A stretch of 64,000 nt of DNA from an uncultured Ruminococcus sp. (lineage in GTDB: Bacteria > Bacillota > Clostridia > Oscillospirales > CAG-272), in the NCBI GenBank assembly GCA_964558485.1, contig CAZLED010000001.1, positions 26,491 through 90,490 on the forward strand, in the 5' to 3' direction. Both the position numbers and the translations under genes were made by a program. The notes beneath the pieces are model-generated. The model made no database searches and was not told the origin of the DNA. It saw only the letters and a program-made list of their open reading frames with translations. Below are positions 1 to 64,000 of the stretch, piece after piece. How positions within the stretch are numbered: position 1 is the stretch's first letter; every line of letters starts with the position of its first letter.

Positions 1-1382
1 GCCTTTCTTCGCAGGGCCTCCAGGGTCTCTGCCGGTTCGTTTGCCTTATGGGGAACACCGCAGGCGTCGGCCAATGCATACAGCTTGGCAACGTTTTCTG
101 CCGTCCAGGTATCGGCAGGGGTCTCGGTCGGTGCGCTTTCGGTGGATGCGGCGATCTCGTCCAGCTCGTCCAGGGTATCCACGCCCCATTCGTCCAGGAT
201 CGCATCCAGCTTGGCAAGGTTTTTGCCCTGCATCACGTAGAACACGATGCCCACGATCACGCAGACTGCCATGAGTCCAAAGGGAAAGAGGAACTGGGGA
301 AAACCGAAATAGGCCATGATGGCACCGGCTGCCAGTGACACAAGTCCGGCAATGGCCATCACGATGGTCACCGCCAAAAACAGCCGGGATTTGGATTCCA
401 AATATTCGCCTTCCTCTAAGGCAGAGGCAGCTTCTTCGTCACGTATATGCAGCGTACCATGGGTATTGGACGGGTTTGTGGTTTCCGACGAAGTCGTCAG
501 CGGCTGGGCTTCCAGGGCATCCAGCTGGGTGTGCAGGTCGCTGAACGGTGGGGCAGACAGAACGTCCAGTGCGTTCTGGTAGCTTTTCAGCTTGGTGGCG
601 GTGTCGTCGGCAGCTGCGATCTTCCGGCAGGCAGCGATGACCTCGGCGGCAGACGTCAGTGCTTCCAGACCGTTCTTTTTGTCTTCCATTTCCTGCCGTT
701 TGGCTGTGGCCGTGCGCAGGGCAGTCTCCGTTTCCAGCCGGCGATCGGCTTTGGTTTGTGCGGCGGTCAGTGCTTCTTCCAGCCGGGCCACCTCTTCTTC
801 CTTTTCCCGGATCTTTCCACCGGCAGAATTTTTCGGCAGCAGCTCTCGTCTGGCCTGGTCCAGCTTGGCGGTGGCACGCTTGAAGTCCACGTTTTCATCG
901 GCGGTGTGGAGCATATTTTCCACGGCACCGGCCAGACTGGAGCCATCGGGACGCACGGTACCCAGCTGTCCCACAAAGGCGGTGCTGGTGAAGACCGATT
1001 CGTTCACGCCAAAGAAATATTGCCCCGGTTCCTTTTCCGGCAGGATCTGGTTGGTACGGGTGTCCACGATCTGGACGGTGTCCCGGATGCTTTCCCGGTT
1101 GCCGTCACTGGTAATGGTCGTGGAGCGTTCGATGCGCCACAGATTTCCGTCTGCTTCGGTGACGCAGGTGATCCAGCCACCGACACGGGCGCCGGTGAGG
1201 TATCGGGTGCGGTCGGGACTGCCCTTTTGTCCGGGACCGTAGAAGATATATTTGAGAAAGGCCGCCAAGGTGGATTTCCCGGATTCGTTGGGACCTTCCA
1301 GCACATTCACGCCTTCCGACAGCCGGAAGGAACGATCTTGAAAAAGTCCGAACGACTGGATATAGATTTCCTGAATTTTCAT
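1..1382 (-). CDS. Rad50/SbcC-like AAA ATPase with coiled coil and internal membrane hairpin (YhaN-like); N-terminal ~460 codons, continues past window start
   Basis: Own minus-strand translation from ATG 1380-1382: MKIQEIYIQSFGLF...GPNESGKST (Walker A). Followed by a long E/A/K/L-rich coiled-coil region and two hydrophobic helices (nt ~231-386). The frame stays open to nt 1, so it is missing from the ORF track. GGAGGG RBS at 1387-1392. Starts 11 nt after the SbcD-like gene. Confidence 0.75.
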   Translation of the reverse strand, partial: MKIQEIYIQSFGLFQDRSFRLSEGVNVLEGPNESGKSTLAAFLKYIFYGPGQKGSPDRTRYLTGARVGGWITCVTEADGNLWRIERSTTITSDGNRESIRDTVQIVDTRTNQILPEKEPGQYFFGVNESVFTSTAFVGQLGTVRPDGSSLAGAVENMLHTADENVDFKRATAKLDQARRELLPKNSAGGKIREKEEEVARLEEALTAAQTKADRRLETETALRTATAKRQEMEDKKNGLEALTSAAEVIAACRKIAAADDTATKLKSYQNALDVLSAPPFSDLHTQLDALEAQPLTTSSETTNPSNTHGTLHIRDEEAASALEEGEYLESKSRLFLAVTIVMAIAGLVSLAAGAIMAYFGFPQFLFPFGLMAVCVIVGIVFYVMQGKNLAKLDAILDEWGVDTLDELDEIAASTESAPTETPADTWTAENVAKLYALADACGVPHKANEPAETLEALRRK

Positions 1383-1393
1383 AAGTCCCTCCG

Positions 1394-2503
1394 TTATTCC
1401 ACGATATTTTCGCCGGCCAGCGCAGCCAGACCATACCGCAGTGCTCGCAGCGCCGTGTCTTTTTCTTCCGGTGTACCAGAATTCAGCGCCGGAGAGAGCG
1501 TGCGGTACAGAGCCCCACGGATGCCGGGATCCGCCGAAAGTGTGGCAAGGTCGGGCATGGTCTTGTCCTGGAGCTGCAGGCAGAACAGACCCATGTCGCC
1601 CAGCAGGTCCCCGTTTATCACCAGACCATCGCCGACCAAGCCGGTATAGCGCAGCCGCAGCAGGGTGTCCTCGCCGTATTTGTGGGAAGCGATGTAGTCG
1701 GCGGTGGCAGCGCGAACGTCGGCCATGGTGGAGCAGCCGGTGATATCCAGAGAACCGGTTTCGTAGCGGCGTTTGGAGAAGCGCACCCGTTTCATACGCA
1801 CGGCAGCGGTGGGGCCATTTTTTTCGATCTCCACCACGCAGGCACCCTTGGGACCGGTCTCCGAAAAGTCTCTGCCTTCCAGGCAACCGCAGTAGGCCCA
1901 TTGTGCCCCATGGTGGTCGTTGGATTGTGGTGGATTGTGGATGTGACCCAGGGCAGCGTAGTCGGCGCCAAAGGCGTTCAGCAGCTCCTGGGAAAGCGGG
2001 GCATAGCGGTCGTCGCCGGTGATATCGCCGTGGCACAGCAGCAGGTTGATCTGGCCTGGATCGGTGACGGTATGACCACGTAGCGGGTTCTCCGGCAGCT
2101 CCGGCGCAGAGAAGCCATAGCCCCACACGGTCAGGTTTTTCTCCGGAAAGGAGACGCTGGTCAGTGTGGGATCGAGGAACAGGTGGACGTTTGCCGGGAA
2201 GGTGGTGTTGCGCCAGACGCTGCCGGTGTCGGCATAGTCGTGGTTACCGGTGGCGATGCAGACGATGCCACCGAACTTTTCGAATTCGCTGCACAAAAGC
2301 TGGACGGTCTCTCTTGTGACATAGCGGCCATCGAACACGTCCCCGGCCAGTACCACGGCATCCACGCCATTCATACGGGCGTAGGTCATCATGGAGGTGA
2401 AGGCAGCACGCATTTCGTTTTTGCGGATCTGGGCCCGACGTTCGTCCAGGGATGCAAAGGCCGCATCCAGGTGCAGGTCTCCTGTATGTAATATTTTTAA
2501 CAT
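1394..2503 (-). CDS. SbcD/Mre11-family metallophosphoesterase (DNA repair exonuclease, YhaO-like)
   Basis: MLKILHTGDLHLD..., GDVFD, GNHD and HGD calcineurin-like phosphoesterase motifs. Start moved to ATG 2501-2503, behind an AAAAGGA RBS. Tightly coupled to the downstream ATPase gene. Confidence 0.85.
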   Translation of the reverse strand: MLKILHTGDLHLDAAFASLDERRAQIRKNEMRAAFTSMMTYARMNGVDAVVLAGDVFDGRYVTRETVQLLCSEFEKFGGIVCIATGNHDYADTGSVWRNTTFPANVHLFLDPTLTSVSFPEKNLTVWGYGFSAPELPENPLRGHTVTDPGQINLLLCHGDITGDDRYAPLSQELLNAFGADYAALGHIHNPPQSNDHHGAQWAYCGCLEGRDFSETGPKGACVVEIEKNGPTAAVRMKRVRFSKRRYETGSLDITGCSTMADVRAATADYIASHKYGEDTLLRLRYTGLVGDGLVINGDLLGDMGLFCLQLQDKTMPDLATLSADPGIRGALYRTLSPALNSGTPEEKDTALRALRYGLAALAGENIVE

Positions 2504-2601
2504 AGGCAAATCCTTTTGATGTGGAAGCATGATGAGTTTGGAAAAACTGCTGAAAGGGAACAGATCCTCTGTGTTTACGTGGATCTACAATACCCCACTT
2601 T

Positions 2602-2630
2602 AGTATAGCATATTTGGCAGTCCGGTGCAA
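2602..2630 (-). promoter_or_regulatory. sigma-A type promoter for the SbcD-like/ATPase operon
   Basis: Minus strand: TTGCAC (2630-2625), 17 nt spacer, TGc-TATACT (2607-2602). Confidence 0.5.
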
Positions 2631-2704
2631 GATGGAATTTGTGAAAATTATGTAGAAGAAGAAAAAAGCACCCATAGCGGATGCTTTTTGGAAATTTGGG
2701 TCGG

Positions 2705-5362
2705 TCAGTTGAAGTAATCTGCGTACCCGTCCCAACCGGCCAGATACCGGGCAAGGATCATAGCGTCCCGCCGGGTGACGGTACCATCGCCATCGATATC
2801 CGCTGTGGTGGGGTCGAAGGTTGTGGGGTAACCGGAGAAATATTGGTGGAGGGTTTTTAAGTCATCGGTATCGATCTGACCATTGCCGTTGAAGTCGGCT
2901 ACGTCCTTGCGCCAGATGGCGTACAGCGTATGATCTGCGTTGTTTTGTACGATAGTCTCTGCCGTGTAGTACGTGGTGGATGTTTTGGAAATGCCCCAAC
3001 CAAGGAATACAAAGCCTTCCCGAACGGGTGTAGGCAGTGTTCCATAGGCTTCACCGTATTTTACAGACAGGGTCGAAGCAGAAACCGTACCACCGTTGGC
3101 ATTGAGGGTAACAGTGATATAAGGGTTACACAATGCGCAGGTTTCAAAATATCCTTTTGTTCCGGAATCTTCCTTAGCACCACAAGCACAGGTGTTATAG
3201 ATGGTATGCGGATGGTTAGGATCGGTGTAGGTTCCTGCGGTATAGCTATGTTCTGTTGCAGGATTCAGCATGGTTCCGCACGTTAGGCAGGTTTGCGGCG
3301 TTGTACAGGTAGGTGCAGCACCAGGGTTATGACCGAATGCATTGGCTATGATTGCGCCACAGGTCGTACAGGTTTGCGCAGTGGTGCAGGTAGCGACTGC
3401 TCCCGGGGTATGATTGGTAGCTACATTTAAGATGACGCCACATCTTGTGCAGGTTTGCGCAGTGGTACAAGTTGCAGCAGCGCCTGCGGAATGTCCATAA
3501 GCATTTACCAGGATGGCATCACAGGTCGTACATACCTGCGGACTGGTACAGGTTGCCACAGCACCGGGTGTATGCACGTGGGCAAAAGCAGAATAATCCA
3601 CCCAGGCACAGCGATAGATCCCATCTGTATGCGGATAAATGATCTGTGCTCGTGCGCTGGTGTTGTCAATAACGGTAACGTGATCTCCTACATCGACCCA
3701 GCCTAATTCTGATGAGCTGCCCACTCTGATGTATGTTGTTGTTTTCGCTTTCACCACTTCTGTATGTGGGGAACAGGTCGCATTCAGGAAAAACGCTGCC
3801 CATGTGTACACATCTTTTGTACTGTTATTCCAGGGACAATTTACAAGACACCAACCATTGTCATACACGGCTTTAATGGTACAATAATCTTTTCCGTAAA
3901 TATAACCGATATGATTTCCGTTTACCGCATCATACGCATCGGCAGCGTGATCGGCATCGGATAAAGGATAACACTTAAACGGAACCGGATAAACACTTGT
4001 AGACTGCAGGGGCAAGGTAAGGTATTCCATAGAAGCATATCCGCTGATGCCACCATATTCCACGTGTGCCCAGGTGCCGTTTGCCTTGGTTACCGTTACA
4101 GTGGCACCAGACGGAATAGAACCAATGGCACTATAGCTTGTACCATGACCGGAACGGATCGTCAATGGATATGTCGTGGTCGTGCAGGTATATGTTCCGG
4201 CATAGCTGGTAGAACAGGTGCAGACATCCACTATTGAGCTGCCGCCAGATAATGTTGATGGAGCAATATATATATCTAAAACTCTATAGTTTGCAATATC
4301 TCTTTTATTTAGTTTTCGGCCCCACTGAATGTTGCATGTTCCACGCGTGTTACATTCACCTACAGTGACTGTACTTTCATCTACACTTATGACAAAAACT
4401 GTATGGTAAGGTGAATCACTTGTTATAATATCACCTGGTTTTAGAGAATTTAAATACGCTGTTGGAGAAGATGGTCTATCCCAGTTGCGAGGATTGCTGC
4501 CAAAAGCATCATAGCCCAATTTTAGTGCAAAACCATGACATTGTAGGGCATTTGAAAACCAGTTACAACCACAGGATGTTCCGGTTTTTGTGCACGTGCC
4601 TGCATGATGCGTACATGGTGAATACGTATAGGAATCCGGGTTGCCGCCATTCCAATAGGCACCAGCCGGGAATTTCGCTTGCAGCTGTGCCAGGGTCAGT
4701 CCACCTGCATTGGCAGCTGTAACGGATTTGGCCGTCGTTTCCTTTGCCACGATGGTCTCATTATAGTGCCAGCCAAACACATCATAGTATTCGCTGTTGC
4801 CCATCATGTGGTAATTACCGACTTCTCCGGTCTCAAAGGAAAAATGCAGGTGAGTAGCGCCATTGCCTTTTCCAGCGTAGCCGATCAGGTCACCGGCTTC
4901 TACATGGATCGAGCCGCTCTCCAGTGCACCTTCTCGATTACCGGCGTTGTAGTCGGCGATACATTCGTCTCTGAGATCGCAGTAAATGTCATACACCAGT
5001 GCCGACATATGGGTGTAAAAGGCAGATACGTACGTGTAGCCATTGTAGGTAAACGGTTCATCTAAGAGGATCTTCACAGAACCACAGGTGTCGCCGGGCT
5101 GGACCACTTTGGTATGGTTTTGTGTGCAGGAGTAGGTGATCGTACCAGATGCTACGGCATATATAGGGTCTCCATAATTGTATGGATACAAGTCAATGCC
5201 ATAGTGCCCGGCGCTTTCTGCATATCCTGACCCTTGCACAGTGCCGGATATGGGATTCTGAAAAGAGGTAGAAGCTGTCGCATGGGTATGCTGTGGTATG
5301 ACAATCGTCGAGAATACCAACAACACGCTGCATAAAAAGGAAACGATTCTTTTTGCTTTCAT
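2705..5362 (-). CDS. Secreted multidomain cell-wall hydrolase: M23 peptidase + Cys/His papain-like segment + SH3b + 4 Cys-rich repeats + Listeria-Bacteroides (Flg_new) repeat + type I dockerin
   Basis: Signal peptide MKAKRIVSFLCSVLLVFSTIVIP. M23 motifs HYGIDL...HLHFSFE. SH3b-like YPLTIRSGHGTSYSAIGSIPSGATVTV. Flg_new-like ITVTLNANGGTV...REGFVFLGWG. Dockerin Ca loops DFNGNGQIDTDD and DIDGDGTVTRRD (nt 2708-2896). Confidence 0.85.
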   Translation of the reverse strand: MKAKRIVSFLCSVLLVFSTIVIPQHTHATASTSFQNPISGTVQGSGYAESAGHYGIDLYPYNYGDPIYAVASGTITYSCTQNHTKVVQPGDTCGSVKILLDEPFTYNGYTYVSAFYTHMSALVYDIYCDLRDECIADYNAGNREGALESGSIHVEAGDLIGYAGKGNGATHLHFSFETGEVGNYHMMGNSEYYDVFGWHYNETIVAKETTAKSVTAANAGGLTLAQLQAKFPAGAYWNGGNPDSYTYSPCTHHAGTCTKTGTSCGCNWFSNALQCHGFALKLGYDAFGSNPRNWDRPSSPTAYLNSLKPGDIITSDSPYHTVFVISVDESTVTVGECNTRGTCNIQWGRKLNKRDIANYRVLDIYIAPSTLSGGSSIVDVCTCSTSYAGTYTCTTTTYPLTIRSGHGTSYSAIGSIPSGATVTVTKANGTWAHVEYGGISGYASMEYLTLPLQSTSVYPVPFKCYPLSDADHAADAYDAVNGNHIGYIYGKDYCTIKAVYDNGWCLVNCPWNNSTKDVYTWAAFFLNATCSPHTEVVKAKTTTYIRVGSSSELGWVDVGDHVTVIDNTSARAQIIYPHTDGIYRCAWVDYSAFAHVHTPGAVATCTSPQVCTTCDAILVNAYGHSAGAAATCTTAQTCTRCGVILNVATNHTPGAVATCTTAQTCTTCGAIIANAFGHNPGAAPTCTTPQTCLTCGTMLNPATEHSYTAGTYTDPNHPHTIYNTCACGAKEDSGTKGYFETCALCNPYITVTLNANGGTVSASTLSVKYGEAYGTLPTPVREGFVFLGWGISKTSTTYYTAETIVQNNADHTLYAIWRKDVADFNGNGQIDTDDLKTLHQYFSGYPTTFDPTTADIDGDGTVTRRDAMILARYLAGWDGYADYFN
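3251..3574 (-). repeat. Four tandem 81-bp (27-aa) coding repeats, each H-x7-C-x5-C-x2-C, inside the M23 protein
   Basis: HTPGAVATCTSPQVCTTCDAILVNAYG / HSAGAAATCTTAQTCTRCGVILNVATN / HTPGAVATCTTAQTCTTCGAIIANAFG / HNPGAAPTCTTPQTCLTCGTMLNPATE. Confidence 0.85.
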
Positions 5363-5390
5363 ATGTGACCCTCCTTGAAAAATTGGTCTT

Positions 5391-5460
5391 TATATAGCCT
5401 ATTGTATCATATATAGCCTATATTGTCAACCCCTTTGGGCTATAATTAGCCTATAATTTT
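5391..5460. promoter_or_regulatory. Candidate operator region: 3-4 direct copies of TA(T)AGCCTAT between the divergent M23 and XRE genes
   Basis: tatagcctat at 5393-5402 and 5412-5421, ttagcctata at 5446-5455, gggctataat at 5438-5447. AT-rich divergent intergenic region. Confidence 0.35.
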
Positions 5461-5482
5461 TTAGAAAAAGAAAGGGCTACCT

Positions 5483-5725
5483 ATGGATACCTACACCGCT
5501 GTAAAAAACCGACTGCTGGTCTTGTGTGAGCAAAAGCAAATGTCCATCCACAAGCTTGCCATCGAGTCGGCTGTGCCACCGTCTACCATCAAAAATATCC
5601 TCTATGGCAAAAGCAAAAATCCCGGCATCGTCACCATCAAAATGCTCTGCGATGGACTGGGCATCTCCTTGGTGGATTTCTTCGATACGGAGGTTTTTCG
5701 CACCTTGGAGCAAGAGATCCGCTGA
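5483..5725 (+). CDS. XRE-family helix-turn-helix transcriptional regulator (80 aa)
   Basis: MSIHKLAIESAVPPSTIKNILYGKSKNPGIVTIKMLCDGLGISLVDFF is a typical Cro/C1 HTH. AAAGGG RBS 6 nt upstream of the ATG. Confidence 0.85.
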   Translation: MDTYTAVKNRLLVLCEQKQMSIHKLAIESAVPPSTIKNILYGKSKNPGIVTIKMLCDGLGISLVDFFDTEVFRTLEQEIR

Positions 5726-5777
5726 TCTGCCAAACAAAAAAAGCTACAGCCTGTGCCGTAGCTTTTCTGCCATATTC

Positions 5778-6821
5778 TCAATGCCCGGAGAGCCACTGCG
5801 CCAGCTCCTCGGCATACCACGTGTCCGGCTGCGTCTTCACCACATATCCATGCTTCCCATCCTCGGCATAGGTGAAGTCGTTTTCCCCGGTCTCGCTGTC
5901 CACCGATGCTTTGCCACGCCGGAGCGTGTACCCGGCTTTCGCTGCGTTTTCCGTATCAAATGGATCCCGTGGGTCGCCGTGCAGCGCCAAAAGCACCAGC
6001 ATGGGATCCCAGGAAGAGCGACCGTTTTGGCTCCCGTGGGCAGCAAAGGCCAGGCGCAGCGGATCGGTTTCATCCGGGATCGTTTCCGGGGTACCGCTGA
6101 TCACGCTGGCGCCCACTTCCCAGCCTAAAAATACGATGGGACAGGGAAAATCTCGCAGCAGTGTGGCGGCGGTCTTTCGAGAACGTGGCGCACGGGCAAA
6201 GTTGTTCTCCCGTCCATGGCCGTCTTTTTCCCAGTTGCCCGCCATCATCCACAGACACGACACCTTCTCTGCCACCAGTGCCCGTCCGGCTTCATCGGCA
6301 CACAGGGCAGCGAGCACCTGGGGATAGCCGATCTCCAACAGCTCCACCTGGCCCGGTGCCTTGGTCAGCAGCTCTCGGTACAATGCGACCCCATCGGGCA
6401 AGGCATTGTTGTCCGGTACGGTGTGGGGCAGAGCAGAGAGCAGCTTTTGATACGGTGGAGCTCCACCATAATCGGTGGCGTCCCGGTCGATCCCCAGGGG
6501 CAGATCCCCAAAGCCTTCGGTGGTGAGAAAGGCATTCAGGGACGCAGCCGAATCGGGCATAGCCGCATTGCAAACGATCCCGGCCAGCGACCACAGCCCC
6601 CGTTTGGCAGCCCGGCAAAGGATCCGCAGTGCCGCCACATCGTCGCAGTCGGTCCACCAATCTGTACCTAATATTATAGTACGGTTTGGTAGTGGAGTAA
6701 CAGATTCATCTGTACCTAATATTATGGTACGGTTTGGTAGTGGGGCGCCGGATTCATCTGTACCAAGGACGGTGCGATGTGGGGCAGGTGCGGTGGATGT
6801 ATGGATAGATGCTTGTTTCAT
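5778..6821 (-). CDS. Inosine-uridine nucleoside hydrolase-like protein with tandemly duplicated N-terminal strand
   Basis: ILGTDWWTDCDDVAALRIL resembles the IUNH DxDxxxDD aspartate cluster. Start chosen at ATG 6819-6821 (MKQASIH); ATG 6843-6845 is an alternative. Confidence 0.55.
   Translation of the reverse strand: MKQASIHTSTAPAPHRTVLGTDESGAPLPNRTIILGTDESVTPLPNRTIILGTDWWTDCDDVAALRILCRAAKRGLWSLAGIVCNAAMPDSAASLNAFLTTEGFGDLPLGIDRDATDYGGAPPYQKLLSALPHTVPDNNALPDGVALYRELLTKAPGQVELLEIGYPQVLAALCADEAGRALVAEKVSCLWMMAGNWEKDGHGRENNFARAPRSRKTAATLLRDFPCPIVFLGWEVGASVISGTPETIPDETDPLRLAFAAHGSQNGRSSWDPMLVLLALHGDPRDPFDTENAAKAGYTLRRGKASVDSETGENDFTYAEDGKHGYVVKTQPDTWYAEELAQWLSGH
6661..6775. repeat. 48-bp tandem duplication (2 full copies plus a partial third) inside the 5' end of the hydrolase-like gene
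   Basis: Copies at 6661-6708 and 6709-6756 differ at one position plus a 7-nt block. A third tctgtacca starts at 6757. Encodes LPNRTIILGTDES(V/G)(T/A)P repeats. Confidence 0.85.
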
Positions 6822-6955
6822 CTTGTGATTTTTCCTATTCTCCATGTAGATTGTAGATACAGATCGTTGAGGGTTCGATCTTTCCTTTGCTATACATAAG
6901 AATTTTTTATTTCGACTATCTGTATCCACTTGATTATAACACATCTATGGGGGAC

Positions 6956-7010
6956 TTGTCAAGATAGTGAGGAAAACCATCTTGACAAACGACAGAATAC
7001 AGTGTATAAT
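6956..7010 (+). promoter_or_regulatory. Promoter with overlapping 10-bp inverted repeat (candidate operator) for the PIN gene
   Basis: IR ttgtcaagat (6956-6965) / atcttgacaa (6979-6988). TTGACA (6982-6987), 17 nt spacer, TATAAT (7005-7010). Confidence 0.55.
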
Positions 7011-7051
7011 ACAGTTGTATGATAGTGCTGTAGAAAAGGTTTGGTTTGTGT

Positions 7052-7549
7052 ATGCGTAAGCCAAAAATCTATTTAGATACTTCTGTGATCAGTCATTTGT
7101 CACAGCCGGATGCACCCGAAAAAATGCAAGATACATTGTTGCTTTGGAAATGTATTCGTGATGGAATGTATGATGTGTATATTTCCAATGCCACTATGCG
7201 CGAGATATCAGCGTGTAAACCGGAAAAATTAGAAATCCTGTTGCAATTCTTATCAGAAATACAGTATACTATTATAGAAGAAACAGAAGAGATCCGAACG
7301 GTGGCAGAGATGATCATTACGCTGGGAATTTTGCGTCCGAAAAGCTATGATGATTGTATCCATATAGCATCCGCTGTTGTGACTTCCTGTGACTATATCA
7401 TATCCTGGAATTTCAAACACATGGTGAATATCAAAACGGTAAACGGTGTGAGAGCGATATCCAATTTGCATGGGTATAAGCCGATCGATATTGTTCCGCC
7501 ATCGGCTTTTTTGGTGGACGACGTGGAAGAAAGTGAGGAAAACATATGA
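7052..7549 (+). CDS. PIN-domain protein (VapC-like toxin candidate)
   Basis: KIYLDTSVISHL (first acidic residue), TMREIS, YDDCIHIASAVV and IISWNFKHM fit the PIN acidic-residue pattern. ATG 7052 lies behind AAAAGG. Region is AT-rich compared with its flanks. Confidence 0.7.
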   Translation: MRKPKIYLDTSVISHLSQPDAPEKMQDTLLLWKCIRDGMYDVYISNATMREISACKPEKLEILLQFLSEIQYTIIEETEEIRTVAEMIITLGILRPKSYDDCIHIASAVVTSCDYIISWNFKHMVNIKTVNGVRAISNLHGYKPIDIVPPSAFLVDDVEESEENI

Positions 7550-7761
7550 AGGAACGAGAACTTGTATCCAATTTGACTGTGACCGATATCCATAAACTTC
7601 GTGTGAACAATTATGAAAAAACAAAAGATATGAAGCCGGAGGAACGCCATGCGTATTACCATGGAGCAGCTGTAGAAATGCAACGGCGTATCGATGCGAT
7701 TCGTGCAGCCAGAGGAGAAAAAACGAACTGTACTTGGTTGATTCAGGGAACATCAAGTTAA
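7546..7761 (+). CDS. Small protein (71 aa) translationally coupled to the PIN gene; possible downstream-encoded antitoxin
   Basis: ATGA overlap with the PIN stop codon. Same AT-rich composition. No recognisable domain. Confidence 0.4.
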   Translation: MKERELVSNLTVTDIHKLRVNNYEKTKDMKPEERHAYYHGAAVEMQRRIDAIRAARGEKTNCTWLIQGTSS

Positions 7762-7764
7762 AAT

Positions 7765-7816
7765 GAGGCTGTTGCATTTTTGGAATTTCTTCCTTCGTGC
7801 AACAGCCCCTTTTTGG
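7765..7816. terminator. Hairpin plus T-tract; copy 1 of a 43-nt core shared with 11546-11588
   Basis: gaggctgttgca-(21-nt loop tttttggaatttcttccttcg)-tgcaacagcc, then tttttgg. Lies between the convergent PIN operon and SBP gene. Confidence 0.6.
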
Positions 7817-7866
7817 TATGTTTTCGACCTGGATCAGCGTTGCCTGGAACTTTGGTTAGCGTTTCC

Positions 7867-9333
7867 TCAATCTGCGAAGGATTCCAGCACCGTTTTGTAA
7901 TGCTTGGTGGCTGCGCTTTCCTGGGCCGCTGCTTTGGAGGCAAGGTCGGCGGAGTTGGCGGCGGTCAGGTCACAGAACAGATCGTTGTATTGGCTGTATT
8001 TGTAGGTGCTGGCAAAGCTGATCTTCAGACCATCCATGAGCAGTCCGAACATCTTCTGCGAGTCCTCGTTCCGGAGCAGCTTCTTTTGCATGACGGTCTC
8101 GAATACAGCCGGGTACACGTCATAGTAGCTTTCGATGGCAAGGGCTTCGGTGATCTGCCCGGTGCGATCCATGTCGGCGGTGACCTTGGGAATGCCCAGC
8201 AGACCTGTGCCGCCGGTCACCGTGGTGATGTACCGCTCGTCGGAGGCTTCCCACTTGGGGAACACCAGCAGACCATACTCCGCTTCCATGTCCCGGAAGA
8301 ACTGGTAGGCATCGGTCAGGAAGCCGGAGTAGAACAGACCCTGGTCGTTGGCGAACATCTTGGCAAGGTCGTTTTCCTTGGAGTAGTCGGTGATGAGCCA
8401 GGAGGACGGCGTGTGGGTCAGGGTGACGATGGCTTCCAGGATGGACTGGTTCCGGTCGGACAGCAGGGACAGGGTGAAGGTGCCGTCACCGTTGAAGGTC
8501 ACAGGCTGCACGCCCATGCCAACGGAAAAGGCACCACCGGAGGTACCGTGGGAGGACAGCAGTCCATAGGTGTCCCCATCGTCCCAGGTGCCGTCGCCGT
8601 TTTCATCCACGGATACCGTTTCCACCATCTGCGAGAAGGTGTCGAAGGTCCAGTTGTTCTCGTTCACGTATTCATACGGAGACGTCAGCCCATATTCCGT
8701 GACCATATCCATGTTGCAGAACAGCACGTGGGACAGCATAACGCCGGTGAAGGGGATGTAGTTCATTTGCAGGAAGCACTTGCCGTTCTGGGTCAGGGAC
8801 TCCACAGCCAGCTGGTTCCACCAGGCGCCGGTCATATCGATGTGGGGCACGTCGTAGTAGTTGGCCAGATAGCCGCCCAGTGACAGGGACGACATATCGT
8901 TCACGTGGGCCCACGCCAGATCGTAGGCACCGTCCCCGGCGGTCACAGAGGTTTTGACCAGGCTGGCGGCACTGCCGATGGTGGCGGCGATCTCTACGTT
9001 GAAGTTTTCCTCTACGGTCTGGTTCCGCTTGTAGATGGTATCGTTGATCACGTCTCCGGTCAGCTCGTCCACCACAAATTCCATGGCAGGCAGCTCACCC
9101 AGCTTGGCATACTCTCTGCCGATGATCTGGTAGGTGGCACCCTCGTAATTGGCGGCCGGTAGCAGGTCTGCAGAGCGCTGGACGGCGGTCTCGGTCTCCG
9201 GTGCGGTGGTGTCTGCCACAGTGGTGTCGGACTGGGGCGTGGTCTCGTCTGTGGTACCACCGGAGCAGGCCGTCATAGCGGTCGATACCAGCAGTGCACA
9301 CAGGAGCAGGGAAAATAGCTGTTTCGTTTTCAT
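7867..9333 (-). CDS. Lipoprotein, ABC-type extracellular solute-binding protein family (paralog A)
   Basis: MKTKQLFSLLLCALLVSTAMTAC lipobox, T/E/D-rich linker, then family blocks (INDTIYKRN, GAWWNQ, DENGDGTWDDGD, YGLLVFPK, RNEDS). GAGGAAG RBS before ATG 9331-9333. Confidence 0.8.
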   Translation of the reverse strand: MKTKQLFSLLLCALLVSTAMTACSGGTTDETTPQSDTTVADTTAPETETAVQRSADLLPAANYEGATYQIIGREYAKLGELPAMEFVVDELTGDVINDTIYKRNQTVEENFNVEIAATIGSAASLVKTSVTAGDGAYDLAWAHVNDMSSLSLGGYLANYYDVPHIDMTGAWWNQLAVESLTQNGKCFLQMNYIPFTGVMLSHVLFCNMDMVTEYGLTSPYEYVNENNWTFDTFSQMVETVSVDENGDGTWDDGDTYGLLSSHGTSGGAFSVGMGVQPVTFNGDGTFTLSLLSDRNQSILEAIVTLTHTPSSWLITDYSKENDLAKMFANDQGLFYSGFLTDAYQFFRDMEAEYGLLVFPKWEASDERYITTVTGGTGLLGIPKVTADMDRTGQITEALAIESYYDVYPAVFETVMQKKLLRNEDSQKMFGLLMDGLKISFASTYKYSQYNDLFCDLTAANSADLASKAAAQESAATKHYKTVLESFAD

Positions 9334-9389
9334 GACAAATCTTCCTCGGTTCATGAATTGTTTTTTGTAGTACAATCGTTGCTACCATG

Positions 9390-9418
9390 ATTATAGCACA
9401 TCTGTCTGCGAATTTCAA
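9390..9418 (-). promoter_or_regulatory. Promoter of SBP paralog A
   Basis: Minus strand: TTGAAA (9418-9413), 17 nt spacer, TGc-TATAAT (9395-9390). Confidence 0.55.
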
Positions 9419-9845
9419 GATGATGGCACAAAGATCGTTTGGCTTTTTTCAGAAGCGGCGGTGGGTCCTATATAATAAAAGGTAGGCTTCTCATCTATGC
9501 CAGGTTGGATGGTGGCGGTTTTGCTGCAATCACAAGCCCAAAAGCGAAGACGTATGGCTTTTGGATCGGTTTTCCACCGGGATCGGTGTCGTATAAGGAC
9601 AGCATCCTACCCGATGTCCCGTTTTTCGTCATTCTGTCGTAATCTGCAACCGGATACGGAAAGAAATTCTATGCGCTTCCATGCTGCAAGTTTACAGATT
9701 CATACTGGATTTGATGGCGCATAACGGGTATACTATAAGGGTATTTTTTATACACATATTTATATTTATAGAAACGCTGGAGCCGCTTGACAGAATTTTT
9801 GATTTCTCTCTGAAATATTTTTATGGCTCGGCGTGGAGGAGATCC

Positions 9846-11330
9846 ATGACAAAAAAGCATACCCTGATCGCACTACTCTTAGCGTTCCTGACCATTGCAC
9901 CTACCTTTGCTTCCTGCGCAGGGGACACAAAGGAGACACAGCCTGCCAACGATACTACCGCTGACAAAACCGACACTACCGAAACCACCGATGCGGTGAC
10001 TGCCGATATTCCGGTGCTGGATTTTGGTGGCGCAGACTTTACCTTTGGAGATTCTGACGAAACAGACCACAACGGTGCCGAATGGGCGACCTACGACGTT
10101 TGGGTGGATGGTACCACCGGCGACGCACTGAACGATGCGGTCTACGAACGGAGAATGTATCTGGAAAACACCTACAAGATCAATATGAAGGAAGTCAAGG
10201 GGCATACCCAGGTGATCACGGAACAGGACGTGACCTCCGGTACCGGCGAATTGGATGCCGTCATGACCAATGTACTGGTGTCCTGCAACTTAGCGACCAG
10301 TGGCTACACCCGGAACCTGTATGACGTACCCTATATCGATCTGACCAAATCCTATTGGGACCAAGGCTGTGTAGAAGACCTGGAGCTGCTGGGTGGCGTG
10401 TATTTTGCCAACGGTGACATCACCGTCATGGACGACGACGCCACTTGGGTACTGATGTTTGACAAGGGTCTGTACGAGGACAACGGCTTTGAGAACATTT
10501 ACGAAAAGGTCAAGAACAAGGACTGGTACATGGACGATATGCTGGAAATGATGTCCACCGCTGCCCGGGACGTGAACGGGGACGGCGCTATGCTCTGGAC
10601 CGACGATATTTTCGGCTTCACCACCTCCTACAACTCCTGCCAGGGTCTGTTCTATGCCTCCGGCGAAAAGTTCGTTTACAAGGATGAAAGCGGCAAGCCT
10701 GCTCTGACCACCTCTCTGGAACGGCTGACCAATGTGGTGGAGAAGACCGGGAAGATCATGGCAGACGAGAACCTGACCATTCTGGTGAACACCATTGGTT
10801 CCTATGACGATATGCGTGCTATGTTCTCCGAGGGCAGAGCGCTGTTCTATGGGGAAGTGCTGCAGTGTGTGACCCGTCTGCGGGACAGCGATGCGGACTT
10901 TGGTCTGATCCCGTGGCCTATGTTCGATGAAAACCAGGACGGTTACCACAGCTTTGTACACAAGAGTGCCGGTAAGGGTATCTGTGTCACCGCAGCTGCC
11001 AAGGACGTGGATATGTCCGGTGTCATCATCGAGGCTATGGCTGCCAAGTCGGTAGACACGCTGACCCCGGCCTACTACGACATTGCCATTACCCGGAAGG
11101 CTATGCGGGACGAGGAATCCGTGGAAATGCTGGATATCATCCTGAAGGATCGCCGGTATGACTTGGGTTATATCTACAACTGGGGTGAACTGTACGAGGA
11201 GATCCGTGGGCTGATCGCCTATGGCGAGACCACCGTTGCCTCCACCTGGGAAGCGTACGCCGGTGCCTGTGAAGCCGGTATCAACGAGACCATTGCTGCA
11301 CTGGAAAAGATAGCAGCTACACGGCAGTAA
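9846..11330 (+). CDS. Lipoprotein, solute-binding protein family (paralog B)
   Basis: MTKKHTLIALLLAFLTIAPTFASC lipobox. LNDAVYERR, KSYWDQG, DVNGDGAM, FGLIPWPMFDE, MRDEESVEMLDI. GGAGGAG RBS before ATG 9846. Confidence 0.8.
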   Translation: MTKKHTLIALLLAFLTIAPTFASCAGDTKETQPANDTTADKTDTTETTDAVTADIPVLDFGGADFTFGDSDETDHNGAEWATYDVWVDGTTGDALNDAVYERRMYLENTYKINMKEVKGHTQVITEQDVTSGTGELDAVMTNVLVSCNLATSGYTRNLYDVPYIDLTKSYWDQGCVEDLELLGGVYFANGDITVMDDDATWVLMFDKGLYEDNGFENIYEKVKNKDWYMDDMLEMMSTAARDVNGDGAMLWTDDIFGFTTSYNSCQGLFYASGEKFVYKDESGKPALTTSLERLTNVVEKTGKIMADENLTILVNTIGSYDDMRAMFSEGRALFYGEVLQCVTRLRDSDADFGLIPWPMFDENQDGYHSFVHKSAGKGICVTAAAKDVDMSGVIIEAMAAKSVDTLTPAYYDIAITRKAMRDEESVEMLDIILKDRRYDLGYIYNWGELYEEIRGLIAYGETTVASTWEAYAGACEAGINETIAALEKIAATRQ

Positions 11331-11545
11331 AATGAAAAAGGATCTGTTGCAAGTGAAAAAGTTTTGATCCAACTTTTTCAAAAGTTGGCAGGGGTTGAGG
11401 GGACAGAGTCCCTCATCGACCTCCGCAGAGGTCGAAATACCCAGGACATCCGATAAAATTCCTCTTTTTGCTTCTTTAGCAGTACTGCGTAATGCGCTCC
11501 TCGCTAAAGGAGAAAAAGAAGAGAATAACACTATGATATAAAAAA

Positions 11546-11597
11546 GAGGCTGTTGCATTTTTGGAATTTCTTCCTTCGTGCAACAGCCTCTTTTTTT
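11546..11597. terminator. Bidirectional-looking terminator; copy 2 of the 43-nt hairpin core
   Basis: AAAAA, then gaggctgttgca-(same 21-nt loop)-tgcaacagcctc (12-bp perfect stem), then TTTTTTT. Confidence 0.65.
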
Positions 11598-11758
11598 GCT
11601 GCAAAAATGGGGAAATTCCCAAAAAACGATTGCATTTGTCCCCACGATGGAGTATACTATAGATAAATACATACAGAATGCGCAGCATTCTACCATAACT
11701 ACTCATTTGTTATTATTTAGTATTCAATTTTCACTTTTCCAAAAAAGGAGACAACACC

Positions 11759-12550
11759 ATGCGGTATATCGTTGACCATGACTTACATATCCATTCCCAG
11801 CTTTCCCTTTGCTCGAACGACCCCGGACAGACACCCCAGGCGATCCTGGACTACGGCGTCCAAAACGGACTGAAGACCCTGTGTCTCACCGACCATATGT
11901 GGGATGCGGCTGTCCCCGGCTGCACCTTTGACTTTTATGTAAAGCAGCCCTACGAACGCATCTGCCAGGCACTGCCACTGCCCCAGCATGACGGGGTCAA
12001 GTTCCTCTTTGGCTGTGAGACCGACCAGGACAAAAACTGCACCGTGGGTGTGTCTCCGGCGCTGGTTGAAAAGCTTGACTTTATCATCATTCCCACCACG
12101 CACCTGCATATGGGCGGCTTCACGCTCCGTGGGGACGAAGGTGTGGAGGAAAGAGCAAGCCTGTGGTGCAGTCGGCTGGACAGCGTGCTGGATATGGATC
12201 TGCCCTTCTACAAGGTGGGTATTGCACACCTGACCTGTAGCCTTATGTACACCGGGCACTATCTGGAGGTGCTGGCTGCCATCCCGGACAGCGAATACCA
12301 TCGTCTGTTCGCCAAGGCTGCCAAGGTAGGTGCCGGGATCGAGCTGAACTTCCCGTCGCTCAGTCTGGACGAGAACAGCCGGGATCTGACCTTGAAGCCC
12401 TACCGGATCGCCAAGGAAGAAGGCTGCAAATTCTATTTTGGCTCCGACGCACACCATCCGAAAGAGCTGGCCGGTGCTATGGCAAACTTCCAAAACATCG
12501 TGGATCTGCTGGGACTGGAGGAGACGGACAAGATCGAATTTTTAAAATAA
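11759..12550 (+). CDS. PHP-domain metal-dependent phosphoesterase
   Basis: DLHIHSQLSLCS, LCLTDHMWD, FGCETD, PTTHLH and GSDAHHP histidine clusters typical of PHP/histidinol-phosphatase-like folds. AAAGGAG RBS. Confidence 0.7.
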   Translation: MRYIVDHDLHIHSQLSLCSNDPGQTPQAILDYGVQNGLKTLCLTDHMWDAAVPGCTFDFYVKQPYERICQALPLPQHDGVKFLFGCETDQDKNCTVGVSPALVEKLDFIIIPTTHLHMGGFTLRGDEGVEERASLWCSRLDSVLDMDLPFYKVGIAHLTCSLMYTGHYLEVLAAIPDSEYHRLFAKAAKVGAGIELNFPSLSLDENSRDLTLKPYRIAKEEGCKFYFGSDAHHPKELAGAMANFQNIVDLLGLEETDKIEFLK

Positions 12551-12563
12551 TGCACCATCGCCG

Positions 12564-12592
12564 TTGACGGATCGTCCAAGATGTGGTATCCT
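12564..12592 (+). promoter_or_regulatory. Promoter of the small lipoprotein gene
   Basis: TTGACG (12564-12569), 17 nt spacer, TGg-TATCCT (12587-12592). Confidence 0.45.
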
Positions 12593-12647
12593 ATAGGTGT
12601 CAGAAAGAAGTGCCGACAAGACCGTTTTGTAAAATGAGGTATATCTT

Positions 12648-12962
12648 ATGAAACGTTTCTTTTGCCTGTTTCTTTGCATCCTATTTCTTTCCTCCTGCAC
12701 CAGTGTATTCGAACCCACCGGCGCAGGAGAGCATATGTACACGCAGGAAGACATTCCGAAAATGAACGAAGGCTATTTCGGCAGAGAATACTACCTCAAG
12801 GTGATCGGCTATGAACTGGATCGTCCGGTGGTCACCATGGCGCTGACCCTGACCCAACTGGAAAGCGAAGACAGCTATGACGGAAAATCTTCTGCCTATT
12901 TCTCGCTGGAGATCACCTCCGTTGCCTACAGCGATCGATACCAAATGATGCTGGAAGACTAA
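12648..12962 (+). CDS. Small lipoprotein of unknown function (104 aa)
   Basis: MKRFFCLFLCILFLSSC lipobox signal peptide. No other recognisable domain. Confidence 0.55.
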   Translation: MKRFFCLFLCILFLSSCTSVFEPTGAGEHMYTQEDIPKMNEGYFGREYYLKVIGYELDRPVVTMALTLTQLESEDSYDGKSSAYFSLEITSVAYSDRYQMMLED

Positions 12963-12971
12963 GTGAACGAC

Positions 12972-13006
12972 AAAAAACGCTACGAATCTCTCGCAGCGTT
13001 TTTTTG
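12972..13006. terminator. Bidirectional rho-independent terminator between convergent genes
   Basis: AAAAAA-cgctacga...tcgcagcg-TTTTTTT (10-bp stem with one mismatch). Confidence 0.65.
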
Positions 13007-13013
13007 TTTTGGT

Positions 13014-14510
13014 TTACTTTTCCAGATATTCCATAAACTTGGCAATGTTGGTCTCGATGGTACCCTTGTTGGAAGCAACGGTGGATGCCACCTGGTTGTC
13101 GCCGTTGAACAGCTTGCTGTTGATGGTGCTCCGCATACTGCTGTTGTACCAGTTGAACATGATGGCAATGTCTACCGCACGGGTCTGTCGCATGATGTCC
13201 AGCATCTCCACGGAGTCCTCGTTCCGCAGGCCCTTGTGTTCTACAACCGTATTATAGTACAGGGGGATCACCTTTTCCTGGCTGTCGTGTGCCAGAACCT
13301 CGGTGATGGTGGCAGTCTGGTCCAGACAGCTGTTGGTGGTGGGGATGGTCAGGCAGAAGACAGAGGTCACGATGTTGGTGATGTAGTTTTCCTGCTCTTC
13401 GTCTGCCTTGGGGAAGGGCACGATACCAAAGGTGTCTTCCATATCTCGCATGAGCTGGGCCGCCTTGATCTCACCGGTCATGAACAGGGATCTGCCTACG
13501 GTGAACACGTGTACATAGCCGCCTGCATCCACGTCAAAGTCTACGTTGGAGGCCTTCAGGGTGTTGCCGGTCTTGCCGTTCATCAGCACCGCCAGCTTGT
13601 CGATTACGTTGTAGAAATGCTCGTTTTCCAGGGTGAAGGCGATGGTGCCGTCGCTCTGGGTCTGAGCGCAGCGTACACCGGCAGAGAAGTAGAATTTTTC
13701 CGGTCCGTCCTGGTGGGAGGAGATGCCCCAGAGGCAGGTGCCGTCCTTGTTCCACTTGAAGGATTCATCGGTGTTCAGGGTCGCCACCTCGGTGCAGTAT
13801 TCGGTCAGCGCATCCAGCGTCCATTTGCCCTCACGAACCAGGTCATAGGGCTTATCCATGTTCCGTTCTTCCATCATGTTTTCGTTGAAGAACAGGCACC
13901 ACATGGAGTCGTATGCCATCAGGTTGATAGCGCCGGTGGCAAAGTACAGCTTATCCTGCAGCGTGGTGGCCTGGATCACGTCCTGGTCCCACCAGCTTTC
14001 CGACAGCTGCAGCTGGGGAATGTCCATCAGGTTCAATAGATACCCTTCCGTCACCAGTGAAATATCCTGGGAGATGGGCAGGAACATCACGTCATAGTCG
14101 TCGCTGCCGGACATGATGGAGGTCTTGGCCTCGTCGGTCAGCAGCGTCACGGTGTTGGCCGCATCGCATTCGATCTTCTTTTCGATGATCTTGCAGTTGA
14201 GCTTGTCCTCGATGGCACGGTTCCGGTTGTACAGGGCATCGTTCAAGGTCTCCCCGGTCAGCTCGGTGGCGTCCATGTAGATGAACATATTCCAGAGCTG
14301 GTCAAAGTTCAGCATCCGGTATTCGCCACCGGCGTAGTCCACATCGGGATACTGCCAACCGTCGGTCTCGGCTTCGGTGGTAGTTGTGTCGGCGCCTGTG
14401 GTGTCGGTGTTGGATTCGTCCGTGTTGGTGCTGGTTTCTCCGGCGCAGGAGAAGAGCATAGGGGCTGTCAGCATAGCAGATAGCAGCAGGGCAAGGATAC
14501 GTTTTTTCAT
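13014..14510 (-). CDS. Lipoprotein, solute-binding protein family (paralog C)
   Basis: MKKRILALLLSAMLTAPMLFSC lipobox. LNDALYNRN, ESWWDQD, FGIVPFPKADE, RNEDSVEMLDI. AAAGGAG RBS before ATG 14508-14510. Confidence 0.8.
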   Translation of the reverse strand: MKKRILALLLSAMLTAPMLFSCAGETSTNTDESNTDTTGADTTTTEAETDGWQYPDVDYAGGEYRMLNFDQLWNMFIYMDATELTGETLNDALYNRNRAIEDKLNCKIIEKKIECDAANTVTLLTDEAKTSIMSGSDDYDVMFLPISQDISLVTEGYLLNLMDIPQLQLSESWWDQDVIQATTLQDKLYFATGAINLMAYDSMWCLFFNENMMEERNMDKPYDLVREGKWTLDALTEYCTEVATLNTDESFKWNKDGTCLWGISSHQDGPEKFYFSAGVRCAQTQSDGTIAFTLENEHFYNVIDKLAVLMNGKTGNTLKASNVDFDVDAGGYVHVFTVGRSLFMTGEIKAAQLMRDMEDTFGIVPFPKADEEQENYITNIVTSVFCLTIPTTNSCLDQTATITEVLAHDSQEKVIPLYYNTVVEHKGLRNEDSVEMLDIMRQTRAVDIAIMFNWYNSSMRSTINSKLFNGDNQVASTVASNKGTIETNIAKFMEYLEK

Positions 14511-14607
14511 GCAGATGATATACTCCTTTTGTGATGATAGATGAAACGATTTGCATTCCAAGCCAAACAAAAGCATGGATCGGGAACGTTTTATGGTGCC
14601 GTGTATC

Positions 14608-14636
14608 ATTATACTACATTCTGTTGGCAAAAGCAA
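14608..14636 (-). promoter_or_regulatory. Promoter of SBP paralog C
   Basis: Minus strand: TTGCTT (14636-14631), 17 nt spacer, TATAAT (14613-14608). Confidence 0.5.
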
Positions 14637-14723
14637 GTAGACGACATCAACTTTGTGCAGAATGCCCAAATGGTTACCAGAAAAAAACGCCACGTTTTTT
14701 ACGCAGCGTTTTTGGTGTATATC

Positions 14724-18172
<3,449 letters not shown>

Positions 18173-18182
18173 TGCGAGAAAA

Positions 18183-20255
18183 TTATTCGTCGTCGGAGTT
18201 GTCGGCGTCGGCGATGACCTTCTGGGCAATGTTGCCGGGAACCTCTTCGTAACGGTCTACGATGAAGTCATAGGAACCACGACCCTGGGACATAGCACGC
18301 AGCGCAATGGTGTAATCCATCATTTCTGCCTTCGGTACATCGGCTTCTACAACGGTATAACCAGACTTGTGCTCGGCAGGATTGATACCCAGCACACGGC
18401 CACGACGCTTGTTCACGTCACCCATAACGTCGCCTACCAGAGAATCCGGAACGGTGGCGTACAGAGTACCAACGGGCTCCAGCAGTACCGGCTTTGCCTG
18501 GGGCAGACCAGCCTTGTACGCCAGCTTAGCGGCCAGCTTGAAGGAGATTTCGTTGGAGTCTACCGGGTGATAGGAACCATCGTACAGGTCGGCTGCCAGG
18601 TTCACCATGGGATAGCCGGCCAGCACACCCTTCAGCATGGCTTCCTGCAGACCCTTTTCTACGGCCGGATAGAAGTTCTTCGGTACGGTACCGCCTACAA
18701 CGGACTGGGTGAAGGTCAGACCTTCTGCGTCACCGTGGGAGAAGCGCATCTTCACGTGGCCATACTGACCGGAACCGCCGGACTGCTTCTTGTGCTTGCC
18801 TTCTACATCTGCCGTACCCTTGATGGTCTCACGGTATGCGATCTTGGGCGTGGTCAGCTCCACAGAGGTACCAAAACGGCTCTTCAGCTTGGAAACGACT
18901 ACAGCAAAGTGGATGTCGCCCATAGCGGACAGGGTCATCTGCTTGGTCTCGGCATTGTTTTCATATACCAGCGTGGGATCCTCTTCCAGCAGTCTGGCGA
19001 TACCCACGGAGATCTTATCTTCGTCACCCTTGGCGGCAGGCATGATGGCCTGGGTCATGTACGGCTTCGGGAAGGTGATCTTCTTATACTGAATGTCGGC
19101 GCCGGTGGTCAGGGTGTCGTTGGTGTTGGTGCCGGCCAGCTTGGCGATCATACCAATGTCACCACAAGCCAGTGCGGTCACTTCGGTCTGCTTCTTACCA
19201 CGGATGGTGTAGATGTGTGCCATCTTTTCCATGACGCCGGTGTTGGTGTTCTTCAGGGTCATGTCGGCGGTCAGCTCACCGTTCATCACCTTGAAGAAGG
19301 ACATCTTTCCTACGAACGGGTCGGCGATGGTCTTGAATACGAACAGTGCGCATTCGCCGTCGGCTGCGATGGGCGTTTCGGTTTCGTCGTCGCCGTCCAC
19401 CAGATGCTCGACCTTACGGGCCGTCGGACGCGGGAAGGAGTCTGCAATGGTATCCAGCAGGAAGTTCACACCCCACAGATTCACGGCAGAACCGGAGAAT
19501 ACGGGCACGATGGAGCCGTCGATGATACCCTGGTGCAGTGCTTCCACCGCTTCTTCCTGGGTGATGACGCCTTCGTCGAAATACTTGTCCATCAGCTCTT
19601 CACTGGTGGCAGCCAGCGCTTCGTTCAGGGTCTCGGCGTAACCGGCAGCGATCTCTTCCTGGGCAGGCGTGAAATCGGCTTCGCTTCTCTTGCCCTTGTC
19701 GTCAAAGGTGTAGGCCTTTCTCTGGATCAGGTTCAGGAAGGTCACCTTCTTGCCGTCCTTTACAGGTACCAGTACCGGGCAAACTGCCGTACCGAACTGG
19801 TCGTTCAGCTGATTGAATACTCTTTCGAAATCCGCTTCGGGATCGTCACACTTGTTGATGAAGAAGGCCTTGGGGATACCGGCATCGGTCACCTTGTCCC
19901 AAGCCAGCTCGGCACCCACTTCTACGCCAGCCTTGCCGTCCAGCACGATGATACCGGCGTCTGCCACACGAGTAGCGGCACAAACTTCGCCTTGGAAGTC
20001 CAAGAAGCCGGGAGTGTCGATGAAGTTGACCTTAATGTCATTCCAGATCACGGGTGCCATGGTCAGAGTCAGAGAAAAGCCGCGCTTGATCTCTTCCGCA
20101 TCGTAGTCACAAACGGTGTTGCCGTCGGTGATCTTTCCAAGTCTGTCGGTGGCTTTGCTCAGGTAGAGGGCTGCTTCGGCGATGGAAGTCTTACCGCTTC
20201 CGCCGTGTCCCAGTAAAACGATATTCCGGATACTCTTGGTGTTGAAATCTGCCAT
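18183..20255 (-). CDS. Elongation factor G paralogue (EF-G2 type translational GTPase, 690 aa)
   Basis: MADFNTKSIRNIVLLGHGGSGKTS (P-loop), NFIDTPGFLDFQGE (switch II DxPG), FINKCD (NKxD), then EF-G domains II-V. AAGGAG RBS before ATG 20253-20255. Confidence 0.85.
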   Translation of the reverse strand: MADFNTKSIRNIVLLGHGGSGKTSIAEAALYLSKATDRLGKITDGNTVCDYDAEEIKRGFSLTLTMAPVIWNDIKVNFIDTPGFLDFQGEVCAATRVADAGIIVLDGKAGVEVGAELAWDKVTDAGIPKAFFINKCDDPEADFERVFNQLNDQFGTAVCPVLVPVKDGKKVTFLNLIQRKAYTFDDKGKRSEADFTPAQEEIAAGYAETLNEALAATSEELMDKYFDEGVITQEEAVEALHQGIIDGSIVPVFSGSAVNLWGVNFLLDTIADSFPRPTARKVEHLVDGDDETETPIAADGECALFVFKTIADPFVGKMSFFKVMNGELTADMTLKNTNTGVMEKMAHIYTIRGKKQTEVTALACGDIGMIAKLAGTNTNDTLTTGADIQYKKITFPKPYMTQAIMPAAKGDEDKISVGIARLLEEDPTLVYENNAETKQMTLSAMGDIHFAVVVSKLKSRFGTSVELTTPKIAYRETIKGTADVEGKHKKQSGGSGQYGHVKMRFSHGDAEGLTFTQSVVGGTVPKNFYPAVEKGLQEAMLKGVLAGYPMVNLAADLYDGSYHPVDSNEISFKLAAKLAYKAGLPQAKPVLLEPVGTLYATVPDSLVGDVMGDVNKRRGRVLGINPAEHKSGYTVVEADVPKAEMMDYTIALRAMSQGRGSYDFIVDRYEEVPGNIAQKVIADADNSDDE

Positions 20256-20369
20256 GGGGTGAACTCCTTTATATATAGTGAAACATTCGTAAGTCACAGG
20301 GTGTGGTCGTATATGTGATGTTCGGGATTCTGTATACACCGAACACGAAAAACCCGACGTTACTTGTTT

Positions 20370-20398
20370 ATTATACACCATCCCAATCGGTATTGCAA
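20370..20398 (-). promoter_or_regulatory. Promoter of the EF-G2 gene
   Basis: Minus strand: TTGCAA (20398-20393), 17 nt spacer, TATAAT (20375-20370). Confidence 0.5.
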
Positions 20399-20613
20399 GA
20401 GCATAGACGAAATTTTTTGCCGTTATGGGTGCCAGGAATTTGCTCCGATTTTTGTGTACCTTGCACAAAAGCGACCACATTTGTCCAAAAACCAAGGGAT
20501 TTCTGCCAGTGCCGTGCTGAAAATCCAGGTGACACAGACGGCTCTGATGGTGCAATTTGCGCAGAAAAGAGACAAGCCAGATGTGCCGGCAGGACCTGCG
20601 GTGGTACATAAGC

Positions 20614-20637
20614 AAAAAAAGCCCCGTCTTTCCGGGC
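20614..20637 (-). terminator. Terminator of the tautomerase-like gene
   Basis: Minus strand: gcccg-gaaaga-cgggg-c followed by TTTTTTT (A-tract 20614-20620 on the plus strand). Confidence 0.5.
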
Positions 20638-20706
20638 AAGGACACCATATCGTGGGAGATAGGTGGATGCCGCCGGAAGCACGGGTGCTTTTTGCATGGG
20701 GCAGCC

Positions 20707-21048
20707 TCAGAAATTGCTGCCGTTCCAGCCCCAATGGGAGACCTCTTCGTATTTGACGTAGCAGTGGTCCGGGGCAATGCCGCAGATCTGCTCCATGGTC
20801 TGGCAGACCAGAGACGTCATTTTGTCGTAGGCAGAGTCGGTGCCCTTGCCGAACAGTGCCACCTGGACCATGGCACAGGGTTTGTTGTCACCGGAAAAAT
20901 GCATGGCGCAGTCTCCGGTCAGATCCACCATGAGCCAGCGTTCGGTCTTGCCGGGGAAGGTCTCGATGTCCCGGCCAAAGGCAGCGGTGAGAGCGGATTC
21001 CTTGTCGGCGCTCAGCGGTGTGGTCATGCGTACCTGGATATAAGGCAT
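20707..21048 (-). CDS. Tautomerase/MIF-superfamily protein (113 aa)
   Basis: Starts MPYIQVRM (Pro-1 after Met removal, the hallmark of the tautomerase superfamily). AAAGGAG RBS before ATG 21046-21048. The upstream extension in the ORF track was rejected. Confidence 0.6.
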   Translation of the reverse strand: MPYIQVRMTTPLSADKESALTAAFGRDIETFPGKTERWLMVDLTGDCAMHFSGDNKPCAMVQVALFGKGTDSAYDKMTSLVCQTMEQICGIAPDHCYVKYEEVSHWGWNGSNF

Positions 21049-21282
21049 AAGTGTATACTCCTTTTGTGGTTTTGGTATGTTGATATGATACCACGGAACG
21101 AGGCGATTGTCAAGGGGAAGATGGGATAAGGAACCGGGCACTTGTAGGGGCGATTCAAGAATCGCCCGAAGAAATGCTGTGGTATTCTGCAGTTCTACAA
21201 AGCATAATGTACGTCGAATCTACAGGTGTAACGAATATAGCTGTAAACCGCCATAGGTATACCCAATTTGCTAAATTTGATA

Positions 21283-21311
21283 TTGACTTTCAATTTCAAA
21301 TGTGATATACT
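21283..21311 (+). promoter_or_regulatory. Promoter of the zur-znu operon, embedded in an AT-rich imperfect palindrome (possible Zur box)
   Basis: TTGACT (21283-21288), 17 nt spacer, TATACT (21306-21311). Flanked by aaatttgatattgactttcaatttcaaat. Confidence 0.5.
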
Positions 21312-21363
21312 ATACTGCGTTACCTATCGACAATACACCCATGCAAAAAAGGAGAGGGAGACC

Positions 21364-21762
21364 ATGGCGTATCAGACCAAACAACGGCACGCGATACTGG
21401 CGTATCTGGCGGCGTCTCCACACACCAGTCACACGGCCAGAGAGCTTATCGATAGCCTGCATATCAGTGAACCCACCGTTTTTCGTACCCTGACCTATCT
21501 GACCGAGGAAGGGCTGCTCAAACGGTTCACCGGTCCCCATGGGGCTGTCTACCAATACATCGGCTGCGGCGGCCACCATATGCACCTGAAATGCAAGGCC
21601 TGCGGCAATCTTGTTCACCTGGAATGCAGCTTTGCTGAGGAGATCCTGCGACATTTCTCCGAGGAGCACCACTTTATGCTGGACGAAGAAGACACCATTT
21701 TCTACGGCTTCTGCGACAACTGCCGCCGCAAGACCGAAGCCGGAAAGGATACGGACCTATGA
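21364..21762 (+). CDS. zur: Fur-family metalloregulator, probably Zur
   Basis: Winged-helix N-terminus. HHMHLKCKACGNLVHLE and FYGFCDNC CxxC pairs. ATGA overlap with the metal-binding lipoprotein gene. Confidence 0.8.
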   Translation: MAYQTKQRHAILAYLAASPHTSHTARELIDSLHISEPTVFRTLTYLTEEGLLKRFTGPHGAVYQYIGCGGHHMHLKCKACGNLVHLECSFAEEILRHFSEEHHFMLDEEDTIFYGFCDNCRRKTEAGKDTDL

Positions 21763-22724
21763 AAAAAACACTGCCCCTGCTTCTGGCGCTGACCTTTCTC
21801 ACCGGCAGTACCACCGGCTGTGCGGTTGACGATGGCAGACCGGAAGCGGATGGACTGACCATCATCACCACCAACTTTTTCCTGTACGATACCGCACGGA
21901 CCCTGGCACGAGAAAACGACAACGTGGTCATGCTGATCTCGCCCGGTGCGGAATCCCACGACTATGAGCTGACCCTGACCGATATGGCGGCGCTGGAGAC
22001 CTGCGATCTGTTCGTCTACGTGGGCGGCGAAGGTGAAGATTGGGTCTACGATGCGCTGGACACCTTTGCGGCAAGTGGCATCACGATCCCCACCTTCTGC
22101 GCCATGGAAGCGGTGGAAGAGAAGGGAACACTGATCCATGCGGCGGAAGAGCATGACCACGATCACGACCACAGCGAACACGCAGATGAGCATTGGGAAG
22201 GCATCGATGACCATGTGTGGCTTTCCATGCCCAATGCCATTGCGATCTACGAAGGACTGTGCGATACGCTCCTGCACACCTATGAGACCTGGTCGCCGGC
22301 AGAAAACGACTGGGCCTACACCGTCACCACCTGGGACGAAAAATACCGGGCGTTGGTGGCAGAGGCGGCCGATCCCTTTCTCCTTGTGGCTGACCGGTTT
22401 CCCTATACCTACCTGACTACGGAATACGGCATCGACTATTTGGCGGCCTTTTCCGGCTGCACCTCCGACACGGAGCCGACCCTGGATGTGGTAAATCGGC
22501 TGATCACAGAGGTGGAGAACCGGCAGGGCAAGACGATCCTTGTGACCGAGCTGTCCGATGGGCAAACGGCGCAGGCCATCTCAAAGCAGGTACCAGGCGT
22601 GACCATCGAAGAGCTGCATTCCTGCCACAATGTGACAAAGGCAGATTTTGATAGTGGTGTGACCTACATCGATCTGCTGGCGCGAAACTACGCCGTTTTG
22701 GAGAAGATACTATGGAAGAAATAA
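21759..22724 (+). CDS. znuA: Metal (zinc-type) ABC transporter substrate-binding lipoprotein, ZnuA/TroA cluster 9
   Basis: Lipobox LTGSTTGC. His/Asp-rich loop HAAEEHDHDHDHSEHADEH, typical of ZnuA. Confidence 0.8.
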   Translation: MKKTLPLLLALTFLTGSTTGCAVDDGRPEADGLTIITTNFFLYDTARTLARENDNVVMLISPGAESHDYELTLTDMAALETCDLFVYVGGEGEDWVYDALDTFAASGITIPTFCAMEAVEEKGTLIHAAEEHDHDHDHSEHADEHWEGIDDHVWLSMPNAIAIYEGLCDTLLHTYETWSPAENDWAYTVTTWDEKYRALVAEAADPFLLVADRFPYTYLTTEYGIDYLAAFSGCTSDTEPTLDVVNRLITEVENRQGKTILVTELSDGQTAQAISKQVPGVTIEELHSCHNVTKADFDSGVTYIDLLARNYAVLEKILWKK

Positions 22725-23596
22725 AACAAGTGTCAAAAGCTGGCACAACAGAAGCGGCACCGGTTTTGGTGCAGGCCAAGGATGTGACCCTGTCCTATGA
22801 CGGCAAGCCTGTGGTTGGAAACGTGAACTTTACCGTGACAAAGGGGATGTACCTGTGTGTGGTAGGCGCCAACGGCAGCGGCAAATCTACCCTGATGCGT
22901 GCCATCACCGGGATGCTTCGTCCCACCACCGGCACCCTGACCGTGACACCCGGCGTGACCATTGGCTATCTGCCCCAGCAGTCGGAGATCCAGCGAGACT
23001 TTCCGGCGTCGGTCTGGGAGGTAGCGCTGTCCGGTTGTCTGGGCAGAGTAAAGAATCGCTTCTGGCCGGGGTTCGGATACGACAAGGAGTCCCGGGCACG
23101 AGCGGAAAAGGCGCTGGATATGCTGGGGATGTCCGACAAAAAGAAGCGTTCCTACAACGAGCTCTCCGGTGGGCAGCAGCAACGGGTATTGCTGGCACGA
23201 GCCCTGTGTGCTTCGGATACGCTGCTATTGTTGGACGAGCCGGTGACCGGGCTGGATCCGGATGCGACCCGGGAGATGTATGCCATGATCCGGCGGCTGA
23301 ACAGTGCGGGCACGGCGATCCTGATGGTGACCCACGACATGGAAGCGGCCCTGGAAGAGTCTTCGCACATTTTGTGCCTGTGCCAGCGCCATGGGGCTCC
23401 GACTGCCCACGGTCACACCAACTTCTTTGGGGAGACAGAACGATACCGGGCTGGTCTGGGTGCCGCACCCGGTGAGGACACGTGCAGCTGCTGTGGGTTG
23501 GCACACGAGCATCGTACCGCAGCGGTGGGGGCAAGAAAGCTCCTGGTGCCGGAACGATTGCAGACTACATACACCGAAAAGGAGAAAAAGCTATGA
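22712..23596 (+). CDS. znuC: Metal ABC transporter ATP-binding protein with ~60-aa Cys/His-containing C-terminal extension
   Basis: GANGSGKST (Walker A), LSGGQQQRVLLARAL (signature), LLLLDEP (Walker B). Tail ...HGHTNFFGE...CSCCGLAHEH... Confidence 0.85.
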   Translation: MEEIKQVSKAGTTEAAPVLVQAKDVTLSYDGKPVVGNVNFTVTKGMYLCVVGANGSGKSTLMRAITGMLRPTTGTLTVTPGVTIGYLPQQSEIQRDFPASVWEVALSGCLGRVKNRFWPGFGYDKESRARAEKALDMLGMSDKKKRSYNELSGGQQQRVLLARALCASDTLLLLDEPVTGLDPDATREMYAMIRRLNSAGTAILMVTHDMEAALEESSHILCLCQRHGAPTAHGHTNFFGETERYRAGLGAAPGEDTCSCCGLAHEHRTAAVGARKLLVPERLQTTYTEKEKKL

Positions 23597-24429
23597 CCAT
23601 ACAATCCATTCTGGCGTCTCCTTTTTTGACAGGCGTCGTGCTGCGTTCCCTGATCGTGGGGGTGCTGGTGTCTCTGTGTGCGGCGCTGCTGGGCGTGAGT
23701 CTGGTGCTGAAGCGGTATTCCATGATCGGTGACGGTCTGTCTCACGTGGGATTTTTTGCCTTAGCTCTGTCTACGGCAGCCGGGGTCAGCGGTGCGTACA
23801 CCATGGAAGCGTCTTTGCCCATCGTGATCTTAGCGGCGGTGCTGATCCTGCGGCTGAGCCAATCGAAGAAGATCAAGGGAGATGCGGCCTGTGCCATCGT
23901 TTCTACAGGAGCGGTGGCCATTGGTACGCTGATCAACAATGTGCTGGGCGTGCGCTCGGCAGACGTGTGCAGCAGCCTGTTTGGTTCGGCTTCGCTTGTG
24001 ACACTGACGGACAAGGATCTGTGGCTCAGTGTTGCCATGTCGGCCCTGACACTGGTGTGGTATGTGCTCTGTGCCCGGCGGATCTTTGCGGTGACCTTTG
24101 ATATGCCCTTTGCCCGGTCGGCTGGGGTCCACACGGAACGGCTGGATATCGTGATGGCGATCCTGACGGGCATCACCATCGTGGTGGGCATGAAGATGAT
24201 GGGGGCCATTATGATCTCCGCTCTGATCCTGTTTCCGCCCATGACTGCCATGCGTGTGACCGGCAGCTTCCGGGCTACGGTGTGGGTGTCTGCCATCGTG
24301 TCGGTGGTGAGCTTTGTGATCGGCTTCGTGCTGGCGTGCCGATTCTCTCTGCAGACCGGTGCCACGGTGGTGACGGTCCAGCTGGTGTTGTTTTTGGTTT
24401 TTGCGCTGGTGGGACGAAAGAAAAGGTAA
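23593..24429 (+). CDS. znuB: Metal ABC transporter permease (ZnuB-like)
   Basis: ATGA overlap with the znuC stop. Polytopic hydrophobic protein: MTIQSILASPFLTGVVLRSLIVGVLVSLC... Confidence 0.8.
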   Translation: MTIQSILASPFLTGVVLRSLIVGVLVSLCAALLGVSLVLKRYSMIGDGLSHVGFFALALSTAAGVSGAYTMEASLPIVILAAVLILRLSQSKKIKGDAACAIVSTGAVAIGTLINNVLGVRSADVCSSLFGSASLVTLTDKDLWLSVAMSALTLVWYVLCARRIFAVTFDMPFARSAGVHTERLDIVMAILTGITIVVGMKMMGAIMISALILFPPMTAMRVTGSFRATVWVSAIVSVVSFVIGFVLACRFSLQTGATVVTVQLVLFLVFALVGRKKR

Positions 24430-24439
24430 AAATAATAGA

Positions 24440-24481
24440 AAAGCTCTCTTGGGTGCCTGTGCCGAAAAGAGAGCTTTTTTT
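24440..24481 (+). terminator. Terminator of the znu operon
   Basis: aaagctctctt-(loop)-aagagagcttt followed by a T-tract. Confidence 0.7.
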
Positions 24482-24533
24482 GACCTTAAACAAAAAATGT
24501 CCTGAACTTTTGTGAAAACTTTTTCCTTTTCTA

Positions 24534-24562
24534 TTGACAGGCTGTCGGGATTTGTGTATAAT
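24534..24562 (+). promoter_or_regulatory. Promoter of SBP paralog D
   Basis: TTGACA (24534-24539), 17 nt spacer, TATAAT (24557-24562). Confidence 0.6.
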
Positions 24563-24686
24563 AGAGTAAACATTACCTCTTGGCTGCGGGAAAATTGCGC
24601 AATGCAACAGATGTCAAGTTGCGAACGCTCTTTTGCTGCCATCGAATTTGTATAGATCGATCCTTTCACAGAATGGAGGTACGCAT

Positions 24687-26168
24687 ATGTCTGCCAAAAA
24701 ACGGATGCTTGCTTTGCTGCTGACGGCACTGCTGCTGTCGTCTGCCTTTGTGTCCTGCGGAGAAACGGAGGTCCAGGAGGAAGAGACAAAGGGTGCGGAT
24801 ACTGTCGCCACCACAGCGGAACCGGAGACCGAGGAGATACGCTATGCAGCGGATATTCCTGCAGGTACTGACTACAACGGAGAGACCTTTACGGTGCTGG
24901 CCTTTCCGCTGGAGACGCTTGTCTGGGGTGACGTGGACTGGAATGCCGAAGAGCTGACCGGGGAAGTGGTCAACGATGCGGTGTACAACCGTACGACCAC
25001 CACGGAGTCCAAGCTCAACGTGGCTATCGAGGTGGTCCACATGGACAGCTACGGCAACGCCAATATGCTCCAGAAGTCTGTGAATGCCCAGGACAATGCC
25101 TATCAGCTTGCCACCAACTCGCTGCAGACCACCTTGACCATGGGACAAAACGGACTGCTGGCGGAGCTGAATGACTATGCCGCACAGGGCACGCTGGCAC
25201 TGACCTCGCCTTGGTGGGACCAGAACTGCCTGAACGACCTGTCCGTGGATCACAAGAACTATATCCTCACCGGCGACATTGGTACCATGTACAAAAAGTC
25301 CATCGGCGCCATCATGTTCAACAAGGCCATCTACAACAACTACAGCCTGGAGGATCCGTACCAGCTGGTGGAAGACGGCAAGTGGACCATCGACAAAATG
25401 GTGGAAATGGGCACCCAGGTTTCGGTGGACACAAACGGCGACGGCGTTATGGATACCGAAGACCAGTTTGGTCTGATCTGCTTCTGCGATATGATGCCGC
25501 TGGCGTTCATTGGCGCCGGTGTACAAATGGCGACCAAGGATGCGGATGACGTTCCCCATCTCAGTATGTATTCCGAAAAGACCGTGTCCGTGATGGAAAA
25601 GCTGGCGACCCTGATGTACAACGAGTCCATCACCTGGAGCTGGTCCAAGGCCGGTGTCACCGAGGAGACCGCTTTTGCCATGTACCAGGCGGATCAGTCC
25701 TTCTTCTACTATGGGGAGCTGCACGCCGTTGCCATCATGCGGGATATGGATTCTCCCTTCGGCGTCCTGCCCATGCCCAAATATGACGAAGCACAGGACA
25801 GCTACTACCACTGCGTCAATCCCAATGTGGCTTCCGTATACGGTATCCCGGTCACCAATGTTGCCTACGACATGACCGGTCACGTGATGGATACCCTGGG
25901 TGCCGAATCCAAAAACGAGCTGACGCCGGCCTACTACAATGTGACGCTGCTGGGCAAGGTCAGCCGGGACAGCGAATCTGTGGTATCGCTGGATATCATC
26001 ATCGGCAGCATCCGGTACGATCTGGGCTATCTGGGCGGTATCGGGATCAGCTCTATGCTGTACACCATGGCAAACGCCTGCAATTCCGACCTGACCTCCC
26101 AGTACGAGGCAAAGGCAAGCTCCTTTGAAAAGGCCCTGGAAAAGTTCGTGCAGGCCTACGTGGATTGA
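24687..26168 (+). CDS. Lipoprotein, solute-binding protein family (paralog D)
   Basis: MSAKKRMLALLLTALLLSSAFVSC lipobox. VNDAVYNR, SPWWDQN, DTNGDGVMDTEDQFG, FGVLPMPKYDE. GGAGG RBS. Confidence 0.8.
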   Translation: MSAKKRMLALLLTALLLSSAFVSCGETEVQEEETKGADTVATTAEPETEEIRYAADIPAGTDYNGETFTVLAFPLETLVWGDVDWNAEELTGEVVNDAVYNRTTTTESKLNVAIEVVHMDSYGNANMLQKSVNAQDNAYQLATNSLQTTLTMGQNGLLAELNDYAAQGTLALTSPWWDQNCLNDLSVDHKNYILTGDIGTMYKKSIGAIMFNKAIYNNYSLEDPYQLVEDGKWTIDKMVEMGTQVSVDTNGDGVMDTEDQFGLICFCDMMPLAFIGAGVQMATKDADDVPHLSMYSEKTVSVMEKLATLMYNESITWSWSKAGVTEETAFAMYQADQSFFYYGELHAVAIMRDMDSPFGVLPMPKYDEAQDSYYHCVNPNVASVYGIPVTNVAYDMTGHVMDTLGAESKNELTPAYYNVTLLGKVSRDSESVVSLDIIIGSIRYDLGYLGGIGISSMLYTMANACNSDLTSQYEAKASSFEKALEKFVQAYVD

Positions 26169-26349
26169 GACTTTCAAACGATTTACTTCTCTGCATGGCT
26201 GTCATTTTCTGTGGCGCCTTGTGCCATTTCGCAAATACGACAAGCATTGCTTTCCTATGCCCTATCCGAGTGGGAGCGAACGTTTGCCCCACTTTGTGAT
26301 ACAACGATACACTACGAGATTTTTACGAAAACAGGACGGAGGTACCCCT

Positions 26350-27867
26350 ATGTTGACAAGAAAAAGAATGTTCGCGTTGCTGCTGGCGGCGCTGCTGCTG
26401 ACATCTTCCTTTACGGCTTGCGGTGAAGTCGAGGTGGTGGAGACCCAGGATGTGGCCGATACCACAGCTGCTCAGGAGACCGAGGAGGTGGAGCCCTTTG
26501 CCAATGTGGATTTCGGCGGACAGAGCCTGCGCATTTCTTCCTCCATCGATGAGGAGGACTCCACCAATGCCCATCGACTGATCGCCGGTTCCGGAGAGCT
26601 CAATGGCGAGGTGGTCAACGATGCGGTGTACCAGCGGAACCTGACGGTGCAGGAGCTGCTGAACGTACAGCTGGAATTTCTACCGTCGGAATGGACCTAC
26701 GGCAACGGACACACCGAGATCGAAAAGCTGGTGCTGTCCGGGGACGCCGGGTTTGAAGTGGTCATCAACGACCTGATCAACTTAGGCCGTATCGCCCATA
26801 AGGGGTACTTCCACTCCGTTTCCAACAACCAGATCATGGACTTCTCCAAGTCCTATTAGTACGGCGAGGCCATTGCGGATCTGGAGATCGTACCCGGTGC
26901 TGCCTACATGATGTTAGGGGACGTGTTCGCCGACTGCCTGGCTTCTGCCCATGTGCTGTACTACAATAAAGATATCATCAACAATAACTATGCGTCCCCG
27001 GACTATGTGCAGGATATCATCCTGGACGGCAGCTGGACCGTGGACGAAATGATCCGCATCACCGAGGAGACCGCAGTGGACCTGGACGGCGACGGCACCA
27101 TCTCCGAAAAAATGGGAGACCTGGGCGGTTACTCCGTCATTGGCGCCTGGGGACCGATGATCCCGGTGCTCATGGGCTTTGATGTGCAGTTCATGGATGA
27201 GACCGAAACGGGCAAGCTGGCGTATTGCTTCAACAACGAACGCTCCGTGACCATTCTGGAAAAGCTCAACGAGCTGTACTGGGCAAGCTGGAATTACCAG
27301 GACATCACCGACCATTCGGCAACGGGTCTGCTGAATCTCTATGCGGACCAGAAGACGGTGTTCGTGGGCTATCTGCGGCTGGGCGACCTGGAAAAGATGC
27401 GGGACATCGAGTTCCAGGTGGGTCTGGCCTGCTACCCGAAGCTGGATACGGACCAGCAGAAGTATGTTTCGTCTCTGCACGATACCTCTGAGGTCGGTGC
27501 GATCATGGTGACGGCACCGGTGGATCAGATGGACTTTATCTCCACGGTGCTGGAAGTGATGGCAAGAGAAGCCGGCCGCACGATCATTCCGGCATACTAT
27601 GAAGAAGCGCTGAAGATCAAGTACGTGAACGGTACCGGAGACGCTGCCATGATCGACCTGATCCACGATGCGATCACTTCTCCTTTTGCGCTGGCGTACA
27701 ACAATATCCTTGGTGAGGTGCTGCTGGGCAAGTGCTTCCTGACACCTCTGGGCAGCAAGAGAACAGACTTTGCCTCTGCCTATGCGTCTGTCGAAAAAGC
27801 CGCATTGGAAGACCTGGATGAGCTGGTAGAAGCCTTCACCGAAGTGGTGGAAAGACAGGGAAGATAA
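26350..27867 (+). pseudogene. Solute-binding lipoprotein paralog E, interrupted by a single in-frame TAG (26857-26859) at the family-conserved Trp
   Basis: ORFs 26125-26859 and 26908-27867 are in the same frame. The sequence reads ...DFSKSY*YGEAIADLEI... where the other paralogs have KSYWDQG, SPWWDQN and similar. The lipobox (SSFTAC) and the downstream family blocks are intact. Confidence 0.75.
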
Positions 27868-27887
27868 GGAGCAAAATACAGTGATAC

Positions 27888-27933
27888 AAAGCGGTACAGC
27901 TTGGGTGGTGACCTGGACTGTACCGCTTTTTTT
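27888..27933 (+). terminator. Terminator after paralog E
   Basis: aaagcggtacag-(loop)-ctgtaccgc followed by TTTTTTT. Confidence 0.7.
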
Positions 27934-27970
27934 GCCTGAAATTGCATTGCGTAACAGAACATACGCCACG

Positions 27971-28026
27971 GCCTTCTGCCCTCTGCCGTCTTACTTCTGC
28001 CGTCTGACTTCTGCCTTCTGACTTCC
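27971..28026. repeat. Cluster of short phased repeats (CTTCTGCC / TCTGACTT) immediately upstream of the pheA promoter
   Basis: gccttctgccctctgccgtcttacttctgccgtctgacttctgccttctgacttcc. Confidence 0.5.
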
Positions 28027-28036
28027 CCAGCTGCCC

Positions 28037-28065
28037 TTGACAAGCCATCGAAAAAGTCGTATAAT
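28037..28065 (+). promoter_or_regulatory. Consensus sigma-A promoter of pheA
   Basis: TTGACA (28037-28042), 17 nt spacer, TATAAT (28060-28065). Confidence 0.65.
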
Positions 28066-28099
28066 ATTTTTCGAAAAATACGACATAGGAGATACACAT

Positions 28100-29248
28100 A
28101 TGGAAAACATGGACTTGTCCAGCTATAGAGAACAGATCGATGGGATCGACAAGGAGCTGGTGCAGCTTTTTGCCAAGCGGATGCAGGTGGCCAGCGAGAT
28201 CGGAGAATACAAGAAGCAGCATGGTATGCCGGTTCTGGACGCCGCAAGAGAACGGGCCAAGCTGGCTTCGGTGGCCGATATGGCACCGGAGGGCATGGGA
28301 GACTACACCAAGGTGCTGTACTCCCTGCTGTTTGAGCTGGCAAGAGCCCATGAGCAGACCCTGCAGAACGAGGAAAATGCGCTGTTCCGGGACGTGAAGC
28401 ACGCCATCGACCACACGCCGGCGCTGTTCCCGGAGGATGCTGTGGTGGCTTGTCAGGGGACGGAGGGTGCCTACTCCACGGCTGCCGCCGAAAAGCTGTT
28501 CCGTACCCCACGGATCTTATACTGCAAAAGCTTTGATGCGGTGCTGCAGGCGGTGGAAAACGGGCTGTGCCGCTACGGACTGCTGCCGGTGGAAAACTCC
28601 ACAGCCGGTATCGTGGAAGGGGTCTACAAGCTGCTGGAAAAGCATTCGTTCTATATCGTGCGTGCCGTTCGGGTGAAGGTGGACCACAACCTGCTGGCGC
28701 GCCGTGGCACGAAGCTGGCGGATATCAAGGAAGTGATCTCCCACGAACAGGCCATCAACCAGTGCTCGGCACTGCTGGAGACCATGGGCGTCAAGGTGAC
28801 CTATTGTGAAAATACCGCTGTGGCAGCCAAGCTGGTGGCAGAATCCGGTCGGAACGATCTGGCAGCCCTGTCCTCTGTGGCGTGCGGTGCCCTGTACGGA
28901 CTGGACAACCTGAAGCCGGCTGCGCAAAATGTGGGCAACAACTACACCCGGTTCATTTGCGTATCCAGAGATCTGGAGATCTATCCCGGTGCCGACCGCA
29001 CGACCCTGATGCTGGAGACGGAAAATCGTCCCGGTGCGCTGTATAAGCTTCTGGCACGGTTCTATGCACGGGGCATCAACCTGACCAGCCTGGTTTCCCG
29101 GCCCATTCCCGAACGGGAGTTTTCCTTCCGGTTCTATTTTGATCTGGACACCAGCGTGTATGCGGACTCCTTTGCTCAGCTCATGAGCGAACTGGATACC
29201 CTCTGCCCCACCTTCCGGTATCTGGGCAGCTATCGGGAGATCATCTGA
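28100..29248 (+). CDS. pheA: Bifunctional chorismate mutase / prephenate dehydratase (P-protein)
   Basis: N-terminal CM_2 helix bundle (REQIDGIDKELVQLFAKRMQVASEIGEYK). PDT domain (VACQGTEGAYS...PVENSTAGIV). C-terminal ACT (LMLETENRPGALYKLLARF). AGGAG RBS. Confidence 0.88.
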   Translation: MENMDLSSYREQIDGIDKELVQLFAKRMQVASEIGEYKKQHGMPVLDAARERAKLASVADMAPEGMGDYTKVLYSLLFELARAHEQTLQNEENALFRDVKHAIDHTPALFPEDAVVACQGTEGAYSTAAAEKLFRTPRILYCKSFDAVLQAVENGLCRYGLLPVENSTAGIVEGVYKLLEKHSFYIVRAVRVKVDHNLLARRGTKLADIKEVISHEQAINQCSALLETMGVKVTYCENTAVAAKLVAESGRNDLAALSSVACGALYGLDNLKPAAQNVGNNYTRFICVSRDLEIYPGADRTTLMLETENRPGALYKLLARFYARGINLTSLVSRPIPEREFSFRFYFDLDTSVYADSFAQLMSELDTLCPTFRYLGSYREII

Positions 29249-29313
29249 CAAAGCGGCAAAAGCAGTCTCCAGGGGAAAATGATATAATTTTTACAAAAAA
29301 TCCAAAAATGCAC

Positions 29314-29342
29314 TTGACAGACCCGGCAAAATGTGGTATAAA
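29314..29342 (+). promoter_or_regulatory. Promoter of the 235-aa anchored protein gene
   Basis: TTGACA (29314-29319), 17 nt spacer, TGg-TATAAA (29337-29342). Confidence 0.55.
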
Positions 29343-29427
29343 TATATTGAACCGTACGGAATGTATCGGTAATTTTTGTTGGTTCTCTACGAATGTCGAG
29401 CCGACTTGGAGCATTGGAGGTTCCCAT

Positions 29428-30135
29428 ATGAAGAAACTGCTTTCGTTTTTGTTCGTTTGTTTGCTGTGCACGGCGCTTCTCTGTCCCGTCTCTGCCGCCG
29501 ACTGGGTTGTGGACACCTTTGTGTCGGCCTTTGATGAAGCACCGGATTGGTTCGACGACGCCAATGTGGTGGAGTTTGAGGACTACTATGCAGAAGGCGC
29601 CACCAATGCCCGTGCCGGTGACAACTATGTATACCTGAAAAACGACGGGAAGGGTGACTTTTCCATCGAGTTCCAGGTGGACGAAGACGGCATCTATGAC
29701 ATTGGCGCTACCCTGATGGGTTGGACCAAGAGCGTGCCCCGTTCCACCAACATGACCGTAGACGGCGCACCCTTTGTATATGTGATGTTCGATTACGAAG
29801 ACGATTCTACCCAGTATGTTGAGCAGTATCTGACCGGGCTGCAAATGGAGCTGACCAAGGGTACACACACCTTTACCCTGTCCCTGGCCTCCGACTTTGA
29901 CGACAGCACCGTCAAGAGCCTGTACTTCGACAACTTCTTCTACCACAAGGCAGCCGATATTCCGGTCGAGACTGCAGCACCGGAGACGGTGGCAGAGACC
30001 GTTGCAGATATTTCTGCGACAGATGCAGCTGTGGCAGAACCGGTGGCAGCACCCCAGACCATGGATGCCGGTGTGTTTGCTGTGATCGCTATGGTGACCG
30101 CACTGAGCGGCTACATGGCTTCGAAGAAGAGATAA
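29428..30135 (+). CDS. Secreted protein of unknown function with A/E/T/V-rich stalk and C-terminal PQTMDAG-helix-SKKR anchor signal
   Basis: Signal peptide MKKLLSFLFVCLLCTALLCPVSA. C-terminus ...VAAPQTMDAGVFAVIAMVTALSGYMASKKR. GGAGG RBS. Confidence 0.7.
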   Translation: MKKLLSFLFVCLLCTALLCPVSAADWVVDTFVSAFDEAPDWFDDANVVEFEDYYAEGATNARAGDNYVYLKNDGKGDFSIEFQVDEDGIYDIGATLMGWTKSVPRSTNMTVDGAPFVYVMFDYEDDSTQYVEQYLTGLQMELTKGTHTFTLSLASDFDDSTVKSLYFDNFFYHKAADIPVETAAPETVAETVADISATDAAVAEPVAAPQTMDAGVFAVIAMVTALSGYMASKKR

Positions 30136-30214
30136 ATTTGGTTCGATACGATGGCGGTATGGGGGATGCCTGTACCGCCTTTTCTTATAAAATGATACGA
30201 AACGAGGATCTACT

Positions 30215-31654
30215 ATGCATACCAAACGACTGCTTACGCTGCTGCTGGCGGCACTGCTTCTGACCGCCTGTGCAGGAGAAACCATCGAGACCATCGGTAC
30301 CGAGTCCACGACACCTGTGGAGACCACGCCGGAGACCACCTATATCGATACCCTTGGCAAAAAGGATTTTGGCGGCGCCACCTATACCTATGCCTTTTCC
30401 GGACGCAACAGCACGATCCCCATGCTCGACCCACACGTGGGTGAGCTGACCGGCGAGATCATGAACGATACGCTGTACAACCGGGACAAATGGATCGAAG
30501 AAGAGTACGGTGTATCCATCGAATATTTGGAGGATGGCGACATCCAAAGCAGCATCCGCAATGCGGTACAGGCCGGAGATGCCCTGTGCGATGTGGTGGT
30601 CGGCTCCCTGGCTGACGGCAAATCCGGACTGGGCGCTGTGGTGCAGCAGGGTGTGCTGTATAACCTGTTGGACGTGCCGCACCTGCAGCTGGACAAGGAA
30701 TGGTGGAGTCCGCTGATGTACGAGAATGTACAGTACAACGGCAAGATGTTCTTCACCTCCGGCGACATGGCACCCTTCTCCTACATTGGTCCGGCCTGCG
30801 TCTATATGAACCTGGATCTGGCGCTGAACTACCAGGTGGACGAAAACGAGATCTACGAGCTGGTGTATGACGGCGACTGGACCTTTGACGAGCTGTACAG
30901 CCGGTATAATGGTCTGGACAATGACCTGAACGGGGACGGCAAAATGCACTGCCTGGACGACTTCTACGGCATCGTCACGGAATACAACAACCTGACCTCC
31001 ACGCTGCTTTTGGTGGCAAACGATGTGAAGCTGTGCGAAACGGATGAAAGCGGAAAGCTTGCCATCCATCTGAACGATGAACGCACGGTGTCCGTTATTG
31101 ACAAAATGGCGAACTATTTCCAGAAGATCGAAAACAACGGCGACAACACCCTGCTGTTTGACGAGACCTTCAAGTTCGACCGGGCGCTGTTTGCGGTGCA
31201 TTATGTGGAATCGACCCTGCGCCGGTTCCGGGATATGGACAGCGACTACGTGATCCTGCCCATGCCGAAATACGACACCACCCAGGAAAGCTACGTGTGC
31301 TACATCAATCCGTGGGTACAAGCCTTTGTTTCCGTTCCGTTGGTGGTAGAGGACATCGAAAGAGCCGGGTTCATCACCGAGGTCATGGAATATAAGTCTG
31401 TCGAAATGGTGCGGCCGGCTGTGTATGACGTGACCCTGAAGGGCAAAGCGCTGCGGAACGAGGACAGCCTTGCCATGCTGGACATCGTGTTCGATACCAC
31501 ATATATCGACTTCAACGGCATCTACGAATTCGGCGGCCTGCTGGGTACGGTGAACGGTGCGATCTTCTACGATAGACCCTATGCCTCTGCCTATGCGGCT
31601 GCGGAAGAAAAGGCAAATACGGCGCTGGAAAAGTTCATGGAGATCTTTGCATAA
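30215..31654 (+). CDS. Lipoprotein, solute-binding protein family (paralog F)
   Basis: MHTKRLLTLLLAALLLTAC lipobox. MNDTLYNR, KEWWSPL, DLNGDGKMHCLDDFYG, YVILPMPKYDT, RNEDSLAMLDI. Confidence 0.8.
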   Translation: MHTKRLLTLLLAALLLTACAGETIETIGTESTTPVETTPETTYIDTLGKKDFGGATYTYAFSGRNSTIPMLDPHVGELTGEIMNDTLYNRDKWIEEEYGVSIEYLEDGDIQSSIRNAVQAGDALCDVVVGSLADGKSGLGAVVQQGVLYNLLDVPHLQLDKEWWSPLMYENVQYNGKMFFTSGDMAPFSYIGPACVYMNLDLALNYQVDENEIYELVYDGDWTFDELYSRYNGLDNDLNGDGKMHCLDDFYGIVTEYNNLTSTLLLVANDVKLCETDESGKLAIHLNDERTVSVIDKMANYFQKIENNGDNTLLFDETFKFDRALFAVHYVESTLRRFRDMDSDYVILPMPKYDTTQESYVCYINPWVQAFVSVPLVVEDIERAGFITEVMEYKSVEMVRPAVYDVTLKGKALRNEDSLAMLDIVFDTTYIDFNGIYEFGGLLGTVNGAIFYDRPYASAYAAAEEKANTALEKFMEIFA

Positions 31655-31730
31655 GAGAAACAGGGCTTATACAATTGTAGTACTTCTACATAAACGATAG
31701 AAAAATACGGCTGAAATTGTGGTAAAACCA

Positions 31731-31759
31731 TTGACAAATCCAGGAAACGGTGGTACAAT
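31731..31759 (+). promoter_or_regulatory. Promoter of the 378-aa anchored protein gene
   Basis: TTGACA (31731-31736), 17 nt spacer, TGg-TACAAT (31754-31759). Confidence 0.6.
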
Positions 31760-31800
31760 GTACCTATCCAAATTTATAAATTTCTTTGGAGGAAAACAAA

Positions 31801-32937
31801 ATGAAAAAGCTTTTGACACTGGCGCTGGCGACTGTGATGACCGTTGCCTGTGCGCTGGGTGCTTCTGCCGGTTGGTGTGACGAAGTGTTTGCCGACGTGG
31901 ATTTCTCCGCTTTGGCTACCTACGGTTCCGACGTGCTGGGCACCTACCAGATGCGTGGTTTTGCCACCGACCCCAACGGCAAGTACTACTTCGGTGGTAA
32001 CCTGCAGGGTGGTCCCACCATGTACAAGTTCAACACCAAGGGTGAAATGCTGGATTCCTATCAGTTCACCACCGATCCCGGCTCCTATGTGAAGGCCATC
32101 ACCTGTGACGACCGTGGCTACGTGTACAACGGTATTGCCAATGCCGCCAACAACGGTGCGTTCTTCTTCTCTATCTGCGACATGGAGACCCTGACCGAGC
32201 AGTCCTACGTGGAAGTGGCCATCGATGGGAAGATCGGTGTCAACGGTGTGGGCGTTGCCAATGTGGACGGCAAGTACATCCTGTCCCTGATCTGCAACTA
32301 CGACACCAACCGGATGTATTTCTTTGACGTGACCGACGTGAAGAAGCCCACCGAGATTAGCCATTTCGACCTGACCGAGGTTTGCGGCGTGGCCGAAGGC
32401 GGCAACTGCGCTATGGACTCCAAGGGCAATGTGTACTTTGCAGCGCTGAAGTACGACGGCAGCAAGGGTGACACGCTGATCAAGTGCGACATGAGCGGCA
32501 ACATTATCGAAGAACTGCGTCTGCCCGAGCCTTGGGGCGTGTCCGTGTTTGCGGATGAATACGTTGTGGTCGGCTGTCGGAACAAGACCGACTCCATGGT
32601 ATATGTAGTGGATACCGATACCATGACCACCGTTGGCGAATACCATCCCACCGATGCCATTGTGGACTCCGGTTTCTCCGGCGTGGGCATCATGAACGAC
32701 CGTATCTACGCCTGCGACCACTCCGGTTCCGATACCATTTATGTTTCCGAAGCTCTGCACATTCCTGCCAAGCCGGAACCGGTCGTAGAGACCGAAGCCG
32801 CTGCCGAAGTGGTGGATGCTGCTGCCGCTGAAACGACTGCTGTTGTAGCCGCTCCTCAGACCTTTGATGCTGGTGTGATCGCTGCTGTATGCGCCATCGT
32901 TTCCGCCGCCGGGTACGCTGTTTCCAAGAAGAGATAA
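31801..32937 (+). CDS. Secreted repeat protein (possibly beta-propeller) with A/E/T/V-rich stalk and C-terminal PQTFDAG-helix-SKKR anchor signal
   Basis: Signal peptide MKKLLTLALATVMTVACALGASA. Recurring G-x-(V/I/Y)Y strands (GKYYFGG, RGYVYNG, KGNVYFA, DRIYACD). C-terminus ...VAAPQTFDAGVIAAVCAIVSAAGYAVSKKR. Confidence 0.7.
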   Translation: MKKLLTLALATVMTVACALGASAGWCDEVFADVDFSALATYGSDVLGTYQMRGFATDPNGKYYFGGNLQGGPTMYKFNTKGEMLDSYQFTTDPGSYVKAITCDDRGYVYNGIANAANNGAFFFSICDMETLTEQSYVEVAIDGKIGVNGVGVANVDGKYILSLICNYDTNRMYFFDVTDVKKPTEISHFDLTEVCGVAEGGNCAMDSKGNVYFAALKYDGSKGDTLIKCDMSGNIIEELRLPEPWGVSVFADEYVVVGCRNKTDSMVYVVDTDTMTTVGEYHPTDAIVDSGFSGVGIMNDRIYACDHSGSDTIYVSEALHIPAKPEPVVETEAAAEVVDAAAAETTAVVAAPQTFDAGVIAAVCAIVSAAGYAVSKKR

Positions 32938-32955
32938 GCGAAAAACCAATATAAC

Positions 32956-32989
32956 AAAAAGCATGGTTACCAACGACCATGCTTTTTTT
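32956..32989. terminator. Bidirectional terminator between convergent genes
   Basis: AAAAAgcatggt-taccaacg-accatgcTTTTTTT. Confidence 0.7.
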
Positions 32990-33029
32990 GTTGCTATTTT
33001 GGATTCCTAACTTCTCATTCCTAATTTTC

Positions 33030-34160
33030 TTATATCTGCCAGAATGCCACATCGTTGGTGACAAAATATTCTCTGTCGGAAACCTTGAAGTTTTCCACAG
33101 GATAGTCCTTCGGCACCAGCGTGATATACGGGTGATCCACAGCATCGCCATCTACGCATTCCTTGTGCAGGGTACACCGGGCAAAGCGCAGGGTGTTTTT
33201 CGTCATGTAATCCCGGTAGTCGTCGAGATCAAAGCTGCCGCCGTTGTAGCCGGCCGTGGGATTGGGGAAGAACGGCTCGCCCTGGATCAGCATCTCCCGG
33301 AGTCGTGGCAGGGAAACGTAATCGCCGTTTTTGTCCGTCAGATACAGCCGGTAGGTGGGGTCGAACAGGATGCGGCTGCCGGAGGGAAGCAGGCAATCCA
33401 CCACCACGTGGCAGTCGTCGAAGGGCTCTTCGTAGGGCATACAGGTGACGTGCTGGGCTTTGATCTGGCTATAGCGCAGGAAGGATGCCAGCATCAGCGC
33501 CAGTCCCCGGCAGTTGATCTTCATGTCGTTGCGCTCGCAAAACCGGATCATGTCCGGGATCCCTCGGCCGCCGCCCATGCCACCGGAGCCGTTGTGGCCA
33601 AAATGGTCGCATACCAGATCCAGCAGCCGAAATGCGGTCTCGTCCGTGGGCTCTGTCCATGGGGTGACGTAGTCCTCATAATTGTATTTCACCAGCAGCG
33701 GCGGTACCTTCTTGCCCCGGGTCAGCTCTTCATGGGGCCATTCGTCGGTGTAGGGGAAGGCAGAATCCCGGTCGTAGGCGGCATAGCGCTTCAGCACATC
33801 GATGCGCTTTTCGTCTGTGCCGGGTACGTAGATCTTTGTGGGACGACAGACATAGGGCTCGTCCACCGGTGTGTGGGACTGGCGCAGGTAGGTGACCGGA
33901 GTCTCTTTGCCAAACTGGGTGTAGTAGCCCACTAAGGTGTCGGTGTCGGGATCGTGGCGCACATGGTAGACCATGCGGTAGTGCTCGTCGTTGATCTCGT
34001 AGCAGAAATAGCCGTCCTTTTCGTAGACGCAGTTGGGATCGAAGTTGTAGTAGCCGCTGGAGGTGAAGGTCATTTTCATCCGCAGCGGTTCTTCGTCAAA
34101 GATGTTCAGCGTTTCTCCCAGCGCTTCCTTGTACCAGGTGCCAACCAATTCTTTTTGCAT
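33030..34160 (-). CDS. Cytoplasmic transglutaminase-like cysteine protease superfamily protein
   Basis: NCRGLALMLASFLR (Cys), DCHVVVDCLL (His) and ILFDPTY (Asp) spacing fits a transglutaminase-core triad. AAAGGAGG RBS. No signal peptide. Confidence 0.5.
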   Translation of the reverse strand: MQKELVGTWYKEALGETLNIFDEEPLRMKMTFTSSGYYNFDPNCVYEKDGYFCYEINDEHYRMVYHVRHDPDTDTLVGYYTQFGKETPVTYLRQSHTPVDEPYVCRPTKIYVPGTDEKRIDVLKRYAAYDRDSAFPYTDEWPHEELTRGKKVPPLLVKYNYEDYVTPWTEPTDETAFRLLDLVCDHFGHNGSGGMGGGRGIPDMIRFCERNDMKINCRGLALMLASFLRYSQIKAQHVTCMPYEEPFDDCHVVVDCLLPSGSRILFDPTYRLYLTDKNGDYVSLPRLREMLIQGEPFFPNPTAGYNGGSFDLDDYRDYMTKNTLRFARCTLHKECVDGDAVDHPYITLVPKDYPVENFKVSDREYFVTNDVAFWQI

Positions 34161-34219
34161 AGGTATGCCTCCTTTGCGTATTTACTTTTTATGGTATCGG
34201 TCTGCTCGTGCAGTTTTTT

Positions 34220-34624
34220 TTATTTTTCCAGCAGCTTTGCCAGGGTCACGGAGGAAAGATAGTCTTCGATCATGGTGTCCAGGTTCTTCCACAGATCCAC
34301 CGTCAAGCATTTGCCGGCACGACTGCAGGTGGAGCCGTCGCATTCCGGACACGCCACCGGTGCAATGGAACCTTCGGCTGCCCGGACCACATCGGCTACG
34401 GTGCATTCCTCCGGCGCCTTTGCCAAACGATAGCCGCCCATTTTGCCCCGCTTGCTTTCCACCAGACCGGCCTTCCCCAGGCTGGCGACGATGGCTTCCA
34501 GATATTTCATGGATATTTCCTGCCGCTCTGCCACCTCTGCCAGAGATACATACTCCGTCTCCGACATTTGTGCAATGTCCAACAGGATCCGCAGGGCATA
34601 TCGTCCCTTTGTCGAAATCATCAT
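34220..34624 (-). CDS. Rrf2-family transcriptional regulator (IscR/CymR-like, Cys cluster present)
   Basis: MMISTKGRYALRILLDIA... winged HTH. VACPECDGSTCSRAGKC cysteine cluster. ATGA overlap with the upstream gene. Confidence 0.85.
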   Translation of the reverse strand: MMISTKGRYALRILLDIAQMSETEYVSLAEVAERQEISMKYLEAIVASLGKAGLVESKRGKMGGYRLAKAPEECTVADVVRAAEGSIAPVACPECDGSTCSRAGKCLTVDLWKNLDTMIEDYLSSVTLAKLLEK

Positions 34625-35859
34625 TGTTCTTTCTCCGTTTCTATGACCGGCTGTCCCAGACTGTCCACCCAGTGGTCCCCCAGCCAGATCAGCTTTTTGC
34701 CAAGGTCTGTGTCAAATATTTCCTGTCCCACATGGGTGGCGTAGGTCCTTCGTTCTGCGCTGGTGCAGAGCTTCTTTTGTGCGTTGTTGACCGTCTCCAT
34801 GTGTACGCCACTGCCTTCTTCCCAAAAGCGGATGGTGGGATCGTTTTCCGTGTAGTAGCCGCCGTTGGCAACATAATCGATGTGTCCGCAGTAGTCGCCC
34901 GGTCGTTCCTCGTAGGCATAGCGACCACCGCCCTCCAGCCGGAGCCACGCCGGGACTCTCTCAAAGCTGGTGTTGTATGCCATGATGCACTGCCGGGAGT
35001 CGTTTTTCCCAAATTTCCACAGGTTGGCGTTGGCTTCGTCCAGGCAGTTCAGCAGGGTCATGGGATGCACCACCACGCCAAAGGGGCAGGGATAGTTGTG
35101 AAAGGTATAGCCGTAGCGACCGAACAGTGCGGCGCATTTGTGCAGAAGCAGATGCTCACTGCCTACCGCAAAGCCCTGTCCAAAGCCCTCTGCCTGACAA
35201 AACTCCCACTTTTCTTCCCACATATTGTTGGAGCCATAGGTGCCCATGAACGCCACAAAGCCTTCCACCGGCAGCGGCTTCACGGTCTTCCCATAGTTGC
35301 CACGGGTGTCGCACAGGCATTTGCACCGGCGCAGTCCCATGGCACCCAGCAGTCGTCCGTCAAAGCAGATGATGTTCTTCTGGCTGTCCGGTACGGTCAC
35401 GTACAGGTCCTCGAACACATGGTGGTTCCAGTTGTGGGATGTTCCGGCAAAGATCGAGTAGCTGTCGCCGCAACTGCTGTTGCTGTCAGCTGGTGTGGGC
35501 AGGCTGTCGTAGCATTCCTTTGTCACGTGGATGCAGGTGGATTCCGTATGTACAGAGCCGGTGATCCAGAGGCCGATATGGGAAAAGGCATTGGTAGCGT
35601 CCGGGATCTGCACCGCTGCCCAGCCGGTAGGTGTTTTCTTCGGAAAGGCATCGATGTAGTAGTGCCCCGGCAGCAGGACGATATGCCGTCCCCGGATCTC
35701 TCCGTCCACCGGAACAGCGATCTGCTCCACGGCCGTCTGCAAGGTCACCTCATCGTGGGTACCGGCGCACACATAATCCGCGCCGGCTTTGTCTTCCTCA
35801 GTCGAATCGGCTGCCGCTATATATATTGTATCCGAAAATCGAGCCCTCTCTGATTGCAT
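34621..35859 (-). CDS. Hypothetical cytoplasmic protein (412 aa), possibly right-handed beta-helix fold
   Basis: GGAGGAG RBS before ATG 35857-35859. The N-terminal ADYVCAGTHDEVTLQTAVEQI resembles the start of pectate-lyase-like beta-helix proteins. No firm domain call. Confidence 0.6.
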   Translation of the reverse strand: MQSERARFSDTIYIAAADSTEEDKAGADYVCAGTHDEVTLQTAVEQIAVPVDGEIRGRHIVLLPGHYYIDAFPKKTPTGWAAVQIPDATNAFSHIGLWITGSVHTESTCIHVTKECYDSLPTPADSNSSCGDSYSIFAGTSHNWNHHVFEDLYVTVPDSQKNIICFDGRLLGAMGLRRCKCLCDTRGNYGKTVKPLPVEGFVAFMGTYGSNNMWEEKWEFCQAEGFGQGFAVGSEHLLLHKCAALFGRYGYTFHNYPCPFGVVVHPMTLLNCLDEANANLWKFGKNDSRQCIMAYNTSFERVPAWLRLEGGGRYAYEERPGDYCGHIDYVANGGYYTENDPTIRFWEEGSGVHMETVNNAQKKLCTSAERRTYATHVGQEIFDTDLGKKLIWLGDHWVDSLGQPVIETEKEQ

Positions 35860-36008
35860 ATCGTCTCCTCCATGGGTCAAAACTTGGTGTACCTGTATTA
35901 TACCATATATCCGGTAGGAATTCAATCCTTATGGGCAGATTTTTATTGGGGAAAAAACGATTATAAAATGTGTGCGAAAAATATGTCGGACAATTTTGCA
36001 AAATCCTA

Positions 36009-36037
36009 TTGACAAGATAGGAAATATATGTTATAAT
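36009..36037 (+). promoter_or_regulatory. Promoter of nifS-nifU, with TCCTAT/ATAGGA inverted repeat across the -35 (candidate Rrf2 site)
   Basis: TTGACA (36009-36014), 17 nt spacer, TGt-TATAAT (36032-36037). tcctattgacaagatagga palindrome. A second ATAGGAA lies near 36050. Confidence 0.6.
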
Positions 36038-36088
36038 ACCTACACGAGAGATAGGAATTAAAGACACCTTGCAAAAGGAGGATAACAT

Positions 36089-37255
<1,167 letters not shown>

Positions 37256-37279
37256 TATAGATAAGGAAGGAATATAGAT

Positions 37280-37738
37280 ATGGCAATTCAGTTTACGTCA
37301 AACAATCCCCTGTACAGCCCGGTGGTCATGGATCATTTTCTGCATCCACGGAATGTGGGAGAGATCGAAAATGCAGACGGTGTGGGCGAAGTGGGCAACG
37401 CCAAGTGCGGCGACATCATGAAAATTTACTTGAAGATCGACGACGGCATCGTGACGGATGTGAAGTTCAACACCTTTGGCTGTGGTTCTGCCATTGCATC
37501 CAGCAGCATGGCCACGGAGCTGATTAAGGGCAAGCCCATCGACGATGTGTTGACCCTGACCAACAAGGCGGTGGTGGAAGCCTTGGGTGGTCTGCCGGCC
37601 CACAAGATCCACTGCTCGGTGCTGGCAGAGGAAGCGGTGAAGGCGGCACTGCAGGACTACTACGACAAAAACGGCATCGCCTACGACCCGGCGCAGTTCA
37701 AGGAAGTCTCCTGCGAACATTGCTCGGCACACGAATAA
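37280..37738 (+). CDS. nifU: Fe-S cluster assembly scaffold NifU/IscU
   Basis: NAKCGDIMKIYL, FGCGSAIASSS and HCSVLAEEA provide the three conserved scaffold cysteines. Confidence 0.9.
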   Translation: MAIQFTSNNPLYSPVVMDHFLHPRNVGEIENADGVGEVGNAKCGDIMKIYLKIDDGIVTDVKFNTFGCGSAIASSSMATELIKGKPIDDVLTLTNKAVVEALGGLPAHKIHCSVLAEEAVKAALQDYYDKNGIAYDPAQFKEVSCEHCSAHE

Positions 37739-37863
37739 CAAATCAACAGGGACTGCTGTATGGCGGAAAGCGTTTTCCGGATACGGCAGTCCCTCTTTGT
37801 ATGGCATATGGCAGGTGTGCCAACTGCATACGCTATGGGTCGTGCCTGTTTGGTGAAAGTGTA

Positions 37864-37892
37864 TTGACTTGCGGTGGCAAATATGCTATACT
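37864..37892 (+). promoter_or_regulatory. Promoter of the 646-aa unknown gene
   Basis: TTGACT (37864-37869), 17 nt spacer, TGc-TATACT (37887-37892). Confidence 0.55.
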
Positions 37893-37928
37893 GTACAGGA
37901 GAAAACTATCGTGCAAAGGAGACATACC

Positions 37929-39869
37929 ATGTTATCGATCCCACTGATGAACCATACATCCACCGAAAGCACACGTCCTGTATACCTGTCCTGGCTGCGG
38001 AAAGCAGGGGCAGACAGGGTGTTTCTTTGTCCCGACAATCCCTACGGAGATACAAAACGGTTGGCAGAGATCCGGCGTACCCTTGCCGAAAACATCGCCT
38101 ACTATACCGAAAACGGATTGGAGGTCGGCGTGTGGATAGGCGGTCTGGGGCACGGCGGTATGCTGTCCCACGAGACGACCGCCCGTGTGGGAAGCTACAC
38201 ACGGATCCGTGGCCTGGGCAATGGTGGGGAAGCGGACGATTCCTTTTGCCCCCTGGATCCGGATTTTGTTGCCATGTACCGGAATTACATCCGTGTCTTA
38301 GCCGAAGCCGGTGCCAAAATGATCCAGATCGACGATGACCTGCGGATCGCCATGCATGGTCCGGTCGCCATTGGCTGTGCCTGTCCCCGGCATATGGACG
38401 AGCTGAACCGCCGTGCCAAAGAAGCCGGTCTTGCCAAGTGCGACTACACCCGAGAAGAGCTGGCGGCAGAGCTGTTCACCGGAAAGCCCACGCCTATCCG
38501 GCAGATCTGGCTGGAACTGCAAGGGGACACGCTGCAGGATTTTGCCGCTGCCCTGCGGACGGAGCTGGACACCATCGATCCCACCATTCGACTGGGGCAC
38601 TGTGCCTGCCTGTCTACCTGGGACACGGACGGCGTGGACTCCATCACACTTTCCCGGATCTTCGCCGGCAGCACAAGACCCTTCCTCCGGCTCATCGGCG
38701 CACCCTATTGGACGGACAACCACAGCTTTGGCACCACGGGACTGGGGTCCGTCATCGATCTGGAACGGATGCAGTTTGCCTGGTGTGCCGAGATGGCGCC
38801 GGATATCGAGCTCATGGGGGAAGGGGACGTGTATCCCAGACCCCGGTACAATGTGCCGTCTTCTTATGTGGAGTGCTTCCACCAGGTGCTTGTCGCCAAC
38901 GGAACGCCGGATATCCTGAAATATATGCTGGACTACACCTTCGATCCTGCCTACGAGACCGGATACATTTGCCGCCATGCCCACCTGCAGCCACTGCGGG
39001 ACCAAATCGCCGCTGCCTTCGGAGATACCGAACCGGCTGGCATTTACGTGTACGAGGCGATGCACAAGCTGGCAGACATGGACTGTTCGACGGTTGCCGG
39101 GGAAGGGGCGCTTTCCTATCGCCTGGTGCCCTATGCCGCCAACTTCACCGGTGCGCTGTCTCTGCCCATCAGCTTTACCCGATCTCCGTATACAAATGTA
39201 GCGATGGTCGTGGGGGAAAATGCCCGGACGGTACCGGCAGATGTGGTGGATATGCCGCTGGTGCTGGACGCTGTGGCGGCTGAGATCCTCATGGAGCGTG
39301 GCTTGGATGTAGGTCTGACGGATCTGGTACCGATGGACAAACCGGCAGCGGAGACCTTTCCGGCAGGTTTGGTCACGCCGACGCCGACCACACTGCCTGT
39401 GGATACAAGTGGCCGCTTCTTCCGGCTGACACCCAAGGATGGCGCCATGGTGTGCAGTACCTATGACACGGGTGCGCCGGCGGTGATCCGGTATGTGCGT
39501 CCAAGTGGGGCACCGGTGGTGGTGTACGCCTTTGGGATGGAGACCATTTCCTATGGCAGCACCATGATGAAAAGCTATTGTCGGCAGGCGCAGGTGTTCT
39601 CTCTGCTGCCCACGCTGCCCCTGACCATCCAAAAAGAGCCGGGTGCCTATGTGCTCGCCAGACGCAGCGGTGACAAGCTGGTGGTGGGCATCTGGAACTT
39701 TGGCAAGGATCTGCTGCTGCCGGAGGAGATCACGCTGGCTGGCAGCTACCACAAGATCACACCCATCGGGGACACAGACGCACGCCTGCTTTCCGCTACC
39801 GATAAAACGACCGTGCAGCTTGGGGACATGGTGCCGCCGTACACCTTTGCCGGATTTGTGGCAGAGTGA
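37929..39869 (+). CDS. Hypothetical protein (646 aa), possibly glycoside-hydrolase-like TIM barrel (GHL10/DUF187-like)
   Basis: AAGGAG RBS. FCPLDPDFVAMYRNYIRVLAEAGAKMIQIDDD resembles GHL-type barrels. Weak, motif-level call only. No signal peptide. Confidence 0.6.
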   Translation: MLSIPLMNHTSTESTRPVYLSWLRKAGADRVFLCPDNPYGDTKRLAEIRRTLAENIAYYTENGLEVGVWIGGLGHGGMLSHETTARVGSYTRIRGLGNGGEADDSFCPLDPDFVAMYRNYIRVLAEAGAKMIQIDDDLRIAMHGPVAIGCACPRHMDELNRRAKEAGLAKCDYTREELAAELFTGKPTPIRQIWLELQGDTLQDFAAALRTELDTIDPTIRLGHCACLSTWDTDGVDSITLSRIFAGSTRPFLRLIGAPYWTDNHSFGTTGLGSVIDLERMQFAWCAEMAPDIELMGEGDVYPRPRYNVPSSYVECFHQVLVANGTPDILKYMLDYTFDPAYETGYICRHAHLQPLRDQIAAAFGDTEPAGIYVYEAMHKLADMDCSTVAGEGALSYRLVPYAANFTGALSLPISFTRSPYTNVAMVVGENARTVPADVVDMPLVLDAVAAEILMERGLDVGLTDLVPMDKPAAETFPAGLVTPTPTTLPVDTSGRFFRLTPKDGAMVCSTYDTGAPAVIRYVRPSGAPVVVYAFGMETISYGSTMMKSYCRQAQVFSLLPTLPLTIQKEPGAYVLARRSGDKLVVGIWNFGKDLLLPEEITLAGSYHKITPIGDTDARLLSATDKTTVQLGDMVPPYTFAGFVAE

Positions 39870-39899
39870 GCGGTGTCCATGTCAAATCCGGCTTTTCCC

Positions 39900-39928
39900 T
39901 TGACAGACCTGCCGGAATGTGCTATAAT
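39900..39928 (+). promoter_or_regulatory. Promoter of the esterase gene
   Basis: TTGACA (39900-39905), 17 nt spacer, TGc-TATAAT (39923-39928). Confidence 0.6.
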
Positions 39929-40046
39929 CGATTTTGTACGTAAGTCAATGCTGAATCCGTGTTGACTTGGGTGTGGCTGTGGGAAGTGGACGCACGTTGC
40001 TCCTTCCTGTGGCCGGCCTGTTTCACGTTTGCATGGAGGTTTTTAT

Positions 40047-40865
40047 ATGCAGATCAAACGAATTTTTTTGGAAGAAAATAACCCCGATTGCTGGCTGGAT
40101 TGCTATATCGCCGATCCGGTCAATGGCTTTACCCGTTCTGCGATCCTGGTGATCCCCGGTGGCGGCTATGGCTGCGTCTGCTCCGACCGGGAAGGCGAAC
40201 CCATTGGGCTGGGCTTTCTGTCCCACGGCTACAATGCCTTTGTCCTGCACTACAATGTGGCACGCACCAAGGTCTATCCGGCCCAGCTGATCCAGGCGTC
40301 CTTGGCCATGGCGCACATCCGGGATCATGCGGACGAATATGGCATTGACCCGAATAAAGTTTTTGTCACGGGCTTTTCTGCTGGCGGCCATCTGGCTGGA
40401 TCCCTGGGTACCATGTGGCACCGGTCGTGCATTTACGACGCCACCGGTATGGAATATGGCAAGAACCGTCCGAACGGTATGATGCTGGTGTATCCGGTGG
40501 TCTCTGTGGACAAGACCTTTGCCCACCTGGGTTCCTTCCAGAATGTGCTGGGCAAGGACGATCCCACCGAAGAAGAGCTTGCCATGGTGAGCATCGATCT
40601 GGCTGTGGACGAAAAGTCGGTGCCGCTGTTCCTGGTGCATACCTCCAACGACCAGCTGGTGGATATCCGCAATGCACTGGTGCTGGGCGAAGCATATCGC
40701 AAGGCGGGCCTGACCTTTGAGATGCACATCTACCCGGATGCACCCCATGGGATCGCACTGGGCAACGACATCACCAGATGCGGCAACCCGAAATACAGCG
40801 ACCCGGCTATGGCACAGTGGATCAGCCACGCCGTATATTGGGCCTCCAAGCAAGGTCAGCAGTGA
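40047..40865 (+). CDS. Alpha/beta-hydrolase esterase (carbohydrate/acetyl esterase-like)
   Basis: VIPGGGY oxyanion region, GFSAGGHLA (GxSxG nucleophile), HTSNDQLVD (Asp), DAPHGIAL (His). GGAGG RBS before ATG 40047. Confidence 0.8.
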   Translation: MQIKRIFLEENNPDCWLDCYIADPVNGFTRSAILVIPGGGYGCVCSDREGEPIGLGFLSHGYNAFVLHYNVARTKVYPAQLIQASLAMAHIRDHADEYGIDPNKVFVTGFSAGGHLAGSLGTMWHRSCIYDATGMEYGKNRPNGMMLVYPVVSVDKTFAHLGSFQNVLGKDDPTEEELAMVSIDLAVDEKSVPLFLVHTSNDQLVDIRNALVLGEAYRKAGLTFEMHIYPDAPHGIALGNDITRCGNPKYSDPAMAQWISHAVYWASKQGQQ

Positions 40866-40892
40866 TCGTAAAGGGAAAAGAAGGATATAGCC

Positions 40893-41786
40893 ATGTATAT
40901 AGATAATGCCGGTAAAACGTGGTTCAAAGGGAATCTGCATATGCACACCACGGAGTCGGACGGCAGCCTGACACCCAAAGAAGCCGCCGAACTGTATCGG
41001 AACAATGGGTATGATTTTATTGCCAGAACGGACCATTGGAAGGTGGGACCGGCCGACGAATTTGACGGGATCTTATGCCTGTCCGGGTGCGAATACAACA
41101 TTGGCGGTCACCCGAAGGAAGGTGTGTTCCACATCGTGGGCGTGGGCATGACGGCGGATCCGATGCTCCCACGAGGCAGTGCAGAGCATCCGCTGACGGG
41201 ACAGGAGATCGTGAACGGGATCCGGGAAAAGGATGGACTTGCCATCATTGCACACCCGGCCTGGAGTCTGAACACGCCGGAGCAGATCCTGTCCATCCAT
41301 CGGGACACACCCTTTGATATGACGGAGATCTTCAACTCCACCTCCGATATGCCCCGGAACTGCCGACCCTACAGCGGATTGATCACGGATATGCTGGCCT
41401 GTGCTGGTGTGTTCCTGCCGCTGGGTGCTGCCGACGATTCCCACCTGTACGCCGACTGGGATCGTTGCCGCAGCTTCATCTGGGTACAGGCGGAGGCATG
41501 CACCAGAGACGCCATTCTGACTGCCATTCGCCAAGGGAAGTTTTACGCATCCCAGGCACCACGGATGGACGTGCGATGGTTGGACGGCAAAGTGCTTGTG
41601 GACTGCGACCCGGTCTGCGAGATCGTGTATTACACCGACAGCGTCTGGACGGGACACCGCTCCGATGTGGGAGAAAACCTGACCCATGGGGAATATGTGC
41701 CGTCTGCGGTGGACACCTTTGTGCGTGTGGAAGTGAAGGATGCCGCCGGTCGCTATGGCTGGAGCCAGTATATTCTGGTGAAGTAA
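40893..41786 (+). CDS. PHP-domain metal-dependent phosphoesterase (second copy of this fold in the window)
   Basis: GNLHMHTTESDGSL, ARTDHW, IIAHPAWS, ADDSHLY histidine/aspartate clusters. Confidence 0.7.
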   Translation: MYIDNAGKTWFKGNLHMHTTESDGSLTPKEAAELYRNNGYDFIARTDHWKVGPADEFDGILCLSGCEYNIGGHPKEGVFHIVGVGMTADPMLPRGSAEHPLTGQEIVNGIREKDGLAIIAHPAWSLNTPEQILSIHRDTPFDMTEIFNSTSDMPRNCRPYSGLITDMLACAGVFLPLGAADDSHLYADWDRCRSFIWVQAEACTRDAILTAIRQGKFYASQAPRMDVRWLDGKVLVDCDPVCEIVYYTDSVWTGHRSDVGENLTHGEYVPSAVDTFVRVEVKDAAGRYGWSQYILVK

Positions 41787-41794
41787 ATATATAA

Positions 41795-41848
41795 AAAAGC
41801 TTTCCCGGATGTGTCCATGCATGGGGCACCAATGGGGAAGCTTTTCTT
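41795..41848 (+). terminator. Terminator after the PHP gene
   Basis: aaaagctttccc-(loop)-ggggaagctttt, then cttg. Confidence 0.6.
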
Positions 41849-41850
41849 GT

Positions 41851-41910
41851 ATGAATAGGGAATAATGAAGAATGAAGAATTATGGTGGAAATAGCTTCGC
41901 TATTTCGAAT
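41851..41910 (+). repeat. AATGAAG-repeat plus hairpin element, copy 1
   Basis: aataatgaagaatgaagaattatggtg-GAAATAGC-ttc-GCTATTTC (hairpin 41888-41906). Confidence 0.65.
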
Positions 41911-41981
41911 GGTTGATAGGGGGCTGATTTCCTTTGCGAATTTGCAGCTGCGGTTTTATTCGGGAAATTCACCAAATCCTA

Positions 41982-42010
41982 TTGACAGAATACCAGTTTT
42001 GTGCTATACT
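41982..42010 (+). promoter_or_regulatory. Promoter of SBP paralog G
   Basis: TTGACA (41982-41987), 17 nt spacer, TGc-TATACT (42005-42010). Confidence 0.6.
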
Positions 42011-42046
42011 GTGTCCATACTATACTCGATACTTAGGAGGCTATTT

Positions 42047-43516
42047 ATGCGTAGAGTTTGTGCGGGACTGCTGGGGATCCTATTGCTGGTTTCTCTGCTT
42101 TCTTCCTGTGGCAATACAGAGGTCGAAGAAACGGTGGCTGCGGACAACACGGCCACGGAGACCCAGGCCGATACCACACCGGTGGAGACGAGCCGTGCCG
42201 ATTACCCGGACGATCTGCCGGAGAAGGATTTTGGCGGACAGGAGTACATCATTTGCAACATCATCACGGGAGACGTAGACAAGGAATATGAGATCCTGTC
42301 GGTGGAGCTGACCGGAGAAGCCTGCAACGATGCGGTGTTCCATCGGAATGTGAAGATCGAAGAACGGTTCAACACCAAGATCGCAGCCCTGATGGAAGCC
42401 GAGCCGGAGTCGGTGCTGAAGCAGTCTGCGCTTTCCGGAGACAGTGCCTTTACGCTGTGCGGCTACGTGAACTTCAAGGCCTATGTACCGGTAGCGGCCG
42501 GCGCCTGCCTGAACTGGAACGACATTCCCTATGTGGATCAGTCCAAGCCCTGGAATAACCAGCTGGCCAACGAGCCTGCCACCATCAACGGCAAGCTGTT
42601 CGCCATCAACAGTGACCTTTCCATTTCCTCGTTGCAATACACCTATGGGATGTTCTTCAACTATGCGCTGGTGGAGGACCAGGGATACACGCCGGCAGAT
42701 CTGTACCAGATGGTCTTTGACGGCGACTGGACCATCGACAAAATGCGGGAAATGACCGAGAACGTGTGGATCGATACCAATGGCGATACCAAGCACGATG
42801 CCAACGATATCCACGGATACGCCGTGCATCCCGGACTCAATACCACGGACGTCTGGTTGGCAGCGCTGGATCTGCCGGTGGCGACCATCCACAACGACGG
42901 TACCTACTCCATCGATTTCTTCTGTGAAAAGACTATTTCTGCACTGGAAAAGTGCATGGCGCTTACCTTTGACGGCGAGGGCACCTTTACCGGTACCGGT
43001 GGCTGGCGTGAGGTCCCTGCCAACTTTGCATCCGGCAAGATCATGATGACCCAGCTGTACTTTGGGGAGACCACCCAGTCTCTGACCGATATGGAGGACA
43101 CCTATGGGATCCTGCCGCTGCCCAAGTACGACAAGGAGCAGCAGGAATATTACACCAATGCCTGGGACCAGTTCTCCGTATTCTCTGTGCCGGTGACCGC
43201 ATCGGATCTGGAATTTGTGGGTGTGATCTTTGACGCATTGTCTGCAGAGACCTGGCGCACCGTATATCCGGCATACTACGACACCGCACTCAAGAGCCGG
43301 TATTCTGCGGACCCGGCGGTGGCAGAGATCGTGGACATCATCATGGCCGGACGGAAATTTGAGTTCACCTTCCAGTTCGGCGATGACCTGCAGCGTCTGC
43401 CGTATTTGTTCCGGGAAATGCTGGCGGCCAAGACCACGGATGTAGCGTCCAAGTACAAGAGCGTGGAAAGCAAAATGAAGGAAGCCATCGAGAAGATGTA
43501 CTCCTATTACGAATAA
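42047..43516 (+). CDS. Lipoprotein, solute-binding protein family (paralog G)
   Basis: MRRVCAGLLGILLLVSLLSSC lipobox. CNDAVFHRN, SKPWNNQ, DTNGDTKHDANDIHG, YGILPLPKYDK. AGGAGG RBS. Confidence 0.8.
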   Translation: MRRVCAGLLGILLLVSLLSSCGNTEVEETVAADNTATETQADTTPVETSRADYPDDLPEKDFGGQEYIICNIITGDVDKEYEILSVELTGEACNDAVFHRNVKIEERFNTKIAALMEAEPESVLKQSALSGDSAFTLCGYVNFKAYVPVAAGACLNWNDIPYVDQSKPWNNQLANEPATINGKLFAINSDLSISSLQYTYGMFFNYALVEDQGYTPADLYQMVFDGDWTIDKMREMTENVWIDTNGDTKHDANDIHGYAVHPGLNTTDVWLAALDLPVATIHNDGTYSIDFFCEKTISALEKCMALTFDGEGTFTGTGGWREVPANFASGKIMMTQLYFGETTQSLTDMEDTYGILPLPKYDKEQQEYYTNAWDQFSVFSVPVTASDLEFVGVIFDALSAETWRTVYPAYYDTALKSRYSADPAVAEIVDIIMAGRKFEFTFQFGDDLQRLPYLFREMLAAKTTDVASKYKSVESKMKEAIEKMYSYYE

Positions 43517-43595
43517 GTCAAGGCCTTACGGATCCGTTAACACAGAGCAAGGTTGGGCGGATCGGCGTTGGCTGCAGCAAAACATAGCAAAACAA

Positions 43596-43650
43596 ACGAG
43601 AGCAGAGGTCGTGTCGGCTCGGACACCGCTTCTGCTCTCGTCTTTTGTTT
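43596..43650. terminator. Bidirectional terminator (paralog G on plus strand, tRNA-Ser on minus strand)
   Basis: acgagagcag-...-ctgctctcgt, flanked by an A-rich 5' side and cttttgtttg 3' side. Confidence 0.65.
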
Positions 43651-43727
43651 GTGCACACAAACGTGGTTGTGCCCACAAACACAAAAAAACCAGCAAATCC
43701 ATAGGGAATCACTGGTTCTTTCGCTGA

Positions 43728-43815
43728 CGCAGAAGGAGAGATTTGAACTCTCGCACCGGTTACCCGGCCTACACCCTTAGCAGGGGCGCCTCTTCGGCCA
43801 CTTGAGTACTTCTGC
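43728..43815 (-). tRNA. tRNA-Ser (anticodon GCT), class II with long variable arm, CCA not encoded
   Basis: Manual cloverleaf: acceptor GCAGAAG/CTTCTGC, anticodon stem CGCCC/GGGTG, loop CTGCTAA, 19-nt variable arm, T arm GAGAG-TTCAAAT-CTCTC. 88 nt. Confidence 0.9.
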
Positions 43816-43856
43816 ATACTTGCAGGTGCGGTCGTCTCAGAAACACCCGCCCCTAT

Positions 43857-43885
43857 AGTATACACCATTTTCTCTCGTTTGTCAA
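43857..43885 (-). promoter_or_regulatory. Promoter of tRNA-Ser
   Basis: Minus strand: TTGACA (43885-43880), 17 nt spacer, TATACT (43862-43857). Confidence 0.6.
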
Positions 43886-44050
43886 CCGGTTTTTCAAAAT
43901 TTTCTTCGGGAATTTACGAAGTTTTTTGGGAATCCCAAAATGCACGTGGCGGCATTGTCGGTGTACGAGCATTTGTTTTGCCGTGATGCTTACTTTGCTT
44001 TGTAAAAGAGAAGGACCCACCGATCGGTCCATCGGCAGATCCACATTTTC

Positions 44051-44584
44051 TCAAAATAGCTTCCGCAGTCCCAGACGCTTCCGAAGCCTGGTGATGTAGG
44101 CCGTGATGCAGGTGGACAGCGTGATATCGTACAGAATGAAGAACAGCGTACCCAGCACCATGGTGGGTACGGTGAAATCGAAATATTCGTCGCCTGCTGT
44201 AAAGAGAAGCTTGGAGAGGGCAATGGTGATCAGCAGCATGGTATCCAGCAGCGACAGCTTCGCCAGCCATGCAAACCAGTAGGGCAGCTTTTCCAGTACC
44301 GCTTTCAGGATCGGATAGATGCCGCCTAAGCACAGGTACTCCACTGCCACCAGCTTATCCGGCAGCAGGAGCAGAGACAGCACGCCAGCCACCGCTACGG
44401 TCAGCCAGGCGAATTTTTGTCCCACTTCCACCACCACCAGCATGGTCAGCAGTGCACACAGCGCAGCCGCCGACAGATCCAGCACGGAGGTCAGGCAGCC
44501 GATATAGAGAAACACCACCGACAGCGCCGCTATGATCGCTGCAAAGGCAAGCCGTCTGGTCAGGGAAAGAGAAGAGTTTTTCAT
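44051..44584 (-). CDS. Integral membrane protein of unknown function (177 aa, ~5 predicted helices)
   Basis: Hydrophobic throughout. AAAGGTGG RBS. Begins 15 nt after the J-domain gene. Confidence 0.65.
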   Translation of the reverse strand: MKNSSLSLTRRLAFAAIIAALSVVFLYIGCLTSVLDLSAAALCALLTMLVVVEVGQKFAWLTVAVAGVLSLLLLPDKLVAVEYLCLGGIYPILKAVLEKLPYWFAWLAKLSLLDTMLLITIALSKLLFTAGDEYFDFTVPTMVLGTLFFILYDITLSTCITAYITRLRKRLGLRKLF

Positions 44585-44599
44585 AAAGCGCCACCTTTC

Positions 44600-45211
44600 T
44601 CAGCAGCAGGGGACCAGGTCACCGCCGCAGCATTCACACATGGCATCGGCACAGAGCAGACTGGAGCATAGGCCGCAGCAGTCGATGTCATTGGCAGAAC
44701 CGGTGCTGGTGCGATAGGGAGAACCAAAGCCGGTGGAGCGCATATGCATCCGGTTTTTGGCTTCCCGGTATTCGGCGTTCTGGGGATCCAGATAGCACGC
44801 TACCTCGATATATTTGAGGGCATCGTAGTAATACCCACGCTGTACCAGCAGGCAGCCCTTCAGGTAATTCCATTCGGCGCCACGATCCCCTGCAGGTGTG
44901 GCATCCACCATCAGCTCGGCTTCGGCATAATGGCCGCCACGGATCAGCTCCCGGATCTGGGGAAAGGATGTGGCACCGGAGGAAGAATAGTTGGCGTAGG
45001 ACGAGCTCGTACGACCGCCACCTTTGCGTTCCTTTTGGATGGCTTCGTAGGCCTCGTTGACCTCTTTCATTTTTTCTTCCGCTACGTCTGCCAGGTCGGA
45101 GCCTGCGTAGTTGTCCGGATGATATTTCCGGGCAAGCTCCCGGTAGGCTTTTTTGATTTCCTCGTCTGTAGCCGTTCGGGGAACGCCCAGCACACTGTAT
45201 GGATCTTTCAT
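44600..45211 (-). CDS. J-domain (DnaJ-like) protein with TPR-like middle and extremely Cys-rich C-terminal tail
   Basis: [32 protein letters not shown] (HPD motif). The last 29 aa, [29 protein letters not shown], contain 9 Cys. Confidence 0.8.
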
Positions 45212-45213
45212 GT

Positions 45214-46200
45214 TCAGGTTCGACTCCTGTAATTTGTTTCGTCAATAGTCCCATCCGGGGACGAAAGAAAGGTGCGGTCACCGTGGGCCCGGCGGCTTTG
45301 GGGTTCACCGGCTGCGATACGCTGCACCATATTGGGCATACCCAGATAGACGATGTTGCGCACGATCTCGGTCAGTGGCACGTCCGGCAGCAGCTCTACT
45401 GCCTGTCCCAATTTGGCAAGATCCAGACCGGTAGCGGTCACAAAGGCATCTCGTACCGGGGCATTTTGCCTCGGGGCACTGCAGGCACCGTTCTCGGTCA
45501 GCGCCATCTCTCCCCAAAGTGCGTACAGGGGATTGTACCGATCCTTTGCCACGTCTTCGGGCAGGTCGTCCATGGCATCGCAGAGATACAAAAACCGTCC
45601 GGTCCCTACGCCGATGGCACGTGCGATCCGGGAAGCGGTATCCGGCAGACCTATGGCAAACAGCTCTCCCAGCAGTTCCCCAAAGCATTGTGCCATGGTA
45701 TCCGGGGATGCGCAGTTTTCTTTTTCCTTTGCTGTCAGCGCTTGTAGCTGTTGGGCGCAGAACCCGGGCAGTGCGGCGGTCTCCGGCAGCGCTTTTGTGG
45801 CACGGTGCTGCATGGGGATCGTCAATGGAGAAAGCAGCAGGGACGGCACACGGGTCAGCCCTTTTTCGTCCTGCCAGTCGTCCAGCCGTTTGGCTTCGGT
45901 CAGATAAGCTGCCACCGCTGCGGTGTGATCCAGCGCCGGATGTGGGTCTGCGATCAGTCGGGTGTGGATGGGATGCACGGCACAGCGGCATGGGGTAAAA
46001 TGAAAGGGTTCGGTGAGAATGCTGCGTACCAGTGCCAAAAAGGTGAGATCGTAGCTCAGGGTCAGTCGGGACGCTTGTCCGGTGACCCTTCCCATGGCAC
46101 GGCAAAGACCGCAGTAGACCCCACGATACCACCAAAACTCCCGAACACGCAGAGCCGCCGTATCCGGTCGCACATATCCAAACACAGCTGCACCACCCAT
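45214..46200 (-). CDS. Uncharacterised protein (DUF5685-like by memory of the FGYVRP...YCGLC N-terminus)
   Basis: (M)[36 protein letters not shown]. The start is ambiguous: ATG 46198-46200 or GTG 46183-46185. Stop lies 2 nt before the J-domain start. Confidence 0.65.
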
Positions 46201-46294
46201 CCTTTTGTCGATGGTATTATTGTACAGCCTTTGCCAGAGCAATACAAGGTGTAATTTGTGAATTTCAGGTTAAGAAACAAGAAGAGCGGCAAAA

Positions 46295-46339
46295 GAAAAA
46301 AGAAGCAGCGGAAAGCATTGGCGCTGTCCACCGCTTCTT
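46295..46339 (-). terminator. Terminator of the SNF transporter gene
   Basis: Minus strand: imperfect hairpin agaagcggtgg...ccgctgcttct followed by TTTTTT. Confidence 0.5.
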
Positions 46340-46368
46340 GTCGTATGGTTTTTCGGTTTTCTTATTCT

Positions 46369-47724
46369 TTATATTTTCATGATCCCCATGCCGTCCAGTA
46401 TGGAGGAGACCAGGATCAGCACTATGCACACAGGGGCCAGATATTTGATGACCACCACGAACAGCTTCTCTGCCTTGAATTTGCCGGTCAGAGAGATCTC
46501 GTCGATGAGGGCCTTCGGTTTGATCACGTAGCCCACAAAGATGCAGGTGATAAGGGCCAGGATCGGCATGATGACGCTGTTGGAGATGAAGTCGAAGAAG
46601 TCCAAGAACTGGAACCCGAAAATCCGGATATCCGACCACACGCCGTTGCCCAAAGACGAGGGAATGCCCATGAGCAGGCTGTACACGAACACCACCAGGC
46701 ACGTGACCTTTCGGTTCCAATGGAGCTTATCCTGGAAGATGGACACGATGGTCTCCATCAGAGAAATGGACGAGGTCAGCGCCGCAAACAGCACCAGCAG
46801 AAAGAACAGGGCGCCGATGATGGTACCGCCTTTCATGCTGTCGAAGACCTTGGGCAGGGAGATGAACATCAGGCTGGGGCCTTTGCCCAGTGCTTCTTCG
46901 TTGCCGCCGGAGAACACGAACACAGAGGGAATGATCATCAGTCCGGCTAAGAAGGCGATACCGGTATCAAAAATTTCGATATGCCGCACGGACTGCTCCA
47001 GATCCACGTCCTTTTTCATATAGGAGCCATAGGTGATCATGATGCCCATGGCCAGCGACATGGAGTAGAAAAGCTGACCCATGGCGGCAAGGACTGTGGT
47101 GGCGGAGAACTTGGAAAGGTCGGGGGTGATATAGTACAGAACCCCCTCCAGTGCGCCGGGCATACAAACGGAATAGATGGAGATGACAAGGGTCAGCACC
47201 ACCAGCACCGGCATCATAAATTTGGATACGGCTTCGATGCCCTTGTCTACGCCCAGCAGCACGACCAAGGCAGTGGCTGCCATAAAGAGGAAGAACCAGA
47301 CAAGCGGCTCGCCGGCCTGGGCGATAAAATCGGTGAAGTAGGTGTCATTTGCAGCGGCGTGTGCGTCTCCGGTGCAGTAGGCCACAAGGTACTTGGTGAC
47401 CCAGCCGCCGATGACGGAGTAGTAGGGCAGCACGATCATGGGCACCAGGCAAGCGATATACCCGACCCAGCCAAAGCGTTTATCCAGGGCACGATAGGCA
47501 CCGATGGCAGACAGACCCGTCTTCCGACCGATGGCGATCTCAGCGGACATCAGCGCAAAGCCGAAGGTCACAGCCAATGCGATATACACCAGCAGGAAGA
47601 TGCCGCCGCCGTACTGGGCAGCCAGATAGGGGAAACGCCAGATATTTCCCAGACCCACCGCAGAACCGGCTGCAGTCAGGATGAACCCAAGCTTCCCGGA
47701 AAAGGTACTTCTTTTTTCGTTCAT
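46369..47724 (-). CDS. Sodium-dependent transporter, neurotransmitter:sodium symporter (SNF) family
   Basis: GFILTAAGSAVGLGNIWRFPYLAAQYGGG is the SNF family signature. About 12 hydrophobic segments. Confidence 0.9.
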   Translation of the reverse strand: MNEKRSTFSGKLGFILTAAGSAVGLGNIWRFPYLAAQYGGGIFLLVYIALAVTFGFALMSAEIAIGRKTGLSAIGAYRALDKRFGWVGYIACLVPMIVLPYYSVIGGWVTKYLVAYCTGDAHAAANDTYFTDFIAQAGEPLVWFFLFMAATALVVLLGVDKGIEAVSKFMMPVLVVLTLVISIYSVCMPGALEGVLYYITPDLSKFSATTVLAAMGQLFYSMSLAMGIMITYGSYMKKDVDLEQSVRHIEIFDTGIAFLAGLMIIPSVFVFSGGNEEALGKGPSLMFISLPKVFDSMKGGTIIGALFFLLVLFAALTSSISLMETIVSIFQDKLHWNRKVTCLVVFVYSLLMGIPSSLGNGVWSDIRIFGFQFLDFFDFISNSVIMPILALITCIFVGYVIKPKALIDEISLTGKFKAEKLFVVVIKYLAPVCIVLILVSSILDGMGIMKI

Positions 47725-47791
47725 GAGATTTTCTCCATTCTGTACAATAATACTGTCGCTATACCATAACGCAATGCTGTGTTACCAGGAT

Positions 47792-47820
47792 AGTATACCA
47801 TATATCGCCGGGTTTTGCAA
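47792..47820 (-). promoter_or_regulatory. Promoter of the SNF transporter gene
   Basis: Minus strand: TTGCAA (47820-47815), 17 nt spacer, TGg-TATACT (47797-47792). Confidence 0.55.
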
Positions 47821-47899
47821 CCGTTTTTAGGAAAAATACAAAAAAGAAAAGAAAAGGTATATTTTTGCAGCGGTTCTGTTCCGATTTTTGGGAACGATA

Positions 47900-47928
47900 T
47901 TGACAAGGCGATGAGAATATGGTATACT
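47900..47928 (+). promoter_or_regulatory. Promoter of the 634-aa secreted protein gene
   Basis: TTGACA (47900-47905), 17 nt spacer, TGg-TATACT (47923-47928). Confidence 0.6.
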
Positions 47929-47991
47929 GAAGTGCGTTGATTTCCGTGACAACAATTTTAAAAAAACTGTATCAGAGAAAGGATCTGCCGT

Positions 47992-49896
47992 ATGCAAAAA
48001 AATTGGATTCGCCTTCTCAGCTTGGTTTTGGTCAGTGTACTGCTGCTGTCCGGTGTTCCCATAGGCGCCGCCACAGCGGAAAAGCTGGATGTCGGGTATA
48101 CGTATTTGTACATATTTGAAAAAGATGGGTTTACATTTTGGGATGTAGAACGTGAGTTCGAATTCTATTGTGCGGATTCCGATGGGAATTACTATTTTCT
48201 CTTGCGGAATATTGCCGACATACTATCGGACACCGATCGCTGCTTTGATGTGCAGTGGAATGCCAAAGAAAATATTGCGGAGCTGAAAAGCGGTATCTCG
48301 TACACAGGAGACACTGTGTTTATCGATTGCTGGAGTACAATGGTTACTGGTGCCAGGAAGGATGTTCCACTGCTGATCAATGGCAAGAAGGTCACGCTGA
48401 CCGGGTACAACATTCAGGGCCATACGGCATTCCGGCTGGAAGACCTGGCAGCGCATTTGGGATTTTTGGTGCAGCCGGAAATGCAAGAGGTCGTTCAGAT
48501 CAGCGACTCTGCGACAACGACGGTGTACGAACCCTACTATAATATCTACACCGGATTCAACGACTACGATGCCGTTTCGATGACCGATGGGCAGGGCACC
48601 TCTGTGATGACCGACGACTACTCCTGCGCTCGCTGGGCCGATCCGATCAAGTCGTACCTGTTTGATGCCGGCAATGGCAAGTTCTCTTTGCTGCGGTGTG
48701 TGTGCGACACCATCACTGTGTCCCGGTACGATGCCACGACCTTGACTGTGGAGAGCAGCTTTACCGTGCCCTTTGAGCTGACCCGGTTCGGTGGCTTCTA
48801 TGCCGGGGAGAAGTACAACTACATCGCCTTTGGAGACAGTCTGCAGGCCGACACCTACAAGGAGCACGGTGAGCAAGAGGTGATCCGTGTGGTCAAATAC
48901 GACAAGAGTTTCAAGCGGCTGGATGCCCTGTCCGTAGGTGCCAAGGATAGCGGTGTGTTCTGTCCCTATGATGCCTCTCCTGCACGTATGTCGGAAAAGA
49001 ACGGCACCCTGGTACTGCACACCGGTCGTGCACTGTATGACACCGACAGCAATGATGCACGTCACCAGATGCAGATCACGCTGATGATCGATACCGCCGC
49101 CATGACGCTGGATCGGTATGCCGGTTCCTGGGTCAGCCACAGCTTCAACCAGTTCGTGGACTGGAACGGGGAAGAGCACGTGCTGCTGGACCATGGAGAC
49201 GCATACCCTCGTTCGGTGGTGCTGAGCATATTCGATGGCAACGACTATCGTACACTGGATCTTTACCAGATCCCCGGTGCCACAGGAGCAAACTGTACCG
49301 GTGTGACCGTCGGTGGCTTTGCGGTGACTGAGGACGGCTACATGGCTGCCATCAATGCCGTGGATCCGGGCAAGGTGCGTTCCTACAACAGCTACACCAT
49401 GGAAGGGCTTGACCGTGACGAGCGAAATGTGCTCCTGCTGGTCACCAGCAAAAAGAATATTTACACGAAAAATGTCCAGCAGATCACGCTGACCGATTAC
49501 ATTGGCAAGGGCAAGCTGGGCAGTATGCCGTACCTGGTGCAGCTAAGCGAAAATCTCCTGGCGGTGCTGTGGGAAGAATACAGCTACACCGAAGATGGCG
49601 ATACGGTGGACAATGGTCTGCGGTACTGCTTTGTCGATGGCAGCGGCAACCGGCTGGGTGAAGTACAGGCGGCGCCGGATAAGCAGCTTTCCATGGATTG
49701 CCAGCCGTTGTACATAGGTGGGAAGCTGTTGTGGTTCACCGACCATGGCGGCATTCGTTCCTTCTATTCCATCGAAGTCCCCTACGCCACGAGCACCAAC
49801 GATACGGCAGCGGACGACACGGTAAAGGATGCGGCAAACGAAACATCGGCAGAGACGGCGGCACGTCCCAAGACCAGTATGCCGGTGCGTCACTGA
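47992..49896 (+). CDS. Secreted protein of unknown function (634 aa) with a copper-amine-oxidase-N1-like (stalk) domain
   Basis: Signal peptide MQKNWIRLLSLVLVSVLLLSGVPIGAATA. VPLLINGKKVTLTGYNIQGHTAFRLEDLAAHLGF resembles Cu_amine_oxidN1 domains. The remainder is unassigned. Confidence 0.65.
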   Translation: MQKNWIRLLSLVLVSVLLLSGVPIGAATAEKLDVGYTYLYIFEKDGFTFWDVEREFEFYCADSDGNYYFLLRNIADILSDTDRCFDVQWNAKENIAELKSGISYTGDTVFIDCWSTMVTGARKDVPLLINGKKVTLTGYNIQGHTAFRLEDLAAHLGFLVQPEMQEVVQISDSATTTVYEPYYNIYTGFNDYDAVSMTDGQGTSVMTDDYSCARWADPIKSYLFDAGNGKFSLLRCVCDTITVSRYDATTLTVESSFTVPFELTRFGGFYAGEKYNYIAFGDSLQADTYKEHGEQEVIRVVKYDKSFKRLDALSVGAKDSGVFCPYDASPARMSEKNGTLVLHTGRALYDTDSNDARHQMQITLMIDTAAMTLDRYAGSWVSHSFNQFVDWNGEEHVLLDHGDAYPRSVVLSIFDGNDYRTLDLYQIPGATGANCTGVTVGGFAVTEDGYMAAINAVDPGKVRSYNSYTMEGLDRDERNVLLLVTSKKNIYTKNVQQITLTDYIGKGKLGSMPYLVQLSENLLAVLWEEYSYTEDGDTVDNGLRYCFVDGSGNRLGEVQAAPDKQLSMDCQPLYIGGKLLWFTDHGGIRSFYSIEVPYATSTNDTAADDTVKDAANETSAETAARPKTSMPVRH

Positions 49897-49926
49897 TGCC
49901 ATAAGAAGAACGTAAAGAATACGATA

Positions 49927-49986
49927 AAGCAAGCGCTGCAGGAAAGTCGGCAACAACGATACACCTGCAGTGCTTGTTTTCTTTTG
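49927..49986 (+). terminator. Strong rho-independent terminator (16-bp stem)
   Basis: aagcaagcgctgcagg-(21-nt loop)-cctgcagtgcttgttt, then tcttttg. Confidence 0.75.
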
Positions 49987-50057
49987 CACGGCTTTGTATA
50001 TCCTGCCATCGATCCGGCAATACTAGGCCCATACCGAATCGGAAGGAGAACGATCGT

Positions 50058-51704
50058 ATGCAAGATTCCCGTAGCTTGACGCAACGTTTTGCGCCGTGCT
50101 TCACACTGCTGCAACGTGTGGGACGGGCCTTTATGCTGCCCATTGCGCTGTTGCCGGTGGCCGGGCTGTTTTTGGGCATTGGTTCCTCGCTGACCAATCC
50201 GGCCCTGTGGGAGACCTATCATCTGTCGGGACTATTGGGAGAGGGCACTGTGCTATATGGTGTGTTCTCCGTTCTGTCGGCCGTGGGCAGTGTGATCTTT
50301 GACAACCTGCCGCTGCTGTTTGCCATGGGTGTGGCGCTGGGCATGGCGGAGAACGAAAAGGCCACGGCGGTTCTGTCCGCTGCCATTGCCTTCTTTGTGA
50401 TGCACAGTACCATTGGCACCCTTTTGACCCTGACCGGCCGGATCCATGACCCCACGCTGCCGGATGGAACGGTCACCTCGGTGGTGGGGATATCCTCTTT
50501 GCAGATGGGGGTCTTCGGCGGTATTCTGGTGGGACTGGGCGTGGCGTGGCTGCACAACCGGTTTTACAAGCTGCGTCTGCCGGATGTGCTGTCCTTCTTT
50601 GGCGGTACCCGGTTCGTACCCATCGTTTCCACTGCTGTGTACGTCTTGGTGGGTGCACTGCTGTATGTGGTATGGCCGTGGGTGCAAAATGGGATCTATG
50701 CACTGGGGCAGCTGGTGCTGGGTTCCGGGCTGTTTGGCACCTTTCTCTATGGACTCATCGAACGGCTGCTGATCCCCTTTGGTCTGCACCATGTGTTCTA
50801 CCTGCCGTTCTGGCAGACCGGTGTGGGTGGCACCGCATGGATCGATGGGACGCTGATCTCCGGGGCACAGAATATTTTCTTTGCGGAGCTGGCTTCTCCG
50901 GCTACAGAGGTGTTTTCCGTTTCTGCCACACGGTTCATGAGTGGAAAATTTCCGCTGATGATCTTTGGTCTGCCCGGTGCGGCGCTGGCCATGTATACCT
51001 GTGCTTACCCGGAAAAGAAAAAGACGGCAGGGTCCCTGCTGTTCTCGGCGGCGCTGACGTCTCTGCTCACCGGCATCACCGAACCGCTGGAATTCACGTT
51101 TTTGTTCGTGTCGCCGCTATTGTACGGGATCCATTGTGTTTTGGCCGGGCTGTGCTATATGCTGATGCACGCATTGTCGGTGGGCGTGGGTATGACCTTC
51201 TCCGGCGGCCTGATCGACCTGGTGCTGTTCGGCGTGCTACAGGGGAACCGCAAGACCCATTGGCTGTGGATACCGGTGGTCGGTGTGGTGCTGTTTGGGG
51301 TGTATCTGCTGCTGTTTCGCTGGTTGATCCGGCAGAAGGACTATCGCACGCCCGGCAGAGAAGCAGATGGCGAACAGACAAAGTTGTACCGCCGTGCCGA
51401 TATGGCAAAGCGTACGGCAAATGCACACCCGAAGGAGGATCCTCGAAAAACGCCGGATGTAGGCCTGGCAAAACAGATCGCCGCAGGGCTTGGTGGACGG
51501 GACAATATCCTTTCGTTGGACTGCTGTGCCACACGACTGCGGTTGACGGTACAGGACGGCGATCTGGTGGACAAGGCGTTTTTGCAGTCTGCCACAGGTG
51601 CCGCCGGTGTGATCGTCCACGGAAATGGGGTGCAGGTGGTGTACGGACCCAAGGTGGCGGTGATCAAAAGTGAGCTGGAAGAATGGCTGGGGAACGGTGC
51701 ATGA
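50058..51704 (+). CDS. PTS glucose/GlcNAc-family transporter subunit EIICB
   Basis: LQRVGRAFMLPIALLPVAGLFLGIG (EIIC N-terminus). C-terminal EIIB with LDCCATRLRL (phospho-Cys motif). GGAAGGAG RBS. Confidence 0.88.
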   Translation: MQDSRSLTQRFAPCFTLLQRVGRAFMLPIALLPVAGLFLGIGSSLTNPALWETYHLSGLLGEGTVLYGVFSVLSAVGSVIFDNLPLLFAMGVALGMAENEKATAVLSAAIAFFVMHSTIGTLLTLTGRIHDPTLPDGTVTSVVGISSLQMGVFGGILVGLGVAWLHNRFYKLRLPDVLSFFGGTRFVPIVSTAVYVLVGALLYVVWPWVQNGIYALGQLVLGSGLFGTFLYGLIERLLIPFGLHHVFYLPFWQTGVGGTAWIDGTLISGAQNIFFAELASPATEVFSVSATRFMSGKFPLMIFGLPGAALAMYTCAYPEKKKTAGSLLFSAALTSLLTGITEPLEFTFLFVSPLLYGIHCVLAGLCYMLMHALSVGVGMTFSGGLIDLVLFGVLQGNRKTHWLWIPVVGVVLFGVYLLLFRWLIRQKDYRTPGREADGEQTKLYRRADMAKRTANAHPKEDPRKTPDVGLAKQIAAGLGGRDNILSLDCCATRLRLTVQDGDLVDKAFLQSATGAAGVIVHGNGVQVVYGPKVAVIKSELEEWLGNGA

Positions 51705-51728
51705 TCCAGGATGGAGAGGTGTGATGTG

Positions 51729-52193
51729 ATGTTCAAAAAAGTACGGAATCGGATCGATTCGCCTTTGTCGGGGAAGTGTGTGCGGATGGCAGATCTGCCG
51801 GATCCGGTGTTTGCCTCCGGGATGCTGGGAGAGGGCATTGGGATACGACCCATGACGGATGTGGTCACGTTGGCGGCACCCATGGATGGCGTGGCGACCG
51901 GGGTCAGCGATACCGGTCATGCGGTGGGCATCACGGCACCGGATGGAAAAACCGCTGTTCTCGTTCACGCCGGGATCGACACGGTGGCGCTGGGTGGTGC
52001 GGGTTTTACGCTGCACGTGAGGGAAGGCGAAAAGGTACGCCGTGGCCAGCCGATCCTGACCATGGATGCCGCACAGGTGGAGCGTGCCGGGTACAGCAGC
52101 ATCGTGGTGGTGGTGCTCACGGAAAGCTGCACACCCCTGCATCCGGTGACAAAGGAGCAGATCAACGTGGGAGAAACATTGTTTGAAGCATGA
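51729..52193 (+). CDS. PTS glucose-family EIIA component
   Basis: DPVFASGMLGEGIGI, TGHAVGI and VLVHAGIDTV (the two His regions of EIIA-Glc). Start placed at ATG 51729, behind GGAGAGG. Confidence 0.85.
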   Translation: MFKKVRNRIDSPLSGKCVRMADLPDPVFASGMLGEGIGIRPMTDVVTLAAPMDGVATGVSDTGHAVGITAPDGKTAVLVHAGIDTVALGGAGFTLHVREGEKVRRGQPILTMDAAQVERAGYSSIVVVVLTESCTPLHPVTKEQINVGETLFEA

Positions 52194-52243
52194 AAAAACG
52201 ACCGGGTACTTTGGAATATCCGGTCGCTGTTTTCCATATGGAT

Positions 52244-53002
52244 TTAGATGCAATACTTGGCAAGGATCCGTTTGTCGATGGCTTCGAAATCGCTGGTGTG
52301 GGGATATTCAGCCATGTCCGGATGATGGGGGAATGCGGCGTCTGCATTGCCGTCGTGGAGAGAAATGGTGGCGAGCATACAGCCGCTTTGCCGGATCTCG
52401 GCAATATTTTCAGCTGAGAAATCTCCCGTGTACACGAAGCACTTGTCGGGATAATTGGGTACATCCTGCAGCTTCTCTCTGGTGTAGTTTGCCTTGGTAT
52501 CGATGAATCGGGCCTGGGGATCGATGGACAGGATCAAGTTGATGGCAGGAGCACCGGCGCCGTTGGTGGCATATACCACTCTGCCACGCATACCCATACG
52601 AACCACCAGGTGTGCGATGTTCTCGGCGTTGCGCATACCTTCCTTCAGGTCGATATTCACGCACATACCGTAGAAGTAGGCCAGGTGCAGCGTCTCCTCC
52701 AGGGTGGGCACGAAGTTTTCGTCCACTCTTTCGTTCAGCAGATGCACGGCACGCAGTACGGCAAAGTCGGTATCTGCGATCACGTAGGATACGGCATTTC
52801 CGGCGTCGTCAAAGCCCCGGACGGTATCGTCGTGGTTGCAGATGAGCACGCCGTCCTTGGTCATACGGGCATCGGTCTCGATCATGTCCGCACCCTTCCG
52901 GGCAGCCAGACGAAAGGCAGCCAGCGTATTGGAATGCAGACCCGGTTCTACAAAGCCCTGGTGGGCCGAGCTGATCCAAGTCTTTTTTACTTTAGTCATC
53001 AT
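52244..53002 (-). CDS. Glycerophosphodiester phosphodiesterase family protein
   Basis: SAHQGF...NTLAAFRLAARKGADMIETDARMTKDGVLICNHD (GDPD HR...E.D...H.D pattern). The start among three adjacent ATGs was chosen by spacing from AAAGGAG. Confidence 0.8.
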   Translation of the reverse strand: MMTKVKKTWISSAHQGFVEPGLHSNTLAAFRLAARKGADMIETDARMTKDGVLICNHDDTVRGFDDAGNAVSYVIADTDFAVLRAVHLLNERVDENFVPTLEETLHLAYFYGMCVNIDLKEGMRNAENIAHLVVRMGMRGRVVYATNGAGAPAINLILSIDPQARFIDTKANYTREKLQDVPNYPDKCFVYTGDFSAENIAEIRQSGCMLATISLHDGNADAAFPHHPDMAEYPHTSDFEAIDKRILAKYCI

Positions 53003-53093
53003 GATCATACGCTCCTTTTGATATGGCATGGGAATGGATCCGGTTTATAAAAAATACTTTTCCATGGCGGCGATCGATTTTTGCCACAGGAAA

Positions 53094-53127
53094 GCAAAAA
53101 GCCTCTCGATATGTTCAAGAGGCTTTT
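53094..53127 (-). terminator. Terminator after tRNA-Trp
   Basis: Minus strand: aagcctct-tgaacatatcg-agaggctt followed by TTTTTG. Confidence 0.65.
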
Positions 53128-53132
53128 CATTA

Positions 53133-53208
53133 TGGCAGGGGCACTAAGATTCGAACTCAGGACACGTGGTTTTGGAGACCACTGCTCTACCAGCTGAGCT
53201 ATACCCCT
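53133..53208 (-). tRNA. tRNA-Trp (anticodon CCA), 3' CCA encoded
   Basis: Manual cloverleaf: acceptor AGGGGTA/TGCCCCT, D arm GCTC/GAGC, anticodon stem GTGGT/ACCAC, loop CTCCAAA, T arm CTGAG-TTCGAAT-CTTAG. 76 nt. Confidence 0.9.
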
Positions 53209-53222
53209 TCGTGACGTGTTAT

Positions 53223-53251
53223 ATTATAGCACACTTTTTTGGAAATTGCAA
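53223..53251 (-). promoter_or_regulatory. Promoter of tRNA-Trp
   Basis: Minus strand: TTGCAA (53251-53246), 17 nt spacer, TGc-TATAAT (53228-53223). Predicted start is a few nt before the mature 5' end. Confidence 0.6.
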
Positions 53252-53310
53252 TAGGTTTTGCAAAAATTTTTGAAAAATTTTTTTGAGGGGATTTGCAAGG
53301 GGAATGTGCA

Positions 53311-53334
53311 AAGTCAGATGTTAGATGTCAGATA
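53311..53334. repeat. GTCAGA-type short repeat cluster (plus orientation)
   Basis: aagtcagatgttagatgtcagata. Confidence 0.45.
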
Positions 53335-53484
53335 GTGTGGTACGTATATGTGGCGTTGCCGACAACGATTTTGGAACATTCGTAAAATGATGCCTGGAAT
53401 TATAGGATACCCCGAAAATTCGTAGGGAACGGTCTTGACCGTTCCTTGCGGCAGCAATACGTTTTGGTTTGGGTGGACGTTGTG

Positions 53485-53518
53485 CGTCTGACATCTGACT
53501 TCTTCCTTGACTTCTGCT
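53485..53518. repeat. TCTGAC-type short repeat cluster just upstream of the thiI promoter (inverted relative to 53311-53334)
   Basis: cgtctgacatctgacttcttccttgacttctgct. Confidence 0.45.
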
Positions 53519-53527
53519 TTCCCTGCG

Positions 53528-53556
53528 TTGACTTTTGCCGGATTCTGTGGTATACT
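53528..53556 (+). promoter_or_regulatory. Promoter of thiI
   Basis: TTGACT (53528-53533), 17 nt spacer, TGg-TATACT (53551-53556). Confidence 0.6.
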
Positions 53557-53612
53557 ATACTATGGTATGGTGTCCCTATACCCATGATTTTTTGGAAAAG
53601 TGAGGAACTCCC

Positions 53613-54791
53613 ATGAAGGAAGTCATCCTATGTAAATATGGCGAGATCGTGCTCAAGGGCAACAACCGGAGCCAGTTCGAATCCTTGCTGCTGCGTGAGC
53701 TGAAACGCCGGGCTGCCATGTTCGGCCATTTCGACATCCATTATATGCAAAGCACGGTATACATCGAGCCGGCCGACGAGGAAGCCGAGCTGCATTTCGA
53801 GGAACTGTACGACAGCTGTAAAAAGATATTCGGCTTTGTGGGTCTGTGTCGGGCTGTTGCCTGTGAGAAGACCTTAGAAGCCATTGTAGCGACCGCACAG
53901 GCGTATCTGCCGGAAAAGCTTGCCGATGCCAAAACCTTCCGCTGTGAAGCCAAGCGCAGTGACAAGCGGTTTCCCCTGGGCTCTCCGGAACTGGCCGGGG
54001 AAGTGGGCGGTGCCATTCTGGACGTGATGCCCCAGCTGAAGGTGGATCTGAAAAATCCCGATGTGACCGTGCGGATCGAGGTACGGGACAGAGCGGCCTA
54101 TATCCATGCCGGACAGGACCAGGGTGCCGGTGGGATGCCCGTGGGTTCTGCCGGTCGGGGACTGCTGCTGTTGTCCGGCGGTATCGACTCTCCGGTGGCA
54201 GGCTGGATGATGATGAAGCGTGGCATGACCATCGATGCCCTGCACTTTGAATCCTTCCCCTACACCAGTGAAGCGGCCCGGGACAAGGTATTTACCTTGG
54301 CAGAGGAGATCGCAGAGTACGGCGGCAAGCTGCGGGTACACGTGATCAGCTTGACCCACATCCAGGAGGTGCTGCGGGACAACTGCGAAGAGGACTACTT
54401 CACTCTGCTGCTGCGGCGGTTCATGATGCGGCTGGCCAGTATGTGCGCCAGAGAGAACGGCTGTGAGGTACTGGTGACCGGAGAAAGCCTGGGTCAGGTG
54501 GCAAGCCAGACTATGAAGGCCATGTGCGTCACCGAGGATGCGGCAGAGCTGCCCATTTTCCGTCCCTGTATCGGTATGGACAAAGAGGAGATCATCCGCA
54601 TTTCCCGGAAGATCGGCACCTTTGATACGTCCATTTTGCCCTACGAGGACTGCTGCACCGTCTTCACGCCTCGTCACCCCCGGACACAGCCGGAGCTGGA
54701 CAAGGTCAAGGCACAGGAGGATCTGGTGGATGTAGAGGCACTGGTGGCTGAAGCCTGGGAGACCCGGTACAGACACATCGTGGGCGAATGA
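53613..54791 (+). CDS. thiI: tRNA 4-thiouridine(8) synthase ThiI
   Basis: KYGEIVLKGNNR (ferredoxin-like/THUMP N-terminus). LLLLSGGIDSPVAGWMMMKRG (PP-loop SGGxDS). Confidence 0.9.
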   Translation: MKEVILCKYGEIVLKGNNRSQFESLLLRELKRRAAMFGHFDIHYMQSTVYIEPADEEAELHFEELYDSCKKIFGFVGLCRAVACEKTLEAIVATAQAYLPEKLADAKTFRCEAKRSDKRFPLGSPELAGEVGGAILDVMPQLKVDLKNPDVTVRIEVRDRAAYIHAGQDQGAGGMPVGSAGRGLLLLSGGIDSPVAGWMMMKRGMTIDALHFESFPYTSEAARDKVFTLAEEIAEYGGKLRVHVISLTHIQEVLRDNCEEDYFTLLLRRFMMRLASMCARENGCEVLVTGESLGQVASQTMKAMCVTEDAAELPIFRPCIGMDKEEIIRISRKIGTFDTSILPYEDCCTVFTPRHPRTQPELDKVKAQEDLVDVEALVAEAWETRYRHIVGE

Positions 54792-54798
54792 CCGTAAA

Positions 54799-54885
54799 GT
54801 AATGAAGAATGAAGTACACAACTATGTTGTGTGTGAAAAGTGAATAATGAATGATTGCGGTGGAAAAGCTACGCTTTTCAGATTT
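54799..54885 (+). repeat. AATGAAG-repeat plus hairpin element, copy 2 (longer; hairpin stem sequence changed but pairing kept)
   Basis: gtaatgaagaatgaag...tgaataatgaatgattgcggtg-GAAAAGC-tac-GCTTTTC (hairpin 54863-54879), then agatttgtttt. Confidence 0.6.
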
Positions 54886-54967
54886 GTTTTGGAAAATCGG
54901 GTAACGATTTCTGCTGCAGCGATTCACGCTTTGCTTATAAATAATAACTTGGAGTACAAATATACCT

Positions 54968-56425
54968 ATGAAAAATAACGAATACAGCCTGTCTCTGCTC
55001 TGCGACTTTTATGAGCTGACCATGGGACGGGGCTACTTCAATACCCCACTGCGGGACGAGATCGCCTATTTTGACGTGTTCTATCGGCAGGTACCCGATG
55101 GAGGCGGCTATGCAGTGGCGGCTGGGCTGGAGCAGATCGTGCGGTATATCGAGGACCTGCACTTTTCTTCGGCAGACATCGCCTTCCTGCGCAGCAAGGA
55201 TCTCTTTGACGAAGCCTTTCTGAACTACCTGGCGGACTTCCGGTTTACCGGCGACATTTGGGCGGTGCCGGAGGGGACGGTGATTTTTCCCGGTGAACCG
55301 ATCCTGACCGTACGGGCACCCACCATCGAGGCACAGCTCATTGAGACCTACGTGCTTCTGGCGCTGAACCACCAGTCTCTGATCGCCACCAAGGCCTCTC
55401 GTATGGTTCGTGTGGCTGGCGGCAGACCCATTTCCGAATTTGGTTCCCGTCGTGCCCATGGGGAAGATGCGGCTGTCTACGGTGCCAGAGCGGCGTACAT
55501 CGGTGGCTGTGCCGGTACAGCTTGCACCCTGTCTGAGAAGCTGTTTGGTGTACCGGCCGGCGGCACCATGGCACATTCCTGGGTGCAGATGTTCGATTCC
55601 GAATACGAAGCCTTTGCCACCTATTGCCGTCTGTATCCCGAAAATCCGACCCTGCTGGTGGACACCTACAGCGTGTTCGGCTCCGGGATCCCCAATGCCA
55701 TCAAAGCCTTCAAAGAGGTGCTGTGGCCCATGGGCAAGCGTGCCTGCGCCATCCGGATCGACTCCGGTGACATTGCATACCTGACCCGGAAGGCAAGAAA
55801 AATACTGGATGCGGCCGGACTGAACGACTGCAAGATCGTCATCTCCAACTCTCTGGACGAGTATATCATCACCGAGGTGCTGCGGCAGGGGGCCTGCATC
55901 GATGCCTTTGGGGTGGGCGAACGGCTCATCACGGCAAAATCCGATGCGGTGTTCGGCTGTGTGTACAAGCTGGCCGCCAAGGAGAACAAGGATGGGGTGA
56001 TCGTGCCCAAGATCAAGGTCAGCGAAAACACAGCCAAGATCACCAATCCCCACTTCAAAAAGCTCTATCGGCTCTACGACAAGGAGACCGGCAAGGCAGA
56101 AGCGGACTACATTTGCATCCACGACGAGAGTATCGACACCACAAAGCCCCTGGAAATTTTCGACCCCATCCACACCTGGAAGCGCCGGATCATGGAAAAC
56201 TATTCGGCAAGAGAGCTGATGGTGCAGGTGTTCCGCCACGGTGAGCTGGTATACGACCTGCCGCCGCTGGGTGTGATCCGGAACTATTGCAAGGCAGAGA
56301 TCGACTCCATGTGGGACGAGGTGCTGCGGTTTGACAATCCCCACAACTACTATGTGGACCTGTCCCAGAAGCTGTGGGATCTGAAGCACGATATGCTGTC
56401 CACCTTCAGCAAGGGGAACGTATAA
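54968..56425 (+). CDS. pncB: Nicotinate phosphoribosyltransferase
   Basis: LLCDFYELTMGRGYF, EFGSRRAHG, GTMAHSWVQ blocks typical of NAPRTase. Confidence 0.88.
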   Translation: MKNNEYSLSLLCDFYELTMGRGYFNTPLRDEIAYFDVFYRQVPDGGGYAVAAGLEQIVRYIEDLHFSSADIAFLRSKDLFDEAFLNYLADFRFTGDIWAVPEGTVIFPGEPILTVRAPTIEAQLIETYVLLALNHQSLIATKASRMVRVAGGRPISEFGSRRAHGEDAAVYGARAAYIGGCAGTACTLSEKLFGVPAGGTMAHSWVQMFDSEYEAFATYCRLYPENPTLLVDTYSVFGSGIPNAIKAFKEVLWPMGKRACAIRIDSGDIAYLTRKARKILDAAGLNDCKIVISNSLDEYIITEVLRQGACIDAFGVGERLITAKSDAVFGCVYKLAAKENKDGVIVPKIKVSENTAKITNPHFKKLYRLYDKETGKAEADYICIHDESIDTTKPLEIFDPIHTWKRRIMENYSARELMVQVFRHGELVYDLPPLGVIRNYCKAEIDSMWDEVLRFDNPHNYYVDLSQKLWDLKHDMLSTFSKGNV

Positions 56426-57363
56426 TGCGAAGCGACAGTTTGTCGTTGGGTCATTGCCACCTGTGTCCCCGAGGCTGTGGTGTGGATCGAAGGGCTGGGC
56501 AGGTAGGCTACTGTGGTGCCGGGGAAAAGGTACAGGTGGTCAAGGTCATGCTGCACCATTGGGAAGAGCCCTGTATCAGCGGCTGTGACAACGATACACG
56601 GGGCAGCGGTGCGGTGTTTTTTGCCCATTGTCCTCTGGGCTGTGTGTACTGCCAAAACCGGGATATCAGCACACGGGACTGCTTGCTTGGCAGGGAAATG
56701 ACACCGGCCGATCTGGCAGAGGTGTTTTGGCAGCTGCAGCAGGACGGCGCCTACAATCTGAATCTGGTGACGCCGACCCATTACGCTGCCCAGATCGCCG
56801 AGGCACTGGTTCTGGCAAAGGCAAAGGGACTGACTCTGCCGGTGGTATGGAACACCGGTGGCTACGAATCGGCGGCGGTCATCGAGCACTTGGCCGGGCT
56901 GGTGGATATCTACCTGACGGATCTGAAGTATGCCGACCCGACCCTGGCCGAGCAGCTGTCTCACGCAAAGGACTATCCGGAGAAGGCAAGGGAAGCGCTG
57001 GTCGCCATGGTGCAGCAGACCGGGAAGGTGCAGTTCGATGGAGCCGGGATGCTGACCCATGGGGTGATCCTGCGGCACCTGTGTCTGCCGGGATATCGGG
57101 CCGATTCCATAGCGGTACTGCGACAGGCCGCCGAAGCGATCACTGCAGCCGGTGGCGAGATCACGGATGTGCGTCTGTCTCTGATGCGGCAGTACACGCC
57201 GGAGCCCTGGATCGATGGCACACTTCCCCGGAGCCTGACACGCCGTGTGACGACCTTTGAATATGAGTCCGTTCTGGCAGAGGCACAGGCACTGGGGTTC
57301 CTTGGTTATACGCAGGAAAAAGAGTCGGCTGTGTGCAGCTATACACCCGATTTTCAACAATAG
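56425..57363 (+). CDS. Radical SAM protein, PflX-type (homolog of pyruvate formate-lyase activating enzymes)
   Basis: CPLGCVYCQN (CxxxCxxC). N-terminal CHLCPRGCGVDR cluster. TAATG overlap with the pncB stop. Confidence 0.8.
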   Translation: MRSDSLSLGHCHLCPRGCGVDRRAGQVGYCGAGEKVQVVKVMLHHWEEPCISGCDNDTRGSGAVFFAHCPLGCVYCQNRDISTRDCLLGREMTPADLAEVFWQLQQDGAYNLNLVTPTHYAAQIAEALVLAKAKGLTLPVVWNTGGYESAAVIEHLAGLVDIYLTDLKYADPTLAEQLSHAKDYPEKAREALVAMVQQTGKVQFDGAGMLTHGVILRHLCLPGYRADSIAVLRQAAEAITAAGGEITDVRLSLMRQYTPEPWIDGTLPRSLTRRVTTFEYESVLAEAQALGFLGYTQEKESAVCSYTPDFQQ

Positions 57364-57438
57364 ACGTTTGTACCGTTTTCTTTCATATCCTACTGATTTT
57401 TACGTGTGTCGTCACGAGCGAAGGAGGTCGTTTATAGT

Positions 57439-58422
57439 ATGACAAAAACCTACGATGTGGTAGCCTTGGGCGAATACCTGATCGATTTTACCGAAAATGG
57501 GATGTCCGCACAGGGAAACCGATTATTCGAAGCCAATCCCGGTGGTGCACCCTGCAACGTGCTGTCCATGCTGAACCGACTGGGCCGACGTTGTGCCTTC
57601 ATTGGCAAGGTGGGAGACGATATGTTTGGTGCGCTCCTGCGGCAGGTCGGACTGGACGCCGGGATCGATCTTGGTGGATTGGCGGTGGATCCCTATGCCA
57701 GGACCACCTTGGCATTTGTGCAGACTCTGCCCGGCGGCGACCGTGACTTTTCCTTCTATCGGAATCCCGGTGCGGATATGCGGCTGACCGAGGAAGACCT
57801 GCCAACTGCCATGCTGCAGGACACGACCATCTTCCACTATGGCTCCATTTCCATGACCCATGAGCCGGCGCGGTCTGCCACCATACGTGCGGTGGAGATC
57901 GCCAAGGAAGCCGGTGCACTGCTCTCCTACGATCCCAATCTGCGGCCGCCGCTGTGGGACGATCTGGAGGAAGCACGGGAACAGATGGAATGGGGACTGG
58001 ATCACTGCGACGTCTGCAAGATCGCCGACAACGAGCTGGCTTTCCTGACCGGGATCGATCTGGATGCCGACGACTTGGGGGCACAGTTTGACCGGGGTGC
58101 GGCGCTGCTGCGGGAAAGACATCCGGGTCTGCGGCTGCTGAACGTAACGGCTGGGGCTGGTGGCAGCTATGGGTACTACGGGGATCTGCGGGTACACGTG
58201 CCGGCGTTTCTGTTGGGTGGTACCATCGAGACCACCGGTGCCGGAGATGCGTTCTGTGGCTGCGTGCTGGAATATCTGCTGACCCATGGTCTGGATGAAA
58301 TGACCACCGATGGGCTGACGGAGATGCTGCGCTTTGCCAATGCGGCGGCGTATCTGGTGACCACCAGAAAGGGTGCCATCCGCTCTATGCCCGATCGTGC
58401 CATGGTGGAAGCGATTTTGTGA
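57439..58422 (+). CDS. PfkB-family carbohydrate kinase (fructokinase-like)
   Basis: VVALGEYLIDF, GGAPCNV and TTGAGDAFCG (PfkB signature 2). AAGGAGG RBS. Confidence 0.85.
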   Translation: MTKTYDVVALGEYLIDFTENGMSAQGNRLFEANPGGAPCNVLSMLNRLGRRCAFIGKVGDDMFGALLRQVGLDAGIDLGGLAVDPYARTTLAFVQTLPGGDRDFSFYRNPGADMRLTEEDLPTAMLQDTTIFHYGSISMTHEPARSATIRAVEIAKEAGALLSYDPNLRPPLWDDLEEAREQMEWGLDHCDVCKIADNELAFLTGIDLDADDLGAQFDRGAALLRERHPGLRLLNVTAGAGGSYGYYGDLRVHVPAFLLGGTIETTGAGDAFCGCVLEYLLTHGLDEMTTDGLTEMLRFANAAAYLVTTRKGAIRSMPDRAMVEAIL

Positions 58423-58525
58423 AAAGGGCAATATAATTTTGAAGAATGACAGGAAGGAGTCTGCTGGTGTCACCAGGGGGCTCTTTCTTGTTTTTATCTT
58501 ATTTTCCTATTTTTTCATTCCCCTC

Positions 58526-58554
58526 TTGCAGAGCCCTGTAGAATATGCTATAAT
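58526..58554 (+). promoter_or_regulatory. Promoter of the glycyl-radical enzyme gene
   Basis: TTGCAG (58526-58531), 17 nt spacer, TGc-TATAAT (58549-58554). Confidence 0.55.
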
Positions 58555-58592
58555 ACAGGTATAGATCGTGGATCCAAAAAGGAGAGCTGCCT

Positions 58593-60764
58593 ATGAAACA
58601 TTTGCCATCGTTTGCACCCATGCTCGATGAGCTGGAGCACTTTTACAGTACCATCGACCCGGAGTATGACAAGCTGGGGACTATGCTGAACACCATGTGG
58701 GAAGGTCGTGACGGGAAGACTGCTATGGCGTTGAAGCTGGAGCAGATGCACATTCTTGCCGAGGAAAGCACCGTACACGTGTTCCGGCATTATCCCTTCT
58801 GGTTCCAGTTTTCGGCCGGACGAGGACGCTTTATCTGGGGTGGTCTGGGCTGTCTGGGACAATTTCTCCACGATCACCTGGGCGCACCCTATCTGCAGGC
58901 CTACTACACCGAAATGGAAGAGGACAGACGGGCCGGGCGTATCCACAACTGGAACAACCCGGTGGGACTGGATCACCATGCCCTGGGCTACGATGTGCTC
59001 CTGACCGAAGGGCTGTCGGGACTGCGACAAAAGGCAGTCGATGCACGGGCCCATGGGGACACCGAAACAGAGCCCTTCTACCGTGCTGCCATCGAAGCGC
59101 TGGATATCCTTGCCGGGCTGTCGGAGCGCTTTGCCGATCGTGCCGCCGAAATGCTGGCCGATGAGACCGATCCGGACGTGCGAAAGAATCTGGCCTGGAT
59201 CGCCGATGCTGCCCGTCGGGTGCCGCTCATGCCGCCGAAGACCTTCCGGGAAGCGTTGGCTGCCATCGTGTTCTGTCGGGAGTGCATCGGGACGCTGGAG
59301 GGCATTGGGGTCTCCACCTACGGACACTTAGACCGGATGCTCTATCCGTACTATCAGGCGGACCTGGCGGCAGGTCGCATCACCGAGGATGAAGCGAAGG
59401 GACTGCTGGCCGATCTGCTGTACTATACGGCAGTGCGGTTTGACGAGGACAACGGCTACCACGAGACCTCCACCACCATCATTCTGGGTGGCTGTGACCG
59501 AGAGGGTCATGTGGTCTACAACGATGTGACCCGGCTGCTGCTGGACGTGGAAAAGGAGATCCGGGTGATCTCGGTCAAGTTCGACTGCCGGATCTCGTCT
59601 GCCCATCCGGAGGCATATCTGCGGCAGCTTTGTGGGATTCAGCTGGCCGGACTGCCGGTGCTGGTGTTCATGAACGACGAGACGCACATTGCAGCTCGTG
59701 TGAAGCATGGGCAGGCTATCGAGGATGCACGGGGCTACGTGGCCGGTGGTTGTCACGAGATCGTGCTGGGTGGTACGGAGGTCTGTACCCGGGCGGACAC
59801 CTGGATCGGACTGCCGGCGCTGCTGCTGGATACGCTGCGAAAACAGACCTGGGACAGCTACGACAGCTTCTACCAGGCGGCTATAGCGGATGTGCGTGCC
59901 TATCATGAACGGGTGGCAGACTGCAAAAATGCGGCGGAGCGTCATTGGAGTGCGTTCAATCCCATGCCGCTGTACAGCACCACCATTGCCGACTGCCTGG
60001 AAAATGGCCGGGACGTGACTGCCGGTGGTGCCCGGTATTCGTCTACGGCGCTGTCCATGCTGGGAGCCGCTACCTTTGTGGACTCTCTGTATGCACTGAA
60101 GACCCTGCTCTGGGACGAGGGCAGATACAACCAGGCAGAGATGTGTGCGCTTCTGGAAAAGGATTATGCCGATGGGGAAGAGCTGCGGCAGTATATCCTG
60201 AACCGGATACCACACTTTGGCAGTGGCGACACGGAGATCGACAGCTTTGGTGCGGCGGTACTGCACGATCTGTCGACGGTGTCGGGGCAGACCAATGGAC
60301 GTGGCGGCAAGTACTACCCGGCGTTCTATCCTCACGATATTTTCCGTGCCATGGGGTTCCGCACCGGTGCCACACCCGATGGACGAAAAGCCGGATGGGC
60401 CCTGTCCCGTGGTGCTTCTCCCAGCGAGACCGTCACCGGGATCACGCCCACGGATATGCTGCGGTCGGTGGCAAAGATCGACTTCACCGAATTTACGGAT
60501 TCCTTTGCCCTGGAGGTCACGCTGCCCAAGCTGCCCGACAACGAAGACAGCATGGCGGTGCTGTTGGGGATCGTGTACGGCTTCCTGGAAGCCCATGGTT
60601 CCACGCTGCAGCTGAATCTGCTGGATCCGGATATGCTGATAGAGGCACAGAAGCACCCGGACGAGCATCGGGATCTGTTGGTGCGGGTCTGCGGCTACAG
60701 TGCCAGCTTCGTGACCCTGAATCAGGAGACCCAGGACGAGATCGTGCGCCGGGAGCTGCGATAA
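58593..60764 (+). CDS. Glycyl radical enzyme, PFL2/dehydratase-lyase-like, unknown substrate (723 aa)
   Basis: C-terminal LLVRVCGYSASF (RVxGY glycyl-radical core). Mid-protein VAGGCHEIVL (candidate thiyl Cys loop). AAAGGAG RBS. Confidence 0.8.
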   Translation: MKHLPSFAPMLDELEHFYSTIDPEYDKLGTMLNTMWEGRDGKTAMALKLEQMHILAEESTVHVFRHYPFWFQFSAGRGRFIWGGLGCLGQFLHDHLGAPYLQAYYTEMEEDRRAGRIHNWNNPVGLDHHALGYDVLLTEGLSGLRQKAVDARAHGDTETEPFYRAAIEALDILAGLSERFADRAAEMLADETDPDVRKNLAWIADAARRVPLMPPKTFREALAAIVFCRECIGTLEGIGVSTYGHLDRMLYPYYQADLAAGRITEDEAKGLLADLLYYTAVRFDEDNGYHETSTTIILGGCDREGHVVYNDVTRLLLDVEKEIRVISVKFDCRISSAHPEAYLRQLCGIQLAGLPVLVFMNDETHIAARVKHGQAIEDARGYVAGGCHEIVLGGTEVCTRADTWIGLPALLLDTLRKQTWDSYDSFYQAAIADVRAYHERVADCKNAAERHWSAFNPMPLYSTTIADCLENGRDVTAGGARYSSTALSMLGAATFVDSLYALKTLLWDEGRYNQAEMCALLEKDYADGEELRQYILNRIPHFGSGDTEIDSFGAAVLHDLSTVSGQTNGRGGKYYPAFYPHDIFRAMGFRTGATPDGRKAGWALSRGASPSETVTGITPTDMLRSVAKIDFTEFTDSFALEVTLPKLPDNEDSMAVLLGIVYGFLEAHGSTLQLNLLDPDMLIEAQKHPDEHRDLLVRVCGYSASFVTLNQETQDEIVRRELR

Positions 60765-60888
60765 AGAAAGATACGAAAATGGGAAGTGGCCGCCATGGTC
60801 GAGCTTCCCATTTTTGGGATCGACGCTTCGAATGGTATCGCTTGTGGCATATTCGGAAAAAAGTTTTGCATTTTTTTTGAAAAACCCC

Positions 60889-60917
60889 TTGACAAATGCG
60901 GACGAATGTGGTATCAT
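60889..60917 (+). promoter_or_regulatory. Promoter of the tRNA Gly-Arg-His cluster
   Basis: TTGACA (60889-60894), 17 nt spacer, TGg-TATCAT (60912-60917). Confidence 0.6.
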
Positions 60918-60929
60918 ATAGAAGCGTCA

Positions 60930-61213
<284 letters not shown>

Positions 61214-61226
61214 CTAATCAGAAAAT

Positions 61227-61265
61227 GCAGCGTGTTGATCCAAAAGATCGATACGCTGTTTTTTC
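61227..61265 (+). terminator. Terminator of the tRNA cluster
   Basis: gcagcgt-(loop)-acgctg followed by TTTTTTT. Confidence 0.65.
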
Positions 61266-61402
61266 GTTTTCTCCTGGAAAGGTGCTGATGCCGGTCGGCT
61301 TATGCAATTCGTTCTGCTGCGGTGCCCGGACGACGGCAAACTTTGGGAAAGATGAAGGCAAAATAATCCTACCATATCGGTCGGAAATGTGATATAATGT
61401 AT

Positions 61403-61478
61403 AAGTCAGAAATCAGATGCCAGATGTCAGAAGTCTTTTGGAAAAGTCAGATACCCCAACTGCGTTGTGGGTCAGACA
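61403..61478. repeat. GTCAGA-type short repeat cluster (six CAGA cores, plus orientation)
   Basis: aagtcagaaatcagatgccagatgtcagaagtc...aagtcagata...gggtcagacagg. Preceded by TGa-TATAAT at 61390-61398. Confidence 0.5.
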
Positions 61479-61495
61479 GGGGACGGATGGATATA

Positions 61496-61539
61496 CAAAA
61501 AATCCCTGCACACATACGTAGGTACGATTGTGTACAGGG
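61496..61539 (-). terminator. Terminator of the GNAT gene
   Basis: Minus strand: ccctgtacaca-(loop)-tgtgtgcaggg followed by ATTTTTTG. Confidence 0.6.
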
Positions 61540-61563
61540 AATAAATGGTATGCAAAATAGGTT

Positions 61564-61617
61564 CGTCTGACCTCTGACCTCTGACTTTGCGAAGCACGAC
61601 TTCTGAACTCTGACTTT
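61564..61617. repeat. TCTGAC-type short repeat cluster (4 x TCTGAC plus TCTGAA), inverted relative to 61403-61478
   Basis: cgtctgacctctgacctctgactttgcgaagcacgacttctgaactctgactttt. Lies between the GNAT stop and its terminator. Confidence 0.5.
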
Positions 61618-62118
61618 TCAGTTTTGGCTTTGCGTAAGTTCCTTGTCTAAGTGTGCTACCGCCAAGGGAAGGTCTGGGTGGGTCACGGTGTCTCGGAGTA
61701 CAAAACCGTGGCGGAGGTACCAATCCACCAGGCTCTTGTCGATGGCGAAAACCGATACGGTCAGGGTCTGTCCACCGTGGTGTGCGGCGTGATCGATGGC
61801 GAATTCCAGCATTTGTGCGCCGATGCCCTGTCCTCTGTATTCCGGCAAAACTGCCACCTTATCCAGTGTGAACTTGCCCGGCTCCGTTGTCTCCAACTGC
61901 ATATACCCGGCGGTGTGTCCGTCGCACAGGCAACCGAACAGCTTGACGCCCCGGCGATAGTCGCTCATGAGCTGATCCATTTTGATGAAGGAACCGCTGG
62001 CAACACAGTTTTCCTCCGGCAGCTGGTAGGTCTCGGCCACTGTGTGAAAGCTGCGGCGTATGACGCTCAGATACCCCAACAGCTGCGACTGGGACAATAG
62101 GACGATTTTGATGGACAT
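61618..62118 (-). CDS. GNAT-family N-acetyltransferase
   Basis: VAVLPEYRGQGIGAQMLEFAIDHA (acetyl-CoA binding motif A, R/Q-x-x-G-x-G/A). AGGAGAAGG RBS before ATG 62116-62118. Confidence 0.85.
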   Translation of the reverse strand: MSIKIVLLSQSQLLGYLSVIRRSFHTVAETYQLPEENCVASGSFIKMDQLMSDYRRGVKLFGCLCDGHTAGYMQLETTEPGKFTLDKVAVLPEYRGQGIGAQMLEFAIDHAAHHGGQTLTVSVFAIDKSLVDWYLRHGFVLRDTVTHPDLPLAVAHLDKELTQSQN

Positions 62119-62213
62119 AGGGCTCACCTTCTCCTGTGGTTTTTATACCTTTATTATACCAAAAATCCCCGGCTTTGTCAATCGGCAAATGGCAGAGAAA
62201 CGGGAGATAGTGC

Positions 62214-62280
62214 GTAATGAAGAATGATATAATGAAGAATGAATAATTGTGGTAGAAATGGCTTCGCTATTTCAAAAAAT
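62214..62280 (+). repeat. AATGAAG-repeat plus hairpin element, copy 3
   Basis: cgtaatgaagaatgatataatgaagaatgaataattgtggta-GAAATGGC-ttc-GCTATTTC (hairpin 62255-62273), then aaaaaatttt. Confidence 0.65.
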
Positions 62281-62355
62281 TTTAACGTGCGGCTTTGGAG
62301 GTTGGACGACCGATGGACCTGGGGCAGCTTGTGATTTCTGTGTGCCCTAACGAAC

Positions 62356-62389
62356 GGACTTCTGACTTCTCACATTTTACTTCTGACTT
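62356..62389. repeat. TCTGAC-type short repeat cluster in the leader/promoter region of the ECF S-component gene
   Basis: ggacttctgacttctcacattttacttctgactt. Confidence 0.45.
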
Positions 62390-62408
62390 TACAAAACGAG
62401 GTGTTCTT

Positions 62409-62951
62409 ATGAAACGAACGAATATGCAGACCCATGAGCAGATCCGGCGGATGGTGCTGGCGGCGGTCTTTGCGGCGCTGTCCTGCGTGGCGACCATGGT
62501 GATCCAGATCCCATCGCCCATGAACGGCTATGTGAATCTGGGGGACTGCTTTGTACTGCTGGGTGCGCTGTATCTGGGACCCGTTTGGGGTGCGGTGGCC
62601 GGTGGTGTCGGTTCCATGCTGGCGGATCTGTTCACCGGATATGCCCACTATGCGCCAGGTACCTTTGTGATTAAGGCGGTCATGGCATTGGTGTTCTGCT
62701 GCCTCTATCGCACGTTGACGACCGGGAAGCTGCCCAAAACAGCGGCGTATCTCCTTGGAGCCACGGCGGCAGAGCTAACGATGGTGGTGGGCTATTTCGG
62801 CTATGCCTGCCTGCTTTTGGGCAAAGGATTGGCAGCGGCATCCGGCATTCCCGGCAACCTGATGCAGGGCGTATTCGGCGTGGTGGTGTCGGCTCTGCTC
62901 ATGCAGGGGATCGGCAAGGCGATGGCCGGACAAAATAAAAAGGATCGATAG
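62409..62951 (+). CDS. ECF transporter substrate-specific (S) component, substrate unknown
   Basis: Six hydrophobic segments. MNGYVNLGDCFVLLGALYLGPVWGAVAGGVGSMLADL is typical of ECF S components. GAGGTG RBS. No ECF A/T genes adjacent. Confidence 0.7.
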   Translation: MKRTNMQTHEQIRRMVLAAVFAALSCVATMVIQIPSPMNGYVNLGDCFVLLGALYLGPVWGAVAGGVGSMLADLFTGYAHYAPGTFVIKAVMALVFCCLYRTLTTGKLPKTAAYLLGATAAELTMVVGYFGYACLLLGKGLAAASGIPGNLMQGVFGVVVSALLMQGIGKAMAGQNKKDR

Positions 62952-62959
62952 AAACGGCA

Positions 62960-63002
62960 GGTGATCGCATGGCCAACCCGGGTGCGGTCGCCTTTTTCTT
63001 TT
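62960..63002 (+). terminator. Terminator of the ECF S-component gene
   Basis: ggtgatcgca-(loop)-tgcggtcgcc (10 bp including 2 G-U) followed by tttttctttt. Confidence 0.65.
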
Positions 63003-63113
63003 GTGGGAAGATACATGGGAAGAACGGTACGGTGGAAATGCGGCGGTTTTTGGTGAAGCTGCACAAAAAAGACTTTCTGATTTGTTTTGTATGCTGAAAT
63101 TGCCGAAGAACGC

Positions 63114-63142
63114 TTGCATTGGTGTGCGCTGTGTGCTATAAT
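63114..63142 (+). promoter_or_regulatory. Promoter of SBP paralog H
   Basis: TTGCAT (63114-63119), 17 nt spacer, TGc-TATAAT (63137-63142). Confidence 0.55.
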
Positions 63143-63211
63143 AGGAACGTAGATATGAACGAGTGGATACCATCGGAACGATGAATGAAAACGATACAGG
63201 GAGGCTATACT

Positions 63212-64000
63212 ATGCGGAAGATCGCTTGGCTGCTGGTACTTTTGACAGTGGGCTCTACGTTGGCCGGCTGCGGTGCTGTGGAAGAAACAATAACAGAAAC
63301 AACGGGAAAGACGGAAACAGAATCGACTGTGGATACGGAACCGGAGATATCCGACGATCTGCCCGACATGGACTACGGCGGCGCCGACTTCCGGATCTAC
63401 ACAAGACAGTGCTGTGAGAGCCACAAGAACGGCGTCTATATGCCGGAGCAGACCGGGGACGTGATCTCCGATGCAGTCTACGAACGGAACCTTGCCATCG
63501 AAGAACGCTTCAATATAACCTTCACCGAGCCCTTCTTGGCACCCGATGCCGAGGCTACGGACCTGAACAATGCGGTACAGGCCGGCGACGATATGTGCGA
63601 GCTGGCGGTTTGGCACTACAAGCACCTGGGCGACTCTGCCGCTGCCGGGTACCTTGCCGACATTTCCCAGGCCGGCTACATTGGTTTTGACAAGCCCTGG
63701 TGGTATCAAAAGGTAAACGATGCCTATTCCGTAGGTGGTCACGCCTATGTGGTGGTGGGTATGTATGACCTGGACAACTACTTAGACAATGTGTGCGTGT
63801 ACTTTAATAAGGATATGCTCATCGACCTGACCGGGGACGACGACCTGTACTCCGTGGTCAAGGAAGGCAAATGGACCGTTGATAAAATGGAAGAGATCGC
63901 CACGCTGGCAACGGTGGACCTGGACGGTGACGGCACCATGGATCCCACCAAGGACCAGTTCGGCTACGGGCAGGCGTCCGGGTATGGCTTCATCTATCAG
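63212..64000 (+). CDS. Lipoprotein, solute-binding protein family (paralog H), N-terminal 263 codons; continues past window end
   Basis: Own translation: MRKIAWLLVLLTVGSTLAGC lipobox, T/E-rich linker, ISDAVYERN, KPWWYQK, DLDGDGTMDPTKDQFG. Open to nt 64000, so absent from the ORF track. GGGAGG RBS. Confidence 0.8.
   Translation, partial: MRKIAWLLVLLTVGSTLAGCGAVEETITETTGKTETESTVDTEPEISDDLPDMDYGGADFRIYTRQCCESHKNGVYMPEQTGDVISDAVYERNLAIEERFNITFTEPFLAPDAEATDLNNAVQAGDDMCELAVWHYKHLGDSAAAGYLADISQAGYIGFDKPWWYQKVNDAYSVGGHAYVVVGMYDLDNYLDNVCVYFNKDMLIDLTGDDDLYSVVKEGKWTVDKMEEIATLATVDLDGDGTMDPTKDQFGYGQASGYGFIYQ

Follow-up and report, generated by a model that had tools for sequence, protein, structure and literature searches.

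The CUT1 importers (TC 3.A.1.1), such as RafE-RafFG, MsmEFGK with RafR/MsmR, AbnE and the Thermococcus TMBP, are the closest described relatives of the lipoprotein family reported here, which is predicted to have the same two-lobe solute-binding protein (SBP) fold. Lipoprotein anchoring, AraC-family regulators and cytoplasmic glycosidases are common to both. The two differ in size, at about 490–500 aa in the family against about 400–430 aa in CUT1 SBPs, and CUT1 SBPs match the Pfam models SBP_bac_1/SBP_bac_8 whereas the paralogs described here fall below threshold. They also differ in linkage, as the roughly 150 family genes all lack a neighbouring permease pair. In Firmicutes the ATPase is normally unlinked, and a shared one, MsmX, has been described (PMC5730181).

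SBPs that are encoded apart from their permease have been described. The Cbc system has the orphan SBPs CbcX/CaiX/BetX, whose permease is encoded elsewhere (Chen 2010; Thomas 2010, 'Homes for the orphans'; both as cited in PMC12838199). Bifidobacterium has LT-SBP orphans using permeases in trans (PMC8110962), and the cellodextrin transporter of Anaerocellum bescii has two SBPs (PMC12838199). In the known cases there are 2–5 SBPs per transporter, with one SBP usually kept in the operon. The Bug/TctC proteins of the tripartite tricarboxylate transporter (TTT) are orphan SBPs that in Bordetella and Cupriavidus are massively expanded and scattered beside catabolic genes; B. pertussis has 76 Bug/TctC SBP genes against two tctAB sets (PMC5812351). 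These are of another SBP family, with a secondary transporter, a Gram-negative periplasm and carboxylate ligands, and their likeness to the present family is organisational and not one of homology. The SusD-like proteins of Bacteroidota polysaccharide utilisation loci are likewise paralogous surface lipoproteins beside glycoside hydrolases, capturing glycan ahead of a transporter. SusD itself has an all-helical TPR-like fold, lies in the outer membrane and is always paired with a SusC TonB-dependent transporter.

Eight genes of a single family had been claimed for the window, the whole 64-kb stretch of DNA analysed here, and all eight translate to paralogous proteins of about 480–500 aa. Translation and the family HMM identify paralog 1 (7867..9333, minus strand; 488 aa, lipobox MTAC; E=1e-143) as an SBP-like lipoprotein, and its ortholog in locus L006 is 94% identical. 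The same is true of paralog 2 (9846..11330, plus strand; 494 aa, FASC), which is carried on a segment of ~2.07 kb (9530-11595) that is missing in the closest MAG (L006) and present in L007, with a perfect 18-nt inverted repeat (11540-11596) 3' of the gene. One SBP cassette differs between genomes that are 90% identical. Paralog 3 (13014..14510, minus strand; 498 aa, LFSC) is the SBP-like lipoprotein chosen for structure modelling. Paralogs 4 (24687..26168; 493 aa, FVSC), 6 (30215..31654; 479 aa, LTAC) and 7 (42047..43516; 489 aa, LSSC), all on the plus strand, are also SBP-like lipoproteins by translation and family HMM. Paralog 8 (63212..64000, plus strand; LAGC) is cut by the window end, its N-terminal 262 aa matching the family HMM at E=4e-52. 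Paralog 5 (26350..27867, plus strand; FTAC) is an interrupted copy. The in-frame TAG that had been reported for it is present at 26857-26859, where TGG has changed to TAG at the first Trp of the WW[DN]Q motif, and both halves match the family HMM (1e-27 and 2e-39). This copy is probably a pseudogene or the product of a sequencing error. Searched against the window, the family HMM finds exactly these eight genes, as nine ORF fragments with paralog 5 split, and no others.

Pairwise identity among the eight paralogs is 23–34%. The lipobox described in the original prediction is present in all eight as [LVFM][TASV][ASG]C after a hydrophobic M-K/R-rich N-terminus, and is followed by a T/E/D-rich segment. 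The motif blocks named there also hold, being nearly invariant in an alignment of 44 sequences at N90, D91, A92 and R96; at W173, W174 and D175; at G362, P365, P367 and K368; and at L428, R429, N430, S433, M436, L437 and I439. An N-terminal hydrophobic segment is found in 114 of 125 family ORFs of relatives.

The AlphaFold2 model of paralog 3 (pLDDT 89.1, pTM 0.84; residues 1-48 disordered) and Foldseek indicate a periplasmic-binding-protein (PBP) type II fold, with two alpha/beta lobes and a hinge. Of the 50 Foldseek matches listed, those at ranks 1-22 and most of those below are CUT1 sugar SBPs (E 1e-15 to 1e-12, TMt up to 0.72); the matches include TMBP (1eu8), Lmo0181 (5f7v), RafE 2hq0, GltA 7vfr and UgpB 4mfi. 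A profile of the paralogs weakly matches the arabino-oligosaccharide SBP AbnE (6rjy; E=8e-4), with which the family has a DxNGDG loop and the hinge motif in common. The Pfam search that had been proposed, using SBP_bac_1 (PF01547), SBP_bac_8 (PF13416) and DUF3502, places no paralog above threshold. None of the eight reaches it for the first two models, paralog 1 scoring 17.6 bits with SBP_bac_1, for which the cutoff is 26, and the other seven having no match, and DUF3502 has no match in any paralog at E up to 1. Some homologs elsewhere have precomputed PF01547 or PF13416 matches; the window paralogs themselves are recognised by none of the Pfam or NCBIfam models. Of the CUT1/LplA-type assignment made originally, the CUT1-type fold stands on the structure model and the weak AbnE match. 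An LplA/DUF3502-type large SBP is rejected, the C-terminal DUF3502 domain being absent from all paralogs. Membership of the SusD class is also rejected, given the PBP type II fold and the lack of a SusC-like gene in the window. The best explanation, to judge from the modelled fold, is that the eight genes belong to a subfamily of oligosaccharide-binding lipoproteins of the CUT1 type (MalE/RafE-like, cluster D) which is large and unannotated and for which the ligand would be a sugar. A profile search returned 6,324 clusters (50% identity) at E<=1e-30, and because this set extends to distant operon-linked relatives, such as a Butyrivibrio SBP at 1e-38, the orphan clade is smaller than this number.

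No cognate permease is present in the window, none of the eight paralogs being beside a BPD_transp_1 pair. The sole ABC membrane and ATPase genes of the 64 kb, as had been stated, are those of a znu metal transporter (21759..24429, plus strand), with znuA at 21759-22724 (Pfam ZnuA, 4e-44), znuC at 22712-23596 (ABC_tran, 7e-29) and znuB at 23482-24429 (ABC-3, 2e-44). This transporter is unrelated to the SBP-like family. The window's remaining transport genes encode a PTS EIICB, an ECF S component and an SNF symporter.

The orphan state extends to relatives, whose lineage is annotated as Clostridia/Oscillospiraceae. When synteny was compared in 1.23 Mb of DNA centred on family genes from 35 incomplete MAGs, none of the 139 family genes in 84 loci was beside a CUT1 permease pair. 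In the closest MAG, the 21 kb to the left of the window position contains no CUT1 permease, and instead has two further paralogs among GH36, GH127 and GH35 genes. Among 69 + 31 membrane ORFs near family genes, Pfam identifies four BPD_transp_1 proteins, none of which is a CUT1 pair. Two are of the Opp type, in an operon with their own SBP_bac_5 SBP (L058), one is of the NMT1/Ssu type (L059), and the gene order around the last (L026) suggests a Pst type. Two genuine Clostridial CUT1 permeases gave no tblastn match in 1.41 Mb from the 35 MAGs, covering about 150 family genes, and the matches that the CUT1 permease search returned were all from Lachnospiraceae. In the DNA sampled around family genes there is no candidate for a shared permease or MsmK-type ATPase. 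Across the 84 loci there is also no recurrent membrane partner; EamA accounts for ~2 of 69 membrane ORFs and MFS_1 for 3 of 31, the rest being a random assortment. The 1.41 Mb has no CUT1 pair, whereas partially sampled MAGs give at least 13–18 family genes per genome, and SBP genes may thus outnumber permeases in the genome. The family resembles the known orphan-SBP systems in having SBPs that are genetically separate from permeases and may outnumber them, with specificity that would be diversified at the level of the SBP. It differs from them in that the whole subfamily is uncoupled, with none of 139 genes linked and this many copies per genome.

The genes that do recur beside the family are regulators and enzymes. 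An AraC-family regulator (cupin + HTH_18) adjoins 37 of the 139 family members, in 32 of these 37 cases divergent and upstream; the window has no AraC-type regulator. Most of the genes next to the family encode cytoplasmic glycosidases (of GH2, GH36, GH127 and GH35, together with a new GH42-like protein), and of 106 large neighbouring proteins only 23 carry a hydrophobic segment at the N-terminus. Since the neighbouring glycosidases have no signal peptides, their substrates must be imported.

In the window, a GH2 beta-galactosidase-like enzyme (14724..17816, minus strand; Pfam Glyco_hydro_2_C 1e-97, Bgal_small_N, Glyco_hydro_2_N) with the N-terminus MPFSIPDYH and no signal peptide is upstream of paralog 3. 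Of the two PHP phosphoesterases originally named, the one between paralogs 2 and 3 (11759..12550, plus strand) is above the Pfam threshold at 27.4 bits against a cutoff of 26.4, whereas the PHP-like protein at 40893-41786 (plus strand) is below it (E=0.015). The latter is between paralog 7 and a BD-FAE/alpha-beta-hydrolase esterase (40029-40865, plus strand; Pfam BD-FAE 6e-21), and the gene order ahead of paralog 7 is GH42-like, esterase, PHP-like. The GH42-like protein (37926..39869, plus strand; 647 aa) has no Pfam match and no signal peptide. Its AlphaFold2 model (pLDDT 93.1), for which the Foldseek matches (E 1e-18) are enzymes of GH42, GH164 and related groups, points to a three-domain GH42/GH164-like glycosidase of an unannotated family. 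A homolog is found directly 3' of a family SBP in locus L092, and an operon of RGIG4741 has the order AraC, family SBP, GH42-like protein and an EamA-like membrane protein of 289 aa.

A distant relative of the family is found in a canonical permease operon. On Butyrivibrio fibrisolvens pNP243 (WAA20_RS20525-20500) the gene order is YIP1, DUF5696, two CUT1 permeases and two SBPs. The first of these SBPs, directly after the permease genes, is a 501-aa lipoprotein that has a T/D-rich linker like that of the family and matches the family HMM at 1e-38, yet is just 22–25% identical to the family. A similar arrangement is present in Roseburia (L096). DUF5696 also adjoins the paralog-3 ortholog in L001-L004.

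Two explanations had been offered for the orphan genes: a large SBP repertoire serving a few distant permeases, and stand-alone, SusD-like glycan capture. The evidence leans to the first because of the cytoplasmic glycosidases, the AraC neighbours and the distant relative in a permease operon; the second has no positive evidence. It is reasonably probable that the binding proteins are individually regulated and share a few permeases, encoded in trans, as docking partners. Each protein would be anchored by lipid, through its lipobox cysteine, to the outer face of the cytoplasmic membrane and held away from it by a disordered T/E/D-rich tether of about 25–35 residues, and its two alpha/beta lobes would presumably close around a sugar. 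Loaded proteins would dock on MalFG-type permeases, of which the genome would encode one or a few pairs at other sites, a shared MsmK/MsmX-type ATPase would power import, and the neighbouring cytoplasmic enzymes would hydrolyse the imported oligosaccharides. In this Oscillospiraceae-like lineage the binding-protein genes would have parted from the permease genes and multiplied, each copy becoming its own small unit, in relatives often with a divergent AraC-type regulator and usually beside cytoplasmic exo-glycosidases. The permease partner in trans, the docking and the number of permeases are entirely what we infer. Against shared docking, the identity of 23–34% is low for one common permease surface, though several motif blocks are nearly invariant. 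The arrangement is best read as the known orphan-SBP principle at unusual scale; to call it a new organisational principle was an overstatement, as there are published cases of orphan SBPs that work with a permease in trans (PMC8110962, PMC12838199, PMC5812351).

The alternative of surface capture, in which glycans are held without handover to an ABC translocator, would fit the lack of a permease of any class linked to the 139 family genes, and the window organism, which encodes a dockerin-bearing surface protein, does build extracellular assemblies. It is nonetheless unlikely, because the fold is that of a transport SBP and not the all-helical SusD, the adjoining glycosidases are cytoplasmic exo-acting types needing imported substrates, the AraC-type neighbours sense ligands intracellularly and the distant relative sits in a permease operon. 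A tether of ~30 residues beneath a Gram-positive wall would also be poorly placed for polymer capture. That the family has left ABC transport, its individually regulated SBP-fold lipoproteins serving in glycan retention at the surface or as receptors for a hitherto unrecognised non-ABC membrane partner, is compatible with the lack of linked permeases for about 150 genes and of any CUT1 permease in 1.41 Mb, and is considered doubtful. Were the partner a DMT/EamA-type or other secondary carrier, as in the TRAP and TTT systems, the EamA-like protein of the RGIG4741 operon would be a candidate. However, the membrane proteins near family genes show no enrichment of any one family, and no cluster-D SBP is known to work with a secondary carrier, which makes this very unlikely.

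SBP folds also serve in three-component sugar sensing, for example CuaD in Ruminiclostridium cellulolyticum, and orphan status would fit extracytoplasmic sensors or co-receptors that signal through a membrane kinase or chemoreceptor instead of acting in transport. This is quite unlikely here, given that just one histidine-kinase-like (HATPase_c) ORF was found among the 69 to about 100 membrane ORFs near family genes, that the regulator recurring beside the family, an AraC protein, is cytoplasmic and one-component, and that many sensors per genome with no partner kinases are implausible. Alternatively, each paralog may have its own distant permease pair, roughly one to one, in line with the unlinked ATPase that is normal for Firmicutes CUT1 systems (PMC5730181). 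On a qualitative estimate, some of any randomly placed pairs as numerous as the SBPs should nevertheless appear in a sample of 1.41 Mb, 35 MAGs and about 150 family genes, which has none, and this account is improbable. All relatives are MAGs, many with short contigs, and permease genes could have been lost through fragmented assembly or binning. Such an artefact is extremely unlikely, since the window is 64 kb of contiguous DNA, several loci have complete 10-kb flanks on contigs 100-347 kb long, and canonical operons have the permease genes directly beside the SBP genes (L095, L096).

If many SBPs feed few shared permeases, the rule of looking for clusters of regulator, transporter and glycosidase misses the glycan loci of an abundant, uncultured gut and rumen lineage, and substrate range would be set by a cheap, modular layer of SBP genes that are rapidly gained and lost. 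The family would then offer a natural case in which to study how a single permease surface accepts many SBPs that are only about 30% identical. If no permease exists, a new use of the SBP fold would be indicated. A dedicated family model would better annotate many metagenomes.

The statement that most paralogs have their own near-consensus promoter applies to four of the eight. Promoter-like sites of at least 10/12 are present for paralog 1 (9418-9390, 11/12 with TG), paralog 2 (9448-9476, 10/12), paralog 4 (24534-24562, consensus 12/12) and paralog 7 (41982-42010, 11/12 with TG). Paralogs 5, 6 and 8 have no such site directly upstream. The best site for paralog 3 is just 9/12; this gene is on the same strand as the GH2 gene, 213 nt downstream, and may be co-transcribed with it. 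A terminator-like hairpin (30153-30179) ends 36 nt 5' of the ATG of paralog 6.

The eight genes at 7867–9333 (-), 9846–11330 (+), 13014–14510 (-), 24687–26168 (+), 26350–27867 (+), 30215–31654 (+), 42047–43516 (+) and 63212 to beyond 64000 (+), numbered here as paralogs 1 to 8, encode paralogous proteins of about 480–500 aa, as the original prediction held. All eight translations start with a basic region and a hydrophobic stretch, then have the lipobox cysteine and a segment rich in Thr, Glu and Asp. Across an alignment of 44 family members, the motif blocks first recognised by eye hardly vary. Pairwise identity among the paralogs is 23–34%, therefore they are old duplicates rather than recent tandem copies. 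Run on the window, the family HMM picks out these eight genes and no others; it gives nine matches, paralog 5 being cut in two by an in-frame TAG at 26857–26859. This is a single TGG-to-TAG change in the first Trp of the WW[DN]Q motif, which is the most conserved tryptophan, and the frame is otherwise intact. Either paralog 5 has become a pseudogene very recently, or the change is a sequencing error or a polymorphism among strains.

Most of the paralogs had been credited with their own promoters, however strong promoter-like sites are present directly upstream of paralogs 1, 2, 4 and 7 only. Paralog 3 may share a transcript with the GH2 gene. The ATG of paralog 6 lies only 36 nt beyond the end of a strong terminator-like hairpin (30153–30179) that has 11 pairs, 7 of them G-C, and a T run after it. 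No promoter-like site was found between this hairpin and the ATG, and paralog 6 may be expressed by read-through or from a promoter overlapping the hairpin.

No family-level match to the paralogs was found in Pfam or NCBIfam. Among the Pfam solute-binding protein (SBP) models, the sole match is that of paralog 1 to SBP_bac_1, which is below threshold, and DUF3502 is absent from the paralogs, which does not sustain the LplA-type reading. The paralog profile has a weak match (E=8e-4) to the arabino-oligosaccharide-binding protein AbnE, spanning the DxNGDG loop and the hinge motif. The AlphaFold2 model of paralog 3 has a pLDDT of 89.1 and a pTM of 0.84, with residues 1–48 disordered as expected of a signal peptide and tether. 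In a Foldseek search of the PDB with this model, sugar-binding proteins of CUT1 (MalFG-type) ABC importers fill ranks 1 to 22 and most of the other places among the 50 matches listed, including TMBP (1eu8), Lmo0181, RafE, the sophoro-oligosaccharide-binding protein, GltA and UgpB. These have E values of 1e-15 to 1e-12, TM-scores of up to 0.72 and identities of 10–15%. The model and its sugar-SBP matches bear out the anticipated periplasmic-binding-protein fold and, with the AbnE profile match, place the family among the predicted sugar SBPs. Designed propellers in the PDB, the only matches returned by phmmer for paralog 3, are spurious, and hhalign of the family profile against Escherichia coli MalE, using an approximate MalE sequence, gave no signal. 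The family is a divergent SBP subfamily, without a Pfam or NCBIfam model, in a known fold class. When 1.84 billion representatives were searched with the profile, 6,324 clusters at 50% identity reached E<=1e-30, a set that also takes in more distant, operon-linked relatives. Literature searches found no published description of the family.

The Pfam map of the window agrees with the claim that znuA, znuC and znuB (21759–24429) are its sole genes for ABC membrane and ATPase components; the other transporters are PTS EIICB/EIIA, an SNF symporter and an ECF S component. At least 578 relatives were found by scanning one genome per GTDB species, all of them in MAGs from gut, rumen and digester samples that are labelled uncultured Clostridia, Oscillospiraceae, 'Ruminococcus sp.' or Ca. 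Flemingibacterium. Their neighbourhoods were sampled in 84 loci (1.23 Mb, 35 assemblies) containing 139 non-redundant family genes by HMM, with at least 18, 15 and 13 family genes in three partly sampled MAGs. A regular expression for the EAA-x-DG permease loop, a check with no positive control inside the sample, matched no ORF in the sampled loci and was supplemented by a Pfam scan and tblastn. Only 4 of 69 medium-sized ORFs with three or more predicted TM segments are BPD_transp_1 proteins by Pfam, two of them Opp-type, one NMT1/Ssu-type and one probably Pst-like, with no CUT1 pair among them. The 31 membrane ORFs of larger size are a haphazard mixture (MatE, MFS_1, CitMHS, SSF, PTS and others) in which no family is enriched. 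Two genuine Clostridial CUT1 permeases had no tblastn match in 1.41 Mb. The Butyrivibrio CUT1 permease, searched against 5.8 billion proteins, matched only Lachnospiraceae at 70–99% identity and none from the lineage of the window.

Permeases might have been located immediately outside the window, but the closest MAG, collinear with window 1–24448 at a nucleotide identity of about 90%, has none in the 21 kb on the left side. Two further paralogs are found there, among two GH36 genes, one GH127 gene and one GH35/42 gene. The orphan state of the paralogs is not peculiar to this window.

Several permeases near family members were considered as partners and rejected. Two Opp-type permeases directly after a family gene (locus L058) belong to an operon with its own SBP_bac_5 protein. 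A single BPD_transp_1 permease followed by an ATPase (L026) is probably Pst-like, as judged from gene order only. Those of L059 and of MAG RGIG4741 (L092) are parts of NMT1/Ssu-type systems, consisting of an SBP, one permease and an ATPase, at L059 3814–6285 and L092 18568–21875. The latter operon is directly downstream, on the same strand, of a divergent family-like gene that is truncated in view (HMM E=4e-16). This is the sole type of ABC system found twice near the family, which is probably a coincidence.

The paralogs of the window are interspersed with housekeeping genes (EF-G-like, pheA, iscS/nifU and a glycyl-radical enzyme) and with glycan-related enzymes. The latter include a cytoplasmic-looking GH2 glycosidase (14724–17816), as well as a BD-FAE esterase, PHP or PHP-like proteins and the 647-aa GH42/GH164-like protein described below, all of similar appearance. 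In other loci the neighbours are GH36, GH127, GH106, GH116 and GH35 enzymes, a heparinase-like protein, a PTE-family hydrolase and GFO/IDH/MocA oxidoreductases. By a crude test, an N-terminal hydrophobic segment is present in 23 of 106 large neighbours versus 114 of 125 family ORFs, and from their sequences the recurrent glycosidases and small hydrolases look cytoplasmic. AraC-family regulators of the one-component type (cupin and HTH_18, about 290 aa) adjoin 37 of the 139 members, 32 of them divergently upstream; the window has none, and neither do its closest relatives. Small metal-dependent hydrolases recur beside the SBPs, such as the PHP-domain protein at 11759–12550, the PHP-like protein at 40893–41786 and, in a relative, a PTE-family protein 11 nt after the SBP gene (L088 7044–7940).

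Distant relatives of the family are found in canonical transport operons. On the Butyrivibrio fibrisolvens plasmid pNP243, a 501-aa lipoprotein matching the family HMM at 1e-38 is encoded after two CUT1 permease genes; a second SBP follows and a DUF5696 protein precedes. A similar locus, with GH53, is present in a Roseburia MAG, and the order in these Lachnospiraceae operons is NHL, YIP1, DUF5696, permease, permease, SBP. DUF5696 genes are common to the canonical operons (L095 1153–3672 in Butyrivibrio; L096 4447–7011 in Roseburia) and to orphan SBPs, one being located at 11556–13370 in L001–L004 beside the paralog 3 ortholog of another MAG. It is possible that DUF5696 works as a partner of this SBP lineage.

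Cytoplasmic exo-glycosidases and AraC sensors beside an extracytoplasmic SBP are sensible only if the ligand is imported, and SBPs of this fold are known to work with ABC translocators. Together with the distant relative in a permease operon, this favours a model in which the specificity component would have become detached from the permeases in this lineage and then multiplied. The whole SBP repertoire would be served from other parts of the genome, by a small number of MalFG-type permease pairs and an MsmK/MsmX-type ATPase. This is the most economical model and a fairly likely one. Its weak points are the trans partner, which is purely our inference, and the need for paralogs about 30% identical to share one docking surface, for which the nearly invariant sequence blocks could provide a common site. 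The original prediction also raised stand-alone, SusD-like glycan capture by the lipoproteins, a proposal that has no positive evidence and is unlikely, as the cytoplasmic neighbours speak against it. That each SBP has its own permease pair, simply unlinked, is equally improbable given the lack of any CUT1 pair in 1.41 Mb; this sample is centred on family genes, and suggests that there are few such pairs per genome. A sensor role for the SBPs is less probable again, as no partner kinases occur near family genes, and slightly below it comes a non-ABC membrane partner, since no membrane neighbour is enriched. The lack of permeases as an assembly artefact is barely credible and is ruled out by the long contigs.

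Service of the repertoire in trans has precedents. In Firmicutes it is normal for a shared ATPase to be encoded apart from its permeases (PMC5730181). The use of permeases in trans by orphan SBPs is either documented or suggested for Cbc (Chen 2010; Thomas 2010, as cited in PMC12838199) and for LT-SBP homologs of Bifidobacterium (PMC8110962). The unrelated Bug/TctC family has 76 orphan SBPs versus two membrane systems (PMC5812351). The likeliest explanation should therefore be seen as an extension of established biology, rather than the new organisational principle first suggested. What is new is this variant of the arrangement: linkage to permeases has been lost across the whole family, the copies number dozens and are individually promoted or paired with AraC genes, and they are gained and lost like cassettes. 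This matters for annotating how abundant, uncultured Clostridia of the gut use glycans, and bears on SBP-permease promiscuity.

The paralog 2 unit, a 2.07 kb segment at 9530–11595, is missing from the closest MAG (L006 13212–13220), which is collinear on both sides, and is kept in another close MAG (L007 13560–15256). Single SBP genes are thus gained and lost as cassettes. The unit includes the promoter, the gene and a perfect 18-nt inverted repeat downstream at 11540–11596; no direct repeat was found flanking it. The 3.1-kb segment at 2700–5795 corresponds to about 80 bp in the closest MAG. It has a small HTH gene and encodes an 885-aa secreted protein (M23-like, SH3_3, Listeria-Bacteroides repeat and type I dockerin), whose dockerin implies that the organism has a cohesin-bearing scaffold somewhere.

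A DUF5685 protein (45214–46242, -) is followed in the window by a J-domain (DnaJ-like) protein (44600–45211, -), and the Butyrivibrio SBP operon is also adjoined by a J-domain protein (L095 9637–10710). At both loci these are likely to be unrelated to the SBPs.

The 647-aa protein at 37926–39869 (+) has no Pfam match. Its AlphaFold model is confident (pLDDT 93) and has a three-domain GH42/GH164-like architecture at 10–12% identity. Residues C108, C151, C153 and H156 are invariant and recall the GH42 zinc site. Judging from the model, this protein probably represents an undescribed glycoside hydrolase family. In MAG RGIG4741 its homolog (L092 10001–11902) is directly after an AraC gene and a family SBP gene, and these form one tight unit with a small membrane protein.

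Follow-up and report, generated by a model that had tools for sequence, protein, structure and literature searches.

Two secreted proteins encoded in the window, the stretch of 64,000 nucleotides that was analysed as a whole, end in the same 28-residue tail, which raises the question of whether this tail is a sorting signal and, if so, of which kind. As the sequence-only reading had described them, and as verification of both ORF ends confirms, the 235-aa protein ends in ...AEPVAAPQTMDAGVFAVIAMVTALSGYMASKKR and the 378-aa protein in ...AVVAAPQTFDAGVIAAVCAIVSAAGYAVSKKR, each directly before the stop codon. The two are otherwise unrelated proteins of sugar-binding type: BLASTP finds a single significant segment between them, the last ~70 residues comprising stalk and tail (E 2e-7), and the mature domains, said earlier to be unlike each other, indeed give no BLASTP alignment and are modelled as different folds, a sandwich and a propeller. 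As the DNA of the two tails is identical at only 55 of 99 nt, a recent duplication within the locus does not account for the shared tail. In the six frames of the window, a regex scan detects PQT.DAG tails on these two proteins only and no real LPXTG-type tail.

Table 1. Positions of the two tail genes, their signal elements and the gene between them (positions are those of the window)
Feature	Position	Strand	Basis
235-aa secreted protein gene	29428..30135	+	ORF and translation
Predicted Sec signal peptide of 235-aa protein, MKKLLSFLFVCLLCTALLCPVSA	29428..29496	+	by eye from sequence
Motif A-P-Q-T-M-D of 235-aa protein, residues 208-213	30049..30066	+	sequence, regex
Hydrophobic helix AGVFAVIAMVTALSGYMAS then basic KKR, 235-aa protein	30067..30132	+	sequence
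479-aa SBP-like lipoprotein gene between the two tail genes	30215..31654	+	lipobox LLLTAC↓AGE
378-aa secreted protein gene	31801..32937	+	ORF and translation
Predicted Sec signal peptide of 378-aa protein, MKKLLTLALATVMTVACALGASA	31801..31869	+	by eye; homologue starts
Motif A-P-Q-T-F-D (consensus form) of 378-aa protein, residues 351-356	32851..32868	+	sequence, regex
Hydrophobic helix AGVIAAVCAIVSAAGYAVS then basic KKR, 378-aa protein	32869..32934	+	sequence

The 235-aa protein (Table 1) consists of a signal peptide, a CBM6/CBM35-like beta-sandwich (~25-177), an acidic stalk rich in E, A, V and T (~178-207) and the C-terminal tail. Its AlphaFold model (pLDDT 84.5) has its closest folds by Foldseek in CBM6 (2cdp) and CBM35 (2wz8), at a TM-score of ~0.6 on the target; Pfam and NCBIfam give zero matches, and the tail is common to the close ones among its 86 homologues. 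The 378-aa protein, counted from an ATG whose MKK is also where homologues start, is laid out as a signal peptide, a six-bladed NHL-like beta-propeller (~30-320), an acidic stalk (~321-350) and the tail; its model (pLDDT 89.7, pTM 0.82) is closest to the NHL propellers 1q7f and 7qrv (TM-score 0.72-0.73 on the target), and 196 homologues were found at E<=1e-3. The Sec signals previously assigned to both proteins are recognizable by eye as MKKLL and a hydrophobic stretch, leading to VSA↓A in the 235-aa protein, with presumed cleavage after VSA, and to ASA↓G in the 378-aa protein, and AlphaFold models a helix in these N-terminal regions (residues 2-18 and 2-20, respectively) as well as in the tails (residues 214-234 and 357-377).

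Both tails follow a consensus of A-P-Q-T-F-D-x-G, a 17-residue helix VIAAVAAIVSAAGYAVS and KKR; in the family the helix comprises 17-19 hydrophobic residues and is followed by KKR or KKH at the extreme C-terminus. Among 197 unique tails the motif positions hold A in 194, P in 191, Q in 155, T in 197, F in 196 and D in 197, and within the helix S at +14 is kept in 194, G at +17 in all 197 and Y/F at +18 in 196, with Ala conserved at +7, +8, +11 and +16; invariant are T, D and one helix Gly. The Met form of the 235-aa protein is a rare sub-variant, Met standing at +1 in 1 of the 197 unique tails of this first set, and it recurs in the close orthologues of that protein (P0270-P0274) and in locus L008. 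Conservation is much stronger in the tail than in its cargo: the propeller orthologues are 34-35% identical in the mature part versus 79-86% in the tail. The stalk of ~30 residues is made up largely of E (25%), A (17.5%), V (17%), T (12%) and P (9%).

A profile search of 1.84 billion representatives returned 266 protein clusters, defined at 50% identity, at E<=1e-3 and 80 at <=1e-10, and as these 266 representative clusters carry the tail at the C-terminus, its sharing goes far beyond chance. Among the matches listed by the exhaustive profile search, the tail is at the extreme C-terminus in 150 of 150, and the distance from Thr to the C-terminus is 23-26 residues in 149 and 30 in the remaining one. 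The carriers belong to at least 18 species-level MAGs of uncultured Oscillospirales from gut and rumen, deposited as 'uncultured Ruminococcus sp.', 'Clostridia bacterium' or 'Oscillospiraceae bacterium'. Several carriers are encoded in one genome, 48 tail ORFs being counted across 18 GTDB MAGs (1-7 per MAG, a lower bound). A motif confined to these two proteins, the outcome that would have spoken against a signal, is thus contradicted by this wide distribution, and the earlier view is confirmed that secreted proteins which are otherwise unrelated share a genuine C-terminal signal for sorting or anchoring.

Which signal is it? As had been noted, the tail is not LPXTG, and no NCBIfam or Pfam model of a curated sorting signal reaches threshold on it. 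P and T of the LPXTG pentapeptide are kept and L and G are replaced in 197 of the 197 unique tails, and TIGR01167 and PF00746 gave no match at E<=10 for the window proteins, the isolated tails or two consensus tails. The carriers do have the LPXTG-type layout of a signal peptide, a hydrophobic segment and a basic C-terminal end, and the tail resembles LPXTG signals further in Pro at -2, the invariant Thr, an acidic residue at +2, the Lys/Arg end and its presence on diverse surface proteins, several per genome. It differs from them in Ala for Leu, in Phe or Met for Gly after Thr, in the conserved helix sequence and, by our own reading of the 34-position TIGR01167 profile, in having 24 residues after Thr against ~30 positions. 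The best curated model is NF033846 (Rumino_NPXTG, 'NPXTG-anchored protein'), a 30-position C-terminal model of similar overall length that, judging by its name, stems from Ruminococcus-type Firmicutes; the consensus tail scores 17.0 bits on it versus a cutoff of 23.5, the tail of the 378-aa protein 15.8 bits, and that of the 235-aa protein has no match. The alignment of the consensus tail spans profile positions 8-30 only, i.e., the helix and basic end, whereas the NPXTG signature part stays unaligned and is replaced by APQTF/M-D, with neither Asn nor Gly.

In the sortase motif of Lactiplantibacillus plantarum, LPQTXE, the position after Thr is not restricted to Gly, and an acidic residue comes next (PMC3619620). 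The pattern [L/A]-P-Q-T-x-[E/D] covers both this motif and the APQTFD tail, with Gln before Thr in both; however, L. plantarum, a species of Lactobacillales that is in culture and has a known SrtA, keeps Leu first and varies at x, whereas the APQTFD tail fixes Phe. We know of no helix conservation in the L. plantarum signal. Both NF033846 and LPQTXE are closer to the tail than the SrtB-type signals (NPQTN, NPKTG and the C. difficile (S/P)PXTG) that had been put forward as its nearest analogues; these are likewise non-LPXTG signals with a P-x-T core, yet TIGR03063 (srtB_target) gave no match for APQTFD tails. Moreover, SrtB substrates are few and usually encoded beside srtB (PMC8225981), unlike the APQTFD carriers, which are many and have no adjacent sortase gene. 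Firmicu-CTERM (TIGR04145; cutoff 50 bits, 191 positions) gave no APQTFD match, its only score being 12.3 bits for a different orthologue tail, and the exosortase/PEP-CTERM, rhombosortase/GlyGly-CTERM and other NCBIfam -CTERM models gave none at E<=10.

In other lineages, the orthologues of the two window proteins have the tails AAKTGD, AAQTGD, APQTAD and APKTFD at the same place, a graded series of the form x[P/A]xT[G/A/S/Y/L/F/M]D. On TIGR01167 (LPXTG_anchor, cutoff 15.9), the AAKTGD tail reaches 18.8 bits when isolated and 13.7 bits, below the cutoff, when the whole protein is scored, and an SPNSGD tail (P0050) reaches 21.4 bits on NF033846 over profile positions 1-28. Drift is also seen among the known sortase class motifs LPXTA, LAXTG and NPQTN (PMC8225981). 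As the propeller homologue P0059 has a dockerin in this position, the tail stands in the place of a known module for surface attachment; distant propeller paralogues carry another unmodelled tail, GGCGS followed by a helix and KKKKD. The dockerins of Ruminococcus cellulosomes and amylosomes share with the tail the ecological group and the purpose of holding glycan-active modules on the cell surface, but dockerins are folded modules that bind calcium and attach non-covalently to cohesin, and the APQTFD tail is a membrane-spanning signal. Anchoring scaffoldins of Ruminococcus (ScaE/Sca2) have been described as sortase-attached (PMC4611034; PMC11557425). A dockerin protein is also encoded in the window, at 2705-5362.

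The statement that the window holds no sortase gene stands, as a TLxTC regex, phmmer with SrtA and SrtB on ORFs of at least 80 aa, Pfam on 22 window ORFs and precomputed Pfam annotation of six further genes were all without a match. Neither was a sortase gene found in the window together with 55 related loci (~650 kb in total), in the Pfam-annotated neighbourhoods or near ~60 tail genes. Assuming 1-2 sortase genes per ~2.5 Mb genome, ~0.2-0.5 unlinked sortase genes are expected in ~650 kb, and their absence therefore weighs little in either direction. As neither a sortase nor another processing enzyme was found in the ~650 kb, cleavage of the tail is inferred. LPXTG-type tails are equally absent from the ~650 kb sampled from carrier genomes, so that APQTFD looks like the main signal and not an extra one. 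The idea of a dedicated, separate sorting system thus loses ground, with no processing enzyme linked to the tail genes in ~650 kb, no coexisting LPXTG-type tails and graded tails in orthologues; compared with an additional system, a lineage-wide drift of the ordinary sortase signal is the better fit to this picture, though short of proof.

Most carriers combine a signal peptide with a carbohydrate-binding module (CBM9-like, discoidin, laminin-G, CBM6). Among 87 full-length carriers, 78 pass a signal-peptide heuristic, and the domains found are CBM9_1 (33), F5/8-type-C (27), Laminin_G_3 (12), PA and CBM_6. Their genes often lie in tandem and adjoin SBP-like lipoprotein genes, as in the window, where the 479-aa lipoprotein between the two tail genes has no Pfam match and a paralogue of it matches SBP_bac_1 weakly. 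When all ORFs of at least 120 aa from the window and 49 loci were clustered, the recurrent neighbours were only SBP-like lipoproteins, ABC ATPases and an oxidoreductase family, with no recurrent membrane enzyme. The SBP-like lipoprotein family, with 30 members in 16 of the 50 sources, is the only one enriched beside tail genes, which bears out the SBP neighbourhood described for the carriers. From their domains and this neighbourhood, the carriers (CBM6/35-like, CBM9-like, discoidin, laminin-G, propeller) probably capture surface glycans for uptake.

On balance we favour the reading that the tail is a C-terminal sorting domain, a drifted sortase-type signal of uncultured gut and rumen Oscillospirales through which small glycan-binding proteins are presented at the cell surface. 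The precursor, with the signal peptide seen in its sequence, would be exported by Sec and, going by the layout, retained in the membrane through its C-terminal helix with the KKR stop-transfer end; a sortase-type membrane-associated transpeptidase would then read A-P-x-T-F-D outside the membrane, cut after the invariant Thr and join the protein to the cell wall, so that the glycan-binding domain would sit at the end of the acidic flexible stalk. The drift from LPXTG would have exchanged Leu for Ala and the Gly after Thr for Phe or Met, keeping Pro, Thr and the acidic +2. The tripartite layout with fixed spacing, the near-invariant motif on unrelated proteins and the precedent that LPQTXE offers for a non-Gly residue behind Thr with an acidic one next to it argue for this, and the APQTFD scores below the threshold of every sortase-signal model argue against it, as does the bulky Phe after the scissile Thr, for which we know of no characterised precedent. 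The helix of a sortase substrate is discarded after cleavage and strong conservation of it is atypical, which also counts against a sortase; the helix AAVAAIVSAAGY is conserved to an unusual degree, which suggests that the membrane segment is read as well, by the enzyme or by a partner.

A serious rival, though a rather unlikely one in our estimate, is an uncleaved C-terminal anchor in the cytoplasmic membrane, in which the juxtamembrane APQTFD and a small-residue face (AAxAAxxSAAG) would serve helix-helix packing, either in self-association or in docking to a partner in the membrane, for instance a transporter that cooperates with the neighbouring SBP-like lipoproteins. The conservation of the helix, from the Ala positions to S+14, G+17 and Y/F+18, would be explained, and the sub-threshold model scores, the lack of a processing enzyme near tail genes and the regular adjacency of SBP-like lipoprotein genes agree with it; a plain anchor, however, has no need of an invariant extracellular Pro-x-Thr-x-Asp exactly at the membrane edge, the pattern of P at -2, T at 0 and an acidic +2 is that of sortases, the acidic stalk resembles the wall-spanning linkers of wall-anchored proteins, and in orthologues the same slot holds near-threshold LPXTG_anchor or NPXTG tails, or a dockerin. 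We regard as improbable that the tail is the substrate of a dedicated, unrecognised non-sortase enzyme, a polytopic membrane protease or transpeptidase of exosortase, archaeosortase or rhombosortase type that would read the helix in the bilayer and cut near T-F. Motif, helix and basic end are common to all these systems, the helix sequence is conserved across unrelated carriers, no sortase model fits, and the GGCGS tail of the distant paralogues hints at several tail types in these Clostridia, but the clustered neighbourhoods lack a recurrent membrane enzyme, and both the P-x-T core and the series of orthologue tails speak for sortase ancestry. To our knowledge, moreover, exosortases and rhombosortases have been described in diderm bacteria and archaeosortases in archaea, and none as a substrate-processing system in Firmicutes.

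Recent domain duplication or gene conversion without any signal function might also leave unrelated proteins with one tail, and in locus L042 four tandem paralogues do have tails identical at 81-84 of 84 nt and mostly unrelated upstream parts. By this comparison, part of the tail identity within tandem arrays such as L042 is due to gene conversion and not to selection. As an account of the tail as a whole, duplication is nevertheless highly improbable, contradicted by the spread over 266 clusters at 50% identity and at least 18 species-level MAGs, by the 55 of 99 nt shared in the window, by tails confined to the extreme C-terminus of signal-peptide proteins and by synonymous changes that greatly exceed non-synonymous ones in other paralogue pairs (in L040 and L035, 8-9 synonymous and only 1 non-synonymous codon change).

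Every named database copy of these proteins that we saw, in hundreds of clusters from gut and rumen metagenomes, is a 'hypothetical protein'; it is now possible to understand them as glycan-binding proteins on the surface of abundant uncultured fibre-associated Clostridia, which helps in interpreting polysaccharide capture beside SBP-like lipoproteins, and a 28-residue profile would label a family that the current LPXTG, NPXTG and -CTERM models miss. If a sortase cleaves between Thr and Phe, the known specificity at the position after the scissile Thr would be wider, with a possible orthogonal tool for sortase ligation. It is doubtful, though conceivable, that the tail is read by an enzyme of new specificity, be it a helix-recognising sortase subfamily that tolerates a bulky aromatic residue behind the scissile Thr or a non-sortase membrane enzyme; either would, if true, define a new Gram-positive sorting system, reserved for surface glycan-binding modules of uncultured Oscillospirales from gut and rumen. 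With a drifted sortase signal, the graded tails of the orthologues would be a natural record of a sorting signal and its enzyme drifting together.

The tail, a 28-residue C-terminal segment comprising the motif APQTFD or APQTMD, a membrane helix and KKR, ends two proteins of the window, and a six-frame regular-expression scan of the 64 kb detected only these two tails of this type and no credible C-terminus of the LPXTG type. The sequence-only reading described a common tail on two otherwise unrelated secreted proteins and this description holds, as the BLASTP alignment of the 235-aa protein (APQTMD) with the 378-aa protein (APQTFD) is confined to the last ~70 residues (E 2e-7), i.e., the tail and the acidic stalk that precedes it, and the predicted folds differ. 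The AlphaFold models, built from homologue alignments and both confident, predict for the 378-aa protein a six-bladed propeller (pLDDT 89.7; closest solved folds the NHL domains 1q7f and 7qrv, TM-score 0.72-0.73 on target) with a disordered stalk at residues 338-356 and a terminal helix at 357-377, and for the 235-aa protein a beta-sandwich (pLDDT 84.5; closest solved folds CBM6 and CBM35 modules, TM-score ~0.6 on target) with a disordered stalk at 192-212 and a helix at 214-234. Neither protein matched a Pfam or NCBIfam family. Both N-termini, read by eye, start with MKKLL, continue with a hydrophobic segment and reach a site of the Ala-x-Ala type, as expected for Sec signal peptides. The idea that the 378-aa protein is an N-terminal lipoprotein (Cys of MTVAC) was discarded, since the hydrophobic ALGASA comes after this Cys, placing it inside the signal peptide core.

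Coordinates of the tail-protein genes and of other genes discussed in the window
Feature	Positions	Strand	C-terminus	Basis
235-aa tail protein	29428-30135	+	...AEPVAAPQTMDAGVFAVIAMVTALSGYMASKKR	ORF list and six-frame regex scan
378-aa tail protein	31801-32937	+	...AVVAAPQTFDAGVIAAVCAIVSAAGYAVSKKR	ORF list and six-frame regex scan
SBP-like lipoprotein	7867-9354	-		
SBP-like lipoprotein	9681-11330	+		
SBP-like lipoprotein	13014-14609	-		
SBP-like lipoprotein	24687-26168	+		
SBP-like lipoprotein (in-frame TAG)	26350-27867	+		
SBP-like lipoprotein	30215-31654	+		
SBP-like lipoprotein	41882-43516	+		
SBP-like lipoprotein	63185-64000	+		
885-aa secreted protein	2705-5362	-	type I dockerin	
DUF5685 and DnaJ-domain proteins	44600-46200	-		

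At the DNA level the two window tails are identical at 55/99 positions, which makes a recent local duplication unlikely. In each of L040 and L035, two related tail-bearing loci, the tails of paralogues differ by 8-9 synonymous versus just 1 non-synonymous codon change, which is purifying selection on the tail; recent duplication as the sole origin of the shared tail was discarded on the strength of these codon changes and the DNA identity of the window tails. Among propeller orthologues the mature part shows 34-35% identity, whereas the tail shows 79-86%. Tandem tail genes are frequent (three in L039), and in L042 (7684-11272; SVSN01000023.1, Oscillospiraceae bacterium SIG670) the tails of four tandem genes with mostly unrelated upstream domains are identical at 81-84 of 84 nt, a sign of local gene conversion or of 3' ends being exchanged repeatedly inside arrays. 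Purifying selection and gene conversion both act on the tails, and the former shows that the tail sequence matters, helix included.

The sequence-only reading allowed that the motif might occur in these two proteins only, and this is not the case. A tail profile of 33 positions was made from seven tails. Run exhaustively over 1.84 billion protein representatives, it matched 266 clusters at E<=1e-3, 80 of these at E<=1e-10; this search was used instead of one with a 40-aa tail profile against a word-indexed protein database, which returned just 5 short fragments. Among the 150 matches listed, 149 have the motif Thr 23-26 residues before the C-terminus and one has it 30 residues before. Evidence for the spread that is independent of the tail profile comes from the homologue search with the 378-aa protein, which recruited dozens of unrelated 260-330-aa proteins via the tail alone (6-17% query coverage, 70-97% identity). 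Counting from the motif Thr, the presumed scissile residue, as position 0, the 197 unique tails have A at -3 in 194, P at -2 in 191 and Q at -1 in 155 (K in 22, A in 16), T at 0 in all 197, F at +1 in 196 and D at +2 in 197, followed by A, F or M at +3, G at +4 in 167, V-I-A-A-V-A-A-I-V-S(194)-A-A-G(197)-Y/F(196)-A-V-S at +5 to +21, and K-K-R/H at +22 to +24. The 235-aa protein and its close orthologues have Met at +1 instead, which is a rare sub-variant. The stretch of 30 residues leading up to the motif is richest in E (25%), followed by A (17.5%), V (17%), T (12%) and P (9%).

The tail is a real, widespread and strongly constrained C-terminal domain of secreted proteins of glycan-binding type. 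The signal-peptide heuristic was passed by 78 of the 87 full-length carriers, whose Pfam domains include CBM9_1 (33), F5/8-type-C (27), Laminin_G_3 (12), PA (3) and CBM_6 (2), and all named database copies are annotated as 'hypothetical protein'. Back-translation was based on an alignment of 7 tails, since one of 33 was too diverse for it. Scanning GTDB species representatives with two peptide patterns gave 36 loci in 18 MAGs with at least 48 tail ORFs, 1-7 per MAG; these are labelled uncultured Ruminococcus sp., Clostridia bacterium (goat and buffalo gut), Oscillospiraceae bacterium or Eubacteriales bacterium, and one, CAZUUA01, has ~91% DNA identity to the window. A metagenome contig scan gained little, its 13 loci being mostly short. 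In the pair L033 (CAVGEC010000067.1) and L029 (DJPP01000013.1), whose proteins both have the variant helix AGVGIYAVTAVLSLGGMAW, a tail locus is binned under 'Bacteroidaceae bacterium' with a protein close to one from an Oscillospiraceae MAG, which is probably bin contamination.

This domain lies outside every curated model. NCBIfam, including the TIGRFAM sorting-signal models, and Pfam gave nothing at threshold for the APQTFD tail, in keeping with the initial view that the motif is not LPXTG. The best model, NF033846 Rumino_NPXTG, reached 15.8-17.0 bits against a cutoff of 23.5 and aligned to the helix and basic end only, and LPXTG_anchor, srtB_target, Firmicu-CTERM and other -CTERM models did not match. 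PQTFD, PKTFD and APQTFDAG were absent from the literature searched, in which we found no account of either Oscillospiraceae or Ruminococcaceae using a non-canonical sortase signal.

We have little doubt that the tail is a sorting or anchoring domain of some kind. In other lineages, orthologues of both window proteins carry at the same position a graded series of tails (APQTFD; APKTFD; APATLD; APQTAD, APTTAD, AAKTAD; AAKTYD; APQTSD; AAQTGD, AAKTGD), in which position 0 is always Thr, position +2 always Asp and position -2 always either a small residue or Pro, and the residue after Thr varies by lineage. The propeller homologue P0059 has a dockerin in place of the tail and, together with the series, this indicates that the tail occupies the slot of surface-attachment modules. 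The AAKTGD tail scores 18.8 bits on LPXTG_anchor alone versus 13.7 in the whole protein (cutoff 15.9), and an SPNSGD tail 21.4 bits on Rumino_NPXTG, under the 23.5 cutoff; judged by sequence, APQTFD grades into near-threshold matches to these sortase-type models. We therefore lean slightly towards a drifted sortase-type signal cleaved after Thr; that the tail is cleaved, that the proteins are attached to the wall and which enzyme acts are inferences. A serious rival, though less likely, is that the tail stays uncleaved as a membrane anchor and that its conserved helix packs against a partner. The Lactiplantibacillus plantarum sortase signal LPQTXE, like APQTFD, has a non-Gly residue after Thr and an acidic residue next (PMC3619620), and class-specific drift of sortase motifs (LPXTA, LAXTG, NPQTN) is textbook knowledge (PMC8225981).

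That the window lacks a sortase, as was first noticed, is borne out: across the window and 55 loci (~650 kb), neither a TLxTC regular expression with His/Arg context nor phmmer with S. aureus SrtA and SrtB queries detected one. A housekeeping sortase gene does not normally lie close to the genes for its substrates. At an assumed 1-2 sortase genes per ~2.5 Mb genome, this much DNA should contain only ~0.2-0.5 of them, so that finding none says almost nothing. All-against-all clustering of neighbouring ORFs revealed no other recurrent membrane enzyme in the same DNA, and the DNA beyond the window ends and two further Pfam-annotated neighbourhood sets held no processing enzyme; that the tail is the signal of an unrecognised non-sortase enzyme we consider improbable. 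LPXTG-type tails were likewise absent from the ~650 kb, which mildly favours APQTFD as the main signal of the lineage over a role as an additional, dedicated signal.

Distant propeller homologues of 450-490 aa (P0053-P0064, P0074, P0090, P0093, P0103, P0113 and others) end in another conserved tail, made up of G-G-C-G-S, a hydrophobic helix and KKKKD. This tail has no NCBIfam match at E<=10 and may be a second C-terminal signal of uncultured Clostridia, one that contains Cys and lacks a model.

The SBP neighbourhood first noted around the tail genes recurs elsewhere, as ~500-aa SBP-like lipoproteins are the single enriched neighbour family in the clustering (30 members in 16 sources) and again adjoin tail genes in the Pfam-annotated neighbourhoods. 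The window has eight or nine paralogues of ~480-550 aa, including a 479-aa member with lipobox LLLTAC between the two tail genes; they have no Pfam family but one weak SBP_bac_1 match, and none of the genes beside them was recognised as an ABC permease. The codon at 26857-26859 of one member is an in-frame TAG, where metagenome contig L001, which differs from the window at 8 of 13,936 nt, has TGG (Trp) and with it an intact 505-aa ORF. The TAG reflects either a sequencing error or a nonsense variant that makes the gene a pseudogene. The 885-aa secreted protein has SH3_3, a Listeria-Bacteroides repeat and a partial Peptidase_M23 match, and its dockerin implies a cohesin-dockerin system in this organism; among the proteins of the window no cohesin was seen. 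Elsewhere, a DUF5685 protein (328 aa) adjoins a DnaJ-domain protein of 203 aa whose C-terminus is rich in Cys.

The tail is of value to annotation and to explaining how uncultured Oscillospirales capture glycans at their surface, and if the enzyme indeed accepts Thr-Phe or reads the membrane helix, it could gain further interest.
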